Translations under genes and position numbers: made by a program | Notes under the pieces: generated by a model | Seen by the model: only the letters and a program-made list of their open reading frames with translations | The model's database searches: none | What the model was told of the DNA's origin: nothing | Assembly: GCA_016783545.1 (NCBI GenBank) | Contig: JADHWJ010000003.1 | Span: 1,490 to 65,489 of the forward strand | DNA from: Candidatus Aenigmatarchaeota archaeon | GTDB taxonomy: Archaea; Aenigmatarchaeota; Aenigmatarchaeia; QMZP01 | Length of the DNA: 64,000 nucleotides | Reading direction: 5' to 3' | Shown: one piece after another, positions 1 to 64,000 of the stretch | Layout: each line of letters starts with the position of its first letter | How positions within the stretch are numbered: the stretch's first letter is position 1

Positions 1-933
1 GCATTTACTTTTGGAAATTTCTCTGCAAATGTTAAACTCTGGGAAAGCCCTGAATTGGAATTTGAACTCAGCGAAGCAGATGAGCATCATTTTAAAGATT
101 TGAATAGTTTTAGGGAAAGGATCGGGAAATTAAGCTATTATGGTGGCATAAGGCTTGAAAAGGCCTGCCTTGAGATGCTCTGTGAATATTGCGAGAAGCA
201 TGGTATAAAACTTGACAGAAATTTCACAATAAGGTATGATACGGATATACCGCTCAGAAAGGGGCTTGCTGGTAGTTCTGCGATAATAACAGCAACTCTT
301 TTGGCTATAAAAGAATTCTATGGTTTTGATATAGATGAAAAGGAGCAGGCAAAGCTTGTATGGGAAACTGAAATAAAACAACTGAAAATAGCAGGAGGTT
401 TACAGGACAGGGTTGCACAGGCATACAATAAACTTGTTTATATGGATTTTACAAACAAAGAAAAAGTAAAACATGGTTATGGTGAATATGAAGTAATGGG
501 TGATGATATACTGAAAAAGCTGATGCCAAGATTGTTTGTTGCTTATAGAACAGATTTTGGGGAAGAATCAGCTGTTCCACACTCAGACCTTAGAACAAGG
601 GTTTTTATTAAAAAAGAGCCTAAAGTCATAGAAGCAATGAAAAGATTCGCAGAAATCACTGACAGGGCAAGGATCTGTCTTGACAGTGAAAATTTTGAAG
701 GCCTGGGTCTGTTAATGGATGAGAATTTTGATTTAAGGACTGAAATCTGCTCCATCAATGACCGGGACAGGGAAATGGTGGAAATTGGAAGAAGGCTCGG
801 GGCACATGTCAAATTCAGTGGTTCAGGTGGTGCTGTTGTCGGTTTATATGATTCTGCTGAGAAAAAAGATCTGAAATCTGCATATGAAGATGCTAGTTTT
901 GTGTTTTTGGAGAAATTAAAAGAACTACAATGA
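1..933 (+). CDS. GHMP-family sugar kinase, glucuronokinase-like (5' partial)
   Basis: Frame open from base 1; GHMP motif IPLRKGLAGSSA, AGGLQDR and C-terminal KFSGSGGAVVG. Confidence 0.8.
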   Translation, partial: AFTFGNFSANVKLWESPELEFELSEADEHHFKDLNSFRERIGKLSYYGGIRLEKACLEMLCEYCEKHGIKLDRNFTIRYDTDIPLRKGLAGSSAIITATLLAIKEFYGFDIDEKEQAKLVWETEIKQLKIAGGLQDRVAQAYNKLVYMDFTNKEKVKHGYGEYEVMGDDILKKLMPRLFVAYRTDFGEESAVPHSDLRTRVFIKKEPKVIEAMKRFAEITDRARICLDSENFEGLGLLMDENFDLRTEICSINDRDREMVEIGRRLGAHVKFSGSGGAVVGLYDSAEKKDLKSAYEDASFVFLEKLKELQ

Positions 934-1659
934 TTTTTTCTTTATTAAAATAATGATAACCAAAATTATAATTATTACAGCAACAAATGCATATGTTGTT
1001 GTTTCACCAAGGCCAAAAAATGCACCTACTGGTGCTCCTATGGCTGACTCTTCAGCCTTGAAATTGTCTAGGAATTTTTTGGTATCAGAAACACTGGCTG
1101 AGATACTGTAAAGTTCGTTTGATGAACTGTCAAAATACATGCCAACAAAATTAGAAAGCTCTCCCTGAGATCCCAGAAGATACTTTATCTTTATCCCTTT
1201 ATGTGTCAGTTCAGACTGTTCGATAGTGTAAGAAGCGCTCATTTCTGTTTTTTGCCTTTCCAATAAAAAGCTAATATCATCTTCATCTAAATTATAATCA
1301 AGCTTGTACACGCGTATAACAACAGTATCAGAATTGCCTGTTAAGAAGTACTGAATAAACCCATCGCCTGATTTCTCACCTCTAAATGTCCATAACATAT
1401 CATTGGCAATGCTAAGGTCTCTTGTTTTTGTTGTACTTATTCCTGTTACTCTTTCTAAACCAGCCTCGCACAAGTCCTTTAATTCTGTTGAAATTTCTAT
1501 ACATTTACTATAATCATCAGATGCTTCGGCAAACATGGTCTTGGCTTCTGAAAGCATTCCAGAAGTATAATAATAGCTAGCATCTTCCAAACTTGCAGAT
1601 GCTAAAGGTATTGCTAATAATAAAAATCCAATAACTATACACATTTCATATTTTACCAT
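925..1659 (-). CDS. Hypothetical secreted/membrane-anchored protein
   Basis: N-terminal signal-like hydrophobic stretch; C-terminal TM helix followed by KKK. Confidence 0.7.
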   Translation of the reverse strand: MVKYEMCIVIGFLLLAIPLASASLEDASYYYTSGMLSEAKTMFAEASDDYSKCIEISTELKDLCEAGLERVTGISTTKTRDLSIANDMLWTFRGEKSGDGFIQYFLTGNSDTVVIRVYKLDYNLDEDDISFLLERQKTEMSASYTIEQSELTHKGIKIKYLLGSQGELSNFVGMYFDSSSNELYSISASVSDTKKFLDNFKAEESAIGAPVGAFFGLGETTTYAFVAVIIIILVIIILIKKKSL

Positions 1660-4600
1660 CTTAATATGTACACCTCTCCCTGTTTAGTTTCAACAACAAT
1701 CTCAGCCTTTCCATTAACAGATACATAACTAACCACTGAATCTGATTCTAGATTGACTGCATCACTCGATGTGAAATACTGCTCTAATAAATTTTTGTTT
1801 TCGATTGCACTTAAGCCTGATCTTAGAGCTCTGTCAGCTGAATTAATATAAACATCTGTAACATCCTCTTCGTTTATTGCTTTTTGGACACCTGCATTTA
1901 TTTCCTCAACAGATTCTACTACACCAACCGCTTGGGCAAAATTGCTGATTAAACCACTGACCGCACCCAGAGCACCAGAAAGCATTGTTTCAGCTGCAGC
2001 AGTTTCTGCCTGGCTGGCATAATTATACATGTCCTTAGCAACATCTTTTACTTTCTCATTGGTAACTTTTAGATACTTTGGTGTGACAGCAATTGCCTCA
2101 TCGCCAACATATACAAATCCCCAATCCATATCAGTTTCCACACTACCTATTATCTCTCCTATTGTTCCGGTGGATTTTGTAACTTTATCACCTGTTTCCA
2201 GATCCCATGGGTTCTTTTCAGTTGTTGTGGTATCATCTGTTTCTCCTTCTGCCTCTTCTTCTGTTTCTTCGGTTGCTGCAGCTCCTGCGCCCCCGCCGCC
2301 TCCGCCTCCGCTTGCCGGTGTTGTGTCATCAGTTGTGTCATCAGTGGCTATTTCAGTTACAGTTCCTGTTGGTTCTGGTCCAACACCAGAAAAATGTTTT
2401 ATTTTAAACCAAATCATATTGTTTGATATGTCTGCATAACAAACACCAGAACTTAGATTAACATCGCTCGCATTACATGTTATGTTTGTTCCATTGAAAT
2501 ACACTTCATATGTTGTATTCAAGTAATCAGCAAAATCTTCTAAAGCTGTATCTGTACTTATGTTTGTTAAATTATCACCTGCTGAAGAATTCCACATAGC
2601 ATTCCAGTCATCGTCGTATAGCTGAGGAATAGACATATTAATATCTAGAGATTCATTAAACCCTACTGTTGTATTACTTCCTTCTGTATATGGTATTCCA
2701 ATAATAACATAATCATATATTTCTGGTCCGCTGCTTCCAAATCTCCATGCTTGAGCAAATGTTGATGTATCATTTGTATCTGTTGAATCACTATCAAAAA
2801 GGGCATCTGGCGGTCCTGATGCAAGCATATCCACATTAACATAGTGAACAGTTATGTTGTTTGCATTTCTCATTCTAAAGCTCATTGGTGCACCGCTCAT
2901 TACAACTGATAGTGGATGTACACCTCCCCTTGATGACTCACCGCCTGCAAACAAGCTGCAACTTGAAGAATTATAATTTGGCACATTACAGGCGCCACTA
3001 TGCTTTATCATATCAATAAACAGATTGCCCAGAATATCACCATCTGGATCTTCCATATTAAACATAGCCTTCATTGTTATGTTTATTCCTTCTAGTGTGT
3101 TTACTTGAGTAGCTGTGTACTTTCTCTTAGTAGGTGCAGCTGATGGTGTGAATATATTGATCCTTTTAATGCCTGTCATATTCAGTATTGGAACAGTGAA
3201 TGTTCCATTTGAAGTCTGACTGACATCTGTCATAAATGTGAAATTAGTCATATTAAAGTCATCATAATCCAGCTCAATTTCTACATGGGCAAAACCTGTT
3301 ATTGATGTATTACTGGAATTAAATAATCTGAATGTCATCTCTTTCAACAATATATTCTTTGTTTGGCCTTCCAATCCCCAACTACTAATGTTTGATGAAT
3401 TACCAAGGAGCTTATATAAAGTCATATTGGTTTCACTTGGAGTAACCCCATAATTAAGCGCAACCTCTTTAAACCCACCATAATAATCTGAATCATTTTG
3501 ACCAACAATAAACAGAATTATACTCGCACTTTCTTTTGGTGCAACCACTGATATATTATAAAAGCCAGATGTTGTATTGTAAAGGTCTGTGCCAGTGAAA
3601 TTAGACATCACAGAGGGTGACTCACCGCCGATATAAATCATTCTTCCAGGCTCAAGTGTGTATGGCAGTGCAAATAGGCTGTCAAAGCCTGATATACCGC
3701 TTGCAGTGATATATCCAGATAATGGTTCTACAGATTGCGTGCAATTGAATGTTTTATTATAATAACTTGGGGGGTTGGTTATATCCACGCTAACCGGAAG
3801 GCTTTGGTTTGGATAAATCATGACTGAATAGTTCCTGTCAGCTGGCACATAGAATACTTTGTTAGTCACAAGGTTTTGAAATTCACTTGATATAGAATAG
3901 CCTAATTTTGTATCTTTCAATTGATATCTGAAAGCTTTGGGCTGTCCTGTTGCATTGACTGCTGATATGTTTATTGTGGCTGCTTCTTTCAGGTAGAAGT
4001 TTACTGGGATTACTGCATTTATTTCAAAATATGGAAATTCGGGTAGAGATGCACCGATATAGTCTACATATATATTACTACTGTCATTGTAATGCATTAT
4101 AACTGGTTTATAGAACCTACTTTCATATACTATTATACCACTGATATTGAAGAAACCAGATGTGTTGCTTAATGTAGAATATGATGAATTTAATGTCGCT
4201 CCCTCACCAGGAACCATCTCATATATCTCTATTGTAACATTTGTGCCATTCATGGCTGTCCCGTTTGGGAATTTTGTATAGCCATAGAAGTTGAATGTTA
4301 CTGTACTAATTGCTATGCTCCTGTTAGAATCTCCCCAATCAGATTGTGAACTATTATCAGACGATATGCAATTCCATGTGTAATTTCCAGGGGATAATGT
4401 TAAATTCCATGCAGTGCTATTACTTGTTCCAGAAATGTTTGTTGTTTGGCTAAGAGAAAAGGATTGGTTAGTGGTATTGGTTATATACAAACTGATATTA
4501 ACTAGATTTTTATCATCCGTGGCTGAGCAATTGAAAGTTATGTTTGTAGTGGTTAACGTAGTATTGACATAATTGTCACTCGGTGAATTAAGACTTGTGG

Positions 4601-6206
4601 CTGGTGAAGCATCTTGTATGGTTGTTAAACTTCTATTTGAATCTCCCCAATCACTGTAACCGCCGGAATCATAAGATATGCAATTCCATCTATAATAACC
4701 AGGGGTCAAATTCAAATCCCATGCAGTGCTGTTACTTGTTCCAGAAATGTTTGTTGTTTGATTTAAACTAAAAGACTCATTTGAAGTATTTGTGATATAC
4801 AAACTGATATTAACCAAACCATTGTCATCCGTGGCTGAGCAATTGAAAGTCACAGGCACGCTGGTATTTGTATAATTACTATAACCATCACTAGGTGAAT
4901 TGAGACTTGTGGCTGGATCACTGTCACCACTGATAGCAAATATTGATTGGTCGTTGGTATCTTCACCCAACCAGCCTATGTATACAACTCCGTCTGCTAT
5001 TGCAGGTGATGAAAGTACGCTAGTGGTTAAACTAATAGCTAAGTCATATGTAGAATAATCACTGCTATTTGAAATATTAATTACATGGAGTTTGTCATCT
5101 CTTCCACCCACGAAAATCCAGTTGTCTGTGACTACAGGTGAAGATGCAATATCATTTCCAGCTGTATAACTCCAAATAAGACTTCCATTTGTAGCATTGA
5201 ATGCATAAAGTTTTTGATTATTACAACCCACATACACTACACCATCCCTAACTGCTGGAGAAGACCATATTGAATCACCCACTGAATAATTCCATACATG
5301 AGTTCCATCAGTGGCGTTTAGTGCATAAAAATAATCAGGGTCATCAACAATACCACTATAAGATCCAAAATAAACCATGTCATATGCAACTGCAGGTGAA
5401 CTTTTTACTACATAATAATCTCCAAGTGAATAATTCCATACCTGAGTTCCATCAGTTGCGTTTAGTGCAAGAAATTCATAATCATTCTTTGTTCCAATAT
5501 AAACTATTCCATTCACAACAGCAGGTGCTGATCCATATATAGCACCAGATGCTTGTTCTATTGAATAATTCCATACCTGAGTTCCATCAGTAGCATTTAT
5601 TGCATAAAAATAAGCTGTTACAACACTCCAATGATTACTTTGACTTGGTACATAAACTATACCGTCTACAACAGTAGGAGAAGTGATTATGCTGGAAACC
5701 ACTGTATAGCTCCATATCTGAGATCCGTTTGTTGCATTTAAAGCATATAGTTTATTGCCACCCACATAAGCTATTCCATCAGCAATTGCTGCTCCACCAT
5801 ATACAACACCTGTTGAATAATTCCATATTTTATTTCCGTTTGTTGCATTCAGAGCATAGAAAAGACTACCGGTATCTCCAATATAAACTATTCCATTTGC
5901 AATTGTAAATTGACCTTTTGTACCAAGACCATTTAAACCAGCGCCCCATAATTTACCAAAGTTGTCTAAGTTTACAGTATCAGGATAATATCTAGTATTG
6001 TCTAATATCCTTCCAAACATTGTCCACTCAGAAGTTGAGGTTGTGTTAGAAGTGTTAGTAATCATTGGAATTCTTGTTTCAATAGAATTTCCTATAATAT
6101 TCCCTGTCATAGAATTCAATGGAACAAGTAATATTATTGCAACTATTAAAACTAATGCAAAAGTAATGACAACTCTATCTCTATCTATATTTCTCTTTCC
6201 CATCAT
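1653..6206 (-). CDS. Large surface glycoprotein with PQQ-like beta-propeller repeats and Ig-like modules
   Basis: N-terminal TM, repeated 'SSPAVxDGxVY..YALNATxGxxxWxY' blades, many NxS/T sequons, acidic/Gly linker. Confidence 0.85.
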   Translation of the reverse strand: MMGKRNIDRDRVVITFALVLIVAIILLVPLNSMTGNIIGNSIETRIPMITNTSNTTSTSEWTMFGRILDNTRYYPDTVNLDNFGKLWGAGLNGLGTKGQFTIANGIVYIGDTGSLFYALNATNGNKIWNYSTGVVYGGAAIADGIAYVGGNKLYALNATNGSQIWSYTVVSSIITSPTVVDGIVYVPSQSNHWSVVTAYFYAINATDGTQVWNYSIEQASGAIYGSAPAVVNGIVYIGTKNDYEFLALNATDGTQVWNYSLGDYYVVKSSPAVAYDMVYFGSYSGIVDDPDYFYALNATDGTHVWNYSVGDSIWSSPAVRDGVVYVGCNNQKLYAFNATNGSLIWSYTAGNDIASSPVVTDNWIFVGGRDDKLHVINISNSSDYSTYDLAISLTTSVLSSPAIADGVVYIGWLGEDTNDQSIFAISGDSDPATSLNSPSDGYSNYTNTSVPVTFNCSATDDNGLVNISLYITNTSNESFSLNQTTNISGTSNSTAWDLNLTPGYYRWNCISYDSGGYSDWGDSNRSLTTIQDASPATSLNSPSDNYVNTTLTTTNITFNCSATDDKNLVNISLYITNTTNQSFSLSQTTNISGTSNSTAWNLTLSPGNYTWNCISSDNSSQSDWGDSNRSIAISTVTFNFYGYTKFPNGTAMNGTNVTIEIYEMVPGEGATLNSSYSTLSNTSGFFNISGIIVYESRFYKPVIMHYNDSSNIYVDYIGASLPEFPYFEINAVIPVNFYLKEAATINISAVNATGQPKAFRYQLKDTKLGYSISSEFQNLVTNKVFYVPADRNYSVMIYPNQSLPVSVDITNPPSYYNKTFNCTQSVEPLSGYITASGISGFDSLFALPYTLEPGRMIYIGGESPSVMSNFTGTDLYNTTSGFYNISVVAPKESASIILFIVGQNDSDYYGGFKEVALNYGVTPSETNMTLYKLLGNSSNISSWGLEGQTKNILLKEMTFRLFNSSNTSITGFAHVEIELDYDDFNMTNFTFMTDVSQTSNGTFTVPILNMTGIKRINIFTPSAAPTKRKYTATQVNTLEGINITMKAMFNMEDPDGDILGNLFIDMIKHSGACNVPNYNSSSCSLFAGGESSRGGVHPLSVVMSGAPMSFRMRNANNITVHYVNVDMLASGPPDALFDSDSTDTNDTSTFAQAWRFGSSGPEIYDYVIIGIPYTEGSNTTVGFNESLDINMSIPQLYDDDWNAMWNSSAGDNLTNISTDTALEDFADYLNTTYEVYFNGTNITCNASDVNLSSGVCYADISNNMIWFKIKHFSGVGPEPTGTVTEIATDDTTDDTTPASGGGGGGGAGAAATEETEEEAEGETDDTTTTEKNPWDLETGDKVTKSTGTIGEIIGSVETDMDWGFVYVGDEAIAVTPKYLKVTNEKVKDVAKDMYNYASQAETAAAETMLSGALGAVSGLISNFAQAVGVVESVEEINAGVQKAINEEDVTDVYINSADRALRSGLSAIENKNLLEQYFTSSDAVNLESDSVVSYVSVNGKAEIVVETKQGEVYILRW
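4320..4917. repeat. Intragenic tandem duplication (~312 bp period) of an Ig-like module
   Basis: PATSLNSPSD...TFNCSATDD..LVNISLYITN...QTTNISGTSNSTAW..WGDSNRS occurs twice with near-identical DNA. Confidence 0.85.
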
Positions 6207-6255
6207 TATCCCATTAATATATTATTTAGGAATATAACACATAAATATATCATAT

Positions 6256-6275
6256 CCCTTTAAAATTACAGAATA
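6256..6275 (-). repeat. Solo copy of dispersed motif (TATTCTGTAATTTTAAAGGG)
   Basis: Variant of the TGTCANNTTAGAGGG motif; follows the tuf terminator. Confidence 0.55.
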
Positions 6276-6304
6276 AAAAGAAAAAACCAACGGCACTCGC
6301 GCCG
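6276..6304 (-). terminator. Hairpin plus U-tract downstream of tuf
   Basis: Minus strand CGGCG-CGAG-TGCCG then TTGGTTTTTTCTTTT. Confidence 0.55.
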
Positions 6305-6324
6305 AAAGTTTTCTTAAATAAGCT

Positions 6325-7599
6325 TTATTTATCAGCCTTTACCAGTTCAATACATCTTCCTGCAGCAATTGTTTTTCCCATGTCTCTGATAGCAAACTTT
6401 GCCATCTCAGGCATGTCTTTGTTTGTTTCAATTGATACTGGCTGTGATGGGACAACCTTTATGATTGCAGCATCGCCAGATTTTAATGTGTCTGGATTTT
6501 CTGCGATTGTTGAACCGTCTTTTGGGTTAATTTTCTTTACAAGTTCAGTTATTTGACATGCTACATGTGCTGTTCCAATATGGAATACAGGTGTGTAACC
6601 CTTTGTTACAACAGTTGGGTGTTCTAATACGATTATTTCTGCTGTGAATTCTTTTGCTACTGTTGGTGGATTTGTTGCAAGACCTACAACGTCTCCTTTC
6701 CTTATATCACCCTTTCCTGCACCTTTTATGTTAAATCCAACATTGTCTCCTGGTTCTGCTTTTTCAAGCTGTTTGTGATGCATCTCAACTGATTTAATTT
6801 CAGCTGAAGAACCGCTTGGCATGAAAACAACTTTGTCTCCAGGTTTAATTACACCTGTTTCAACCCTTCCTACAGGAACGCAACCAACACCTGAAATGTT
6901 GTATACATCCTGTACAGGTAGCCTTAGTGGCTTGTCAACAGGTTTTTCTGGAGGTGTTATTGCAGTGTCCAGTGTTTCCAAAAGTGTTGCACCCTTATAC
7001 CAAGACATTTTGTCAGATTTCTTTGCTACGTTGTCACCAACATATGCAGAAACCGGTACAAAAGGTATTTTGTCTAATGGATATCCAAGCTGTGTAAGCA
7101 ATTTTCCAACATCTTCTTTTACTTTGTTGAACTTTGCTTCATCATAGTTTACAGCATCCATTTTATTAACAGCTATGATAAGCTGGTTAATACCAAGAAC
7201 CTTTTCAAGATATAGATGTTCTTTTGTCTGTTCCTGAATACCGTCTTTTGCAGATACAACAAGAATAGCAGCATCTGCCTGGCTTGCGCCAGTTATCATG
7301 TTTTTAATGAAGTCCTTGTGACCAGGACAGTCAATTATTGTGTAGTAATATTTCTTTGTCACAATAGGCTTATACATAAGATCTATTGTAACGCCTCTTT
7401 CTCTCTCTTCCTTAAGATTATCCATAACAAAAGCAAATTCAAATGTTTCCTTTTTCATTTCCTTTGCCTTGTCTTTAAGTTTTCTCAACTCCTGTTCTTC
7501 AAGTGCTCCAGAATCGAAGAGCATTCTTCCGATTAAAGTTGATTTCCCATGATCTACGTGACCTGATGTTATCAGGTTAATATGTGGTTTTTCTGCCAT
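6325..7599 (-). CDS. tuf: Elongation factor 1-alpha
   Basis: [34 protein letters not shown] motifs. Confidence 0.98.
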
Positions 7600-7725
7600 A
7601 ATATATCACCAAACTCCTTAAATGGTATCTTTTATATAGGTTGTTAATATTTAAATATTTATCCAGTACCTAAACAACTTCTAAAGGCATTGAATATAAT
7701 CTTTTTGGATTAGGTATTTAAATGC

Positions 7726-7774
7726 TTTTTTGTTATGTTAGAGGGATATTATACCCCGTTTAAATGACATTATA
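7726..7774. repeat. Two head-to-head copies of the dispersed motif
   Basis: + TTGTTATGTTAGAGGG (7730-7745) and - TATAATGTCATTTAAACGGGG (7774-7754), 8 bp apart. Confidence 0.7.
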
Positions 7775-10700
7775 TGAGAGAGCGGCTGGAATTAACCAAC
7801 TGCTCTCCCTCAGACATGCTGTGGGAAGGAGGGCTCCTCCCCTACGACACCATGGACCACGGGACCTGGGTGGGCCGCATGCCCAAACCAAGCTTCCAGC
7901 TCACGTACTGACCTTCCTCACCAGAGGGCAGGGCTACGTCCTTGTTGGCGCGCTGGCCCTGCTCCTGCTTGCACAGGGAATGCCAGCCGCCTTCGCCCTT
8001 GAACTTCATGAGCGTTGCCATGATCGGTCTGGTCTGGGGATTGTCGACACTCAGGCCAAACTTCTTGATGCGAAGGACAAAGTAGAGGAACTTCGCCCTC
8101 TCTGCATCCGACCATCCCTTCACCTCTTTGGCCGTGAGAGCACCAAAGATCGTGCCAAGGGCTGACTCTGCCGCGCTTCTGTCGCCACGCTCAACAGTGA
8201 TGAGTACGCCGATGATGGCGTCGCCCGGATCGGTGGAAGCCGGGTCGAAGTCAACCACTGCCGTAGTAGGCACTATGGTTACGGGCGGTGCCGCCGGCGG
8301 AGTCGGCATGGAAAGAGGTGTAACATTCGGCGTACGCGGAGTGGTAGAAGGCCGTCTTCCTCTTCTTTCACTGCCCCGACGGGCCGGATCACTGCCCTCA
8401 CACACCTCTTCGAGGAGTGCCATGTCATTCTCCCGTGTCATACCAGCAACTCTACGAGCGCGAACAGAATCACGACGGACAGAAGCACAGACGCGAGCCG
8501 CCGTGGAACCGAGATGCGTCAGTCTCTTGGCAGCAGCGCCTTGCCCGAAGACAGACTCCCAGTTCCATCCATCAGGGAACTCGACCGGGATCTCGGTCCG
8601 GACAGGGGCTTTCTTGCCAGGCATCTGCTTCTCAGAGATCGCCACAAAGCTGGTATGTGCAGATATCACGCCGTACTTGAGGCTGACCTCTGTCACCCCA
8701 ACACTATCACCGGTCTCCTTGATCTTCTGCCTGGCCCAGAGCTGAGGCGCGAACGTGCACTCGTCTACGTCTGAGAGATTAACATCAAACGTCTGTGGAG
8801 CTCCAGCCGGATCATTACCGGTTACCTTCACCGAAGCCGGAGCCTTCTTGCCTGCGCGAACCGTGATCACAGCAGGCATGTTCTGGAATACATCTGTCAC
8901 ACCGACCGCATCAGTGTCCTTGCCGGCGTCGACCTTGACATCGGTCAACACAGGACCACTGAGAGTTCCCACGATCTTCTTCGCTGCACCTTCCATATCC
9001 TCATTGGGCAGGAAGTTCATGTTCACTCCATTGGTCAGCCTGGCAATCTGAGCCAGGGTAGCATCGTTCACTGCCGTATCAATGCCGATCGTGATCATCC
9101 GCACCCCGCCGGGGCTGGTGTCAACAGGATCCGTTGTCTGACCATCAGAGACGATGACCATGTACTTGCCAGAGTATTTGCCCTTGGCAAGCTCGGCATA
9201 GGCCAGCTTCACGGCAGTGCCGAGATAGGTACTGTTCTCTGATTGCAGGCCTTGAACCATGGGAATTGGATCCTGCTCCCGGGCATCACCAAGCGGGTAT
9301 ATCACCTGTGCATGTGTAGAGAACTTGATGATACCCACGTGGTGGCCGATGTTACTGTCCTTGATCTTCTGGATAAGGTCAGCAACCAGCCGTTTGAGGC
9401 CTTCGATCTTGATGCCACTCATGCTACCTGAGACATCAAGGACGAATTCGATGTCCATGGGAATGGGATCGGCCTGGAACGGAGGGATGATGTTCAGCAG
9501 AACGAAGCTCTCCTTGGAAAGGGTTGCACTATGAACAGCCACCTGGGGAACAGTTGCCATGGGTGTGTAAACGAGGGTGAAGTCCCTGTTGGGAATAAGG
9601 TCCTCCACCACCACGGTTGTCCCCCGCTTCGGCGTCAGCTCCTGCTCTGCCACCAACATCTCGTGGCTCGGGCAGGTGAGCTTACACCGGAATCCAGGCG
9701 AAAGCTTGACCCGGATGGCGGCGTTGTAGGGCACTCCTTCCTTGGTCGGAACAGGGGTGATCTCGGATGCATCATGAGTTACATCCGTATTCGGTGACCA
9801 CCCGTCACCTGTCCGGTCAGTCGGCTTGCCAGCGATGAAACGAGGAGCTACCACCAAGGGAATGCGGAAACGCGCTCCATCTGCGCCCCAAGGTATGGTC
9901 TGGACGAACCTGACCTCGACCAGGATCTCCTCTCCTGGTTCAATGCCACCAACGTTCATGGTGAAGATGTTCTCTCTCTTCTGCTCCATGAGGGTGGCAT
10001 GGTCGCCGGCTGCGACTGCGTCATCGTATTCCTTCTTTGCCTGTGCCTTCTCCTTGATTTCGGCAACAATGGTCTTGTCCTTGCCGATCGTCATCCGGCA
10101 CCCTGTGACAGAGGCGTCGGCGGGCAGCGGAAAGCAATAGATGGCCTCCACGGCTTCGGTGTGTTTGTTCTCGTACTCTTGAGTACACACGACTTCTGCG
10201 GTTGTGCCAGCCACTGTTGCTTCGAACCCCAAGGCTTTCAACGGTACAAGAACCTTTGGGTCAGGGACATTATCAGGTGCGTCCACAGGCGAAACACCCC
10301 CACCGGGGTTTACGACACATCCACCTTTTTCAGGCTTAACTGCACTACTCGGACGACTCATGGTGTTTCCTCCTGATCGTGCTCCCTTAAGAGCGTGACC
10401 GTTGGATATTCGGGACATAACCAGTTCTTTAAAGGCATCCTCACCGTAGTCCCGTTTCAGCATGGCAAGGAACCTTGCAGAATCTGCTCTTCTTCTACCA
10501 CCTCCTTTCCAGAGAACATCTTGTTTTATTGCGTTTGGACTAAGAGTCCTAGCCAGCTCTATTATCTCTGGATTTCTTAGAGCTGACGCGGATTTCTCAG
10601 TCAGATCAGCCAGACTGTGCTTGGGCCTGTCCCTTGCTTTTGCCATTTCGGCTCCTCCTTTCTCCAGGACAGAGTAAAGACAAAAAGAAACCAGAACACT

Positions 10701-10780
10701 TAGAAAAAGCACTAACCAAATCTGTCCACTTCTCTTAGAGATATCAAAGGATATCTTTAAACTTGGAAAGCATGATGTGG
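7754..10780 (-). mobile_element. Putative cassette 1 (GC-rich, VIT-vWA cargo)
   Basis: Abrupt GC rise; leader plus AGGAGG SD; terminal hairpin 7778-7807 then motif. Confidence 0.6.
7842..10646 (-). CDS. VIT + von Willebrand A domain protein
   Basis: VIT (QEYEN..EAIYCFPLP..ASV) and MIDAS DVSGSM, SDG, IGID; ATG 10646 follows AGGAGG; strongly GC-rich codons. Confidence 0.9.
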   Translation of the reverse strand: MAKARDRPKHSLADLTEKSASALRNPEIIELARTLSPNAIKQDVLWKGGGRRRADSARFLAMLKRDYGEDAFKELVMSRISNGHALKGARSGGNTMSRPSSAVKPEKGGCVVNPGGGVSPVDAPDNVPDPKVLVPLKALGFEATVAGTTAEVVCTQEYENKHTEAVEAIYCFPLPADASVTGCRMTIGKDKTIVAEIKEKAQAKKEYDDAVAAGDHATLMEQKRENIFTMNVGGIEPGEEILVEVRFVQTIPWGADGARFRIPLVVAPRFIAGKPTDRTGDGWSPNTDVTHDASEITPVPTKEGVPYNAAIRVKLSPGFRCKLTCPSHEMLVAEQELTPKRGTTVVVEDLIPNRDFTLVYTPMATVPQVAVHSATLSKESFVLLNIIPPFQADPIPMDIEFVLDVSGSMSGIKIEGLKRLVADLIQKIKDSNIGHHVGIIKFSTHAQVIYPLGDAREQDPIPMVQGLQSENSTYLGTAVKLAYAELAKGKYSGKYMVIVSDGQTTDPVDTSPGGVRMITIGIDTAVNDATLAQIARLTNGVNMNFLPNEDMEGAAKKIVGTLSGPVLTDVKVDAGKDTDAVGVTDVFQNMPAVITVRAGKKAPASVKVTGNDPAGAPQTFDVNLSDVDECTFAPQLWARQKIKETGDSVGVTEVSLKYGVISAHTSFVAISEKQMPGKKAPVRTEIPVEFPDGWNWESVFGQGAAAKRLTHLGSTAARVCASVRRDSVRARRVAGMTRENDMALLEEVCEGSDPARRGSERRGRRPSTTPRTPNVTPLSMPTPPAAPPVTIVPTTAVVDFDPASTDPGDAIIGVLITVERGDRSAAESALGTIFGALTAKEVKGWSDAERAKFLYFVLRIKKFGLSVDNPQTRPIMATLMKFKGEGGWHSLCKQEQGQRANKDVALPSGEEGQYVSWKLGLGMRPTQVPWSMVS

Positions 10781-10837
10781 GTTAAAACCCACTTAATAGT
10801 TATATAGGAAAACTTTAAATACCTTATTTTAGCCAAA

Positions 10838-10990
10838 TTACTCAACAGAACTAAATCCGTGGCTTTCCATTAATTTTTTAAAACACTCTCTGCAAAGATG
10901 ACCTCTGGCAAGTATGTCAAGAAGTTTATCCTTAAGCTTAATATTATATCTTTTATCTGCCAAGTCATTGCACAAAATACAATAATTCAT
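10838..10990 (-). CDS. Small zinc-finger protein
   Basis: CILC...LCREC pairs in 50 aa. Confidence 0.55.
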   Translation of the reverse strand: MNYCILCNDLADKRYNIKLKDKLLDILARGHLCRECFKKLMESHGFSSVE

Positions 10991-11050
10991 AGAGGTATTT
11001 GGTTGCAGATGCTTATAAATTAGCAAGAAAAATATGGGATATTTCCCAGC

Positions 11051-11752
11051 TCATTTTCCGAATCTTCGTTCCCTTTCAGAAAAATCTTCAATGACTTTAT
11101 TAAAGTCTTCTTTTGTGAACTCAGGCCACATTGGATCAACAAATGCAAGCTCTGAATATGCAGACTGGAAAAGCAAAAAATTGGAAAGTCTTTTCTCCCC
11201 ACCGGTTCTTATGACAAGGTCTGGGTCAGCTGTTCCGTTTGTCTCAAGGTATGTCCTGAATGTTTTTTCATCTATAGTAGCTGGACTATCCTTTGAAATC
11301 CTTTTGCATGCATTAATTATCTCCTGTCTTCCGCCGTATGCCACTGCAAGATTAAGCCTGAAATTATCATGATGCTTTGTCTTTTCCATTAGCTTTTTCA
11401 TGCCTTCCTGCATATCCTCAGGAAGTTTTTTCATATTTCCTAAAAAATAGACCCTTATTTTGTCTTTGAAAACAAAACTATTCTCATCAGAAAGAATATT
11501 GTTTATCTCCTTCTTTGCTATTCTGATTAGGAAATCCAATTCTATTTTTGGCCTTTTTTCAAGGTTTTCAAGTGACAGTGTATAGAATGTTATGGTTTTT
11601 ATACCAAGTTCCTGTGACCATTTGATTACCTGCTTTAGTTTTTCAACTCCCCATTCGTGTCCCTTCCATGGTCTTTTCAAAAGCCTTTTTGCAAATCTTC
11701 GATTTCCGTCCGGAACGATCGCAATTGATTTAGGTATATTCATAATAATCAT
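11051..11752 (-). CDS. uppS: Cis-prenyltransferase (undecaprenyl diphosphate synthase family)
   Basis: IAIVPDGNRR, YGGRQEI, DLVIRTGGEKRLSNFLLFQSAYSEL. Confidence 0.95.
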   Translation of the reverse strand: MIIMNIPKSIAIVPDGNRRFAKRLLKRPWKGHEWGVEKLKQVIKWSQELGIKTITFYTLSLENLEKRPKIELDFLIRIAKKEINNILSDENSFVFKDKIRVYFLGNMKKLPEDMQEGMKKLMEKTKHHDNFRLNLAVAYGGRQEIINACKRISKDSPATIDEKTFRTYLETNGTADPDLVIRTGGEKRLSNFLLFQSAYSELAFVDPMWPEFTKEDFNKVIEDFSERERRFGK

Positions 11753-11853
11753 TATTATGTGTTTGATTTTAAATATTTATTTTCATCAGATATAAGCTTT
11801 ATTATATAGTAAAATGCGCCCATATATTAGGAAATTCACTCAATAGTTTAAAT

Positions 11854-12681
11854 ATGTTTAGAAAATACGGATTTATCGGTATTTTGCTAATAATTTTTGT
11901 TGAAATAAACTTTATTCTAAAAATCCAGCCATTTGCAAATTGGTATTTCCCAATAGTCTGGTTTGGGTTTATTTTAACAATAGATGCCCTTGTATACAAG
12001 CTTAAAGGGAATTCTTTGATAAGTAATAGGTTTTATCAGTTCTTAGGTATAGTTATAATTTCAGCAATGTTCTGGTGGGTATTTGAGTTCATAAACATAC
12101 CACTCCAGAATTGGAGTTATATGGGTATGACGGGTCTTGGTATCTGGAAAAATCTGTTTGGATTCTTGTCGTTTTCAACTGTTCTTCCAGCTCTATTTGA
12201 AACCGTTGAGCTTATAAGATCTGTTCATCTTTTTGATAGGAAAAAACTGCATAAAAAACATAAAATAACAAAAAAGCTTTTGTATTCAATGATGGTTCTT
12301 GGAGTAATTTTCTTTATCGCACCAGTAGTTTTGCCTAAATTTGCATTTCCTCTTGTTTGGTTGAGTTTATTCCTTATATTAGATCCGATAAACTATCTGC
12401 ACAAACAACCAAGCATTGTTGGCCATCTGAAAGACAGAAAATTATCAATTCCTCTCTCATTATTACTCGCAGGTATTATTATTGGATTCCTCTGGGAATT
12501 CTGGAACTATTGGGCAATACCCAAGTGGACATATACCCTCCCATACGTTGGTTTTTTAAAAGTCTTTGAGATGCCAATTTTAGGCTATATAGGATACTTC
12601 CCATTTGCATGGGAACTATACGCAATGTACTGGTTTGTGAGGAGTCTATTCATCCAAAAAGAACCTTTGATGGCTGAATAG
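11854..12681 (+). CDS. Conserved multi-pass membrane protein
   Basis: Several TM helices; WEFWNYWA..KW.Y and FEMPILGY motifs. Confidence 0.8.
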   Translation: MFRKYGFIGILLIIFVEINFILKIQPFANWYFPIVWFGFILTIDALVYKLKGNSLISNRFYQFLGIVIISAMFWWVFEFINIPLQNWSYMGMTGLGIWKNLFGFLSFSTVLPALFETVELIRSVHLFDRKKLHKKHKITKKLLYSMMVLGVIFFIAPVVLPKFAFPLVWLSLFLILDPINYLHKQPSIVGHLKDRKLSIPLSLLLAGIIIGFLWEFWNYWAIPKWTYTLPYVGFLKVFEMPILGYIGYFPFAWELYAMYWFVRSLFIQKEPLMAE

Positions 12682-12715
12682 CATTTAAATAAATATCTAA
12701 TAAAAGAAGATAATT

Positions 12716-13567
12716 ATGAAATTTGAATTACATTGCCACTCAACGCATTCAAGAGGAAAGAAAATACCATTTGAAGGAACTGTTAATCCAAAGGCTATAA
12801 TAAAGCATGCAAAGAGTATAGGTCTCTCTGGTATAGCGCTTACAGATCATAATAATTCCAATGGGTGGAAAGAAGCAAAAGAAGAGGCAAAGAAACAAGA
12901 TATTCTATTTATACCTGGAATTGAGATTTCAAGCCTTGGTGGAACAGAATTCCACACAAAAGGACATATGATAGGCCTTGGTTTGAATGAGAATATAGAA
13001 AAGGGTCTTGGTGTGAAAGAAACAGTTGACAGAATACATGAACAGGGTGGAATAGCCATAGCTCCTCACCCATTTGATCTGAAAAATACTGGGTTAAAAG
13101 AAGAGATGAAAAAAACAGACGCTGTTGAGATATTCAATTCATTATCAATAGACAAGATCAGTAACTTCATAGCAGAAAGAAAGGCTGACAAATTTGGATT
13201 GAGCAAAGTCGCAAGTTCTGATGCACATACTCTGGATATGATTGGGAATTCTGTGATAAAATCAGGGGCAACAGACATGGATTCACTTTTGAAGGAAATA
13301 AAAAATGGCTATGTTGGTATTGAGAAAAGATACGCAACATTGAAGAATATTATAGACTGGTCATGGGAAAGGATCATAAAGAGTCAGGCACATATACTCG
13401 AATATGTTACTGATAATTATTGGACTCCTAAAAAAGAGATAACTGAGATGTTTCTGGATAAATTTGTAAATAATCCTGAACATGGGTTTTGGAAATTTGC
13501 TGCCAGTATTGGACTCGCCAACGCATATGTATATTCTGCATTCAAAAATATGAGATGGATGCTGTAA
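12716..13567 (+). CDS. PHP-family metal-dependent phosphoesterase
   Basis: ELHCHS, ALTDHN, GIEIS, APHP, SSDAH. Confidence 0.9.
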   Translation: MKFELHCHSTHSRGKKIPFEGTVNPKAIIKHAKSIGLSGIALTDHNNSNGWKEAKEEAKKQDILFIPGIEISSLGGTEFHTKGHMIGLGLNENIEKGLGVKETVDRIHEQGGIAIAPHPFDLKNTGLKEEMKKTDAVEIFNSLSIDKISNFIAERKADKFGLSKVASSDAHTLDMIGNSVIKSGATDMDSLLKEIKNGYVGIEKRYATLKNIIDWSWERIIKSQAHILEYVTDNYWTPKKEITEMFLDKFVNNPEHGFWKFAASIGLANAYVYSAFKNMRWML

Positions 13568-13602
13568 ACTAAATATTTAAGTCGGCAAAACAATACTATA
13601 TA

Positions 13603-13848
13603 TTGATGATAGACAAAAAATTACTTATTTTTTCCATAATAATCGGGGGTTTTCTTACTCAGATTATTAATTCACAGCTACCTGGAAATGTTCTTTTTGA
13701 TAGCAGTTCTAAGGCTGCGGCAGGTCTTATAGGAATAGGTGCCACAGAGGTATTGTCAATGGGTTTTGGGTTAGTTGTGCAATACTCTATAACCATTGGT
13801 GTTGTTTATATGTTCTTCAGAGGTATATGGAAAAAGTTTGAAAGATAA
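13603..13848 (+). CDS. Small membrane protein
   Basis: Two hydrophobic helices; fills gap between genes. Confidence 0.55.
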   Translation: MMIDKKLLIFSIIIGGFLTQIINSQLPGNVLFDSSSKAAAGLIGIGATEVLSMGFGLVVQYSITIGVVYMFFRGIWKKFER

Positions 13849-13875
13849 TTTAAAACTTCATATCTAATTAAAAAT

Positions 13876-14280
13876 ATGGAAAAAGTGCCAAGAGTGGGTA
13901 GTGCTGTTTTAGTTGAGAAAGATGGTAAATTTCTTCTTGGAGAAAGGAACAAGAAAAATGCTAAAGGTTTTTGGGTGATTCCTGGCGGCAAGGTCGAATG
14001 GGGTGAAACAATTGAACAGGCTGCTATCAGGGAGATAAAAGAGGAAACAGGCCTTGATATTGAAATAATAAAGAAAATCGGCAGCAAGGAGATAATAAAC
14101 ACTCCAGCAGACTACCATAGAGTTGTTTTCTTTCACCTGGCAAGACCAAAAAACAGTGACCTGAAATATAATGACGATCTTTCTGATGCAGGGTTTTTTA
14201 CTATTGATGAAATCAAAAACATGAAAACTGTTAAGAGTGTTGAATGGGTGCTTAGAAAAGCAGGCTATTGGAAAGATTAG
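13876..14280 (+). CDS. NUDIX hydrolase
   Basis: Nudix box GGKVEWGETIEQAAIREIKEETG. Confidence 0.93.
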   Translation: MEKVPRVGSAVLVEKDGKFLLGERNKKNAKGFWVIPGGKVEWGETIEQAAIREIKEETGLDIEIIKKIGSKEIINTPADYHRVVFFHLARPKNSDLKYNDDLSDAGFFTIDEIKNMKTVKSVEWVLRKAGYWKD

Positions 14281-14324
14281 AACCTATCTGAAAGTATTTA
14301 AATCTGTAATACATTGTATTACAT

Positions 14325-14552
14325 ATGAAACTAAAAACCATTCAGGCAAGAATACCAGAAAAATTATATGAAGAATTAGAGCAAAGAGTAGAGCTAGGAA
14401 TGTATGCAAGCACATCAGAAGTTATGAGAGATGCTCTAAGGAAAATGTTTGTCGAACAGAGCAGAACATTCTTAAGAGATTTAGCAAAAGAGAAGGGAAT
14501 AAAAAAGGAAGAACTATTAGAAGAACTGTGGAAAATTAGGCGAGCTGAATGA
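14325..14552 (+). CDS. Ribbon-helix-helix antitoxin/regulator
   Basis: TIQARIP...GMYASTSEVMRDALR; overlaps PIN gene. Confidence 0.85.
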   Translation: MKLKTIQARIPEKLYEELEQRVELGMYASTSEVMRDALRKMFVEQSRTFLRDLAKEKGIKKEELLEELWKIRRAE

Positions 14553-14974
14553 AAAACCTAAGAGTTTTTATTGACAGTAATATAATACTAACAGGCACAT
14601 TCTTTTCTGGCCCAGAATCTATGGTACTGTCCTCTAATTTTAAGCTTCTGACATCAGATGTCTGTAAAGAAGAAGTTTTGGAAGTTGTTAAAAGAAAATT
14701 CAGAAAATTTGGCTTTGGAACAGAAAAGTTAGCCGTAGAAGAGTTATTGAAATCGTTTGCTGATATTGAGATATTAAAAGCCAATGATTATATGCATAAA
14801 CTGGATATAAGCAAGAAACTATTAAAAGGTAAAAATGATCAAAAGATTTTAGCAGCTGTTCTTCATTCAAAACCGGATTATTTTGTAACAGGGGACAGTG
14901 ACTTTAAAACAAATGAAATATCTAAATTAGCTAAAGTTGTCAGTTCAAGGGAACTTTTAGAAAATGTTTATTAA
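14549..14974 (+). CDS. PIN-domain toxin (VapC-like)
   Basis: VFIDSNI, DQKILAA, FVTGDSDF. Confidence 0.88.
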   Translation: MKNLRVFIDSNIILTGTFFSGPESMVLSSNFKLLTSDVCKEEVLEVVKRKFRKFGFGTEKLAVEELLKSFADIEILKANDYMHKLDISKKLLKGKNDQKILAAVLHSKPDYFVTGDSDFKTNEISKLAKVVSSRELLENVY

Positions 14975-15525
14975 CCTTCCAACCTATAATCCCAACCAGG
15001 CTTCCATTCTCTTTTTAGTCTCCAGTCCTCTTTGACAGCCTGCTCCCAAGTCTTTTTGTTAAGGACAACTTCCAAAGCCAGCTGAGGCGCTTTATGCGCC
15101 ACTATTGCAACCTTTTTTCCTGGATATTTTTCCAAAAGAAAGTTCAGGAAATGCCTTATTCTTCTTTCAACATCCCTATAGCTCTCTCCATTCGGAAATG
15201 GTTGCTCCAGATGATCAAGAACATTAGGCTCTACTTTAATTGAAGGTGCTCCGTTTAGGTCACCGTAATTAGCTTCTCTGAGCTTCTCATCCCTTACTAT
15301 AGGAATACTCCTGTCACCAAATACTATATTAGCAGAATCCACTGCTCTTCTCAAATCCGAGCAGAAAACAACATCAAATTCTTTTTCTCTGACTATGCTT
15401 TTTAGCTCTATTGATTGCTTTTTCCCAAGCTCTGAGAGCTCTCCTTGATTCCAGCCAGTGGAAATTTTGTTTTCATTGTCTGTACTAGTTCCATGTACAA
15501 AATATGTTATTTTCACTATTTTCAT
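14971..15525 (-). CDS. Histidine phosphatase family protein
   Basis: FVHG (RHG variant), SDLRRA, LREANYG, IVAH. Confidence 0.85.
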   Translation of the reverse strand: MKIVKITYFVHGTSTDNENKISTGWNQGELSELGKKQSIELKSIVREKEFDVVFCSDLRRAVDSANIVFGDRSIPIVRDEKLREANYGDLNGAPSIKVEPNVLDHLEQPFPNGESYRDVERRIRHFLNFLLEKYPGKKVAIVAHKAPQLALEVVLNKKTWEQAVKEDWRLKREWKPGWDYRLEG

Positions 15526-15554
15526 GTGCGATAGTTGTATTTTTAAAATATAAA

Positions 15555-15754
15555 TGCGGGAGGCCGGATTCGAACCGACGAAGGCATCTTACACCTACGG
15601 GCCGAAGCCCGATGACGTACTAAGCCACTAGGCCCTTAACCTAGCCCCTTTGACCAATCCCAAACCAATTTCAATCGGAAGCTGGCCGAACTTGTGAGGT
15701 CAGCTCCTTTTGGATGAAACCTTTTGTTGAAAAAGGTTTCTTGGGAACTCCCGC
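15555..15754 (-). tRNA. tRNA-Leu(AAG) with two non-canonical BHB introns (15739-15657 in D-loop; 15618-15586 in variable arm)
   Basis: Acceptor GCGGGAG/CTCCCGC-A; stem CTAGG-TTAAGGG-CCTAG; T-loop TTCGAAT; removing both BHB introns gives a normal type II tRNA. Confidence 0.9.
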
Positions 15755-15783
15755 TCTGTTAAGAATTGGATATATTATAAATA

Positions 15784-16488
15784 TTATTTCAGCTTAAAAT
15801 ATACTCTTCTTCTATCCTTTCCTTTGTTTTTTAGGTCAATTATCTCTATTTCACCTATTTCAGAGATATTTTTTAGATGTGTTCCACCACAGGCTTTCTT
15901 ATCAAAACCTTCTATCTCAACAATCCTCCATTCTTTTGCTTCTGGAGGCATCATATCCTTTAAGCTGAATAGATTAGGATCTTTCAGTGCATCTTCTTTT
16001 GAAAGGAAATACAGTTTTACAGGAAGCTCTTTTTTGATTATTTCATTGACCTTTTCTTCAAAACCTTTCATTTTTTCCCTATCAAAATTCTCTAAATTAA
16101 AATCAATTCTTGACTTATCTTCTGCCATCTGGTTGCCTGTTATTCTTGCCCCTGTCTCTTTATGTATTACTTCAGAAAGAACATGTGCTGCTGTATGATA
16201 TCTCATGAACAGGTATCTTCTATCCCAGTTTAGTTCGCATTCAACTTCATCTCCTTCTTTTAGACCTTCTTTATCTACCTCATGGGAGATATTTCCACTA
16301 AACTTTCCAGCAAAAACAACCTTGAATTCTTCACCATCTTTCTTTATTGTTCCTTCATCCCAGGGCTGTCCTCCACCATTCGGATAAAAAGCGGTTTGAT
16401 CTAAAACAATGAATTTTTTGTCTGCTTTTACTACTTTAGCTTTCCAATTTTTCAGATAACAATCCTTCAGATATAAAACTTCTAACAT
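15784..16488 (-). CDS. alaX: Alanyl-tRNA editing protein AlaX
   Basis: TAFYPNGGGQP, HTAAHVL, CGGTH. Confidence 0.93.
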   Translation of the reverse strand: MLEVLYLKDCYLKNWKAKVVKADKKFIVLDQTAFYPNGGGQPWDEGTIKKDGEEFKVVFAGKFSGNISHEVDKEGLKEGDEVECELNWDRRYLFMRYHTAAHVLSEVIHKETGARITGNQMAEDKSRIDFNLENFDREKMKGFEEKVNEIIKKELPVKLYFLSKEDALKDPNLFSLKDMMPPEAKEWRIVEIEGFDKKACGGTHLKNISEIGEIEIIDLKNKGKDRRRVYFKLK

Positions 16489-16518
16489 AATAAAAATTTG
16501 TATTTAATTAATTAAAGT

Positions 16519-17466
16519 TTATCTCCATTTCAACTGCTGCTCATATGTTGAGTGCGGCTTAAATTTTTTCTTTACATTCTCTATTCCAGCATTACCAACA
16601 GTTTCTATATCTTTATTATTTCCAATACCTAATCTTGCTTGCTTGCAATAATGAAAGTATCCAATATTTTCAGGGTTAAATCCCATTATTCTGGTAGCTA
16701 TTGTGTCTGTTGCAAGGAAGTCTGTTCCAGCCAGTGCGAGTTTCATCATCACAGGATCTCCGTGCCCTGGTCCTTCTCCTTCCATTGCTTTAAAAGCGTC
16801 TATGACAGATATGTCAGGAGATATCTTTTTGGCAATCTCAAATATGTTCTTGTTTATTGCCACTGTTCCCTGGTGTATGGCTGCTTTGTAGTTTTTGTAT
16901 TTGGCTGAAACTGGTAGCCTTTTTAGTGCAAAACCAACATATTTGCTTGCTGGAAAGTACTGATTTTTCAAGAGACTTCCAACAGCAAGGTTTTTCAGGG
17001 AAAGTGTAACAACTACCTCATTATGTGTCTTCATTGGGCAGACAGATATTCTACAGTCAGATTCAACAACAGTCTTTGAGATCCTAAGCTCCATCGGTTT
17101 TAGTTCTGAATCAAATCCAGAGACAGTTACATAATCATCCTTATTGAGGTCAAAGAAATCAATATTATATTCCTTTTTCAATGAAAGATATCCAAAGTTT
17201 TTGAATGCCTTGAAAGTATCATATGCACTTCCTTCTGCTATCAATAATTTCTGGTCTGTATGTTTTGATACAAAGTCCAGAACAGCCCTTACAGCATCAA
17301 CATGTGTTGATGCAAACTGATTGATATCAGAGACAAAATTAGGCTTTATAATTATCCGTTCTTTTCCTTTTATTTTTTCCTTTAGCTTTTCTTTTATTTC
17401 ATCAAGACAGTTTGTTGTGTTTTCATACCTGTCTTCTCCTTTCCAAATGGAGACTTTGGTTTTCAT
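16519..17466 (-). CDS. DUF362 family protein
   Basis: IIKPNFV, AEGS, MKTH...TLSLKN, MEGEGP..G. Confidence 0.85.
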   Translation of the reverse strand: MKTKVSIWKGEDRYENTTNCLDEIKEKLKEKIKGKERIIIKPNFVSDINQFASTHVDAVRAVLDFVSKHTDQKLLIAEGSAYDTFKAFKNFGYLSLKKEYNIDFFDLNKDDYVTVSGFDSELKPMELRISKTVVESDCRISVCPMKTHNEVVVTLSLKNLAVGSLLKNQYFPASKYVGFALKRLPVSAKYKNYKAAIHQGTVAINKNIFEIAKKISPDISVIDAFKAMEGEGPGHGDPVMMKLALAGTDFLATDTIATRIMGFNPENIGYFHYCKQARLGIGNNKDIETVGNAGIENVKKKFKPHSTYEQQLKWR

Positions 17467-17606
17467 AGTAAGGATTGGTTTCTGTTCTTAAAATTGCTTC
17501 CAAAACAAAAATGTCCGACACAGCCTTTAGAGCTCCCGCTTCTACCAAAGGCTGTGGAGCCAAACCCTATAAATGTCCGAAAATGCGGAAATTGGGCGGT
17601 GAGGAG

Positions 17607-17631
17607 AAGATTGTCATTTTAGAGGGAGAAA
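17607..17631 (+). repeat. Solo motif copy (TTGTCATTTTAGAGGGAGAAA)
   Basis: 21 bp (17611-17631) identical to 20361-20381; immediately upstream of a BRE/TATA-like element (AAAAGCTTTATAAA). Confidence 0.8.
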
Positions 17632-17677
17632 AAGCTTTATAAATATGTATAACTAAGTTATACTAAGAGGTATAATT

Positions 17678-17929
17678 ATGGTGGACTTTGAAAGAAAGGT
17701 AGGTCCAAAGGGACAGGTTGTCATACCCAAAGAAATTAGGAAAAGTTTAGGTATATATCCTAACATGAAGGTTTTCCTTTTTGTATCAGACCACACTGTT
17801 ATGATTAATAAGACGAAGAAAGGAATTGCAGATATATTTGAAGACTTGGTTGAGAAGGATGGTAAATACGTCAAAAAAATAAACACAGACAGATTTTATG
17901 AAAAAGAAATAAAGGAAAGATGGAAATGA
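17678..17929 (+). CDS. AbrB/MazE-type antitoxin
   Basis: KVGPKGQVVIPKEIRKSLGI. Confidence 0.9.
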   Translation: MVDFERKVGPKGQVVIPKEIRKSLGIYPNMKVFLFVSDHTVMINKTKKGIADIFEDLVEKDGKYVKKINTDRFYEKEIKERWK

Positions 17930-18348
17930 TATATATAGATTCCAACTTGTTCATTTATGCGAGAATTGATAAAGGAAAAATAGGCGAACAGACAAGGAAA
18001 ATAATATCCCTTCTCGAGTCTGGAAAAATAGAAGCCTGTACTTCTGTTCTTTCTCTTGATGAAGTTGTATGGATTGTTAGAGAGGAACTGAAAGACTATA
18101 AAGCTGGTATAGATTGTGGAAGAATGATTATGGAAATCCCAAATCTCATTGTTCTGGATATCACAAAAGCAGAGATTCTCAAAGCGTTTGATTTAATGGA
18201 AAATGGTCTGAAACCGAGAGATGCCTTGCATGCAGCAACGTGTCTTAAGCATGGAGTATTTACCATAGTGACCAATGATAGTGATTTTAAAAAACTGGAT
18301 TCATTAAATACTTTAAATTTCGTGGAATTTTTAAAAGAAAATAAATAA
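17920..18348 (+). CDS. vapC: VapC PIN toxin
   Basis: IYIDSNLF, DALHAATC, IVTNDSDF. Confidence 0.9.
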   Translation: MEMIYIDSNLFIYARIDKGKIGEQTRKIISLLESGKIEACTSVLSLDEVVWIVREELKDYKAGIDCGRMIMEIPNLIVLDITKAEILKAFDLMENGLKPRDALHAATCLKHGVFTIVTNDSDFKKLDSLNTLNFVEFLKENK

Positions 18349-18353
18349 ATATA

Positions 18354-19682
18354 TTATATCTTTTTCAAGCTTTTTAGAATAAAATAAATAATCAATCCAA
18401 TTACAATTATTCCTAATTCATACAGATAAATAATTGGTTCAAAGTTAAGCATTATTGTTATCACAGCAATTATACCCAATAGAGCTGGTATTGGGAACCA
18501 CCCTAAGTTTAATGGAGATTTGAAATGCGGTTTTGTTTTTCTGTCTTTGTATCTTAGAGCTATCAGCGTAATGTTTATCACAAAGAACACAACGAATATT
18601 CCCAGATCTGTTACTGAAGCAAGTATAGAGATATCACCCAAAATAAGGAAGAACAGTGATATTACCATTATTGCAAGTATTGCAACATATGGTGTTCTTC
18701 TTCCAGAATGCACTCTTGATAATAATGGTGGTAGACCACCCCCACTTGCCATTCCATACATTAATCTGGAGAATCCCATTAGTATTGCCAGCACAGTATT
18801 GAATGTTGCAAACAGTGCTATTATAGTCATTAGAAGCATTCCATTAGGCCCCCAAGCAGTTCCTACCACAGTCGACAGAGGCGCCTCTTTTAATTCACTC
18901 CACGGCACAACGCTTACTGCTGATAGTGCTACCAAAATATAAAGTATCGTTGATATCACCAATGCGTATATCAGAGCCCTTGGTATTACTTTTGCACCGT
19001 TCTTTGTCTCTTCGATAAGTTTTGGCATTTCATCAAAACCTATATATGCAAAGAATATCAGTGCTGCAGCAGCCATTATAGGTGAGAAGTCTGCAAAAGC
19101 AAATCCTCCGCCAGGTGTCTGCAGATAATCAACAGAACCAAGATGTGGAATACCAATTGCTATTATGATAAGAAGACCTATCATTTCAACAATAGTAAAA
19201 ATAACATTAAGCCTTGCTGATTCCTTTACACCCCAGAAGTTTATTATCGAAAGAATGATTATAAGACCAGCTGCAATAAATGGTATTGTTGAGAAATCCC
19301 ATACCATTAATGTTGCAAAATATTCACTAAAACCCATTGCAACAGCTGTTGCTGATACTGAACCAGCAAAGATAAGAACCCAGCCTATTATGAAACTGAA
19401 AGAGTTTCTGTTAAATGTTTTCTTTGTATAGACATATTCAGCTGACTCTTTTGGGAAACGACTGGAAAGTTCGCAATATGAAAGTCCTGTAAGGGCAGCT
19501 ATTATTGTTGCAACAACAAAGCTCAGCCAAAGAGAGTTTCCTGCTATGGCAGCACCCCTTCCAATAAGAACATAGATACCAGCACCAAGAATCAAACCAA
19601 CTCCATACATTGTTATTTCAAAAAGGCTTAGTGTTTTCTTCAGTTTTGGTTCCTTTGGATGTTTGTAATGACCATGAGTCAT
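18354..19682 (-). CDS. APC-family amino acid permease
   Basis: GVGLILGAGIY, FFAYIGFD, ~12 TM helices. Confidence 0.92.
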   Translation of the reverse strand: MTHGHYKHPKEPKLKKTLSLFEITMYGVGLILGAGIYVLIGRGAAIAGNSLWLSFVVATIIAALTGLSYCELSSRFPKESAEYVYTKKTFNRNSFSFIIGWVLIFAGSVSATAVAMGFSEYFATLMVWDFSTIPFIAAGLIIILSIINFWGVKESARLNVIFTIVEMIGLLIIIAIGIPHLGSVDYLQTPGGGFAFADFSPIMAAAALIFFAYIGFDEMPKLIEETKNGAKVIPRALIYALVISTILYILVALSAVSVVPWSELKEAPLSTVVGTAWGPNGMLLMTIIALFATFNTVLAILMGFSRLMYGMASGGGLPPLLSRVHSGRRTPYVAILAIMVISLFFLILGDISILASVTDLGIFVVFFVINITLIALRYKDRKTKPHFKSPLNLGWFPIPALLGIIAVITIMLNFEPIIYLYELGIIVIGLIIYFILKSLKKI

Positions 19683-19719
19683 AGTATTTTATTGTGTGAA
19701 GGAGGATATAAATATTTAT

Positions 19720-19739
19720 CCCTTTAAACTTACAAAATT
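19720..19739 (-). repeat. Solo motif copy (AATTTTGTAAGTTTAAAGGG)
   Basis: Variant motif directly upstream of the permease TATA-like box. Confidence 0.55.
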
Positions 19740-19770
19740 GGTTATAAACAATACAATACAAAAATAAACC

Positions 19771-19959
19771 ATGAGACCATTAAACAAGTCTTCTTCAAGG
19801 AAGAAGTTCGGAAGAAGGAAAAAGAAAGGTAAAGGAAAGGCTTACAAGGCAATCTGTGGTAAGTGTGGAAAAGACTTTCTCATAGGGTTTAAGCCAAAGG
19901 AAGATAAGCCAGTTCTTTGCGGTGGTTGTTATAGGCCTAAGAGGGCTAATCACCGATAA
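19771..19959 (+). CDS. CxxC-x17-CxxC small zinc-binding protein
   Basis: AICGKCGK...FKPKEDKPVLCGGCY. Confidence 0.85.
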   Translation: MRPLNKSSSRKKFGRRKKKGKGKAYKAICGKCGKDFLIGFKPKEDKPVLCGGCYRPKRANHR

Positions 19960-20323
19960 TATACTCTTTATAGAACTTCTCTACTATTCTCCTATTCACA
20001 TAAGGTTTATGATGCCTAAACCCGCCTCCCATTGAGGCAGGTATATGCAATAATTCATGTATGATTGTTCTTGTTTGATCATCGTATGATAATCTGTCAA
20101 AATGCTCTGAAATCACCTCTATAACATAATGTGCCTTTATTCCTAGTGCTTTTTGGAATATCCTAGAAAGCGCATGACAGCGCGCTAAAGTCCTTCTTGA
20201 TTTGGAGCCCTTACTACGCACAAAAGCCACTCTTGAGAGATCTATATGCTGTAGGCTTAATCGAATAGTCACGTGTAAAGCTCTTTTCTGAATATCTGGT
20301 GCTGGATGATAAGAAATTCCCAT
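19946..20323 (-). CDS. Putative metallopeptidase (HExxH)
   Basis: RSKGSKS..ARCH, IIHELLHIP..GGGFRHH. Confidence 0.8.
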   Translation of the reverse strand: MGISYHPAPDIQKRALHVTIRLSLQHIDLSRVAFVRSKGSKSRRTLARCHALSRIFQKALGIKAHYVIEVISEHFDRLSYDDQTRTIIHELLHIPASMGGGFRHHKPYVNRRIVEKFYKEYIIGD

Positions 20324-20719
20324 AATTAAGATTGTATTGCTAACTAAAAAATCACTAATTTTGTCATTTTAGAGGGAGAAATAAGCTTATAAGGGGGAAA
20401 TCTATATATTCTATATGTCACTACTATTTAGTGACTATAGTTGGGGAGAATTGGGAGGAGAAGTCCTGATTCTTCGTCTAAAACATAAGTCTAAATGGTG
20501 TAAAATCCATGTCGGCTATCACACGTATTAATCCATCTGTTTTGCTTCGGCATTACAGAACAAGAGAAAAACAAAAAAAATCGAACCCAAATATACGAAA
20601 TAAAGGGGTGTTTTATCGCCTCTTCCTATCGATTTTTGGGTTTGATCTTACTAGTTTTACGAATCATTTCACAGTTTTCCGAGTGTCTTTTCTAGATCTC
20701 CGAAGGGGGGTGATACTAA

Positions 20720-21028
20720 GTGGATCTTCTGATCCAGATAAGGCCTTTTCTGGGTACGGTTCTCTGTGGTGCCGGTTTGTTCCTAGCACTCTGGAGATAT
20801 CCCAGAAATGAGGGGCTGGTCAGGTTGGGGATTCTCACAGCCTTTGTGGGGCTCTCATATAACCTCAACCTGGACTGGGACGGAAAGTTCCTGTGTCCTG
20901 CCGTTTTCATGGCAGCAGGAGTGGTCATATCTCTCCTGGAAAGGCCATTGGACCGGGTTTTCTGTCTGATGGGTGGATTCATGGCCTTCTTGGGCCTGCT
21001 TTCCGCTCTTCTCTACCAGCCGTTTTAG
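20720..21028 (+). CDS. Hypothetical 4-TM membrane protein (cassette cargo)
   Basis: GTG start after GGGGGGTGA SD; hydrophobic helices. Confidence 0.7.
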   Translation: MDLLIQIRPFLGTVLCGAGLFLALWRYPRNEGLVRLGILTAFVGLSYNLNLDWDGKFLCPAVFMAAGVVISLLERPLDRVFCLMGGFMAFLGLLSALLYQPF

Positions 21029-21251
21029 TGTAGAGACAGCCCTCGCCAACCCATGGCGAACCGAAGGGTAGCAAGGTTGAAATTCCTGCTGCCGAATAAT
21101 AATGGGTAAAATGGTCCCGTGTGAACGCCTTCATGTGGCGGGGCTGTTGTATACTAAGTTCTGTGAATAATCACCTGGGATCACAATTGTCTTTCATTGT
21201 GAAAGGCTGATCTTGGGTGGATATAGCCTCTAGATCCTGAAGGGGAACGCT

Positions 21252-21725
21252 ATGAGGCAGCTGGCAGCCGTTGCGTGCTTGTTGGTGGTGTCGGTGGCCT
21301 TCGGCCAGGATTTCAGCAAGATGACCCCTAAGCAGATCATTGCTTGGGGCGAGCGCAGGAACGCCGAGATGGAGAAGGAGTTGGCCGAGGCCAAAAAGGT
21401 CCTCAAGGTCATGGACACGCTCCGGAAGGTCAACGGCAAACTCAAGGGCACTGGGATGGTCCTGGAGACGTTTGCCCAGGCCGAAGCCCGCAGGCAGGCG
21501 TTCCTGAAGAGCTTCTCGAAGCCGTTGAGGGACAGCGCCAAGATCTGTCGGGAGGGCGCCGAGGAGCTCAGGAAGAACCGCGCCAACCTGAAGGTCGATC
21601 CGAACGACCCGGCCGAGGTCAAGGCCCTGAAGTTAATGTCCAAGGATATCCCCACCTGTTTCGACAACGCTGGGAATTCCCAGGACAAGGCGGCCGATGC
21701 CATCGAGGGCAAGACCTCGAAGTAG
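21252..21725 (+). CDS. Hypothetical secreted helical protein (cassette cargo)
   Basis: AAGGGG SD, signal peptide ..SVAFG, very high third-position GC. Confidence 0.8.
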   Translation: MRQLAAVACLLVVSVAFGQDFSKMTPKQIIAWGERRNAEMEKELAEAKKVLKVMDTLRKVNGKLKGTGMVLETFAQAEARRQAFLKSFSKPLRDSAKICREGAEELRKNRANLKVDPNDPAEVKALKLMSKDIPTCFDNAGNSQDKAADAIEGKTSK

Positions 21726-21894
21726 CCACCAATAGCCAGCCAATGGCTTAATTCGCGGGTTTGGGAGTACCTGCAGAAATTGGTAAAACTCCTTGGTCCT
21801 AGAAAGCAGCCACCTCACAGTGGTTGGGACCTGGCAACGTTCAATGGGAACGGCTGAGAGCTGCAAGGAACCCGGAGAATGAGGGGGACTTGAG

Positions 21895-22050
21895 ATGGAT
21901 GCTTATTTGTGGAATATGGTCAGGAGCTGTGGTGTGGACGCAACGCTGGAAAACCGACGCAACCTCCTCGAGGTTGCCGCTCGGAACTTCAATTTCGGGG
22001 CGCTTTTCCGACTCACGAGGGACATCGAACTCTTGAAGTCGATGTTGTAG
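21895..22050 (+). CDS. Small hypothetical protein, 51 aa (MDAYLWNMVRSCG...KSML), not in ORF track
   Basis: GAGGGGG SD; followed by the same hairpin as the other two cassette genes. Confidence 0.6.
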   Translation: MDAYLWNMVRSCGVDATLENRRNLLEVAARNFNFGALFRLTRDIELLKSML

Positions 22051-22196
22051 TGAAGGAACATTTCGCCAGCCCATGGCGAATAGTTTGGTCAACAAGAGAA
22101 AGGGGGTGGTTAAACCAACTACCTGAAATAACAAATAGGCTGGCCACTTGCCTCATTAATAAAAGTGGTGTCGTTTTATACTGTCATCTTAGAGGG

Positions 22197-22712
22197 CTAT
22201 ACATCAAAATATGTCGGGTCGCTTTTTCTTTCTGCTTTTGGTATTTTTTCATCTAGATGAGCATCATATCTGTCAACTCTTACCTGGTTTGTTCCTGAAT
22301 GACAGCTTAAAGTAATAATCTCTGGTACAAGACCAAACATTCTTCGTATATCCTTTGCTATCTTAATGCTATGTTTCTTTGATTTTCTGACAGCTCTATC
22401 CATATTACCAGCTGTTGTCTTCACTTCAACATTATAGATACCACTATTCACAATAAATACATCAGATATTCTTCTTTTTGCATTCCATTCAACATCAACA
22501 TAAGGAGCAAAGTCTCCAAAGTCCATTCCAAACTCTTCAGGATTCCTGGCAAACGAAAGAAGAACATAATCATGCCACGTCCTTTCAAGATCTATTGCAT
22601 TGCTATTCAGATGAGCATATCTTTGTATGCTGCTGAATCTTGGATTTCTATATTCACTTAGTTCAGGACATTGTAGCCAATCTTCTTCCACCAAGTAAGG
22701 CAGATAGCTCAT
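22197..22712 (-). CDS. Hypothetical protein, PD-(D/E)xK nuclease-like
   Basis: RISDVFIV...YNVEVKT resembles the D..ExK signature. Confidence 0.5.
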   Translation of the reverse strand: MSYLPYLVEEDWLQCPELSEYRNPRFSSIQRYAHLNSNAIDLERTWHDYVLLSFARNPEEFGMDFGDFAPYVDVEWNAKRRISDVFIVNSGIYNVEVKTTAGNMDRAVRKSKKHSIKIAKDIRRMFGLVPEIITLSCHSGTNQVRVDRYDAHLDEKIPKAERKSDPTYFDV

Positions 22713-22828
22713 AAAAATAACCTAAAATTCGATATTAGAGCAAATGCTAAGAAAACTAGAAAATAATACCCGGTATAAACATTTGTAAATTGCTCATGGA
22801 GAAATATTGTATGAAAAGACTTAAATAA

Positions 22829-24094
22829 CTATCCTTTGCACGCATTGTATATGTTCTCAAACAGTTCTCTCAGTTTGTCCTTTGGAACAGAAGAAAAAGC
22901 TATTCTCAAAAGGTTTCCAATGGCTATCACACCAGTATCATAGTCCTTTAGCAGCTTCTTTCTTACCTCTTCGCCGTCTTTGTTTAGTTCTATGCACATG
23001 AAATATCCTGAATTGAAAGGAAGTGCCTCAAAATATTCTTTGTATTTTTCATCTGAAAGTATTTTTTTGACTTCTTCGTATCGTTCCCTTAGAATTTTAA
23101 AGTTCTTTTCCTCATCTTCTTTTAGTTTTGGATTATCTAAAGCCTTTATTGCAAGGAATTGGGAATGTGTGCATACATTGGAAATACCTCCTCTAATTGA
23201 ACCAGATGTTTTGTCTTCTAAAACTTCTGCAACTTTGTCTTTGATTCCCTTGAAAGCGTATGTTATGAAACCTACTCTAAGGCCCCATGAATACATCTCC
23301 TTTGTAATGCCATCAAGCTTTATTGCAAGTATATTTTTATGAAGGTCTGCTAGTTCTGAAAATAAAGATTTTCTGAATATGTTATTTTCAAAAAACAGTC
23401 CAAAATAAGCATCATCGCATATCACAACCAGTTTGTTTCCAGCTTCTGCGCTCTCTTTTATAGCATTTATAATTCCATCAGCATCTTCTTCTGTTGCACT
23501 GTAACCTGTTGGGTTATTGGGAAAATTTAGAAGCACTATCTGTTTGCCTGGATTTTGTTTTAGTTTTTGCTTCAGACCCTCTACATTGAACTTCCCCTCA
23601 GAGAACGTAGGAAACATATCCAGTTCTGCATGCTGAAATGTTAACTTGTAATTGCCCCAGATCTTGTCAGGTGTTATTATTTTCTCTCCATTGTTTACAA
23701 AAAGACTTGATACAATACTTAGACCATGTGTTATCGCATTAGTAACAACAGGGAGACTTGTCTTCTCCTTAACTGAATTTCTTTCCTTTATTCTTTTCAG
23801 CCACCTTTCTGCTAGTGCCATCTGGCCATAGCTAGGTGAATAAAGTACTGTTTCGCTCGGAGAAAGCTTTGAATTTTCTGTTATTACACTCATTGAAAGC
23901 GGCTCACCAGAATCATCTAAAGCAACACCTATTGTGGCGTTTATTTTCTTTCCTTTTGCCTGTGCAGCCTGAGCTAGTATTCCCTTCTTAGGAAAAAAGC
24001 ACATTCTACCCCTTTCAGAAAGCATCTCAAATATTTGCGGTGCTTCTTTTTTTAATATATCATTTATCTCACATACTTGGTCATTAACTTTCAT
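22829..24094 (-). CDS. PLP-dependent aminotransferase class I/II
   Basis: NFPNNPTG, DDAY, DGITKE..WGLRVG. Confidence 0.92.
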   Translation of the reverse strand: MKVNDQVCEINDILKKEAPQIFEMLSERGRMCFFPKKGILAQAAQAKGKKINATIGVALDDSGEPLSMSVITENSKLSPSETVLYSPSYGQMALAERWLKRIKERNSVKEKTSLPVVTNAITHGLSIVSSLFVNNGEKIITPDKIWGNYKLTFQHAELDMFPTFSEGKFNVEGLKQKLKQNPGKQIVLLNFPNNPTGYSATEEDADGIINAIKESAEAGNKLVVICDDAYFGLFFENNIFRKSLFSELADLHKNILAIKLDGITKEMYSWGLRVGFITYAFKGIKDKVAEVLEDKTSGSIRGGISNVCTHSQFLAIKALDNPKLKEDEEKNFKILRERYEEVKKILSDEKYKEYFEALPFNSGYFMCIELNKDGEEVRKKLLKDYDTGVIAIGNLLRIAFSSVPKDKLRELFENIYNACKG

Positions 24095-25889
24095 AAGTTT
24101 CCAGCCTTTTCCTTTCCTCTTCCATCTCTTTTACAAACTCTTCTGGAAGGTCTTTTTCCTTTTCAAAAACCTCTTTCATTCTTTCAGCCTTTTCCAGTAG
24201 TTTTTTCACTCTTATTGTGAACTGTTTCTTGTAGTCATCTTCTGTATATTCTTTATTAAGAGCTTCTTTAAAGAGTTTTCTCAGGTCTTCATACTTTGGG
24301 ATAAAACCTATTGGTGTTTCAATAGCTTCATAATCACCATGCACTCTTCCTTCCATCCAGAGAAGCCAGACTTTTTTATCAAGTATGGCATTAAGGTACT
24401 TGTCATTTTCTTTTAGGAAGTAGTTTGTATGGAATATCTTTGGTAGATTTTTTAGTTTTTTTCCTAGTTCCAGATGATTTTTCAGATAAAGACCTACTGG
24501 AACAACTAAAAAGTCCAGGTTCGCCATTGGGTTATGCTTCCTTATTCCAGCCTGACCAATTGCTGCTGCAGTTGTTTCTGATTCAACTGTTGCACCAACA
24601 TACACTCCATGTGACCAGGAAAGAGACTCTAAAACAGGAACTGAGGTATCAGAATCTCTTCCGCCATAGATGAATCCTCCTATAGGCACGCCGTCTGGGT
24701 TATCAGCATCTGGATCAGCATTATCAAGTTCTTTTATTCTTATTGTATATCTGGCATTTTTGTTAGCTGGACTAACAGACTCTCCGTCAGGACCTTTCAT
24801 TTCCTCTTTATAATCACCTGCATAATTATAACCCTCTTTTGGGAGGTCTTGTCCCATTCCTAGCCAATGAGGCTTTCCGTCAACAACAAGAACATTTGAA
24901 ACAATTAATTCCCTGAGCGTTGTGACTGCTTTGTATATTACAGGATCATCTTCTGGGTTAACATCCTGAATTATGCCAAAGATTCCCTGTTCTACGTTTA
25001 CAGCATGTACATAACCATCATTCCAAACTCTAAGATATGCTATATCATCACCGATTATTGTTTGGCCAGGAACCATGGCAGTTGATGTCTTTCCGCAAGC
25101 ACTTGGAAACGCTCCTGTAAAATAGGTTACTCGGTTCTTACCTTCTGGGTGTACACCCATAACAAACATATGTTCGCAGAGCCAGTCTTCATGGTTTGCT
25201 TTGTATAATGCTAGTCTTATAGCAAGCTTTTTCAGCCCAACACTATTACCAGCATATTGGTTGTTTACAGTGAAAACTCTTGAACCTTCAAGGTCAATGT
25301 AAATTCTTCTTTTATCAATGTTTTTTGTATTGTTTCTTTCATCCAGTTCTCCAGCAGAGTGCAAAAAATAAAAGAATTTATCAGAACCGTTTAGTTTTTT
25401 AAATTCTTCATAGCCTGGTCTGAAAAGAATTGTTTCAGAATGAGCAACATAAAAAGAATCAGTTATCTGCAGAGATGGAATTGCAAACTTTGAATTGCAT
25501 GGACCAAGACAGAAAAAACACACGAGCATCTCCTTTCCTTTCATTGAACCATCTAAAAAACTAAGAACCTCTTTTAATCCTTGTTCTTTTTCTGTGGTAT
25601 TGATGAAATCACTCATATATTTGCCTTTTGGAAGAAGCACCTTTGTATTCTCCTTATCTCTTGCCTGATCATAATAACTGTCAAAATGAACTGTATGGCC
25701 TTTCATTGTCAATGGTTTTTCTTCGCCATTTTCTTTGGATATTTTTCTGATATAGTCAATATCTTCCTGAGAATCAGTTAATATTGTTACTTTTTCTGGT
25801 TTGCAAAGTTCTATTGCTTCTTCTACTTTTTTGATAATATGCTCGTTGCCAAGATCTTCGAGTATTTTTCTATTTTTTTCGTCTAACAT
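24084..25889 (-). CDS. pckG: Phosphoenolpyruvate carboxykinase (GTP)
   Basis: YAGNSVGLKK, EHM, AFPSACGKT, GDDIA, YGGRD. Confidence 0.95.
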   Translation of the reverse strand: MLDEKNRKILEDLGNEHIIKKVEEAIELCKPEKVTILTDSQEDIDYIRKISKENGEEKPLTMKGHTVHFDSYYDQARDKENTKVLLPKGKYMSDFINTTEKEQGLKEVLSFLDGSMKGKEMLVCFFCLGPCNSKFAIPSLQITDSFYVAHSETILFRPGYEEFKKLNGSDKFFYFLHSAGELDERNNTKNIDKRRIYIDLEGSRVFTVNNQYAGNSVGLKKLAIRLALYKANHEDWLCEHMFVMGVHPEGKNRVTYFTGAFPSACGKTSTAMVPGQTIIGDDIAYLRVWNDGYVHAVNVEQGIFGIIQDVNPEDDPVIYKAVTTLRELIVSNVLVVDGKPHWLGMGQDLPKEGYNYAGDYKEEMKGPDGESVSPANKNARYTIRIKELDNADPDADNPDGVPIGGFIYGGRDSDTSVPVLESLSWSHGVYVGATVESETTAAAIGQAGIRKHNPMANLDFLVVPVGLYLKNHLELGKKLKNLPKIFHTNYFLKENDKYLNAILDKKVWLLWMEGRVHGDYEAIETPIGFIPKYEDLRKLFKEALNKEYTEDDYKKQFTIRVKKLLEKAERMKEVFEKEKDLPEEFVKEMEEERKRLETYES

Positions 25890-26136
25890 AAAGACCAATA
25901 GAAGATGTGGGTTTAATGGTTTTTATTGTTTTTTATATAAAGTTCGAATATCGTAGTATTTTTATTGTTTTATTAATAAAATATTAACAAGAGATTAAAA
26001 TAGCCATTTTTACTATAAAAAGAGAATTGGCTTTCTACACGGTTTTTTTCACATAGAGCACACGAGGCTTTTTCTAGATAGGAGATTCTTCAGACACTTT
26101 CAACACTAGTCTTTGGAGGGTCTTTGGGAGATATAA

Positions 26137-26352
26137 ATGAAAGAACAACACAAAATCAGAGCTCGGAACATTGGCGAGGTGTGGGTTTGGTTCATGAGAA
26201 CCCGGGGCGCACTCGGTGGAGTTGCGCTCAGGGAAGTTAGGTTCAAGGTTCTCGACGTCAAAGGTGGCAACGTTGACTGTCTCTTTGACAACGGAGAAAG
26301 GGGCACAGTTCGCATCCACAAGCTTATGGAACCCGAAGTTGTCACATTTTAG
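26137..26352 (+). CDS. Hypothetical protein (small beta-rich)
   Basis: GGGAG SD; first gene after the conserved leader. Confidence 0.65.
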   Translation: MKEQHKIRARNIGEVWVWFMRTRGALGGVALREVRFKVLDVKGGNVDCLFDNGERGTVRIHKLMEPEVVTF

Positions 26353-26362
26353 GAGGATTCTG

Positions 26363-26575
26363 ATGGACCATTGGGAACGAGAAGAAATGAAACGACGTGG
26401 AGAGCTCGACGAAACTATCGCATTCGTTGATCAGAGAACTGGAGCTCCGGTTACATGGGAAGAGATCCGGCGACGACACAGCCAGTGCAAACGGGTAACT
26501 CGTGTCGGAAGCTGGTCGTCTGCTGGTTCGGCTGCATCGGACAGTGGCGGACTTCATATGGGGAGGGGAGGCTGA
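26363..26575 (+). CDS. Hypothetical protein (MDHWEREE...)
   Basis: AGGAGG SD before ATG 26363. Confidence 0.6.
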   Translation: MDHWEREEMKRRGELDETIAFVDQRTGAPVTWEEIRRRHSQCKRVTRVGSWSSAGSAASDSGGLHMGRGG

Positions 26576-26578
26576 ACG

Positions 26579-26938
26579 ATGAGAACCTTCGAAATCTGGA
26601 GGAATCTCCCAGGGAGATCTCCACCACAACTTCAGCTCAGATGCCCATGTCTTGTGGGTATTGAGTGGAGTTCAAAAGGTATGAGAATGACACTTGATGG
26701 TGTTGCCGCTGAGGTCACCGATAAGGGTGGGCACTTTGTATTGAGAGCTCACCTATCCCCTATCACTGGGCAAACTGTACGGTTCTACGGCCAGAAGGAC
26801 CAGGGTTCTGAATCTCCGAAGATACTTGTCGGGCTTATCAGGATCACTGACATTATCCCAACCAACGATGGCCGGCAACATATCCATTTCACATTTCTAG
26901 CAGGACCAGCTGTTGTTAACCTCGAAGTTCCTCGATGA
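26579..26938 (+). CDS. Hypothetical protein
   Basis: GGGGAGG SD; tight spacing after previous stop. Confidence 0.6.
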   Translation: MRTFEIWRNLPGRSPPQLQLRCPCLVGIEWSSKGMRMTLDGVAAEVTDKGGHFVLRAHLSPITGQTVRFYGQKDQGSESPKILVGLIRITDIIPTNDGRQHIHFTFLAGPAVVNLEVPR

Positions 26939-26949
26939 GGGGGAGGCTG

Positions 26950-27087
26950 ATGTTCTCAGAACGCATAATCAGGATACTGGAAGACCCGAAGAGGAATATC
27001 ATCACATGGTTTCTGTCCTGGGCCATCATCGCAATAAGCCGGCTGGCACGGCTTATCGAACGGAATGAGGAGATGATACAAGAATGA
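26950..27087 (+). CDS. Small hypothetical protein, 45 aa (MFSERIIRILED...), not in ORF track
   Basis: GGGGAGG SD; one hydrophobic helix. Confidence 0.55.
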   Translation: MFSERIIRILEDPKRNIITWFLSWAIIAISRLARLIERNEEMIQE

Positions 27088-27116
27088 TAACACTAACGAT
27101 GAATGGGGAGGTCTGG

Positions 27117-27218
27117 GTGGAAGAGGATCACCCGATCGTCAACATCGTCTCAAAGGGTATATTCGCATATATCGCTGTCTGTATCTTTTTGGGGAAACTC
27201 GCAAATGGGGGAGACTGA
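27117..27218 (+). CDS. Small membrane peptide, 33 aa (MEEDHPIVNI...), not in ORF track
   Basis: GGGGAGG SD before GTG; one TM helix. Confidence 0.45.
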   Translation: MEEDHPIVNIVSKGIFAYIAVCIFLGKLANGGD

Positions 27219-27387
27219 CACACCAATACGAGTCAACGAGAGTGGGGGGAAGCTGAAAACATTCAACTTCCAGTCACCTGGATCATAAAGAACTTCCACC
27301 CCTCTCTCAATATATTGTCAGTTTAGAGGGATATTGTGTATCATTTTCACACATTAACCTTTTAATACTTTTTTATCAAAATTTTAT

Positions 27388-28953
27388 ATGCGAGTATTAT
27401 TGGTTGATCTGGGAACTCCAAGAAATGAGATAAGCGAACCGCTTGGAATTGAAACATTGACTCCATATGTTGAGGCTGCAGTTCCTGGAACAAGAGTAGA
27501 TTTTAGATCTTTAGAACTTGATAATTATTCAGATGTCGATGAATATTTAAGATCTGGGGATTATGATGTAATCGGATTATCAACAAAAATAAGATCTTAT
27601 GATAAATTTAGTAGTTCTGTAGAAACAATTAAAAAAGCATCACCACAAACCGTTGTTGTTGTTGGAGATATTCTTGGAACATACGCATTTGAAGATGTCC
27701 TAGACACATACGAAGATGTTATCTGCGTAAGAGGAGAAGGAGAGATACCTTTCACTAAATTAGTCAATAGTGTTGCAGTGGGGCAGCTCTCCTTATCTGG
27801 TATACCTAACCTAGCATACAAATCAAATGGTAAATTGGTAACAACAGATAGAGTTACTATGGACTTAAGAAAAGCTAGGCATCCTAATAGGGTCTTAGCA
27901 CCTGAAATTCTAAGGCAAAACGGTTGTGCTAGAGTAGAAGGAAGTAAAGGTTGTGCTTATTCTCTATGTAGTTACTGTGGTACTGTTGAAAAATATAATG
28001 GACCGGGATGGAGACCATTTGACATAGATTTTGTTACTGATGAATTAACTACTATATCTGATTTGGGGTTCAAATCCCCATGGTTTACTGATGAAGATTT
28101 TTTTGGTGACGATATCCAGAGAGTTTATGATTTTGCAGATGCTGTCATTGATCTAAAAAAACAGGGTATGATAAGGCCTGACTTAGATTTTTATATAAAT
28201 GCACGAGCGGATTCTATTCTTGGTGTCGATTTCGGTGGTACAGATGAATCAAGAAAAGTTTTGTTAAGACTCAAAGAAGCAGGACTTAGGGAGGTTTTTT
28301 TAGGATTAGAATCTGGTTGTAAGCGTCAGTTAAAAAGATATAGAAAAGCATGGGTAGGAAACAAAAGCCTTCAAGCACTGAATCATTTAAGGGGACTAGG
28401 AATAGGTATTGATATTGGATTTATATTTTTTGATAAGGATGCAACTATTCAAGATTTGAGAGATAACACAAATTTTGTTTATGATGCCGCTATAAATACA
28501 CATGATGCAAGACTTATAAAAAGGGTGAGAATAGAACCTAGGACACCAATGGGTGATGACTTTAAAATAGATAATCCGCACCCTGTTATTGATATGGATC
28601 TAGTTGAATTTGAATATGAATTCACTATTCCAGAGGTGGGGGAAGCTTTCATGGTATTTCAGGACTGGGAAAAGGGAGACCTAGATGTTATATATAATCT
28701 TCAAGCACTTTGTAGAGGTGAAGTACCAGAAGACTATACCAGAGAAGAGGTTAAAGTAATAATATCAAGATATAGACATCTAGATTGGAAATACTTTAAC
28801 GAAGTGTTGAGTATATTTGAAACTGGTGAAAAAGATAGAGAGGTTAAAATAGGAGAAATAACACAACGATTCGAAAGAGAGAGAGATAATTTAGATAATA
28901 CATCAATAGATAGAGTGAAATGGCTTGACAGTACATTTAGAAGAAATCTTTAA
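27388..28953 (+). CDS. B12-binding radical SAM protein
   Basis: N-terminal cobalamin-binding domain (EPLGI, RGEGE); CAYSLCSYC cluster motif; FLGLESG. Confidence 0.9.
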   Translation: MRVLLVDLGTPRNEISEPLGIETLTPYVEAAVPGTRVDFRSLELDNYSDVDEYLRSGDYDVIGLSTKIRSYDKFSSSVETIKKASPQTVVVVGDILGTYAFEDVLDTYEDVICVRGEGEIPFTKLVNSVAVGQLSLSGIPNLAYKSNGKLVTTDRVTMDLRKARHPNRVLAPEILRQNGCARVEGSKGCAYSLCSYCGTVEKYNGPGWRPFDIDFVTDELTTISDLGFKSPWFTDEDFFGDDIQRVYDFADAVIDLKKQGMIRPDLDFYINARADSILGVDFGGTDESRKVLLRLKEAGLREVFLGLESGCKRQLKRYRKAWVGNKSLQALNHLRGLGIGIDIGFIFFDKDATIQDLRDNTNFVYDAAINTHDARLIKRVRIEPRTPMGDDFKIDNPHPVIDMDLVEFEYEFTIPEVGEAFMVFQDWEKGDLDVIYNLQALCRGEVPEDYTREEVKVIISRYRHLDWKYFNEVLSIFETGEKDREVKIGEITQRFERERDNLDNTSIDRVKWLDSTFRRNL

Positions 28954-28984
28954 TTATTTAATAACAATAATCAATGGTGATTTT

Positions 28985-29521
28985 TTGAAAGAGGTCGAAC
29001 TTTGCTTCAGGATTGACTCGGAGAAAGAGAAAAAAATACAAGATAAACTAAAAGAATTTTTTGTTAAAAAGGTTACGGAAACTGATACATATTTCTTTCC
29101 TCCACATAAAGACTTCTTTGCAAATAAAAACGGAAAAGAAAATCTCAGAATAAGAGATTCTAATGGTAAGGTAAAGCTAACATACAAAAACGTTGTTTAT
29201 AATAACTGGGAATATTCACATTCTATAGAAAAAACCGTTACAGTGAATGACTCCAAGGAATTAATTGAAATTCTAAAATCTCTTGGGTTTAAAATACATA
29301 TAACTATTGTAAAGGAAAGAGAGATATTTGAAAATGACAAATTCAAAATTACAATTGATAAAATAGAAGATCTAGGATTTTTTGCTGAAATTGAATGGAA
29401 TTGTGAAGAAAATGAAAATGCACTTGAAGAATGTAAGAAAATGGCAAAAGAGTTAGAGCTTGAAGAGATCGAAGATAAAGGCTATTTAAGATTGTTGGAA
29501 GAAAAAATGGATTTAAAATAA
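28985..29521 (+). CDS. CYTH domain protein (class IV adenylate cyclase-like)
   Basis: EVEL, ETDTYF, LRIR, LTYK, KEREIF, LGFFAEIE; TTG start after GGTGA. Confidence 0.85.
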   Translation: MKEVELCFRIDSEKEKKIQDKLKEFFVKKVTETDTYFFPPHKDFFANKNGKENLRIRDSNGKVKLTYKNVVYNNWEYSHSIEKTVTVNDSKELIEILKSLGFKIHITIVKEREIFENDKFKITIDKIEDLGFFAEIEWNCEENENALEECKKMAKELELEEIEDKGYLRLLEEKMDLK

Positions 29522-32137
29522 TTATTTCTTATCTTCCAATGCTGCATGTGCAGCTGCTAACCTTGCGATTGGTACTCTGAACGGACTACAAGAAACATCA
29601 TTTAATCCAATTCTATGACAGAACTTTACGCTTTCTGCCTCTCCACCATGCTCACCGCAGATGCCTATCTCAAGCTTTGGATTAATCTTTCTTGCTTTTT
29701 CAATGCAAATCTTCATCATCTCACCAACACCTGTCTGATCAATGCTCTGGAAAGGATCTCTTTCATATATCTTGTTTTCAACATAAGCTGGAAGGAACTT
29801 TCCTGCATCATCTCTTGAGAAACCGCATGTCATCTGTGTAAGGTCATTTGTTCCAAAAGACATAAAGTCTACTTCCGGAGCAATCTCATCTGCTGTAAGA
29901 GCTGCTCTTGGAACCTCAATCATTGTTCCTATTTTATAATCATTTTCACCAAGCTCTTCAGCAACCTTTGTAACGATATTTTTAATCATCATGTATTCAT
30001 TTACATTTCCAATAAGTGGAACTTCTATCCATGGCTTTGGTTTCAATCCTTCTTTTCTACATTCCTGAGCAGCCATTAGAATAGCTCTTGCCTGCATTTC
30101 ATTTATCTCTGGATATGTAACACCAAGTCTACATCCTCTGAAACCAAGCATTGGGTTAAATTCATGAAGGGATTCAATAATACTCTTTATTTTTTCAGCT
30201 GTTGCACCCATCTCTTTTGCTAACGATTGAATATCCCTATCCTCTTTTGGAAGGAATTCATGTAGAGGAGGATCCAGTAGTCTGATTATAACAGGCATGT
30301 TATCCATTACTTTGAATATTCCCTTGAAATCTTCTTTCTGCATTGGAAGCAGTTTTTCTAAAGCCTTTTTTCTATCTTCCACATTCTCAGCAAGTATCAT
30401 CTCTCTAACAGCCTTAATTCTTGACTCTTCAAAAAACATATGCTCTGTTCTGCAAAGTCCAATACCTTCTGCACCATAATCCTTTGCAACCTGTGCATCT
30501 TTTGGTGTGTCAGCATTTGTTTTAACAGAAAGTTTTCTAAAAGAATCTGCCCAGCTCATTAACTCTGAAAATTCACCTTTCATTTCAGGTTCTACTAGCT
30601 TTAGTTCGTCTTCATAAACAAGACCTTCTGAACCATTAAGTGTTATTATATCACCTTCTTTCAAAACTTTACCTGTTGCTTTGATTTTCATCTCTTTCTT
30701 CTCTTCATTCACTTCAATATCAGAAGAACCAGCAACACAACACTTACCCATACCTCTTGCAACAACAGCAGCGTGAGACGTTTGACCCCCTCTTGCTGTT
30801 AGAATTCCCTGAGCAGTATGCATTCCCTCAATATCTTCAGGTGAAGTCTCAACTCTAACCAAAACAACCTTTTCCCCATTTTCATTCATCTCAACTGCTC
30901 TTTCTGCAGTGAAAACAATCTTTCCAACAGCTGCGCCAGGTGAAGCTGGCAAACCCTTTGCTATTGGTTCAGCGCTTTCGTTTGGATCTATCTGCTTGTG
31001 CAAAAGCTGGTCTAATTGCTCTGGATTCACTCTTATAACAGCATCTTCCTTTGATATTAACTTTTCTTTGAACATGTCAACTGCTATCTTAACAGCAGCC
31101 TGTGCTGTTCTTTTTCCCTTTCTTGTTTGGAGTAAGAATAATTTTTCATTTTCAATAGTAAACTCAAAATCCTGCATCTCTTTGTAATGCTTCTCTAATT
31201 TTTCATATACTGTAAGAAGCTGTTCATAGACTTTTGGCATTACCTTTTTCAATTCATCAATTGGTTGTGGTGTTCTAATACCAGCAACAACATCCTCACC
31301 CTGAGCATTTATCAAGAATTCTCCATAATGCTCTTTTTCACCTGTTGATGGGTTTCTTGTGAATGAAACACCTGTTCCTGATGTCTCTCCTCTATTACCA
31401 AAAACCATTGCCTGAACATTAACACCTGTTCCTGCATCATCTCTTAGCTTGTTTATCCTTCTGTATTTGATTGCTCTTTCATTATTCCAGGAATTAAATA
31501 CAGCATCAATAGACATCTTTAGTTGTTCATATGCATCTGTTGGGAAATCTTTTCCAGAATCCTTTTTAACAGTTGCTTTGTGCAGTTCTACAATTTTCTT
31601 TAGATCTTCTACATCAAGGTCAGTATCTTGTTCCACGCCTTTTTCTTCTTTGACCTTTTCAAGATTTTTCTCAAAATCAGCATGCTTGACTTCCATTACA
31701 ACATCACCAAACATCTGGATGAATCTTCTGTAAGAGTCCCATGCAGCTCTTTCTCCGATTATCTTTGCCAGACCTTCTACAACAGTATCATTCAATCCCA
31801 GATTTAATACAGTATCCATCATACCTGGCATTGAAACATAAGAACCTGAACGAACAGAAACAAGAAGTGGGTTTTCAGGGTCACCAAGCTTTTTGTTCAT
31901 AAGCTTTTCTAATTTTGCAAGCTTTTCCTTTACCTGATCTTCCAGACCAGAAGGCCATTTCTCTTTTTCAACATAAAATTGATTGCATGCATTTGTTGTT
32001 ATTGTAAATCCCTGTGGAACAGGCAGACCAGCAGTTGTCATTTCAGCTAACTGAGCGCCTTTATTTCCTAATAGAAATATCATTTTCTCTGTATTTGCAT
32101 CCTTTACTTCATCAAAACTATAAACCCATTGTGTCAT
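29522..32137 (-). CDS. ppdK: Pyruvate phosphate dikinase
   Basis: SMPGMMDTVLNLG, GGQTSHAAVVARG, GLCRTEHMF, GTNDLTQ, ICGEHGG. Confidence 0.97.
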   Translation of the reverse strand: MTQWVYSFDEVKDANTEKMIFLLGNKGAQLAEMTTAGLPVPQGFTITTNACNQFYVEKEKWPSGLEDQVKEKLAKLEKLMNKKLGDPENPLLVSVRSGSYVSMPGMMDTVLNLGLNDTVVEGLAKIIGERAAWDSYRRFIQMFGDVVMEVKHADFEKNLEKVKEEKGVEQDTDLDVEDLKKIVELHKATVKKDSGKDFPTDAYEQLKMSIDAVFNSWNNERAIKYRRINKLRDDAGTGVNVQAMVFGNRGETSGTGVSFTRNPSTGEKEHYGEFLINAQGEDVVAGIRTPQPIDELKKVMPKVYEQLLTVYEKLEKHYKEMQDFEFTIENEKLFLLQTRKGKRTAQAAVKIAVDMFKEKLISKEDAVIRVNPEQLDQLLHKQIDPNESAEPIAKGLPASPGAAVGKIVFTAERAVEMNENGEKVVLVRVETSPEDIEGMHTAQGILTARGGQTSHAAVVARGMGKCCVAGSSDIEVNEEKKEMKIKATGKVLKEGDIITLNGSEGLVYEDELKLVEPEMKGEFSELMSWADSFRKLSVKTNADTPKDAQVAKDYGAEGIGLCRTEHMFFEESRIKAVREMILAENVEDRKKALEKLLPMQKEDFKGIFKVMDNMPVIIRLLDPPLHEFLPKEDRDIQSLAKEMGATAEKIKSIIESLHEFNPMLGFRGCRLGVTYPEINEMQARAILMAAQECRKEGLKPKPWIEVPLIGNVNEYMMIKNIVTKVAEELGENDYKIGTMIEVPRAALTADEIAPEVDFMSFGTNDLTQMTCGFSRDDAGKFLPAYVENKIYERDPFQSIDQTGVGEMMKICIEKARKINPKLEIGICGEHGGEAESVKFCHRIGLNDVSCSPFRVPIARLAAAHAALEDKK

Positions 32138-32194
32138 GTATCCACCAAGAATAATATAATTGAAAACAAAATTATTTAAATGATTATTAAAAAA

Positions 32195-32690
32195 CACCGT
32201 TAAATTGACAGTATAACAGAATATCAGGGATATTCTGCCCGTTTGGGAGGCTCTCCTTCACTGAGATCTAGTAACCTGGTCCTTCGTAAGGCTCAACATA
32301 ATCAGGGTCTGGTGCATTCAACGATTTCCATACTTCCTTTCCTATTTCTACGAGATAAAGGATGAAAGGAGAAACCAGTAAAGTGAGAAAGAATGTTACA
32401 GGAAGCATCAGAGGATGGAAAGCCAATTTTCCATATCTCAGACATTTTTCTAACACTGGTTTCCACATATCAATGTAAAAGGGTTCCGCGAGTAGGGGGA
32501 GAAATGGTAAAGAGAAGAGAAAAAGCAAAGCAAAGCAGCCCCAGAAACTCGGTGTTTCTTCTTTTTCCGATGTATCCATCATATACCCTTTCTAAACAAA
32601 AGACAAGAAAAGAGAGGAAAGCAACATACTGAAAACTGTTACTATCTTATCTGTTCTCTCTTGGAAACTGTAAAAAGTAAATATGATGTT
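32195..32690 (-). mobile_element. Putative cassette 4 (single membrane ORFan)
   Basis: Leader similar to cassette 1; hairpin GCAGAATATC-CCT-GATATTCTGT (32238-32216) directly followed by TATACTGTCAATTTAACGGTG. Confidence 0.6.
32268..32582 (-). CDS. Hypothetical 2-TM membrane protein (cassette cargo)
   Basis: AAAGGG SD, two hydrophobic helices. Confidence 0.65.
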   Translation of the reverse strand: MMDTSEKEETPSFWGCFALLFLFSLPFLPLLAEPFYIDMWKPVLEKCLRYGKLAFHPLMLPVTFFLTLLVSPFILYLVEIGKEVWKSLNAPDPDYVEPYEGPGY

Positions 32691-32725
32691 TTATTCTTAA
32701 ATTACAAGTTTAAATCTTTAATTAT

Positions 32726-33133
32726 ATGTCAGAATTCAGTCTTTTAGAGGAATGTAAGAAATGCGGAGCAAAATGTTGTAAATCAGGTACACCTATACTT
32801 CTACCATGGGAAAGGGATAAGATAGTAAAGGAAACGGGCAGAGATGTCTTTGAAAAGGCAGCGAAATGGTATATTTTCAACAAGGAAAATGGGGAACCTT
32901 GTCCTTTTTTGAAGAATGATCTTTGTACAATAGAAGAGATAAAACCTATAAACTGCAAGGCTTTTCCTGCAGTCATTTTTGGTGGGATAAACCCTGAAAA
33001 AACAGTGAAAACCTGTCCAATAAAAAAACTTCCAATGGATTTTGTTGAGAATGTGGATAAATTAAGGAAGCAATTGGAAATGTCCTTAGATAGATGGAAA
33101 GAGTATATGGATGACTGTGAAAAAGCTTTATAA
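32726..33133 (+). CDS. YkgJ family cysteine cluster protein
   Basis: CKKCGAKCC, PCPFL..LCTI..IKP.NCKAFP. Confidence 0.88.
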   Translation: MSEFSLLEECKKCGAKCCKSGTPILLPWERDKIVKETGRDVFEKAAKWYIFNKENGEPCPFLKNDLCTIEEIKPINCKAFPAVIFGGINPEKTVKTCPIKKLPMDFVENVDKLRKQLEMSLDRWKEYMDDCEKAL

Positions 33134-33216
33134 GCAAAAAACCAATGAATTCTTTCAGCCATTAGATTATTCAAAGACTTTCTTCAACCGTCTTTTGAAA
33201 ATCTTAGGAGAACAAG

Positions 33217-33450
33217 ATGAATCATCTACTTCTAATCACAATTGTTGTGATCATCAACTATCCTCTTCTCAGGTATGCACTCTATGTAGATTTCAATCTT
33301 ACGAAGCACTGGAAAGCCGTGAAACCGGAAACAGAAGAGGAACGAATGGCCAATAATGCATCATATTGGTTAACACGCATCTTCATGTTCGGATGCTTCC
33401 TTGTATTGATCTTTTGGCTCGATTGGATACTCTTTAAGAAGATCGTCTAA
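33217..33450 (+). CDS. Small 2-TM membrane protein (paralog A)
   Basis: AGGAG SD; MNHLLLITIVVIINYPLL. Confidence 0.7.
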   Translation: MNHLLLITIVVIINYPLLRYALYVDFNLTKHWKAVKPETEEERMANNASYWLTRIFMFGCFLVLIFWLDWILFKKIV

Positions 33451-33459
33451 GGAGCGGAT

Positions 33460-33699
33460 ATGAAACATCTACTTCTAATCGCAATTGTTGTGATCATCAA
33501 CTATCCGCTACTCGATGCCTTACTCGAGAATGATAGAAACATCAAGTGGAAATGGGAAAGGCAGAGAAAACCGATGATTTTTCCAGGAATGGAAAAACTT
33601 AACTCGGCTGTTATCTTTGTTGCACGCATTTTCATTTTCATATTCTTCAGCATATTGTTCTTTCTGTTTGACATGAAGATCTATAACATGATATTCTGA
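33460..33699 (+). CDS. Small 2-TM membrane protein (paralog B)
   Basis: AGGAG SD; first 47 nt differ from paralog A at 2 positions. Confidence 0.7.
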   Translation: MKHLLLIAIVVIINYPLLDALLENDRNIKWKWERQRKPMIFPGMEKLNSAVIFVARIFIFIFFSILFFLFDMKIYNMIF

Positions 33700-33801
33700 A
33701 AGGAGAGTGGGACAGATGGCTTCGACCTGATTGTCCCATTATATTGTCATGTTAGCGGTGTATATAAAAATATTAATATATCAGAAAGATAAAGTGTTGT
33801 T

Positions 33802-34695
33802 ATGGACGCTAAGATTCTAGAAAAATACAAGAAAGCAGGGCAGATAGCAGCTCATGTAAGAGCTGAAACAGAAAAGAAACTGAAACCAGGCATGAAGCTC
33901 TTAGAGATTGCAGAATTTATTGAATCTTCTATTAGGAAGAAAGGTGGAGAACCAGCATTTCCAGTAAATCTCTCACTAAATGAAATTGCTGCTCATTATA
34001 CACCTGTATACAAGGATGAAACCACTGTAGAAGCAGGTGATCTTCTTAAGATAGATATTGGAGTTCATGTTGACGGATATATAGGGGACCTGGCATTTAC
34101 ATGGTGTTCTGAGAAGAATCCTTTGATTAAAGCTGCTGAGAAGTGCTTGGGGATAGGCATAAAGGTATCAAAACCTGGTGTAACGGTGTCCGAGCTAGGA
34201 AAAGCCATAGAGGATGCCTCTAAAGAGCAAGGTATAGGTCTTATAATGAATTTAACAGGCCATACCCTGGACAAATTTAAGTTCCATGGAGACCCAATTA
34301 TCCCTAATAAAGAGACAGGAAATACACATGCCTTCAAAGAAGGAGATATTATAGCATTGGAACCATTTACTGTTGAAAGCAATGGTTGGGTAAATGAATC
34401 AGCGCCTACAGAGATATACAAGCACGTCATGGACAGACCAGTTAGGTTAAAAGAGGCAAGGGAAATTCTTTTAATGGGAAGAGATCAATTCCACAGCCTT
34501 CCATTTGCAAAAAGATGGTTATATGATAAATACAGCCCTGTAAAAGTTGCGATGTCGCTGAGGCAACTAGAAGCTGCATATGCTGTTGAGGGTTTTCCTG
34601 TGCTAAAGGAAAAGGATGGAAAAAAGATAGCACAGGCAGAGCACACAATAATTGTTGGAGAAAAGCCGTTGGTTACAACTGAATTAAAGGATTAG
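33802..34695 (+). CDS. map: Methionine aminopeptidase type II
   Basis: AFPVNLSLNEIAAHYTP, KIDIGVHVDGYIGD, LTGH, AQAEHT. Confidence 0.96.
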   Translation: MDAKILEKYKKAGQIAAHVRAETEKKLKPGMKLLEIAEFIESSIRKKGGEPAFPVNLSLNEIAAHYTPVYKDETTVEAGDLLKIDIGVHVDGYIGDLAFTWCSEKNPLIKAAEKCLGIGIKVSKPGVTVSELGKAIEDASKEQGIGLIMNLTGHTLDKFKFHGDPIIPNKETGNTHAFKEGDIIALEPFTVESNGWVNESAPTEIYKHVMDRPVRLKEAREILLMGRDQFHSLPFAKRWLYDKYSPVKVAMSLRQLEAAYAVEGFPVLKEKDGKKIAQAEHTIIVGEKPLVTTELKD

Positions 34696-36869
34696 CTTGA
34701 CCACACAACAACCGTTATCTTATTACTATTATGGGAAGAACCACCTGTTGTAACCGCTTTCAGATAGACTTCAATAATACCCTGACTATCTATTAAATAC
34801 CCTGGATCTACATAAGGATAGTATAGATTACAATCTGTAAAGTCAGGTGATAAGCATCTTTCTCCAGGGTTTTGTAATTGTGGGTCATAATAACCACCAA
34901 ACCATCTCAGTTCTCTTAGATCACTATCTATAAAGCCAACATCAGTATCCCTCTCAAACAATACCTGTACTCTATAATCCAGACCGTCTAAAAATTCAAG
35001 ATCGAACATACCTGGATTTAAAACAGCTTTAGATAGATCAACAAATAATCTATAGTAATCTAAAGCAACTTCTTTAGTATAGAAAACTTCATCAATATAT
35101 CCACCACTACTATCTGTTATTATAATCTTTGGTAGATAATCATCTATGTTTACAAAATTTCCTCTTGTAACACATTGATTTGAATCAATATCACATCTAC
35201 CATCACATAGTGTGGTAGTATGACTGAGTTCATTGCCATCACAATCATATACTCTAAATCCTTGTGTGTATTTCCCACCGTCTGTTGCAGCGCCAACACA
35301 GTCATCATAATAACGTTCTGTGCAAGCCGCAGCGCCATCATCATAATCTATGCAGCTTGAACATGTGAATTCACATCTTCCTGTCAACTTATTACAGCTA
35401 TAGTCAGATCCTAAAACAGCTGAACATGAATCACAGCCTGGTAATATACCACCACAACCATTATCAAAATCATCATCACCGCATTCAACTTCTGTTCCTA
35501 TGAAATCATCACATGTTTTGCATTCTAAACAGTCTCCAGATATACAATTAAATCCTGCGGGGCAGTCACCACTAAGACCACCACAGCTCAAATATCCGCA
35601 TTCAGGATCCATACCGCACTCATTATCACCACAATCGGGATCACAGCATATACCACCTATATCCATTCCAACACCGCATTCACATTGCCCGCCAATACAA
35701 ACAAAACCAGCACTAGAATCACATGTCCCACAAGAGCCACCGCAGCCATCGTCTCCACATAACTTGCCATCGCAATTTGGTACGCATGGTATTTTCTCAC
35801 ACTTGTTACTGACACACTCATAACCATCATCACAAGAACCACAATCAAGTTCCCCTCCGCAGCCGTCATCAGACCATGTTCCACATTCCAAGCCTAGACC
35901 ACTGCAACTCAATGGATTAGCACAAACACATTCATATACCTGAATACCTGTAGGCTTTGTAACTTTCTTGCATATATCTCCATCATCACAGTTACCGCAA
36001 TTAATTGTACCGCCACAGCCATTAAGTAATGATCCACAATACATCGGAATATCACGTGTCAGGCAATCAGCAACTGTCAATGGCTCGCAAACACATCGGC
36101 CACTTATACAACTGGACCTTGGATTATCGCAGGTACCGCAATTAATTGTACCGCCACAGCCATCACTATATGGTCCGCCACACTCTCTTCCTAATGACTC
36201 ACATGTAATCGGTTCAGTGCAATCACATACACCTGTTTCTTGATTGCAAGACTCTCTCGCACCTGGACACTCTCCATCAAAATCCCCACAAAGAAGCTCT
36301 CCGCAATGATCAGTACCGCATTCCCTGGTTCCGCAGTCTGGCTGGCATTCGCAATATCCGAACTTAAAATCAGTCTTTTTCTCGCATTTATTGCCTTTAC
36401 AACTTAGGGCACCATCTCCCTGGGTATTAGCAACCCAGCCTTCAGGGCAGTCCAGCTTTTTGCTAACCATCTGGAATTTACTACCTTTCCGCTGGCAGTA
36501 ACCTTCTTCAATTGTATTGCTATCTATCTTTTTGTCAGCTATACACTTCCATTTCCATTTGCCTTTTTCTTTCACCTTTCCACAGACAATTCCACCATAG
36601 AACTCATCATTCCCTAAAGTAAGGGTTTTCCTTGGATTACCCTTGGAAGCATTATCAAATTCAAAACTACCCATTGCTAAATAATTATAATCTCTGCAAT
36701 TATCGCCTCTCACCTTCATTCTAAACTGACCTAAAGGATCTGTTAGATCAATACCCAATTCATCAGCAAAAACAATAATAGAAACAAATGCAACAGCGAC
36801 TATTGCTATTATAGCTATTGGTAATAATTTTTTTATCTGAGTATTTTTCACTACTTTCTTTTTTAGCAT
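34692..36869 (-). CDS. Cysteine-rich repeat surface protein
   Basis: N-terminal TM; many CGxxxDGCGGxxxCGxC repeats. Confidence 0.85.
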   Translation of the reverse strand: MLKKKVVKNTQIKKLLPIAIIAIVAVAFVSIIVFADELGIDLTDPLGQFRMKVRGDNCRDYNYLAMGSFEFDNASKGNPRKTLTLGNDEFYGGIVCGKVKEKGKWKWKCIADKKIDSNTIEEGYCQRKGSKFQMVSKKLDCPEGWVANTQGDGALSCKGNKCEKKTDFKFGYCECQPDCGTRECGTDHCGELLCGDFDGECPGARESCNQETGVCDCTEPITCESLGRECGGPYSDGCGGTINCGTCDNPRSSCISGRCVCEPLTVADCLTRDIPMYCGSLLNGCGGTINCGNCDDGDICKKVTKPTGIQVYECVCANPLSCSGLGLECGTWSDDGCGGELDCGSCDDGYECVSNKCEKIPCVPNCDGKLCGDDGCGGSCGTCDSSAGFVCIGGQCECGVGMDIGGICCDPDCGDNECGMDPECGYLSCGGLSGDCPAGFNCISGDCLECKTCDDFIGTEVECGDDDFDNGCGGILPGCDSCSAVLGSDYSCNKLTGRCEFTCSSCIDYDDGAAACTERYYDDCVGAATDGGKYTQGFRVYDCDGNELSHTTTLCDGRCDIDSNQCVTRGNFVNIDDYLPKIIITDSSGGYIDEVFYTKEVALDYYRLFVDLSKAVLNPGMFDLEFLDGLDYRVQVLFERDTDVGFIDSDLRELRWFGGYYDPQLQNPGERCLSPDFTDCNLYYPYVDPGYLIDSQGIIEVYLKAVTTGGSSHNSNKITVVVWSS

Positions 36870-36965
36870 TAATATATACTTTGGTTTTTATTTTATTTAA
36901 ATATGATAAAGGGATTTCGAATTGGTGAAGCATATTAATTAAAAGATTCAATTCCAAGTTTTAGT

Positions 36966-37409
36966 ATGCCTAAAATAGGTCCTGGTGTTGGAGTAGCTGC
37001 AATGATTGTAAAGGATGGGAATGTGCTTCTTGGTAAAAGGCATGATGATCCTGAAAAAGCTGATTCTCTTATGCATGGTGAAGGTACATGGACAATGCCT
37101 GGCGGTAAATTGGATTTTGGTGAAGGCCTTATCAATGGTGTTTGCAGAGAAGTATCTGAAGAAACCAGTTTAGAACTGGATAAAGAAAAGATTAAATTGT
37201 TTAGCATTGGAAATGAGATAGTACATGATGCTCATTTTATAACACTTGGCTTTCTTTCTAAGGACTTTCAAGGTGAAGCTGAAATAATGGAACCTGATGA
37301 GATAACAGAATGGAGGTGGTTTCCATTGGATAGTCCACCAGAACCAATGTTTCCACCAGCTGAGAAGATGTTAAAGAACTATTTAGACAAGGAATTGTAT
37401 AAACACTGA
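36966..37409 (+). CDS. NUDIX hydrolase
   Basis: PGGKLDFGE....VCREVSEET. Confidence 0.9.
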   Translation: MPKIGPGVGVAAMIVKDGNVLLGKRHDDPEKADSLMHGEGTWTMPGGKLDFGEGLINGVCREVSEETSLELDKEKIKLFSIGNEIVHDAHFITLGFLSKDFQGEAEIMEPDEITEWRWFPLDSPPEPMFPPAEKMLKNYLDKELYKH

Positions 37410-37411
37410 TT

Positions 37412-37576
37412 TTAATTGCTCAGAACTGACTCTTCGTCCATATCTATTTCTTCTCTGCCTGCAACAACCCCGAACTTTGAGAAAATAGAACTACATTGCG
37501 GACATCTGAACACATCTGGATCAGTCTCCCAATTCTTACCCTTAGTTCCGCAGAAAGGACAATTATTATTAAACAT
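37412..37576 (-). CDS. Small zinc-ribbon protein, 54 aa (not in ORF track)
   Basis: MFNNNCPFCG...FRCPQCSS. Confidence 0.65.
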   Translation of the reverse strand: MFNNNCPFCGTKGKNWETDPDVFRCPQCSSIFSKFGVVAGREEIDMDEESVLSN

Positions 37577-37605
37577 GCAAATCAATAAACTATATTGTTA
37601 ATTAA

Positions 37606-37920
37606 CTATTTATTCTTTACATGGAGTCCTTGTTTTTCTGCATTTTTAAGGATTTCCAATCTCTTTTTCTTCCCAACACCAGAAGCAATTAATAGAATAC
37701 CTTTCTTGTCTGTTTTTTTAAGATCTGAAACATTAAAAACTCTGAATATTTTCTTTCCACCAACTGTTCCTCTTATAGAACTTGGTTTTTTATAGCCTAC
37801 TATAGGCATCTTTCCTCTCCCTTTTAATTTTTTCTTTAGTTTGTTATCTAAGCCCCTTGGCTTTCTCCAAACTTTTTTTAGTTTTTTGTTACTCTGTTTT
37901 GCTCTTTTGAATATTTTCAT
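37606..37920 (-). CDS. rpl32e: 50S ribosomal protein eL32
   Basis: WRKPRGLDNK, IASGVGKKKR.EI. Confidence 0.9.
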   Translation of the reverse strand: MKIFKRAKQSNKKLKKVWRKPRGLDNKLKKKLKGRGKMPIVGYKKPSSIRGTVGGKKIFRVFNVSDLKKTDKKGILLIASGVGKKKRLEILKNAEKQGLHVKNK

Positions 37921-37926
37921 AATAAC

Positions 37927-39033
37927 CTAGTTGTTTTTATCCTTGACAATATGTTTTGAATGACGCCATGCCGTTGATGTAGATATATTTAGTTTTTTTC
38001 CTATACCAGAATAGCTTAGCTCATTTTTCCTCAATTCTATTATTTTTGATTTCAACATTGAAACTTTCCAATTCGGAGTTTGATACATTTTATATCCATT
38101 AATTAAATTATACAAGTTCTCTTTTTTTCTTTTTATATTGAAATTAATACATTTAGCAAAATTTTCCAGTGGTCTTCTTGATTTAATAAATACACCAACT
38201 TTTCTAATACTTAGACCATCAATACCAACATCTTTTAGTAAGGAAGCTATCTCTTTTTTACCAATTTCATTTCTAGAACATAGAACCACACATTTTGTAG
38301 TATCGTAATTGGCAACAGATCCCTGAGAATCGGCCATTCCTTGGAGATATTTTGCTTTAATGTTTTTTGAAGCCTTTTTGATAACTTCTGGTATATCCCA
38401 AGTTTTTTCTTTAAAATTAGCATTATAATTTAGAATATCGTCACATACCGCTTTAGATTGTAAAATGCATTTATAATGTATTTTTGTATCACCTCTTCTC
38501 ATTTTTAGTTTTACGATTTTAGGTTTTATTCCATACGTAATATTTAAACATAGACTGAAATATTTAATAAAATCCAAGTCAGTAGCTTCAAGGGCAACTC
38601 TATGAACTCCATTGTCTTTCCTATACTCAATAAAACCATCTCCAGGTCCAACAACACCTAAAACATAAGCCTTTTCAGAAGTTAATTGATGATGTTTGTA
38701 GTTTAAAATTTTTTTAGGATCTCCTCGTTTTTTTAGATTAATATCCTCTTTATGTAAATGTCTTTGAACTGTAGAAAAACTAAAATCACAGTTTTGAGCT
38801 ATCTGATTTATTGACCATCCTTTTTTATACAATTCGACAAACCTTCTATGTAGGTATATGTTAACTGCATCCTTTGGGGATATCCTAAATCTTACATTCT
38901 TTTTTAATAAATTATTCCTTACACTAGTCTTACTCATACCTATTTTTTTGGATATTTTATCTGTTCCCAGACCCTTTTTATATAACAATACCATCGATTT
39001 CTGTAAGCCTTCTGAACTTTTCTTATTGATCAT
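37927..39033 (-). CDS. Free-standing LAGLIDADG homing endonuclease-like protein with HTH domains
   Basis: AYVLGVVGPGDG and KYLQGMADSQGSV motifs; two N-terminal and one C-terminal HTH-like segments; no intein splice residues. Confidence 0.85.
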   Translation of the reverse strand: MINKKSSEGLQKSMVLLYKKGLGTDKISKKIGMSKTSVRNNLLKKNVRFRISPKDAVNIYLHRRFVELYKKGWSINQIAQNCDFSFSTVQRHLHKEDINLKKRGDPKKILNYKHHQLTSEKAYVLGVVGPGDGFIEYRKDNGVHRVALEATDLDFIKYFSLCLNITYGIKPKIVKLKMRRGDTKIHYKCILQSKAVCDDILNYNANFKEKTWDIPEVIKKASKNIKAKYLQGMADSQGSVANYDTTKCVVLCSRNEIGKKEIASLLKDVGIDGLSIRKVGVFIKSRRPLENFAKCINFNIKRKKENLYNLINGYKMYQTPNWKVSMLKSKIIELRKNELSYSGIGKKLNISTSTAWRHSKHIVKDKNN

Positions 39034-39574
39034 GTTCAATCTCCTTAGCTTTCTGAGTGAGCCAGCAGCCATCCTGGAAAACCCTTCTGTCATAACCTCT
39101 TACAATTGTTAACTGCTCAATTTTTGCAGCTGCCTGTCCCACAGTATCTCTGTTGATACCTGAAATTACTACTTCATCCTTTTGTATTTTAACATCAACA
39201 CCTTCTGGCAGGCTAACCTTCCTTGGTTTCTTCTCTCCCATGAAATTGTTAATTATGAATTCATTACTCTCTGTACTTAATTTAACAGGAAAATGCGTAT
39301 ATACCATTTTCATCTTTGCTTCGAATCCCTTTTCAACCCCAGCAAGCATGTTATTCAGGTGTGCGGCCCATGTACCTAATATAGCCTTTATTTTCTTGTT
39401 TTTTTCTTCTGTACTAATTTTAATATTATTTCCCTTTACAGAAAGCTTTACAAGCGGGTGATTAAATATTCTTTCAATTTCGCCTTTTGATCCTTTTACA
39501 GCTACTTTTTTCCCTTCCTGCTTCACATCTATTCCTTCTGGAATAACGATCTCTTTCTTTGCTATTTCTGGCAT
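39023..39574 (-). CDS. rpl6: 50S ribosomal protein uL6
   Basis: VYTHFPV, NFMGEK, VGQAAAKIE, DRRVFQDG. Confidence 0.96.
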   Translation of the reverse strand: MPEIAKKEIVIPEGIDVKQEGKKVAVKGSKGEIERIFNHPLVKLSVKGNNIKISTEEKNKKIKAILGTWAAHLNNMLAGVEKGFEAKMKMVYTHFPVKLSTESNEFIINNFMGEKKPRKVSLPEGVDVKIQKDEVVISGINRDTVGQAAAKIEQLTIVRGYDRRVFQDGCWLTQKAKEIEHDQ

Positions 39575-39619
39575 GATTATCACTTTTACTTTAATAATTA
39601 AAATAAATAGCTTTTAAAC

Positions 39620-40741
39620 TTATTTTTTCTTTTTTTCAGGTATTCTACCTATAAGCTCGAAACTGCCTGTGCCTATAGGAGCAACCTGGTTCATCATTAT
39701 ATTTTCAACTGTTCCTCTTAAACCATCACTTTCACCAGATATAGAAGCGGCTATAAAGTGTTTCTTTGTTTCTTCAAAGCTGGCCCTCACAAGAATTGAA
39801 GATTTCTGACCTGAAATACCATACCTTCCTATTGCTCTTATATCTCCTTCAAATGTCATTAAATCTGCAAGTATCATTACATATCTCACATCTACACCAA
39901 GACCCTGCTCTTCCATTGTATATCTTGCTTCATTGATTATGGAATTTCTTGCGGCCTCAATACCTAAAACAGAATATATTTCGAATATGTCATTTGAAAA
40001 TGTCTTTGTTGTGTCAACTCCTTCCACATTAAATACCTTTTTCAGATTAGATCCCAGAGTATTGATTACCCATTCATCACCCTCTTTTAGAACAATGACC
40101 TGTGTTATTCCCTTTATACCAGCTATATGAGTTTCCAAAAAATTATATTTGAGCTTGTAAAGGCCTGCAATATCCTTTTTCTTTAATTTCACTATTATAA
40201 CATTTTCTTCTTCATCAACATCTACCAGACCATCTCTTACTTTGAGTTTCTTTTTAAGAGTTTTCATCTCTATACCATATCTTTTTAATTTAGACATATC
40301 TGGCTTACATTTTACCCACAGATCTGTCATATCAACTGTAGTTGTTTTTACAACATCCTTTACTTTTACTTCCTTTATCTGCTCTGCTATTTTCTTTACT
40401 TTTTCTATGTCCTGGAATTCCTGTAATATGTATATCATCATGCTCGGTGTTGTTGGTGATTTCCTCGCATCAAATATCTCTATCATTCTTGGAAGTCCTA
40501 GTGTTACCTGTATACCTGCTGTACCTGCGAAGTGGTATGTTCTCATCGTAAGCTGAGTAGCAGGCTCTGATAGGGACTGTGCTGTAATAACACCAACAGG
40601 CTCTTCTGGTGAGTATTTATATTCTTTGTAAAGTTTAATTACTTTTTCTTCTATCTGTTTCCTTTCTTTTTCAGGTATTTTTTCGTCTTCAAAATATTTC
40701 TTGACTTCTTTCTCAATTTTTTCTGGAAGTTTAATTGTCAT
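39620..40741 (-). CDS. rpoA2: RNA polymerase subunit Rpo1C (A'')
   Basis: [32 protein letters not shown]. Confidence 0.96.
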
Positions 40742-40746
40742 ATATC

Positions 40747-43239
40747 TCACCTAATCTCTAGTTTATTTTTCCAATCAAATACACCCCAATCTGATTTTGA
40801 TGGATCTATTCCATCCTCACCTGCTTTGAATTGTATGATTTCACCATATGAGTTTTTGATTGTTCCGTCGTCTTTAACCTTTAAGTCCTGTAAAGCATTA
40901 ACAAGTCTTCTTTGCATGTAACCTGACTTTCTTGTTCTCAGTGATTTATCCATCAGACCTTCTCTTCCGTTCATAATGTTCCAGAAAAGCTCAAAAGGTG
41001 TAAGACCCTTCTTAAAGCTACTTGAAACAAAACCATGACTTATTGGAGAAAGATCGCCTGCCATTATATGAGGCAGTGTTCTTCTATGATATCCCCTTGA
41101 TATCCTTTTACCCAATATTGTCTCTTGACCCACTACAGCAGTCATCTGAGTTGAATTTATAATAGAACCTTTAGCCCCGGATATGGCCATATGTATAAGA
41201 TCGTTTTCTATTATATTATCACTCACTATGTCGCTCGCTCTACTAACACCGTTTGCAAGGGCATTCATTATCTGTGCTTCCAATGATTCTTTTGGTGTCA
41301 TTCCTGGAAGAATCTTTATTTGCTTGTTATTGAATTTCTTTATGAGATTATTAGACTCCTGGATTGCTAAATCTATTTCATTTGTTATACCATTTTCTGC
41401 TTTAGTAGGAAGATCTAAATCTGAGATGCCTATAGACATTCCTCTTTTAGTTAGATAAGAAACCGCAAGTTTTCCTGTCTGGTCTATGAAATCCTTTAAC
41501 GTATCACTATCAGTATATGTTTGGAATGCCTTTAATATTTTTCCTTTCATAGCGCCAACAGATGCAGCGTCAATAGTTCCTGTTTTTATCTTTCCGTCTT
41601 TTATTCTTACCCATGAATCATATTCACATTCCTCTTCAGTACAGGTAATGCAATTTTTGCATCTTTTTGCTTTAAACCCAGGCATTGAGAACCCTTCTGG
41701 TAAAAGCAGGCTGAAAATTTCCTTTCCAGTGAAAGTGTCTTTTTCAGGCAATTCAACATCTATATCAGCATCTGCAAGTAACTGTGCTGCTGCTTCTTTA
41801 GATAATACAACATCCTCTTTTGTGAGAAGATATATACCAGAAATTTGATCCATGTCAAGACCTATTGCAGGTCCTCCAAATTTAGGTGACATTATATTAT
41901 TTTTAACTTCCATCAGCATGGTAGCTTCTGTTCTTGCCTCATCTGTCTGTAAAACGTGAATATTCATCTCGTCACCATCAAAGTCGGCGTTATATGGTGG
42001 ACATACCTGCATCGTCAATCTAAATGTTTTGTATGGCATTATTTTCACTCTGTGAGCCATTATAGAAGCTTTGTGAAGAGATGGCTGTCTATTGAACAGA
42101 ATTATATCATTATCTTTTAATTGTCTCTCAATTACCCAGTCCAATGCAATGGTTTCTAATATTTCTTTTTTGTTTGTCTTTGTAATTTTTATTCTCCTTC
42201 CGTCAGGTCTTACAACATAATTAACAAGATTATTTTTGAAGAGATTTTTTATATACAGCATATTTGTTTTTGTTACATATTCAGGTATTGTTAGTTCTTT
42301 TGCAACAATTTTTGGAATACCGACTTCATTTATTGATATTTTAGCATCTGGTGATATTACTGTTCTTGCGCAGAAATTCACTCTTTTACCAAGAAGATTT
42401 CCTCGTATCCTGCCCTCTTTTCCTTTCAGTCTCTGAACAAGACCTTTCAAAGGACGTCCTGATCTGTGCCTTGCCAAAGGAGTTCCACTAAGTTCATTGT
42501 CAAAATATGTGGACGTGTGGTATTGCACTAACTCACAAAGATCGCTTATTATAAACTCAGGAGCACCAATTTCCATATTCTCTTTAAGACTTTGATTTAT
42601 TCTTACTATATCAACAAGCTTATGTGTGAGGTCATCCTCTGACCTTTCACCGCCCTCCAATGTTATGGATGGCCTTGTTGTTACTGGAGGTATTGGAAAT
42701 AATGTGAGAATCATCCATTCAGGTCTTCCTCCACCAAAGCCTATTTTCTTTAGATCAACATTTGGTATGTTTTCAAATCTTTCCCTTATATCAACAGATG
42801 TAATCTCTTCCTTATCTTCATAAAAAGTATATGGTTTTGAGAACTTTATTTTCTTCTGAAGTGCTTTACAGTGCGGGCATTTGTTTGGCTGTTCAAATGA
42901 TTTTGAATTTTTAACTGCTTCGATCATTATCTTGTTGCACTTTCTGCATGTCACTTTTAGTAATTCAAAAGTTGATTTTATGTAAAGAACATTCAAAATA
43001 GGTTTTGCAAGTTCTAGATATCCAAAATGCCCTGGGCATTCATCTATCCCACCATTGCAGGTTCTGCATTTTAGACCTGGGTCTATCACACCCAATCTTG
43101 GATCCATTACACCACCTTCTACAGGATACCCATCTGCATCGTATAGTTCAGATGTAACTATTCTGACTTTTCCCATATCCTTTATCTGATCAGGTGAAAT
43201 TAGCCCGAATTTCATGGATTTTATTCTTGATTCAGCCAT
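40747..43239 (-). CDS. rpoA1: RNA polymerase subunit Rpo1N (A')
   Basis: [25 protein letters not shown]. Confidence 0.97.
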
Positions 43240-43240
43240 A

Positions 43241-45028
43241 TTAAAGCTCCTCTGTTTTTATCTTAGGATATATTCCTAACGATTTCAACTCATCCAGTGT
43301 TAGCTTAAAAGCATAAGATGTTTCAACCCATGCAACATCACTCTTCTTGCATAAACTACAATATGATTTATTCTTTATAACATCAAAAGTTGCAACAAAC
43401 CCACAGCCTTTACATATTGGTATATCTACCTTGTCTGAATCAAATCTTTCCTTAAGGGTAAGTGCAGCACCATGTCCGATTAGGCACTGTTGCTCCATCT
43501 CACCGAGTCTGAGGCCACCCCTCTTCGCCCTACCTTCAGTTGGCTGCTTTGTCAGAAGTGTAACAGGTCCTCTGCCCCTTACATGAATCTTGTCAGTTAC
43601 CATATGATCAAGCCTTAGATAATATGAAATGCCAGTAAATATCAGAACTTTCAATATCTCCCCTGACTTTCCATTATACAAAACCTGTTTACCATCATTT
43701 CTGAAACCAAGACTTTTCATTGATTTTCTTATTTCTTCTTCGCTTGTATAATTGAATGCAGAAGCGTTTATATGTTCTCCGCTATATGCGCCTAGTTTCC
43801 CGCCTATAATTTCCAGTAAATGACCAACTGTCATTCTGGAAGGGATTGCATGTGGATTAAATATTATATCTGGAACAACACCTTCTCTTGTAAATGGCAT
43901 ATCCTCATGAGGTATCATAAGACCTACAATACCCTTCTGGCCGTGTCTTGATGCAAATTTATCACCAATTTCAGGAATTCTTTGATCTCTTATTTTCATT
44001 TTTATAAGCTGGTTTGCATCTGGTGTTTCAGTGATGAGCACTGTATCTACTATACCCCTTTCTCCATGTCTGACCGACAATGACGTTTCTCTTATATTCT
44101 CTATATCAGCTATAAATTCTTCAGAAGTGAGAAATCTCAATGGGCTTGTTCTTCCAATTAAGATTGAATCAGATTCTACTTTTGATTCTGGGTTTAAAAT
44201 ACCATCTTCGTCAAGATCTTTATATGCGTCTTCACCTCTATGTCCCATTATGCCTGGTTGAGGGACACATATATCATCTTCCTGACCACCCCAATATCTC
44301 TTTTTCATTGCATCATATGTTCTGAAATAGAATGATCTGAACAGGCCTCTTTCAATAGATGATTTATTCAAAACAATAGCATCGTTTACATTGTAACCTT
44401 CATGGCACATTACTGCTATAACCAAATTATGCCCGCTTGGGAATCTTCTCAATATATCACTTGTAATAGTATTAACAAGTGGTACCTGCGGATAGACAAG
44501 TATATTGAATTTTGTATCTGTTCTTAGAGTAAAATTAGTGGCAGGTATACCAACAGACTGACCAATCATTTTTGCACCAAAATTTATCCTATCGCCCCTA
44601 CTAAACTCTGGATATGGTATCAAGGTTGTTGGAACACCGAGTATGCCTATGGGATCTATTTCAAGATGTGTGTGCTTATTTGTCAATTCGTTTTCATTTA
44701 TTGCAATAAAGGTGTTTTCTTCCTCATCTGCATCCAGATATTCTATAATACCATTTTCAATAAGATAATTCCATGTTATTTTTTCCCGCTTTAGTTTATC
44801 CAATAAAACAGGTGTAAGTTTTGGTTTTTTATTTTCAACTATTATCAAAGGCCTTCTTGCTCTTCCATGTTCTGTGTTTATCCTTATTTCATCATGTAAT
44901 GGAAAATATGAAATATTTACCTGTGAAAGCAAGGAATTCTGCCTTCTCTTCTTTCTAATATTTGCTGCCATCTCTGCTGGTTTGCTTGTATGCCCTATCC
45001 ACTTTCCATTAAAATATATATCAGCCAT
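43241..45028 (-). CDS. rpoB1: RNA polymerase subunit Rpo2C (B')
   Basis: GDKFASRHGQKG, NPHAIPSRMT, GGLRLGEME. Confidence 0.97.
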   Translation of the reverse strand: MADIYFNGKWIGHTSKPAEMAANIRKKRRQNSLLSQVNISYFPLHDEIRINTEHGRARRPLIIVENKKPKLTPVLLDKLKREKITWNYLIENGIIEYLDADEEENTFIAINENELTNKHTHLEIDPIGILGVPTTLIPYPEFSRGDRINFGAKMIGQSVGIPATNFTLRTDTKFNILVYPQVPLVNTITSDILRRFPSGHNLVIAVMCHEGYNVNDAIVLNKSSIERGLFRSFYFRTYDAMKKRYWGGQEDDICVPQPGIMGHRGEDAYKDLDEDGILNPESKVESDSILIGRTSPLRFLTSEEFIADIENIRETSLSVRHGERGIVDTVLITETPDANQLIKMKIRDQRIPEIGDKFASRHGQKGIVGLMIPHEDMPFTREGVVPDIIFNPHAIPSRMTVGHLLEIIGGKLGAYSGEHINASAFNYTSEEEIRKSMKSLGFRNDGKQVLYNGKSGEILKVLIFTGISYYLRLDHMVTDKIHVRGRGPVTLLTKQPTEGRAKRGGLRLGEMEQQCLIGHGAALTLKERFDSDKVDIPICKGCGFVATFDVIKNKSYCSLCKKSDVAWVETSYAFKLTLDELKSLGIYPKIKTEEL

Positions 45029-45029
45029 A

Positions 45030-46496
45030 TTATTTTCCTTTTATATACTCCATTATTTTTTCATTATCTCTCTCTGATAACCCTGGTGTGATTTCAGAGA
45101 ACATTGCCAAATGCTTTCTAAGACCTATACTAGAACCTTCTGGTGTCTCTGCCGGGCATATTCTTCCCCACTCAGTTGGATGTATCTGCCTTGCCTTGAA
45201 ATGCTCCTGTGTTGATGTCAAAGGTGATACTACAGACCTTAAATGAGAAATTGTTTTTATATAAGAGCTTCTGTCCAATCTTTGAGAAACACCTGTTCTT
45301 CCTCCAATCCAATTACCTGTTGCCAGGCTCGAAAGTATCTGTTTTGTAACAGCATTTGTTTCTATAACACCCTGTATACTTGGTTTTTTTCCTCTTTTCA
45401 AAAGTTTTTGATAATTATATGTCATCTTAGCAAGTAATCCCCATCTTCCCAGAAGTATTGATCTGAATAACTGAGCAAGCAGCTCCCCTGACATAAGAAG
45501 TCGTTTGTTGTTATAATGATCTATATCATCATTCGGTATTTTTTTAAGAGAAAGTAATATAACCTTCTTTATTATCTTTGACATTATCAGCGCTTTTTCT
45601 ATTCTATTTTCTTTCTCTTGGCCTATATGAGGAAGGAGATACTTATCCAAAATCTGATTTACTCGCTCTTCTCTATAATCTTCTGTTACCTTCAGTTTTC
45701 TTCCTATGGAATCTATTGCTTCTTTCGAAGTTGTGGCTTCGCATTGGTAGAAATTTATGAACATCTCATTCAATAATTTCTGATCATTTGATATCTTATT
45801 ACATATGTCCCTGTCTGTTTCCAAACCCAATGCTTTCAATAATGTAACTATCTGAAGTTTTCTTAGATTTGCAAAGGATATTGTTATTTCCCCATCAGGC
45901 TTTCTTTCAATTATATGCCTCTGTCTAAACCCAGATTTTTCAGAATTCATTCTCACAGATATTTCATTACCACTTCTTTCAAATATAGGCTTATTGGAGG
46001 TTATTTCCTCTATCAGAACAATTACCCTCTCTGTTCCATTAATTATAAAGTAACCACCTGGATCATCAGGATCTTCTCCGTTCTCAATGAGCTCGTTTTT
46101 GCTAAATTCTCTTGTTGAACAAAGACCTGATTTAACCATTACTGGAAGATCTCCCACATGCACCCTTTCAGGTCTTTCCTGTATATCGTTTATGATAGGG
46201 GCTATATCAACAAATATTGGGGCTGAATATGTAAGATTTCTTATCCTTGCTTCATTTGGAAATATAAGTCTTGTTGAACCATCTGGCTCTTTTATAGCAG
46301 GCTTTCCTATAAACACCTTGCCAAACTTCAGTTTCATCCCGCCTTCTTCTGGATTAAGCTCAACCTCTCCTATCTCATCTATTATTTTCTGCATACCAAC
46401 GTTTACAAACTGATTAAAACTCTCTATCTGGAAGTTAATCCATCCTCTTTCCTTTTCATACGCATTTAACAAGGGCAATATAAACATATCTATCAT
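45030..46496 (-). CDS. rpoB2: RNA polymerase subunit Rpo2N (B'')
   Basis: PNEARIRNLTY, DPGGYFIINGTE, CPAETPEG. Confidence 0.96.
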   Translation of the reverse strand: MIDMFILPLLNAYEKERGWINFQIESFNQFVNVGMQKIIDEIGEVELNPEEGGMKLKFGKVFIGKPAIKEPDGSTRLIFPNEARIRNLTYSAPIFVDIAPIINDIQERPERVHVGDLPVMVKSGLCSTREFSKNELIENGEDPDDPGGYFIINGTERVIVLIEEITSNKPIFERSGNEISVRMNSEKSGFRQRHIIERKPDGEITISFANLRKLQIVTLLKALGLETDRDICNKISNDQKLLNEMFINFYQCEATTSKEAIDSIGRKLKVTEDYREERVNQILDKYLLPHIGQEKENRIEKALIMSKIIKKVILLSLKKIPNDDIDHYNNKRLLMSGELLAQLFRSILLGRWGLLAKMTYNYQKLLKRGKKPSIQGVIETNAVTKQILSSLATGNWIGGRTGVSQRLDRSSYIKTISHLRSVVSPLTSTQEHFKARQIHPTEWGRICPAETPEGSSIGLRKHLAMFSEITPGLSERDNEKIMEYIKGK

Positions 46497-46513
46497 ATAC
46501 CTCAAATATAGAT

Positions 46514-46750
46514 TCAACCTTCTACAACAAATCTATAATAAATCGCTTTTCCTGATGTCGGAGACTTTCTTGTTATTCTTATTAAATCACCTGGTTTTGC
46601 GCCTATCACTTTTACAACAGAATCTGATACGCTTATCCTAGGTAATTTTTCCTTCTCTATGTTGAATTTCTTTAAAACTTCTCTTTTTTCTTTAGATGAA
46701 AGAATTTCATGTTTTGGAACTAATTGATGTTTTAATATCTCTAAATTCAT
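46514..46750 (-). CDS. rpoH: RNA polymerase subunit Rpo5 (H)
   Basis: HQLVPKHEIL, LPRI, RKSPTSG..YYR. Confidence 0.96.
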   Translation of the reverse strand: MNLEILKHQLVPKHEILSSKEKREVLKKFNIEKEKLPRISVSDSVVKVIGAKPGDLIRITRKSPTSGKAIYYRFVVEG

Positions 46751-46872
46751 ATACTCCTCCGATCAATTCGATCGGCTCAAAAATCCTCTCTTTTGGAGAA
46801 GATGGATGCGACTTTCCCACTCTTATATATTATGAGCCAATGAATATAAACATTTAATGATTTCTAATACTT

Positions 46873-47883
46873 TTATTCTTTACTTAATAATTCCAGTTCT
46901 TCGTCTCTTATCTCTTTAATAAATGGAACATATCTCTCTTCAAACATATCAGGATGTATTCTTCTCAATCTTTCAATTGCACCAATATCTCCGTTTCCTC
47001 GGAATGTTTCAAAGAGTTCTTCAATTAATCTCGGTTCTTTTTGATAACCACTTTTAGATGCAATAACACACGGTTCTGTATGTGTTACTATTTCAAGTTC
47101 ACCTGTTTGCTCATCAACAACCCACCACCAAGAATGCTCAGAACCATCACCACTTCTCTTGTCCCTTAGGCTTTTTCCTGTTTCTGTGACTTCGCTCATG
47201 ACATTACCGCAGCCATATTCAATTTGCGCTTCTATTGCACCAAAACCCTCAACCACTTCGCCTCCAATGCCTTTCTGCCAAAAGAAATCACCCAATATAT
47301 GGGGACATACTGTAACACCTATAATGCTTTTACCGTATTTTTTCATATCAGCTATTGTTTTGAATCTCCTATCCTTTGTCACAAGATTAAATATAACAGG
47401 CTTGAACTTGAGTGTCATTGCAGCCTCATACCCTGCCCTATGTAATTCTGATTCCATCAATGCTTCCCGCTCTTCAGCTGATGTTCTAAAGCTCCCGTTA
47501 AGAGCCAGCGGTGTTAGATCGCTTTCATCCATAAGAATATCATATCCAGAGCCTATCGCCATATCTATAACACCCCTTTCCAGCCATTTTGGATGGTCTT
47601 GTGGATAGAATAATGCAACGCGTTTCGCTCTGTCAGCATATTCAGGATTGTCTGTGAAAAGGGCAAACTTTGGAGCATGATTCACCATTTTTCCTTTAAC
47701 ATCCCTTCTACATTCTTCGCCTGTGAGAGGAGCCAATCTTTCTCCACTGATTTCATCTGGGTTGTATAAGCAAATACCTGCTTCTCTGAGAAGCTTAATA
47801 CTTCCTCTATAATGATCACCAACAGCGATTACAACATTCAGATTACCAAAAGGACTATATTCAGGACATTTGTTATTTTTCAT
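46873..47883 (-). CDS. Divergent ATP phosphoribosyltransferase (HisG)-like protein
   Basis: PQDHPKWLERGVIDMAIG.GYD and GAIEA....G..VMSEVTETGKSLR resemble HisG motifs. Confidence 0.6.
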   Translation of the reverse strand: MKNNKCPEYSPFGNLNVVIAVGDHYRGSIKLLREAGICLYNPDEISGERLAPLTGEECRRDVKGKMVNHAPKFALFTDNPEYADRAKRVALFYPQDHPKWLERGVIDMAIGSGYDILMDESDLTPLALNGSFRTSAEEREALMESELHRAGYEAAMTLKFKPVIFNLVTKDRRFKTIADMKKYGKSIIGVTVCPHILGDFFWQKGIGGEVVEGFGAIEAQIEYGCGNVMSEVTETGKSLRDKRSGDGSEHSWWWVVDEQTGELEIVTHTEPCVIASKSGYQKEPRLIEELFETFRGNGDIGAIERLRRIHPDMFEERYVPFIKEIRDEELELLSKE

Positions 47884-47884
47884 A

Positions 47885-48280
47885 TTAATCTAAAATCTCC
47901 ATCTTCTTAACAACTCCGGAATTTAATATTTTTTCTTTAATAGTCTCCATTTCTCCATTTAGTTCTGAAATATCAGTTATTATGTCCCACTCAGCTGTCT
48001 TTCCTCTAACCAATGTCCTACTTTCGCTCATGACTATGTTAACACCGTATTGAGAGAATAAATCTGCAATTTTTGCAAGACTTCCAGGAGCATCGTCAAT
48101 TAGAATTCTAATCTCAGCTGTTTTATCTCTTAACAATGGCAAAAGTTTAACCTGTGAATTCTCATTATCTGGTATCAATATAATTTCTGTACCATCATCT
48201 GCCTTTAATACATCTCTAATATGTTTTGGAATAAGTATCCTGCCCTTTTGATCCAATTTTGTAATATTTGAATTTTTCAT
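47885..48280 (-). CDS. AbrB-ACT transcriptional regulator
   Basis: LDQKGRILIPK (AbrB) + DAPGSLAKIA..GVNI (ACT). Confidence 0.85.
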   Translation of the reverse strand: MKNSNITKLDQKGRILIPKHIRDVLKADDGTEIILIPDNENSQVKLLPLLRDKTAEIRILIDDAPGSLAKIADLFSQYGVNIVMSESRTLVRGKTAEWDIITDISELNGEMETIKEKILNSGVVKKMEILD

Positions 48281-48372
48281 AATTCCCTGAACACAATACT
48301 TGCAATTTAGAATTTATGTAACTATATATATAGTACAAAAGCTTATAAAGTTTTCCCACAAATGGGGGATTT

Positions 48373-49284
48373 TCATACGTTTTTGATAAAATTCTTTATC
48401 GTATGTTTGGAATATCTTTGAATCAGCAATTCTGCTTTTTTTATCAGGTTTTCTTTATTTTTCTCCAAATCATGTCTTACAAGAGCTGTTGGTCCGGGTT
48501 GTTTAGGAATAATTTTGATTCCTTTTTCTGTTTCCAGCATATCGTTTTCTTTTTTATTTTTTCCGAGTATTATCTGACTTTTTTCAAAATGCCTTCCTAT
48601 TGAAAGCAATCTGATATCATTATATACCAAAGTCTTCTTGTTCAAAACCTGTTTTAGTTTCTTGCAGTATTCTCTTTCACATAAAAGACATCCTCCAGCT
48701 GGATGTGGATAATCTATTTTATATTTCTTTGCAAGCGCTATTTGATTCTTTCTCTGCCTACCTCTAATATCAAAAAGCTTTTCTCTGTCTATCAAACCAT
48801 CTTTCTCAGCACTGGTTTCTGGAAGAAGTTTTGCTGAGAGCGGTCTTAGCACTTCAACTCCAGCTTCCCTTTCAATTAAACTCAGTGCTCCTTTATTCTG
48901 GCTAAGCGGTCTCTCTCCGAGAACCTCTCCGGTTACAATAACCTGATTTCCTTTGAGGTGTTTCTTTGCTTTTTTCAACATGAAAAGATGACAATCTATA
49001 CACGGATTCAGTGCTGTTCCCCTTGAGAATTTTGGTTTTCTCAGTATATTGATATATTCTTTAAATAATCTACCTTTTGTACAGTCAACGATATTCAGCG
49101 TTATTCCATGCCTTTGGGCGAACCTTGTTACACAAAACCTGTCTGAACAACACCCTCCACCAAAGGGAAGAACAAAGAACATTGCTTCAATGTTTTCTTT
49201 TCCTAGTTGTTCTTCTAGGATTTTACAAGCTAGTCTGCTGTCCAGTCCACCTGAGAGTAGTATTAGGGCTTTGGTATTAACCAT
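48373..49284 (-). CDS. PP-loop tRNA thiouridine synthase/MnmA-ThiI-like protein
   Basis: LLSGGLDS, NPCIDCH, TGEVLGERPLSQ, PAGGCLL. Confidence 0.85.
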   Translation of the reverse strand: MVNTKALILLSGGLDSRLACKILEEQLGKENIEAMFFVLPFGGGCCSDRFCVTRFAQRHGITLNIVDCTKGRLFKEYINILRKPKFSRGTALNPCIDCHLFMLKKAKKHLKGNQVIVTGEVLGERPLSQNKGALSLIEREAGVEVLRPLSAKLLPETSAEKDGLIDREKLFDIRGRQRKNQIALAKKYKIDYPHPAGGCLLCEREYCKKLKQVLNKKTLVYNDIRLLSIGRHFEKSQIILGKNKKENDMLETEKGIKIIPKQPGPTALVRHDLEKNKENLIKKAELLIQRYSKHTIKNFIKNV

Positions 49285-49318
49285 AGAAAATAATTAACGA
49301 GTTGTGTTTAAAAATAAG

Positions 49319-49522
49319 TGGGCCCGAAGGGATCTTCAGCTCTGCTGAAGGTATGTGTTTCAGCAAAACATTTGAACCCTCGACTCTCCGGTGTCTTCTC
49401 TGTCATCGCGGTTATACCGCTAAACACGCTTTTAACTGATTAAAAGCTTCACCGGGATTTAGCACCCTCGGATGCTCTAACCATTTCAGGGAGTTATTCG
49501 CTCCAGACTGAGCTACGGGCCC
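49319..49522 (-). tRNA. tRNA-Lys(TTT) with four BHB introns (49505-49484, 49468-49448, 49440-49393, 49370-49333)
   Basis: Splicing at four BHB motifs gives 75-nt GGGCCCG TA GCTC AGTCTGGTTA GAGC A TCCGG CTTTTAA CCGGA GAGTC GAGGG TTCAAAT CCCTT CGGGCCC A. Confidence 0.88.
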
Positions 49523-49611
49523 TCTTTATATTTATTTAATAACTTATAGGATTTATAAGAATAAAACAGTTTTATAAACATCTTCTTAATATATATAATA
49601 AGTCAAAACGC

Positions 49612-49713
49612 GCCCCGATAGTGTAGTGGTTAATTTTAGTTGCTTTGCAACTAAGAGTCAATGCATAAGGCCCTGTCACGGCCTTGACGCGGGTTCAAAT
49701 CCCGCTCGGGGCG
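49612..49713 (+). tRNA. tRNA-Asp(GTC) with a non-canonical D-arm intron (49633-49662)
   Basis: GCCCCGA/TCGGGGC-G; AGGCC-CTGTCAC-GGCCT; BHB TGGT-TAA / GTCA-ATG. Confidence 0.92.
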
Positions 49714-49748
49714 CTAAAACTTATTAACAAGGAAACCCTAATCTTATT

Positions 49749-50216
49749 ATGATTCTTTTTCATGCAGGGATATCAATAATTGTTGGTATTACAGCTGCCA
49801 TAATAGCATATGCGATTTATAGAAAAGCATCAGTCTCTTTATGGGCATATCTTGCTGGATTTCTTCTTGACCTACCTATTTTCATTCTCATACCGTTCAA
49901 AGTTTCAAATTTGGACAATCTGCTTTTATTCAGCCATACAGCAGGCATATTTATCTGGCCAGTTATTTTGGTTATTCTGGATATTTTCCTCATAGAGGCT
50001 CAGTTATTGAAATATATAGTCGCTCTTTTGAAACTCATTCATTTGGGAATCTCAAACAAGAGTGTAAAAAGATTGGAAAAGATAGATGGACTTTTGGAAA
50101 GGCTTGAAGAATACCACATTATTCCAGCACCAATAAGGCTTAGCAGAGTTTACATTGTCGGTGTCATGGCAGGGGTAGTTCATCTGGTAATTAATCTTGC
50201 TATAGGTGTGCTTTAA
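49749..50216 (+). CDS. Hypothetical membrane protein
   Basis: Several TM helices, LLDLP and FSHT motifs. Confidence 0.7.
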   Translation: MILFHAGISIIVGITAAIIAYAIYRKASVSLWAYLAGFLLDLPIFILIPFKVSNLDNLLLFSHTAGIFIWPVILVILDIFLIEAQLLKYIVALLKLIHLGISNKSVKRLEKIDGLLERLEEYHIIPAPIRLSRVYIVGVMAGVVHLVINLAIGVL

Positions 50217-50219
50217 ACA

Positions 50220-52037
50220 CTATCTAAATTTTATTCTAAAACCGAAAAATAGAAAAATAGCGACAATGAGAATTATAATAGAACTGGAAATGACAGGATT
50301 TTCTGCAATTTTTATTATTTCGCCTGTCATGTCAATAGGTGTGTCTGTGATATTGAGTGTTGTGTTTATTGGCATGATTACAGGAACTTGCCTTGGTTCC
50401 TCTTCTATGCATACATCTTCAGAGCATCTGTATTCACATGTTTTTTCTTTAATCCAATCAGTTCCTTCATAACACATCATTAAGTCATTTTCAAGACAGA
50501 CTCTAGAAGTTGGATAACATATTAGTTCAGTTAGATTCTCAGTTATGTTCTTGGTTTTGTTCTCAGTTATGTTCTTGGTTTTGTTTTCTATGCGAAGAAA
50601 GACTGTTCCCCCGCCAGAGGAACAGGCACCGCAATCAGTCGAACAGGAAGAACATCCTTCTCCGTTGTTACAAGAGCCATCACCGCAATAAGTAGCTAGG
50701 TTTCCAAACACACCAAAGAAACTAAGATGTGTTGAATTTGTTTCTACATAATTAGCTGTTTCATTGACAATTGTATTCATCTCCTCCCAGAAGGTTTCGT
50801 TGTAGAAATATATCTTAATACCACTTTCATCAATTCCTGATATTTCAGCATCTGTATAATATATTCTTATAAGAACCCAGCTCAGATTATTCGATGTTTC
50901 GTTATTGGTTTCTATTTCAATATATTTCAAACCGTTTAGACCTGATATATTTTCAAGTGGATTCTGGTCATATTTTAAAACAGTTAAATAAGATGTAAGG
51001 TTTTCTTTAACAGAAATGTTAAGAGTGGTATTAGTGCTATTTTTAGCATCTAAAAAAGAACTTTGATTTTCTACCAATCTAATTGAATCATTGGCAAACA
51101 CACTATCTGCTTTTTCAGATACCACAAAAGCTTTTGTCCTATTTACAGAATTACCAAACATATCAGAAGCAAACGCAAAGATATAAAATGTTCCATTATT
51201 GGTTGCATTCCAATTTCCAGAGAAAACAGAGTTGTTCTCTTTCAAAGGAACTTCAGTAATTGTTTCTGTTTCATTTTTTATTACAACACTTACAGATGTT
51301 TTATTAAGAAAGCTCTCATTCGCATATATGATTATTGTCATGTTCTGCCCCGGTCTTGCTAGATTTGTTGCAGTGATTTCTATCTCTGGTGAAATTGTAT
51401 CGTTTACTGTGCAATTTATAGTTCCAGAAGATAGCAGGTTCCCGGAAGTATCAGAAACAGAACCTGTGATTGTTATATTTGTATTATTTATCTCAATATC
51501 ATCCTCTAAGAATAAAGTCACGCTATTTCCTGAAGCATTTAGACTGGTTATATTATATTTTGTACTGAAATCTGAGATATTAAAACTTGAATTATCCAAT
51601 AACTCACTGAATATTAATACTAATGTTCTGAAATCTGAAGCTAAGCAGGAATCCATGATTGGGGATATTCCATCCATTGGTGTTATGTTCTGATCAAGGG
51701 CTTTATCACCACTGGAGTTTTTCACACCACCATACCATGTTGAATTATAGTAAACGGTTAGAGTTTCATTTGTTTTTAGAGAATAATTTAATGTAAGTGT
51801 AACTATATTGCCTTTTGTAGAAGCTGATAAGATATTAAATGATTTTGAATTGTTTCCAACACCAAAATCATTTTTTTGTACAGCTGTTAGATTCTCAGTC
51901 CAATTCAGAATTATTTTATCTGTCACCGTACTGTTACCTGATAAGGAACCTGTTATTGCAAAATTAATATATGGCAAAGCAGAAACAGTTTGCATCAGTA
52001 AGAAAATAATGATAACAAAGATCATTACTCTATGCAT
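50220..52037 (-). CDS. Secreted Ig-like/S-layer-type glycoprotein with C-terminal anchor
   Basis: Signal peptide, many sequons, THLSFFG, CGDGSC..E.CSSC..DCG, C-terminal TM. Confidence 0.8.
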   Translation of the reverse strand: MHRVMIFVIIIFLLMQTVSALPYINFAITGSLSGNSTVTDKIILNWTENLTAVQKNDFGVGNNSKSFNILSASTKGNIVTLTLNYSLKTNETLTVYYNSTWYGGVKNSSGDKALDQNITPMDGISPIMDSCLASDFRTLVLIFSELLDNSSFNISDFSTKYNITSLNASGNSVTLFLEDDIEINNTNITITGSVSDTSGNLLSSGTINCTVNDTISPEIEITATNLARPGQNMTIIIYANESFLNKTSVSVVIKNETETITEVPLKENNSVFSGNWNATNNGTFYIFAFASDMFGNSVNRTKAFVVSEKADSVFANDSIRLVENQSSFLDAKNSTNTTLNISVKENLTSYLTVLKYDQNPLENISGLNGLKYIEIETNNETSNNLSWVLIRIYYTDAEISGIDESGIKIYFYNETFWEEMNTIVNETANYVETNSTHLSFFGVFGNLATYCGDGSCNNGEGCSSCSTDCGACSSGGGTVFLRIENKTKNITENKTKNITENLTELICYPTSRVCLENDLMMCYEGTDWIKEKTCEYRCSEDVCIEEEPRQVPVIMPINTTLNITDTPIDMTGEIIKIAENPVISSSIIILIVAIFLFFGFRIKFR

Positions 52038-52100
52038 AATTCAGATTTGGGAATAAGCTTTATTAGCGTTTGCTTGTTTCATTTCAGGGGTTTTTGACGT

Positions 52101-52142
52101 TGAGGACTTTTTGATGGAAGCGGAAGCTCCAAAAAGTCTTCA
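52101..52142. other. Intergenic inverted repeat between divergent genes
   Basis: TGAGGACTTTTTG...CAAAAAGTCTTCA. Confidence 0.6.
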
Positions 52143-52177
52143 TTTCATTTAAATTATTTTCTTTCAATTCTATACCA

Positions 52178-52321
52178 ATGAAACCGGTTCAAGTGAGATT
52201 AACAGAGAAGATTCTTGGAGAACTCGATAGACTAGTAAAGGAAGGCAGCTATCCAAACCGTTCAGAAGCTCTGAGAGATGCTGCAAGAAGAATGTTAATG
52301 GAATTAAGAAAATCGCTTTAA
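52178..52321 (+). CDS. Ribbon-helix-helix (CopG) protein, 47 aa (not in ORF track)
   Basis: MKPVQVRLTEKILGELDRLVKEGSYPNRSEALRDAARR. Confidence 0.85.
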   Translation: MKPVQVRLTEKILGELDRLVKEGSYPNRSEALRDAARRMLMELRKSL

Positions 52322-53131
52322 TTTTTCAATATCAGCCCATGAATCCCTGATATCACCATCTCTTTCAGGTGCATGGGTAATTTCTGAATTGCTTTTGTTT
52401 TCTTTTATTATTCTCTCTGCTAGTTCATTTATTTTTGTTGGTTTTCCTGTTCCAATGTTAAATGTTCCAGAATTGCCCATAAGCTTTATTGCAAGCTCTG
52501 CCACACGCTCGGCTGGTATGAAATCTCTTGTCTGATTACCATCACCATATATTACAAGATTTTCACCTTTCTTTGCTCTTTCTGTAAAAATGGATATAAC
52601 CCCAGAATAAGGGGAATTAGGGTCCTGTCTTGGACCATAGATATTGAAAGGCCTAACTATTGTAACAGTCATATTTTCATAAAGCCTGCAATAACCTTCT
52701 GCTGCCAGCTTGCTTGCGCCATACGGGCTTATTGGAACTGTAGGGTCGGTTTCACTTATTGGGACTTTTTTTGGGTTCCCATAAACTGCCGCAGAACTAA
52801 AATAAATAAAGTTCTTTGCGCCTGCTTTTTTTGCTGCCTCAAGCATGTTAATTGTACCTAATACATTTATTCTTGAATCTTCAGCTGGATTTTCAGTTGA
52901 TTTTTGCACAGATACCTGTGCCGCAAGATGGAACACGGTCTCGCATCCGGAAACTGCTTTTATACAATCTTCTGTTTTACATATGTCCCCTGACACAAGT
53001 TCTGCTTTGGGGCTTAAATTATTCCCATTGCTTAGGTTATCAAGAATTACCACATCGTTTCCAAGATCTATTAGTTTATCTGTTATATACGAACCAACAA
53101 ATCCTGCACCACCTGTTACTAAAATCTTCAT
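52304..53131 (-). CDS. NAD-dependent epimerase/dehydratase
   Basis: TGGAGFVG, SSAAVYG, YGASK, FNIYGPRQ. Confidence 0.93.
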   Translation of the reverse strand: MKILVTGGAGFVGSYITDKLIDLGNDVVILDNLSNGNNLSPKAELVSGDICKTEDCIKAVSGCETVFHLAAQVSVQKSTENPAEDSRINVLGTINMLEAAKKAGAKNFIYFSSAAVYGNPKKVPISETDPTVPISPYGASKLAAEGYCRLYENMTVTIVRPFNIYGPRQDPNSPYSGVISIFTERAKKGENLVIYGDGNQTRDFIPAERVAELAIKLMGNSGTFNIGTGKPTKINELAERIIKENKSNSEITHAPERDGDIRDSWADIEKLKRFS

Positions 53132-53169
53132 ATAAACTCCATTATAGAAAAAGGTTGTATACACTATAT

Positions 53170-53538
53170 TTAAGCTTTAGAAATATACTTTCCCTGTCTT
53201 AATGTGATTATTCTTATATCATTTACCTTTAGTTTTCTTATCAGCCCTTTATCCTGAGTAAAAACTAGATATTCGTTTCCTATTCGCACTATCTCATCAT
53301 CAGCTGATTCTCCGCCAGATCTTATTATCACTACATCATTTCTTTTTAGAAGTTCTAATCCTAACTTTGCATATCCACTATCTTTTCCAGAGGTTTTTGT
53401 AATTTTTTTAAGTTCTGTTACAACAAGATCCAATGTGTATAGCTCTAGCTTTCCAAATTCTTCCCTAAGTTGCTCAAATATATCCACTTTGAATTTTCCT
53501 GGTATCAGAAAGCTATTTGTATCTAAAAGTATTTTCAT
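53170..53538 (-). CDS. PIN-domain protein (Fcf1/Utp24-like)
   Basis: ILLDTNSFL, ADDEIV, FTQDK.L. Confidence 0.85.
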   Translation of the reverse strand: MKILLDTNSFLIPGKFKVDIFEQLREEFGKLELYTLDLVVTELKKITKTSGKDSGYAKLGLELLKRNDVVIIRSGGESADDEIVRIGNEYLVFTQDKGLIRKLKVNDIRIITLRQGKYISKA

Positions 53539-53583
53539 ACTATATATTTTCCTTTATATAGTAAATAAAAGAATGAACCAATC

Positions 53584-53850
53584 TTATAGATTAAACAATA
53601 ATACCCAGACAACTACCCAAATTAGAATATAAATGAAACCACCATTTCCAAACCACCACTTAATACCTTTTTTTTCACCAACTATTCTTTCTGTGATAAA
53701 ACCTATTACAATGAGCAAGACAAATCCTATTATTATGGAATAAAGGCTTCTATACATTGAAGCTATTATTAGTGATAAATAACCCATTGCTATTGCTGCA
53801 ACTGCATGAATACTTATAGCAACTCGTTGAGGTTTTAGATCTTCATCCAT
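53584..53850 (-). CDS. Small archaeal membrane protein (EMC6-like/DUF5379-like)
   Basis: Three TM helices, KWWFGNG..IYILIW. Confidence 0.65.
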   Translation of the reverse strand: MDEDLKPQRVAISIHAVAAIAMGYLSLIIASMYRSLYSIIIGFVLLIVIGFITERIVGEKKGIKWWFGNGGFIYILIWVVVWVLLFNL

Positions 53851-53920
53851 AGAATCTTTTTATTGGTCGCATTTATTTAAAAAGCTTCACCAAAAAACCT
53901 CCAGTATATTCTAAACATAA

Positions 53921-54010
53921 CTATTTCTTCCTATACCTCATTTTTTTCCTTCTTTTCTTTAGCTTATGAGACTTCATCTTCTTCTTTTTTCGTTTTTTCC
54001 CTGACGGCAT
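53921..54010 (-). CDS. bS22/AURKAIP1-COX24-like basic ribosomal peptide, 29 aa (not in ORF track)
   Basis: MPSGKKRKKKKMKSHKLKKRRKKMRYRKK. Confidence 0.75.
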   Translation of the reverse strand: MPSGKKRKKKKMKSHKLKKRRKKMRYRKK

Positions 54011-54106
54011 GAGTATCAATTATTATATTGTTAGAATGGTTTAAATAATAAGATGCATTACGCATCCATTACATAACTTTAAATTAGTTTTAAATAAATA
54101 AAGTCT

Positions 54107-54826
54107 ATGGGAGATATTATAGAATTTGACAAAACCATAGTTCCTGCATGTGATGTTGAAACTTTGGAACAGCTTAAAAGAGTTGTTTATGCTACAAGAG
54201 AATTTCCTGGAGTTGTAGCATATAAACTAGGATTTGTCATGGGATATAGTTTTGGTTTGCCAGCCGCAGTAGGCACCATAAAAGATGCATATTCTGAAGC
54301 TGTAGTTATTTTTGATCATCAAAAAGCCTGCACTGATGTTCCGTTTACAGGGGAGAAATTCGCAAAATTAATGGATGATTGTGAGGTTGATGCAGCTATA
54401 TTATTTCCAAGGGAAAATGATGCAGTGACACAGTATGCATGGACAGATGAACTTCTTGAAAGAAAAATTGGGGTTATTGTTGGTGGTGAGCTAACTTCTA
54501 GACCAGCTACTCCTGATATAGAAAGAATATATGATAATGCTGTTCTTCAAGGTGTAACTAACTTTGTGGTTCCTGGCAACAAACCAGAAAGGGTTGAACA
54601 CTATAGAAAAAGATTTGAAGATTTTGGAATTGAGGCTGATTTATTTGCACCAGGGTTTGTCTCACAGGGTGGTGACATTTCTGAGGCCGGTCAGGTTGCA
54701 GGTGAAAGATGGCATGCCATCTGTGGCAGAGCTGTGTATAATCCTAATAAGAAAAATTTGGATGATGTCACAGAAGAAGAAATAAATGAAAGTGTAGCAC
54801 AGCTTGTAAGTAGTTTAGGTGATTAG
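54107..54826 (+). CDS. pyrF: Orotidine 5'-phosphate decarboxylase
   Basis: PACD, YKLG, IFDHQKACTDVP, APGFVSQGG, ICGRAVY. Confidence 0.9.
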   Translation: MGDIIEFDKTIVPACDVETLEQLKRVVYATREFPGVVAYKLGFVMGYSFGLPAAVGTIKDAYSEAVVIFDHQKACTDVPFTGEKFAKLMDDCEVDAAILFPRENDAVTQYAWTDELLERKIGVIVGGELTSRPATPDIERIYDNAVLQGVTNFVVPGNKPERVEHYRKRFEDFGIEADLFAPGFVSQGGDISEAGQVAGERWHAICGRAVYNPNKKNLDDVTEEEINESVAQLVSSLGD

Positions 54827-55555
54827 ATGTTTGATCAAGACGCATACCATGATTTTGTATTGGATTATAAGAGTCCTGAAGGGAAGGGTGTTGTGGGATT
54901 TTTTCCAGAGAAAAGAAAACTAGCATCAGGAAGGGAATCTGGATGGTATTGGAACGGTAGAGTACTCTTAGCTTATGAAAGGCCACTACTAAAACTTGCA
55001 GATTTTGTTTTAAGTTATTGTCAAGGGAATGGTATAATGCCTGATTATTTCTTGAATGTCCCTGAAGGAGTTAACATGCTAACAAATCATCTAAATATTG
55101 AACTTGGTGGCAGACAAGTGATGGTAAGAGCTAATCCAAAAACACATGGAGATCCTATGGATGCTCAATTTATTGGTCCTGCAGAAAAAGGTGACAAAGT
55201 TGTAATTGTAGAAGATGTTACAACAACAGGTGGTTCACTTATGGGAACATTAACAAGATGTCTGGATGCTAATTTAGATGTCATTGCAACACTCTGCGAA
55301 TGCAATAGAATGGAATGTGCTGCAGAGGGTAAAGGTGAAGAAAGAGTGGATTTTGATTTCAGTGTTGCTGAATACGTTTCACGGGCAAGACATAGAGGAG
55401 TGCAGCACCATGCTCTTACAGATGCTGAAAAAATAGTTCCTGCTGCTTTTGAACTATGGACCCCAGAAGAAGATGGTTTGAAAGAAGAAATTGCACAAGT
55501 TTTGAAAGAAGAATATGAAGACCATGGAATTATCCCAATGGAATTGGAAGTTTAA
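54827..55555 (+). CDS. pyrE: Orotate phosphoribosyltransferase
   Basis: LASGRES.WY, KTHG, VVIVEDVTTTGGS. Confidence 0.88.
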   Translation: MFDQDAYHDFVLDYKSPEGKGVVGFFPEKRKLASGRESGWYWNGRVLLAYERPLLKLADFVLSYCQGNGIMPDYFLNVPEGVNMLTNHLNIELGGRQVMVRANPKTHGDPMDAQFIGPAEKGDKVVIVEDVTTTGGSLMGTLTRCLDANLDVIATLCECNRMECAAEGKGEERVDFDFSVAEYVSRARHRGVQHHALTDAEKIVPAAFELWTPEEDGLKEEIAQVLKEEYEDHGIIPMELEV

Positions 55556-55591
55556 CCAATCCAAATAAAAAACTTACTATTAATTTTACTT

Positions 55592-56701
55592 ATGATAGAT
55601 CCTCATGTTCATACAAGAGACAGAGACCAATCATATAAAGAAACAATAGAACATGGCCTTAATGTTGCTTATAGAGCTGGACTTTCTGGCATATATGCCA
55701 TGCCAAATACATCACCTCCTGTAGCAGAAGAGGGAGATGTTCAAGAAGTTCTAGGTATTGCAAAAGCTGCTAACAGCAGAGTTTTTTATGGTGCGTTTAT
55801 CGGAGTGACGCCTGATACTGAACAGGTGAAAAGAGCCACTGCTTCTCATAGAAGGCACTTCATACCAGAAGTTGAGCAAGGATCATGGAGACAGGTAGGA
55901 ACTGTTGGCTTGAAAATGTTTGCAGGTCGGTCTGTTGGCGACCTTACTGTAGCAGAGGAAGACCAGCAAAAAGCTGTATACAGAACGCTGGCTAAAGAGG
56001 GTTTTGAAGGTGCTTTAGTAGTTCATTGTGAAAAAGAGGAATATATAAACTCAAGAAAATGGAATCCTGATCATCCAAGAACACACCCACTCGCCAGGCC
56101 AATGATAGCAGAAATAAATTCTATCGAAAACCAGATAGCTTTTGCAAAAGAAGCTGGTTATACTGGAGTATTACATATAGCGCATGTATCAGCCCCAACA
56201 TCTGTTACTGTAATTGAATCTGCAAAGGATGCTGGTATGAATATAACATGCGAACTGACATCTCACCATTGCATTCTTAGTACAAAGTCAATACCAAATG
56301 ACAGAAGTGGTCTTATCTATAAGGTAAATCCGCCTATAAGAAACCAATTAGCGCAAAAAAATATGATTGGTCTCCTCAGATCAGGGGCAATTGATTGTGT
56401 AGCATCTGATCATGCTCCGCACATTATGGATGAAAAAACAGGAGTTGCTAAAAACGCTGAAGGAGAGCCGCTTTATATGTCTGGTTTTCCTGGTCTGCCG
56501 AACTGGCCTCATTTCAAAAGATATCTAGAATTAAATGGTTTTTCAGAAGTAGATATTCAAAGGGTAACTCATGATAACGTGGAAAGAATTTTTGGAATCA
56601 GAATTCCACCAATAGAATTCTCAGAAGAGCCTGATCTTGATCTTCATGGTGAATATCCAGTAGATGTCTGGGCAGATTTTAGGGAGGGTCTGTATGCCTA
56701 A
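55592..56701 (+). CDS. pyrC: Dihydroorotase
   Basis: IDPHVHTR, MPNTSPP, HCE, KVNPPIR, ASDHAPH. Confidence 0.93.
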   Translation: MIDPHVHTRDRDQSYKETIEHGLNVAYRAGLSGIYAMPNTSPPVAEEGDVQEVLGIAKAANSRVFYGAFIGVTPDTEQVKRATASHRRHFIPEVEQGSWRQVGTVGLKMFAGRSVGDLTVAEEDQQKAVYRTLAKEGFEGALVVHCEKEEYINSRKWNPDHPRTHPLARPMIAEINSIENQIAFAKEAGYTGVLHIAHVSAPTSVTVIESAKDAGMNITCELTSHHCILSTKSIPNDRSGLIYKVNPPIRNQLAQKNMIGLLRSGAIDCVASDHAPHIMDEKTGVAKNAEGEPLYMSGFPGLPNWPHFKRYLELNGFSEVDIQRVTHDNVERIFGIRIPPIEFSEEPDLDLHGEYPVDVWADFREGLYA

Positions 56702-58357
56702 TTTTTTTGGTAAAGAAATATCAGGAAGCTTTACAATTCCTTCTGGAATTATAACAACAAATAGATATACAATGGGTAGGATTGCCAGGGATGTCCCTCA
56801 AGTTGGTGTAGTTATAACAAAAAGCACAAGAAAGAACCAAAGGAAGGTTATAGGGAACCAATACTTCATTGTGTTGTACCAGGAAGACCTGGAACATTTG
56901 GAAATGCTGTTGGTTTAAGAACCAAAGGTGTGGATGCTATTGTAGAAGATCTTGCTGAATTCAATTATCACGATAGATCTTTATTGGCTTCTATTTTTGC
57001 TGATACGCCTGAAGAAATGGCCTATGTTGCTGGGAGGCTTGAACCTTTTGCAGATGCTGCTGAATTGAATTTTTCATGTAGACACTCACCTGGACATGGA
57101 GCAACACATGGATCTCAAGCACATACCCCTACATCAATTGGGGAATTTACCAGAGCTGTAAAAAGCAGGTTTGGAAAACCAGTTATACCAAAATTTAGTC
57201 CAAATGATTCAAACGAAGAACTAAAAGCGAAAATAAGGGCTGCTATAGATGCAGGAGCAGACGGGATATCATTGATAAATACAATGGGCCCTGAGGTTTT
57301 TGAGATTGATGGTCACCCTGCTCTTACAAGTGATGTTGGTGGTAGTCTATCTGGTGATGGTATAAGAGAAAGAGGATTTGAATGCACAAAAATAGCTAGG
57401 GAAGAAGTTGGTCCTGACGTTCCTCTTATAGTAACGGGTGGTCTATCAACTGCTGAACATATAAGAAAATCCAGAGCACTTGGTGCAACCCTTAATGGGA
57501 TAGGAACAGCTCTTGCAGGAATGAGTACATCAATATTAGCTAAATATTTTACTGCACTAGATTTTGATCTAGAAAATGGTACTAATACAGCAGAACAATA
57601 TCTAGTTTTTAACAGATCCGGGCATAAAAAATTCAGAGTTAAGGAAAATTATAAGTATACTGATGACCTAAGCATGCTTGTTCTTGATGATGGTTTTGAG
57701 ATAGAACCAGGTCAATTTGTATTCACATGGCTTCCAAAAGATATGTATAGAGAAGGGGATGGCGAGAAGCCATACAGCCTTTATGATAATGATCCAGCAA
57801 CATTAGTTGTACAAAGAAGGGGAAAACTTTCAAATGTTCTTGCAAATCTTCGGCCAGGAGAAGAATTATATCTGAGGGGTCCTTGTGGAAATCCTGTAGA
57901 TCTAGATATAGAAAAAGCTATTTTAGTTGGAGGTGGAACAGGAATAGCTTCTCTTCGTTCAATAGCAAGAGCTCTAGATGAAAGAGGTGTACCAACAACA
58001 AGTTTTCTTGGTGCAGTGGATCGTGATCACATATCATTTGCTGAAGAATCTTATAATTCAGGAGATGTTCGGTTTGCGACTAATGATGGTAGCTTTGGAA
58101 GGCATGGAAATATCACAGCATATCTTTTAGATAAGATAGGAACATTAAACCTGGAACACGGTGTATTCTTTAACTGCGGACCTTCTCAGATGATAAGAAG
58201 TGCAGAGATATTTGAAGGGCGTTACGTGGGTTCGGAGAGTATGTTTTCATCAGAAGAACAAGAGACAAGCTGCGGTTATGGTCTTTGTGCTAGATGTGCA
58301 AGAGAGGATGGACTCAGAAGTTGTGTTGATGGATATTTTATGAATCCTATTTGTTGA
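56694..58357 (+). pseudogene. pyrD: Fused dihydroorotate dehydrogenase B (PyrD) - electron transfer subunit (PyrK), with a -1 frameshift near 56830
   Basis: Frame 1 ends ..VITKST; the next frame continues KEPKEGYREP..NAVGL, ELNFSC, INT, GSLSG, then PGQF, RGPCG, GGGTG, CGP, CGYGLCARC. Confidence 0.85.
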
Positions 58358-58562
58358 ATTTTTTGTAGGCAAGCTTTACATCAGAATCCAGTATTGTTCT
58401 TCTTCCTGCATGCCTTGCTAATTCCTCAGCATCAGCTGCAAGTTCTTTTGATATTTCTCCAACTGCTAAAGTGAACTCTTTTGTTGCTCCTTCAGACACT
58501 CTGATATTATTACTTGTTTCTTTCAATATTCTCTCAAATGTTGCCAATGGTATTTTAGCCAT
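58347..58562 (-). CDS. Archaeal histone
   Basis: IPLATFERILK..RVSEGA...ARHAGRRTI..SDV. Confidence 0.93.
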   Translation of the reverse strand: MAKIPLATFERILKETSNNIRVSEGATKEFTLAVGEISKELAADAEELARHAGRRTILDSDVKLAYKKFNK

Positions 58563-58784
58563 AAAATCACCTATTTTCCTTTTTGAATTCTTCCTTATTA
58601 ATTCATTTAACTTTTAACCGTTTAAAAGGTTTTTTATCATTAAAGGTTAGAGGAAAGGTATTTAAATGTTTCTATAGTCCAAATTAACCCATTTTTGTGT
58701 CGATTTGCTCTGAAAAACATATATAAATCAAAAAACTAATTTAATTATATTCTCTTCTAAGGGAGTGTTTATAGGAGGTTTAAT

Positions 58785-58925
58785 ATGACTCAAGGATATT
58801 GCGTTAAATGCAAGGCAAAACAGGAAATGAAAGATGCAAAAGCCGTTACACTAAAAAACGGAAGAAAAGCAACAAAAGGTGAATGTCCAAAATGCGGCAC
58901 AAAAATGTTTAGAATTGGTGGTTAA
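58785..58925 (+). CDS. DUF5679-like small zinc-ribbon protein, 46 aa (not in ORF track)
   Basis: MTQGYCVKCK...KNGRKATKGECPKCGTKMFRIG; AGGAGG SD. Confidence 0.85.
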   Translation: MTQGYCVKCKAKQEMKDAKAVTLKNGRKATKGECPKCGTKMFRIGG

Positions 58926-59103
58926 TAATATTCCACCCTTTCAATTTATTTGGTGAAAGCACTTTGTTCTTTTAGTTATGTTTTTATTCTTTTATGAAAT
59001 GTCCGTTTTTACGAAAATCAGAGCCCGGAATTCTTCTGCTTTATTTGTTTTCTGGTATTATCATCAATCCAGTCCTTGTATATTGGTAGAATAATATTTT
59101 CCT

Positions 59104-59330
59104 TTATTTCTTCTTTTTCTTACCTCTTCCGAAAAAACTCAGATCTTCATGGTCTACAACCAGTTCTGAAAATGCTGCAAATGGTATTGCTATCAGAATG
59201 ACAATCCCTATAACACTCCAAGTAATCATCTCTCCTGTGGAAACAACAATTGTATAAGGTCCTCTGTGATACCCATTACAAGGCCTATTATAAGAAACTC
59301 TAATAATCTATGCAGATGTTTTCTTTTCAT
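59104..59330 (-). pseudogene. Small membrane protein gene with 1-nt deletion near 59253
   Basis: MKRKHLHRLLEFLIIGLVMGITEDLI / IVVSTGE..IAIPFAAFSELVVD in adjacent frames; span 227 nt = 3n-1. Confidence 0.65.
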
Positions 59331-59608
59331 TGGTATAGTATTGGTCTAGATGGGATAAAAGCTTAATTCAATAATTGTTTCACAAAACCAACCGACTTCT
59401 CAACATCCCTACTTTCAAGTAGGGGTTTTATTTCTGAAAATCTAAATCATAATCACCATACTAAACCACATCCAATTCCCAGAAACTCAAATTTCCGAAA
59501 ACATTTCCAGAATCAAACATTCTTTACATACCGATTTAAAGCTCTCTACGAAGGTTTCCGGAAATCCGCTCCCATTAACAATATAAATGATCTACCCAAC
59601 CTTCAAAT

Positions 59609-61077
59609 ATGAAATTAGATTTATTCGAGTTATGTTTAGCTAAGGATAATATAGATACAAGATCTTGGATTTTAGTTAGTGGTAGTGATTTAAATAAAAT
59701 ATTTATGGAGTTAAAAAATGAAATTCTATCCAAAATCAATGAAATTGAGTTAATAAATAAAATACTTTTCAATCTCAATATATGTATAGAATTAGTTAAA
59801 TATGAAAACCCTAGAAAATTATTAAAATCTTGGATTAAAAAACAAAAACCATCAGGCTTTGACATTGCTAGTTTCACAGGAACTAGTTATGGAGATTGGA
59901 AAAAAATTGAGACCGGTAAACATTTGCCAAGTTGTCAAAAAATCAGAAAAATATCTATTCTTTTTGGCAGTCCTTCAGGGTTTAGACATAAGTGCAAAAA
60001 CAATGATTTTTGTTTCAGGGCATTAGTCTGTATTTTTTCTTCATTGAATATTAATAAAAAATTCATTCCGCTTAACATTATTTTAGAAATATTAAAAATC
60101 TGGAAATGTATCTTCAATAAATCGGAATTCGAGTTTAATCAAAAGAAATTGGATATAATGAAAAATATAGATTGGTTAAAAATGAATCAGCATCGTTCTA
60201 GATCTATAAAAGCAGTGAAAAATATTGATAAAAATTTATCTAAAATTATAGGAGCGTTTGCTGCTGATGGTAATTTTTATCCTCCGGACATGATAAGATG
60301 GGAAGAAGAATATGAAGATAATATGATTGCATTATCTAGATGGTTATACTATTCATTTGGTATTGTAATTAAGGTGAAAAAATCTAATAGAGAAAGAAAT
60401 AGCCACGTATTTAGGTTTCGGAATAAAATAATCTCGAGATATCTAGAAATATTCTTTAATTTCAAACCCAAGGCAAAAACTTATTCTGTTGATGAACCAG
60501 ATTGTATCAAAAAATCTTCACTTGATATAAGAAGGGGATTTGCTAAAGGTGCTTTAATGTTCGAATCTGGAGTAAATACAGATTTTAATATAACTCTTCA
60601 TGTTAGAAGTAAAAAGTTTAGAGATTCTTTGGTGAATATTATTAAAACTGATACAGATGTAAAAAAATATATAGTAAAGGTTTCTACGGATTTAGAATAC
60701 CTTTATCTAAGAATAAAAACAATAAACTATTGCTGAATTATTTTGAAAAAGGAACTATAAAATGGAAGAGACTAAATGAATTTATAAATGGATTTGAAGA
60801 AACTGTTGAAAATGTAGAAGTTGCTAAAAATATACTTGATGCTTCGTATCCAAAATTAAGGAAAATTTCATTTTCAGATATAATAGAGATTATAAAAAAT
60901 AAAGAAAGTTTTGATCTATATGAAATATTGGAAAAAGTAAATTTATGTAGATCAAGTCTAGGGAAAAGGATGGAACTACTAACTCGTACAAACATTTTAA
61001 TAAAGAAAAGAAGAAAAAGAAATATTTACAATTTTAATGAAAATATTAAAAAATGGAGGCTTCCAAATACTAACTAA
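59609..61077 (+). pseudogene. LAGLIDADG-like protein with HTH, split by a -1 shift at the A7 run 60661-60667
   Basis: IIGAFAADG and FAKGALMFESG motifs; the -1 frame is open from the A-run into ORF 60730-61077 (C-terminal wHTH-like). Confidence 0.7.
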
Positions 61078-62074
61078 CCAACAACTTTGATATTTTCTTT
61101 GGATCATATTCTTCTAAATCATTATATTCTTGTCCTGTACCTAAAAAAAGTATGGGTTTTTTCAACACGAAGGCTGCAGACATGATAGCACCGCCCCTTG
61201 TGTCAATATCTACCTTTGTCAGTATTATAGCATCGACATTTACCATTTCGTCAAACATCCTTCCCTGGGATATTATATCATTTCCAGTTAAACTATCAAG
61301 GACTAAAATCTTCATATCGGGTTTATTAACTTTGCATATTTTTTTTAATTCGTCAGCAAGATCTTTATTAACATGGGTTCTTCCGGCAGTATCAGCCAAA
61401 ACTATATCACATCTATTTGCTTCTGCATATTTTTTTGCATCAAAAACAACAGCTGCAGGATCGGCATTATACTGGTGCTTTATCACTTTCATACCTAATT
61501 TATTGCCATGAACCTCTAGCTGTTCTTGAGCTGCACTTCTAAAAGTGTCAGCTGCAGCGAAAACAAATTTGTATTTTTTCTTTAATTTATATGCTAGTCT
61601 CCCTATACACGTCGTTTTTCCTGCACCATTAAATCCGAGAAAAACAAATAGAGCAGGTCTTTTTTCAGATTTTGCTTTTTTAATCACATCTTCAATTTTA
61701 ATTTGTTTTTGATTTAGAACCTTAAAGACAGCATTTTCAAAACTTTCCCTTATAAACTCCTTTGCACTTGTTCTTTTGATAGGCTTTCCAGCAAACTCTT
61801 TTTTAAGATTTTCCTTCAGAAAATCTATTACTTCCAATGCAACATTTGCCTGCAAAAGCTCTGTTTCCAGATCTGTAAAAAAGTTATCTACATCTTTTTC
61901 AGTAAATTCCTTTTCAGTGACCTTTTTTGTTATTTTCTTCAAAAAACTGGTTTCTTTGGGCTTTGGTGGCTCCTTCAGCTCCAAGAATTCCTCTTTTTCT
62001 TCTATTGGTTCCTCTGCTTTTTTTGTTAATTTTTCAACAGATTCTCTGAGTTTCTTTTTCAATAATCCGAACAT
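61070..62074 (-). CDS. ftsY: Signal recognition particle receptor FtsY
   Basis: GFNGAGKTT, ADTFRSAA, DTAGR, TKVD, GTGQ; start MFGLLKKKL. Confidence 0.96.
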   Translation of the reverse strand: MFGLLKKKLRESVEKLTKKAEEPIEEKEEFLELKEPPKPKETSFLKKITKKVTEKEFTEKDVDNFFTDLETELLQANVALEVIDFLKENLKKEFAGKPIKRTSAKEFIRESFENAVFKVLNQKQIKIEDVIKKAKSEKRPALFVFLGFNGAGKTTCIGRLAYKLKKKYKFVFAAADTFRSAAQEQLEVHGNKLGMKVIKHQYNADPAAVVFDAKKYAEANRCDIVLADTAGRTHVNKDLADELKKICKVNKPDMKILVLDSLTGNDIISQGRMFDEMVNVDAIILTKVDIDTRGGAIMSAAFVLKKPILFLGTGQEYNDLEEYDPKKISKLLVS

Positions 62075-62124
62075 AATATAGATTTCACTAGAGGTTATAA
62101 AAACTTTGTTTTCAAGTATTCTCC

Positions 62125-62970
62125 ATGAATACCACAAAAAAGCTATATGAAGACGGTATAGAAAGATTACTTGGAGCCCAGGTGAATAAAAGAGAGCTTG
62201 CAAAAATCGTTAGAATTGAACTTAAAAAAAGATTTAATATTTCGGTGAAAGCTGAAACCGTGAGAAGAGCGTTTAGGAGGAGAGGTAGAACAAGGAAATA
62301 TATAATAAGAATACTCGATGATATGGTAAGGGACCAGGACGAAAGGCTAATACCTGTTTATACTGGTCTTATAAGTAGAGATGCTTTGCCTGATCTTGAA
62401 GATTGTATTAAAGTCTTGCATTTTAGAAGCTATAGAGCAATAGCATGTGCAGTTGCAGAAGAGACAGGTATTCCACTTGACACCGTTATCAATAGTATAG
62501 GAAAAAAGAAAAGTTATGGATATATAAGAAGAGAGATAGTTCAATATCTCAAAGATTGGCTGGATTTGGCAAAATCTGGTGGAAAGCCAGATATAGACTC
62601 AAAATACACTGGTGTTAGAACAAGCATAATAAAATCGATGATGCGACTTCTGATTGAAAATGGAGAATATCCTACGAATATTGCTGTATGTAGATATGTT
62701 GCTAAAAAACATGGGTTACGTGCTGAAACAATATATGAAAAATATTTTCTCTGCAAAGGCGATTATGCGCCATTGGATGTATATGAAGAGCTTAAAGAAA
62801 GAACCAAAGGAGTGAAGCTCTATGACATGACACTCGGTGGATATATGAAAGGTGATAAAATATATCACCATGTATTTGGAGTGGGTGTTGTAAAGTCTAT
62901 CAGACCACAATCAATTGACGCTGAATTTGACGGTGATATGAAAAAGCTTGCTATAAACTATGAAATCTGA
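62125..62970 (+). CDS. Hypothetical protein with HTH-like repeats and C-terminal Tudor-like (PcrA/UvrD CTD-like) domain
   Basis: KGDKIYHHVFGVGVVKSI..IDAEFDG..KKL. Confidence 0.6.
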   Translation: MNTTKKLYEDGIERLLGAQVNKRELAKIVRIELKKRFNISVKAETVRRAFRRRGRTRKYIIRILDDMVRDQDERLIPVYTGLISRDALPDLEDCIKVLHFRSYRAIACAVAEETGIPLDTVINSIGKKKSYGYIRREIVQYLKDWLDLAKSGGKPDIDSKYTGVRTSIIKSMMRLLIENGEYPTNIAVCRYVAKKHGLRAETIYEKYFLCKGDYAPLDVYEELKERTKGVKLYDMTLGGYMKGDKIYHHVFGVGVVKSIRPQSIDAEFDGDMKKLAINYEI

Positions 62971-63019
62971 ATATTTGGGGTAGTAAAGGTTAATAAATAT
63001 TAACTTGTAAAAAGGTTCT

Positions 63020-64000
63020 ATGATTGAGATACCGAGGTTGATTTTGATAGAAAAAGGGGCTATAAACAAGCTTCCTGAAGTCCTGCAAAAACTGGATATT
63101 AAAGGAAAGGCTTTGATAATTGTAGATGAAATAACAAAGGATATTGCTGGTAATAAGATAAAAGAAAGCTTGGAAGGCTCTGATTTTGTTATGATAAAAA
63201 GTTCCAGAATGGAAGATGTCGAAACAATCAAAAAAGCTGCAGAAGGGTTTGATTGTATAATAGGTGTTGGTGGTGGCAAGATATTGGATACCAGCAAAAT
63301 GGCTGCAATGGAAACAGAAAAACCTTTCATATCATTCCCGACAGCTCCTTCGCACGATGGTATATGTTCAGAGAATGTCTCTTTAACCGTTGATGGAAAA
63401 TACCAATCATTAAAGGCAAGAGTTCCTTTTGCATTAGTAGCTGATATTGATATAATAAAAAAAGCTCCATATAGAATGATTGCATCTGGGGCAGCAGATC
63501 TTGTTGCAAAATATACAGCAAATTTTGATTGGAAGCTTGCAAAGGATAAGCAAAACGAAGAATACAATGATTATGCAGCAGAGCTTGCATTAGCTTCTGC
63601 AAAGATTGTCAAAGATAATGCAAATGATATAAAAAATCTTACTGATAATGGTATAAAGAACCTTGTATGGGGCCTGGTTATATCAGGCATTTCAATGTCA
63701 ATGATAAGTAGCTCAAGACCTGGTTCAGGTGCTGAGCATATGTTTTCTCATGCTTTGGATGCACTATGTTCTGAAAAGGGTATAAAAGGCGCTCTACACG
63801 GCGAACAGTGTGGATTTGGTTCCATATTAATGGGACATCATCAAGGAGAGAACTGGGGGGAAACCAAGGAACTTTTGGAAAAAATCGGGGCACCTACAAC
63901 TGCCAAGGATTTGGGCATTGAAGAAGAGATACTAATTGAAGCGCTGTTAAATGCAAAGAACATAAGGGATAGATATACCATCCTGGATGAAAAACCATTA
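63020..64000 (+). CDS. egsA: sn-glycerol-1-phosphate dehydrogenase (3' partial, not in ORF track)
   Basis: IGVGGGKILD, FPTAPSHDGICS, SSRPGSGAEHMFSH, ALHGEQ. Confidence 0.93.
   Translation, partial: MIEIPRLILIEKGAINKLPEVLQKLDIKGKALIIVDEITKDIAGNKIKESLEGSDFVMIKSSRMEDVETIKKAAEGFDCIIGVGGGKILDTSKMAAMETEKPFISFPTAPSHDGICSENVSLTVDGKYQSLKARVPFALVADIDIIKKAPYRMIASGAADLVAKYTANFDWKLAKDKQNEEYNDYAAELALASAKIVKDNANDIKNLTDNGIKNLVWGLVISGISMSMISSSRPGSGAEHMFSHALDALCSEKGIKGALHGEQCGFGSILMGHHQGENWGETKELLEKIGAPTTAKDLGIEEEILIEALLNAKNIRDRYTILDEKPL

Follow-up and report, generated by a model that had tools for sequence, protein, structure and literature searches.

Dispersed, GC-rich gene cassettes with a conserved 5' leader and a conserved 3' motif in a DPANN-type archaeon

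The 20-mer that closes five gene blocks in the window (the whole analysed stretch of 64,000 nucleotides from contig JADHWJ010000003.1 of a Candidatus Aenigmatarchaeota archaeon) may form the 3' limit of gene cassettes that are built to one standard, dispersed, and confined as a family to this lineage, and in which foreign cargo has been recruited and framed between conserved ends, a reading that we prefer at just under an even chance. These cassettes reside in a small, AT-rich DPANN-type archaeon, probably Pacearchaeota-like, whose genome has a GC of ∼0.36. The architecture of the cassettes and the one-to-one pairing of their leaders and motifs are well supported by direct observation; the mechanism of capture we infer. 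Each cassette appears to form its own transcription unit, made up in order of a BRE/TATA promoter, a leader, GC-rich cargo, a cargo-specific hairpin and a conserved element of 25–30 nt.

All five 20-mers described in the earlier note proved exact in position and strand, and the sequence did not occur in 100 dinucleotide-preserving shuffles. The motifs of the five cassettes are:
7755–7774, minus strand: motif of cassette 1 (TATAATGTCATTTAAACGGG), exact match, matrix score 27.7
22177–22196, plus strand: motif of cassette 2, exact match
27311–27330, plus strand: motif of cassette 3, exact match, with the start of a radical-SAM gene 58 nt downstream
32196–32215, minus strand: motif of cassette 4, exact match, immediately upstream of the PPDK gene
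33740–33759, plus strand: motif of cassette 5, exact match, with the start of the Met-aminopeptidase gene 43 nt downstream

A weight-matrix scan of the 886-kb genome, a check that the earlier note had asked for, recovered 49 motif sites with a bimodal distribution of scores, against 1–3 sites in the shuffled genome. Enrichment at the 3' ends of GC-rich blocks was evident: 34 of the 49 sites close such a block in gene orientation, the other 15 lie away from cassette ends, and genome-wide a correctly oriented motif stands at the edge of 22 of the 23 blocks of at least 560 bp with a GC of at least 0.49. The 34 motif-closed blocks, which bear out the proposal of scattered, discrete cassettes with a common 3' end, amount to 48,690 bp, or 5.5% of the assembly. 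The consensus of the conserved 3' element, (T)TTATAT-TGTCW-NN-TWARNGGGATA, is 25–30 nt long, and its outer parts CTTTATAT and ATATAAAG form inverted repeats when judged by eye.

The GC-richer composition attributed to all five blocks of the window is clear for cassettes 1 to 3 (0.56, 0.52 and 0.50) and marginal for cassettes 4 and 5 (0.41 and 0.39) relative to the genome. GC3 is 0.61 in cargo versus 0.28 in core genes, and a strong Shine-Dalgarno-like 5-mer precedes 12 of 29 cargo genes versus 53 of 610 core genes. The motif does mark a return to AT-rich DNA, mean GC falling from 0.50 to 0.34 within 20 nt. Cargo ranges from one to eight genes per cassette, and in the window consists of the following:
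7842–10646, minus strand: cassette 1, a VIT and VWA protein of 934 aa, GC 0.56 (Pfam VIT 4.8e-34, VWA 8.5e-18)
20720–22050, plus strand: cassette 2, ORFs 20720–21028, 21252–21725 and 21895–22050, no Pfam family
26216–27288, plus strand: cassette 3, ORFs 26216–26575, 26579–26938 and 27103–27288, no Pfam family
32268–32528, minus strand: cassette 4, a small hydrophobic protein of 86 aa
33217–33450 and 33460–33699, plus strand: cassette 5, two small membrane proteins, paralogous and encoded in tandem

By Pfam, the sole test applied, nine of the ten scanned window cargo ORFs have no family, in partial agreement with their earlier description as mostly ORFans; the tenth is the VIT and VWA protein.

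The hairpin claimed ahead of each 20-mer is present at four of the five window sites, where it ends 4–9 nt before TGTC, and is replaced by a weaker, longer-range stem at the third (27311):
7776–7809, minus strand: 3' hairpin of cassette 1 (GGGAGAGC...GCTCTCTC), folding at −21.7 kcal/mol, z −5.5
22144–22168, plus strand: 3' hairpin of cassette 2 (CCACTT...AAGTGG), from folding and sequence
27241–27305, plus strand: weaker, long-range 3' stem of cassette 3, where local folding gave only a weak distal hairpin
32217–32237, minus strand: 3' hairpin of cassette 4 (CAGAATAT...ATATTCTG), from folding and sequence
33709–33737, plus strand: 3' hairpin of cassette 5 (GGGACA...TGTCCC), from folding and sequence

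Genome-wide, the foot of the stem lies 4–8 nt ahead of TGTC in 28 of the 34 cassettes, and the mean folding energy of the cassette 3' hairpins is −13.8 kcal/mol versus −8.5 kcal/mol in control segments from within the cargo (Wilcoxon p = 1.2e-7). As noted before, the hairpins are alike in structure and not in sequence, which differs in every cassette. No T-tail follows the cassette hairpins, an intrinsic terminator was called at none of the five window sites, and Rfam gave no match at the cassette 3' sites.

The opposite end of the cassettes is marked by a conserved 5' leader, which is new here and was missed by the earlier note. Thirty cassettes open with this leader, ∼125–150 nt long and downstream of an archaeal BRE/TATA promoter. 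It opens on a hairpin whose loop is often GTAAAA, followed by a AAAGAGAA box and one or two tandem GTCTTTGG boxes that adjoin the Shine-Dalgarno site, abutting its GGAGG; paired GTCTTTGG boxes are spaced by 11 nt. The leader model, built by iterated nhmmer, has 30 matches at E < 0.02, 10 of them seeds and 20 recovered without positional constraint. Each of the 30 leaders is paired with a same-strand motif 355–4080 nt downstream, and 15 of the 23 genome-wide matches to GTCY-N7-GTCTT fall inside the leaders. Conservation within the leaders is limited to the short boxes, and no consensus RNA structure emerged from them. The matches in the window are:
10659–10791, minus strand: leader of cassette 1, HMM E 4.8e-06, with a TATA-like box further upstream
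26008–26131, plus strand: leader of cassette 3, the best HMM match, E 1.5e-16
26109–26124, plus strand: tandem boxes GTCTTTGGAGGGTCTT within the leader of cassette 3
32587–32690, minus strand: leader of cassette 4, HMM E 2.8e-06
33145–33211, plus strand: leader of cassette 5, matched in its distal half, HMM E 5.2e-06

Comparison with relatives points to insertion. The genes UppS and EF-1alpha adjoin in eight relatives, with gaps of 118–650 nt in seven and 1152 nt in the eighth, and here the 3-kb cassette 1 lies between them; this empty-site comparison supports the interpretation of cassette 1 as an insertion relative to these genomes. The motif is absent from the empty UppS–EF-1alpha intergenic regions of these relatives, which are distant (EF-1alpha identity 72–79%). 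A sequence-only model of the 3' element matches 29 of 47 family genomes, with 1–36 copies each, and has no match in four further families of the order (43 genomes). When 89 cargo ORFs were compared with 20 cassette loci of three other genera, no homolog emerged, which shows that cargo is replaced completely from genus to genus within a frame that is kept.

Two of the three cargo proteins tested share 58–71% identity with bacterial proteins, mainly from Planctomycetota. The TIM-barrel cargo is 62–71% identical to all 80 fetched loci, all bacterial and mostly from Planctomycetota, and lacks a true counterpart in the 46 family genomes searched, the one weak match being 36% over 39 residues. The fucose-isomerase-like cargo is 58–61% identical to its matches, of which all named ones are bacterial. 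The best relatives of the VIT-VWA cargo are ∼40% identical, and the best named ones belong to Pacearchaeota and Patescibacteria, with no GC-rich bacterium among them. Three cargo proteins start with GFTLIE/GFTLME, a bacterial-type prepilin N-terminus (Pfam N_methyl matched in the one prepilin-like cargo protein scanned), and in the relative G008 the cargo includes a bacterial sigma-70 factor, complete in that regions 2, 3 and 4 are all present. It is thus well supported that the cargo is foreign in composition and, where tested, of apparently bacterial origin, and identities of 40–71% to the nearest database proteins are not proof of recent transfer.

The motif also stands in a set relation to the gene that follows. 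Where the next gene is co-directional, its ATG lies 37–63 nt past the motif core in 15 of 29 cases, and 37–40 nt past it in 8; such gaps hold no Shine-Dalgarno site and a TATA-like box lies between. Seven class-B copies stand 9–10 nt ahead of a canonical BRE/TATA. Further copies in the window are:
6256–6275, minus strand: motif copy without a cassette, located behind the core gene EF-1alpha and its T-tailed terminator hairpin, the next gene lying 50 nt on
17607–17626, plus strand: class-B copy, followed directly by AGAAAAAGC and TTTATAAATA, upstream of an AbrB-like small gene
19720–19739, minus strand: motif copy 38 nt upstream of the start codon of an amino-acid permease
20357–20376, plus strand: class-B copy on the 5' side of cassette 2, a two-mismatch match, its surroundings read from the sequence

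Downstream of the last copy follow a BRE/TATA, a TGTCAC..GTGAC palindrome and a leader-like stretch reaching to ∼20719. The alternative of a protein-bound terminator or insulator, already raised in the earlier note, gains support because the short spacing from motif to next promoter or start is fixed and the motif follows the core EF-1alpha terminator. The most likely role of the motif is that of a boundary, terminator or insulator, which a protein would bind shortly before the next promoter.

According to the cassette reading, a site-directed process not relying on homology would have brought cargo in between the two conserved ends, because thirty copies of a multi-box leader cannot be of independent origin. 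The capture or integration system proposed earlier stands in part: discrete foreign cassettes, insertion and turnover speak for it, but no recombinase tracks the motif, no target-site duplication or flanking direct repeat rose above the shuffled control, and no 5' copy of the motif was found as a second cassette end. These negative results favor a possible, though somewhat unlikely, explanation in which there is no dedicated capture. The blocks would then be ordinary horizontally acquired islets, and leader and 3' motif cis-regulatory modules (a shared 5' UTR and a terminator or insulator) bound by a single factor specific to the lineage; these modules would have spread via occasional duplication and illegitimate recombination and persisted because uninsulated insertions are harmful. 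The fixed distance to the next start codon suits such a regulon, as do the leaders, which conserve short boxes only, as binding sites should, and the motif copies outside cassettes, one of them behind the terminator of the core gene EF-1alpha and others ahead of core and TA-like genes. However, it leaves unexplained why ∼30 unrelated foreign segments lie precisely between a leader and a 25–30-nt element with a sharp step in composition, why 5.5% of the genome accounts for 34 of the 49 motif copies, and why the frame is kept across genera while cargo is not shared.

The earlier observation that the window lacks a recombinase gene was upheld on contig C13, in which the window lies and which has no match to tyrosine recombinase, reverse transcriptase (RT), Y1, TnpB, resolvase or rve. 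The genome assembly, only 70% complete, contains three tyrosine recombinases, two RTs and one IS200-family TnpA, and no TnpB, resolvase or rve gene. In the search for a recombinase, HUH or RT gene tracking the motif across genomes, Y1 and RT did so only weakly: Y1 transposases occur in 6/13 motif-positive versus 2/18 motif-negative genomes, and RT genes in 6/13 versus 3/18.

An integron- or Xer-like process, in which hairpin and motif form an attC-type folded or dif-like site where XerA or the C7 pair inserts circular cassettes, is improbable. The tyrosine recombinases, the inverted repeats of the consensus and the structure-conserved, sequence-variable hairpins adjoining a conserved core, as in attC, would fit it, and archaeal integrons recruiting bacterial genes are described by Ghaly et al. 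2022 (PMC9668308). Nevertheless, membership among integrons fails in that no recombinase attains the integron-integrase cut-off; the best score is 204.6 bits against 265, for a protein that is XerA, exactly at its own cut-off. Moreover, the cassettes form no arrays and each has its own promoter and leader, no conserved sequence able to pair with the 3' core is seen by eye at the 5' foot of the hairpin, Rfam is blank at the cassette sites, and 49 sites per genome are unlike a single dif site.

RNA-mediated capture, with bacterial mRNAs reverse-transcribed from ribosome-binding site to terminator hairpin and inserted behind a resident leader, has a still smaller probability. The cargo does span from Shine-Dalgarno site to hairpin, with operon-like gene sets, and two RTs are at hand, but one of them belongs to a diversity-generating retroelement (8/8 template/variable-repeat mismatches at template adenines), RT presence tracks the motif weakly at most, and the hairpins carry no remnant of a variable-length U-tail, the linker being a semi-conserved TTTATAT. 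We regard as very improbable an HUH transposon that moves as a single strand (IS200/IS605, IS91 or Helitron) and ends on the right in a hairpin and then ...TCA. The hairpin 4–8 nt ahead of TGTCA, the IS200-family TnpA and the confinement of Y1 within the family to motif-positive members (5/12 versus 0/6) are in its favor; against it, HUH enzymes read a conserved hairpin and here the hairpin sequence differs in every cassette, there is no TnpB, the motif-rich genomes G018 (16 motifs) and G004 (10 motifs) have no Y1 match, and Y1 is present in two motif-negative genomes outside the family. The resemblance to IS200/IS605 right ends drawn earlier, and with it membership in that group, fails on these variable hairpins and on the lone IS200 TnpA, whose ends are unrelated to those of the cassettes. 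The chance of an artefact of chimeric assembly or mis-binned bacterial DNA, suggested by the sharply deviant composition of the blocks and the 70%-complete metagenome assembly, is negligible, because the blocks are internal to long contigs and each shares the AT-rich leader and the 3' element, because independent genomes from other genera show this architecture, and because a second independent sample contains 78% of the sampled words of a 9.5-kb stretch over cassettes 3–5 (by index match only).

Among known systems, integron cassettes, including the archaeal integrons of PMC9668308, resemble the present ones in their discrete, unrelated and often foreign cargo and in bringing bacterial genes into archaea. 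They also share a 3' hairpin conserved in structure and not in sequence beside a short conserved core (attC). Unlike them, the present cassettes are dispersed, with no array beside intI and no attI, each has a promoter and a leader of ∼125–150 nt, and no paired R''/R' core or integron integrase was found. The morons of lambdoid phages likewise are inserted between genes that adjoin in relatives, are transcribed autonomously and deviate in base composition; to our knowledge they have no common leader or 3' element, whereas the present cassettes have standard parts at either end and reside in the chromosome of a cellular archaeon. The Sal-box/TTF-I (Reb1) sites of RNA polymerase I, protein-bound terminator/insulator sites also found ahead of the next promoter, are similarly short, oriented elements that follow closely on a transcription unit and keep a constant, small spacing ahead of the next promoter, but of the 49 copies of the present element 34 belong to foreign cassettes, and its boundary function is putative. 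The right ends of IS200/IS605, REP/RAYT and the 3' ends of Helitron/IS91 share the subterminal hairpin, a conserved TCA-containing end within ∼10 nt and the lack of target duplications; in contrast to them, the present hairpins vary between copies, the lone TnpA has unrelated ends, and the 5' end is a promoter and leader with no transposon end.

In the cassette reading, one regulator binding the GTCTTTGG boxes probably governs all cassettes, and the 3' element, placed at a set distance ahead of the next promoter, may be a protein-binding boundary that stops or insulates transcription exiting the cassette. Most of the host's own genes lack a leadered start that depends on a Shine-Dalgarno site; the leader would provide one, together with an archaeal promoter. 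The cassette set looks like a so far undescribed way for an archaeon to house genes from another domain.

The five 20-mers that the earlier note had placed at the ends of GC-richer blocks are all present in the window and are exact to a degenerate pattern that was found in none of 100 dinucleotide-preserving shuffles; with up to 3 mismatches allowed, 11 matches were recovered versus 2.0 expected. A 37-nt weight matrix was made from the genome's own motif matches, taking a score of 12 or more as a site, and the genome-wide scan with it returned 49 sites, versus 1-3 in the shuffled genome, with almost no intermediate scores. Most of these sites are flanked by 500 nt of 45-62% GC upstream and 500 nt of 30-39% GC downstream. 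When the assembly was segmented by GC alone (blocks of at least 560 bp with GC of at least 0.49), 23 blocks were obtained and the motif was found at one edge of 22 of them, always oriented to follow the block's genes. The sole large GC-rich block devoid of the 3' element lies inside a gene of 1381 aa (C12:31986-36131, minus strand), which contains GC-rich stretches of 0.47-0.52 and is located directly upstream of a cassette promoter.

The proposal that the motif marks the return to AT-rich DNA is borne out by a mean fall in GC from 0.50 to 0.34 within 20 nt of the TGTC core over 30 cassettes. The GC enrichment of the blocks holds as a genome-wide pattern, although blocks 4 and 5 of the window exceed the genome value only slightly. 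In 28 of 34 cassettes the foot of a hairpin lies 4-8 nt ahead of TGTC. These hairpins average -13.8 kcal/mol, versus -8.5 for segments of equal length inside the cargo (p = 1.2e-7), and their z against shuffles is below -2 in 23 of the 34; within the window the hairpin is clear at four of the five sites where it had been described and weaker at site 3. The first observation on motif and blocks is thus confirmed and extended. Motif copies may also face one another: a weaker inverted copy at window 7726-7745 (+) opposes the motif of cassette 1, creating TGTTATGTTAGAGGGATATTATACCCCGTTTAAATGACA immediately ahead of the EF-1alpha promoter, and the motifs stand likewise back to back in two convergent cassette pairs (C12:29607/29626 and C12:41135/41170).

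The regions upstream of the blocks have a common layout that had been overlooked in the first reading. From 5' to 3' this leader consists of:

BRE/TATA-like promoter, e.g. TTTATAAATA
hairpin about 25 nt beyond the promoter, often with a GTAAAA loop, then TTTCNACAC
yAAAGAGAA box, strongly conserved
TTTTCTTAG, often present
one or two GTCTTTGG boxes
GGAGG-type ribosome-binding site, then the first start codon

Iterating an nhmmer model of the leader from ten seeds (E below 0.02) identified 30 sites in the genome, 20 of them without positional constraint, and downstream of each of the 30, at 355-4080 nt, a matrix site lies on the same strand. A pair of GTC boxes with a spacing of exactly 11 nt occurs in 15 of the 30 leaders. 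As a stand-alone genome-wide signal the tandem box GTCY-N7-GTCTT fails, with 23 matches versus 25 in the backwards control; even so, the 30 leaders contain 15 of these 23. Four more GC-rich blocks end in the motif and start differently, two of them, including window cassette 2, behind a class-B promoter, that is, one directly preceded by a motif copy. In total, there are 34 cassettes, 485-4290 bp long with a median of 1275 bp; they make up 5.5% of the assembly and are spread over 11 contigs, with at most two in tandem or convergent, and each leader-bearing cassette has its own BRE/TATA.

Cassettes have only their ends in common, including a 3' element of 25-45 nt, and their hairpin sequences are unrelated. 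Recent duplication of cassettes was rejected on these grounds; the one exception is a block of 56 nt shared at 95% identity by two leaders (C12:39656-39766 and C5:54943-55058), which includes the hairpin between two CAAAGAGA boxes; the promoters, remaining leader and cargo of these two are unrelated. A known RNA family for the leader was also rejected, relaxed Rfam scans of three cassettes having returned chance-level hits only. At gathering score, Rfam 15 yielded one tRNA as its only hit in the window, with no match to the leader and none to rRNA or other structured RNA genes that could account for the GC-rich blocks. This tRNA (102 nt, window 49612-49713 on the plus strand, 56 bits) was missed by ARAGORN and probably contains an intron. 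No consensus leader structure was obtained with RNAalifold from the nhmmer alignment, which is sequence-based and hence weak evidence on this point, and a second candidate hairpin, CCCTTTA/TAAAGGG, was discarded by eye on uncompensated GGG-to-GGT changes. Altogether, the reading of the blocks as cassettes is well supported.

The cassettes encode 89 ORFs on the cassette strand, in which the following Pfam families were recognized:

VIT+VWA; xylose-isomerase-like TIM barrel; GFO/IDH/MocA; PfkB
L-fucose-isomerase-like protein; M54 peptidase; MFS; SDR
Big_9/cadherin-like secreted protein; prepilin with a bacterial N-terminal methylation motif

By eye, two further cargo proteins start with GFTLIE and a small hydrophobic peptide opens about a dozen cassettes. 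The cargo differs from the core genes both in GC3 (0.61 versus 0.28) and in the occurrence of a strong SD-like 5-mer, present in 12 of 29 cargo genes versus 53 of 610 core genes under the same simple gene caller. Relatives were sought for three of the cargo proteins. Those of the TIM-barrel protein number in the hundreds at 67-73% identity, with a single one reaching 82%, and the 80 genomic loci retrieved are all from bacteria, headed by Brocadiaceae, Phycisphaerae, Pirellulales and other Planctomycetota; among 46 other genomes of the family this protein has no real match. Best hits of the fucose-isomerase-like protein are 58-61% identical, and every named one is bacterial (Planctomycetota, Phycisphaerae, Armatimonadota, Omnitrophota, Caldiserica, Calescamantes). 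The VIT-VWA protein finds its best hits at about 40% identity, with Pacearchaeota and Patescibacteria among the sources, and close relatives are absent from the genome contig collection searched. Judged by these relatives, two of the three proteins are clearly bacterial-type and one is common to other small-genome lineages. A donor operon as the source of the TIM-barrel/GFO pair was rejected, only 10 of the 80 bacterial loci having a GFO-family neighbour, at just 22-26% identity.

The recipient is archaeal by its core genes, among them an EF-1alpha with the archaeal C-terminal domain, and since one protein has its best named relatives in Pacearchaeota and Patescibacteria it is treated as a DPANN-type archaeon. 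The assembly comprises 885,693 bp in 18 contigs, is about 36% GC and 70% complete, and had its genes called by a simple ORF rule; the window is C13:1490-65489. By index, an independent DNA sample contains 78% of the words sampled from a 9.5-kb stretch across cassettes 3-5, and no RNA run is listed as containing that stretch.

Cassette 1 offers a view of insertion. The UppS and EF-1alpha genes are adjacent on one strand in eight relatives, 118-650 nt apart in seven of them and 1152 nt apart in the related genome G008; in G013 a larger insert separates the two genes. In the genome under study they are separated by cassette 1, which spans about 3 kb including its leader and motif and has the same orientation. 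The corresponding intergenic DNA of the relatives (72-79% EF-1alpha identity) contains no motif and is too distant to be aligned to an exact junction. No matrix hits were obtained in 978 kb of PPDK-related metagenome contigs, none of them closer than 68% identity, nor was the motif present in viral contigs.

In order to follow the 3' element among related genomes, a strict motif pattern and a sequence-only covariance model, the latter made from 31 sites in four genera, were used. Of 18 genomes sampled from the family, 11 matched the pattern, as did one from a different family (backwards control, 0-1). At E <=0.01 the covariance model detected 1-36 copies each in 29 of the 47 family genomes (17 of 27 genera), and at E <=1e-4 in 24 of the 46 genomes of the family other than the one under study; it also hit the only genome of another family of the order (f3), and none of 43 genomes in four further families. 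In G008 all 15 pattern matches, in 14 loci, show the same arrangement of hairpin, TTTATAT and TGTCTAATTAAAGGGATA, with GC of 0.42-0.56 in the 250 nt upstream versus 0.28-0.39 downstream. The leader HMM gave no hits in the loci of G008, G018 and G020, and similar TGTCTTT boxes are visible by eye in the leaders of G008. For the 89 cargo ORFs, no homolog was found in the 20 cassette-bearing loci of these three genomes; the G008 cargo comprises acyl-CoA and 3-hydroxyacyl-CoA dehydrogenases, M32 and M20 peptidases and, as GC-rich cassette cargo, a complete bacterial-type sigma-70 with regions 2, 3 and 4 (L003:1878-2708, on G008:C5). The frame is therefore conserved across genera and its content is not.

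The function of the 3' element can be approached from its surroundings. At 29 sites the next gene is co-directional, its start codon lying 37-63 nt past the core in 15 (37-40 nt in 8), and a TATA-like box occurs about 8-16 nt past the motif GGG. No SD was seen ahead of the start codon of these co-directional genes, which suggests, as far as sequence can tell, that many host genes may be leaderless. In the single tandem cassette pair the second promoter is likewise placed after the first motif. The same applies to seven class-B copies, which have no GC-rich block upstream, carry AGAAAAAGC-TTTATAAATA 9-10 nt after the motif and precede small RHH/AbrB-like genes:

window 17607-17680, class-B module
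window 20357, class-B module
C4:18561, class-B module
C4:19136, class-B module
C12:24572, class-B module
C12:25332, class-B module
C12:53619, class-B module

The class-B promoter module reads TGTCATTTTAGAGGG + AGAAAAAGC + TTTATAAATA, and four of the seven copies have a TGTCAC-N8-10-GTGACA palindrome close to the predicted start. The module resembles an operator-controlled promoter common to toxin-antitoxin-like pairs, in which the RHH/AbrB-like products would be the antitoxin-like partners.

One motif copy comes after the T-tailed terminator of EF-1alpha, a core gene. At 20 motif sites the facing gene is convergent, which leaves nothing downstream to promote, and 34 of the 49 sites are at cassette ends; the element therefore belongs to the cassette end as such. 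Promoter spacing and the EF-1alpha copy point to a DNA-level boundary, instead of or besides a recombination site. A terminator or insulator, entertained in the earlier note as an alternative to a recombination system, is accordingly the best-supported function of the 20-mer. The cassette hairpins do not qualify as canonical intrinsic terminators: all five in the window fail a bacterial intrinsic-terminator scan demanding at least 5 T in 8 nt, which the EF-1alpha terminator passes. The element resembles protein-bound terminator-insulators that stand ahead of a next promoter. A putative protein would bind TGTCW-NN-TWARNGGGATA at the 3' element and, once bound, would block or release the polymerase leaving the cassette and shield the adjacent promoter. 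The GTC...GGAGG boxes of the leader resemble, by eye, the 3' core (GTCA..TTAGAGGG) in the same orientation, a likeness that could reflect one factor acting at both ends, or a recombination core.

Integron cassettes are alike in function, in that they too capture foreign genes. The cassettes described here are scattered, as had been proposed: 34 of them lie on 11 contigs, each with its own promoter, and form no tandem array beside an attI and a single Pc promoter. Compared with attC cores, the 3' side is conserved, with no conserved 5' partner by eye in 49 aligned contexts, and an Rfam scan at the cassette sites returned nothing. No recombinase of IntI grade was detected in the 70%-complete genome; its three tyrosine recombinases are XerA (C11:900-1802) and two on C7 that remain below all cut-offs, the best score (204.6 bits versus the 265-bit cut-off of TIGR02249) belonging to XerA, which lies exactly at its own cut-off. 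An assignment to integrons fails on integrase, array and attI. Archaeal integrons are presented in PMC9668308 as arrays of attC sites. No description of the present architecture was found in the literature, including the available portions of PMC9668308, PMC2958812 and PMC8204110, whose supplements might list such loci. A second functional parallel is offered by phage morons, which are autonomous units, deviant in composition, lying between neighbours that are conserved.

The resemblance to IS200/IS605 right ends, with a hairpin ahead of the motif, does not survive. Cassette hairpins are unrelated in sequence, in contrast to the conserved hairpins of such elements (PATE/REP), the ends of the genome's one IS200-family TnpA are unlike cassette ends, and no Y1 transposase was found in G018 (16 motifs, 90% complete) or G004 (10 motifs, 87% complete). 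This solitary TnpA (C8:31400-31849, 149 aa) has flanking hairpins of its own and lies between two very large surface-protein genes; seven Y1 matches were recorded in G016. A diversity-generating retroelement does not account for the cassettes, the only one detected being away from them and the cassettes having no common internal repeats. That element is outside the window at C17:778-3197 (RT gene 2010-3197); its template repeat, 41 nt long (2031-2071), is 80% identical to the end of the gene upstream (3' end, 1496-1536), with all 8 mismatches at template adenines. The second of the genome's two RTs is similar and is located near a contig end (C16:43487-44566).

Neither target-site duplications nor flanking direct repeats were found at the cassettes, and TnpB, serine recombinase and rve genes were not detected in the 70%-complete genome. 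The expectation that recombinase genes would track the motif is not upheld, Y1 and RT genes following it only weakly. Some copy-and-join process must nevertheless exist, since 30 independent origins are not possible for a leader of about 125-150 nt in which several boxes keep their order. A dedicated recombinase may be responsible, or a route through RNA, or else rare illegitimate events on which selection then acted; capture as such stays a hypothesis and is the least firmly supported part of the interpretation. It is conceivable, if somewhat doubtful, that a DPANN sub-clade maintains a dedicated uptake platform for bacterial genes, integron-like in purpose and different in working. Foreign DNA, with the archaeon's own bacterial host possibly among the donors, would be joined between a resident promoter-leader module and the conserved boundary element by a recombination activity of a kind not yet described; the promoter-leader module would supply archaeal transcription and Shine-Dalgarno-dependent translation, and the resulting cassettes would scatter ahead of host promoters and turn over quickly.

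To our knowledge, how genes of one domain of life come to expression in another is largely unexplained. According to PMC8204110, bacterial genes are numerous in DPANN archaea, and among them are sigma factors whose occurrence has no explanation; for Pacearchaeota and Woesearchaeota it notes bacterial genes and sigma factors as well as the possibility of bacterial hosts. The bacterial-type genes reported here are not naked: promoter, leader, ribosome-binding site, hairpin and boundary element recur around them as a frame. This frame provides a concrete sequence signature for spotting recently acquired genes in these genomes, and its defined DNA and RNA elements and junctions are amenable to assays of binding, termination and recombination. 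The likeness of the cargo to genes of Planctomycetota and other bacteria is a possible pointer to the hosts of these uncultured archaea. If the proposed capture is true, the cassettes would represent a new class of gene capture and a mechanism of cross-domain transfer in symbiotic archaea, and the capture enzyme, if it exists, would be a new one.
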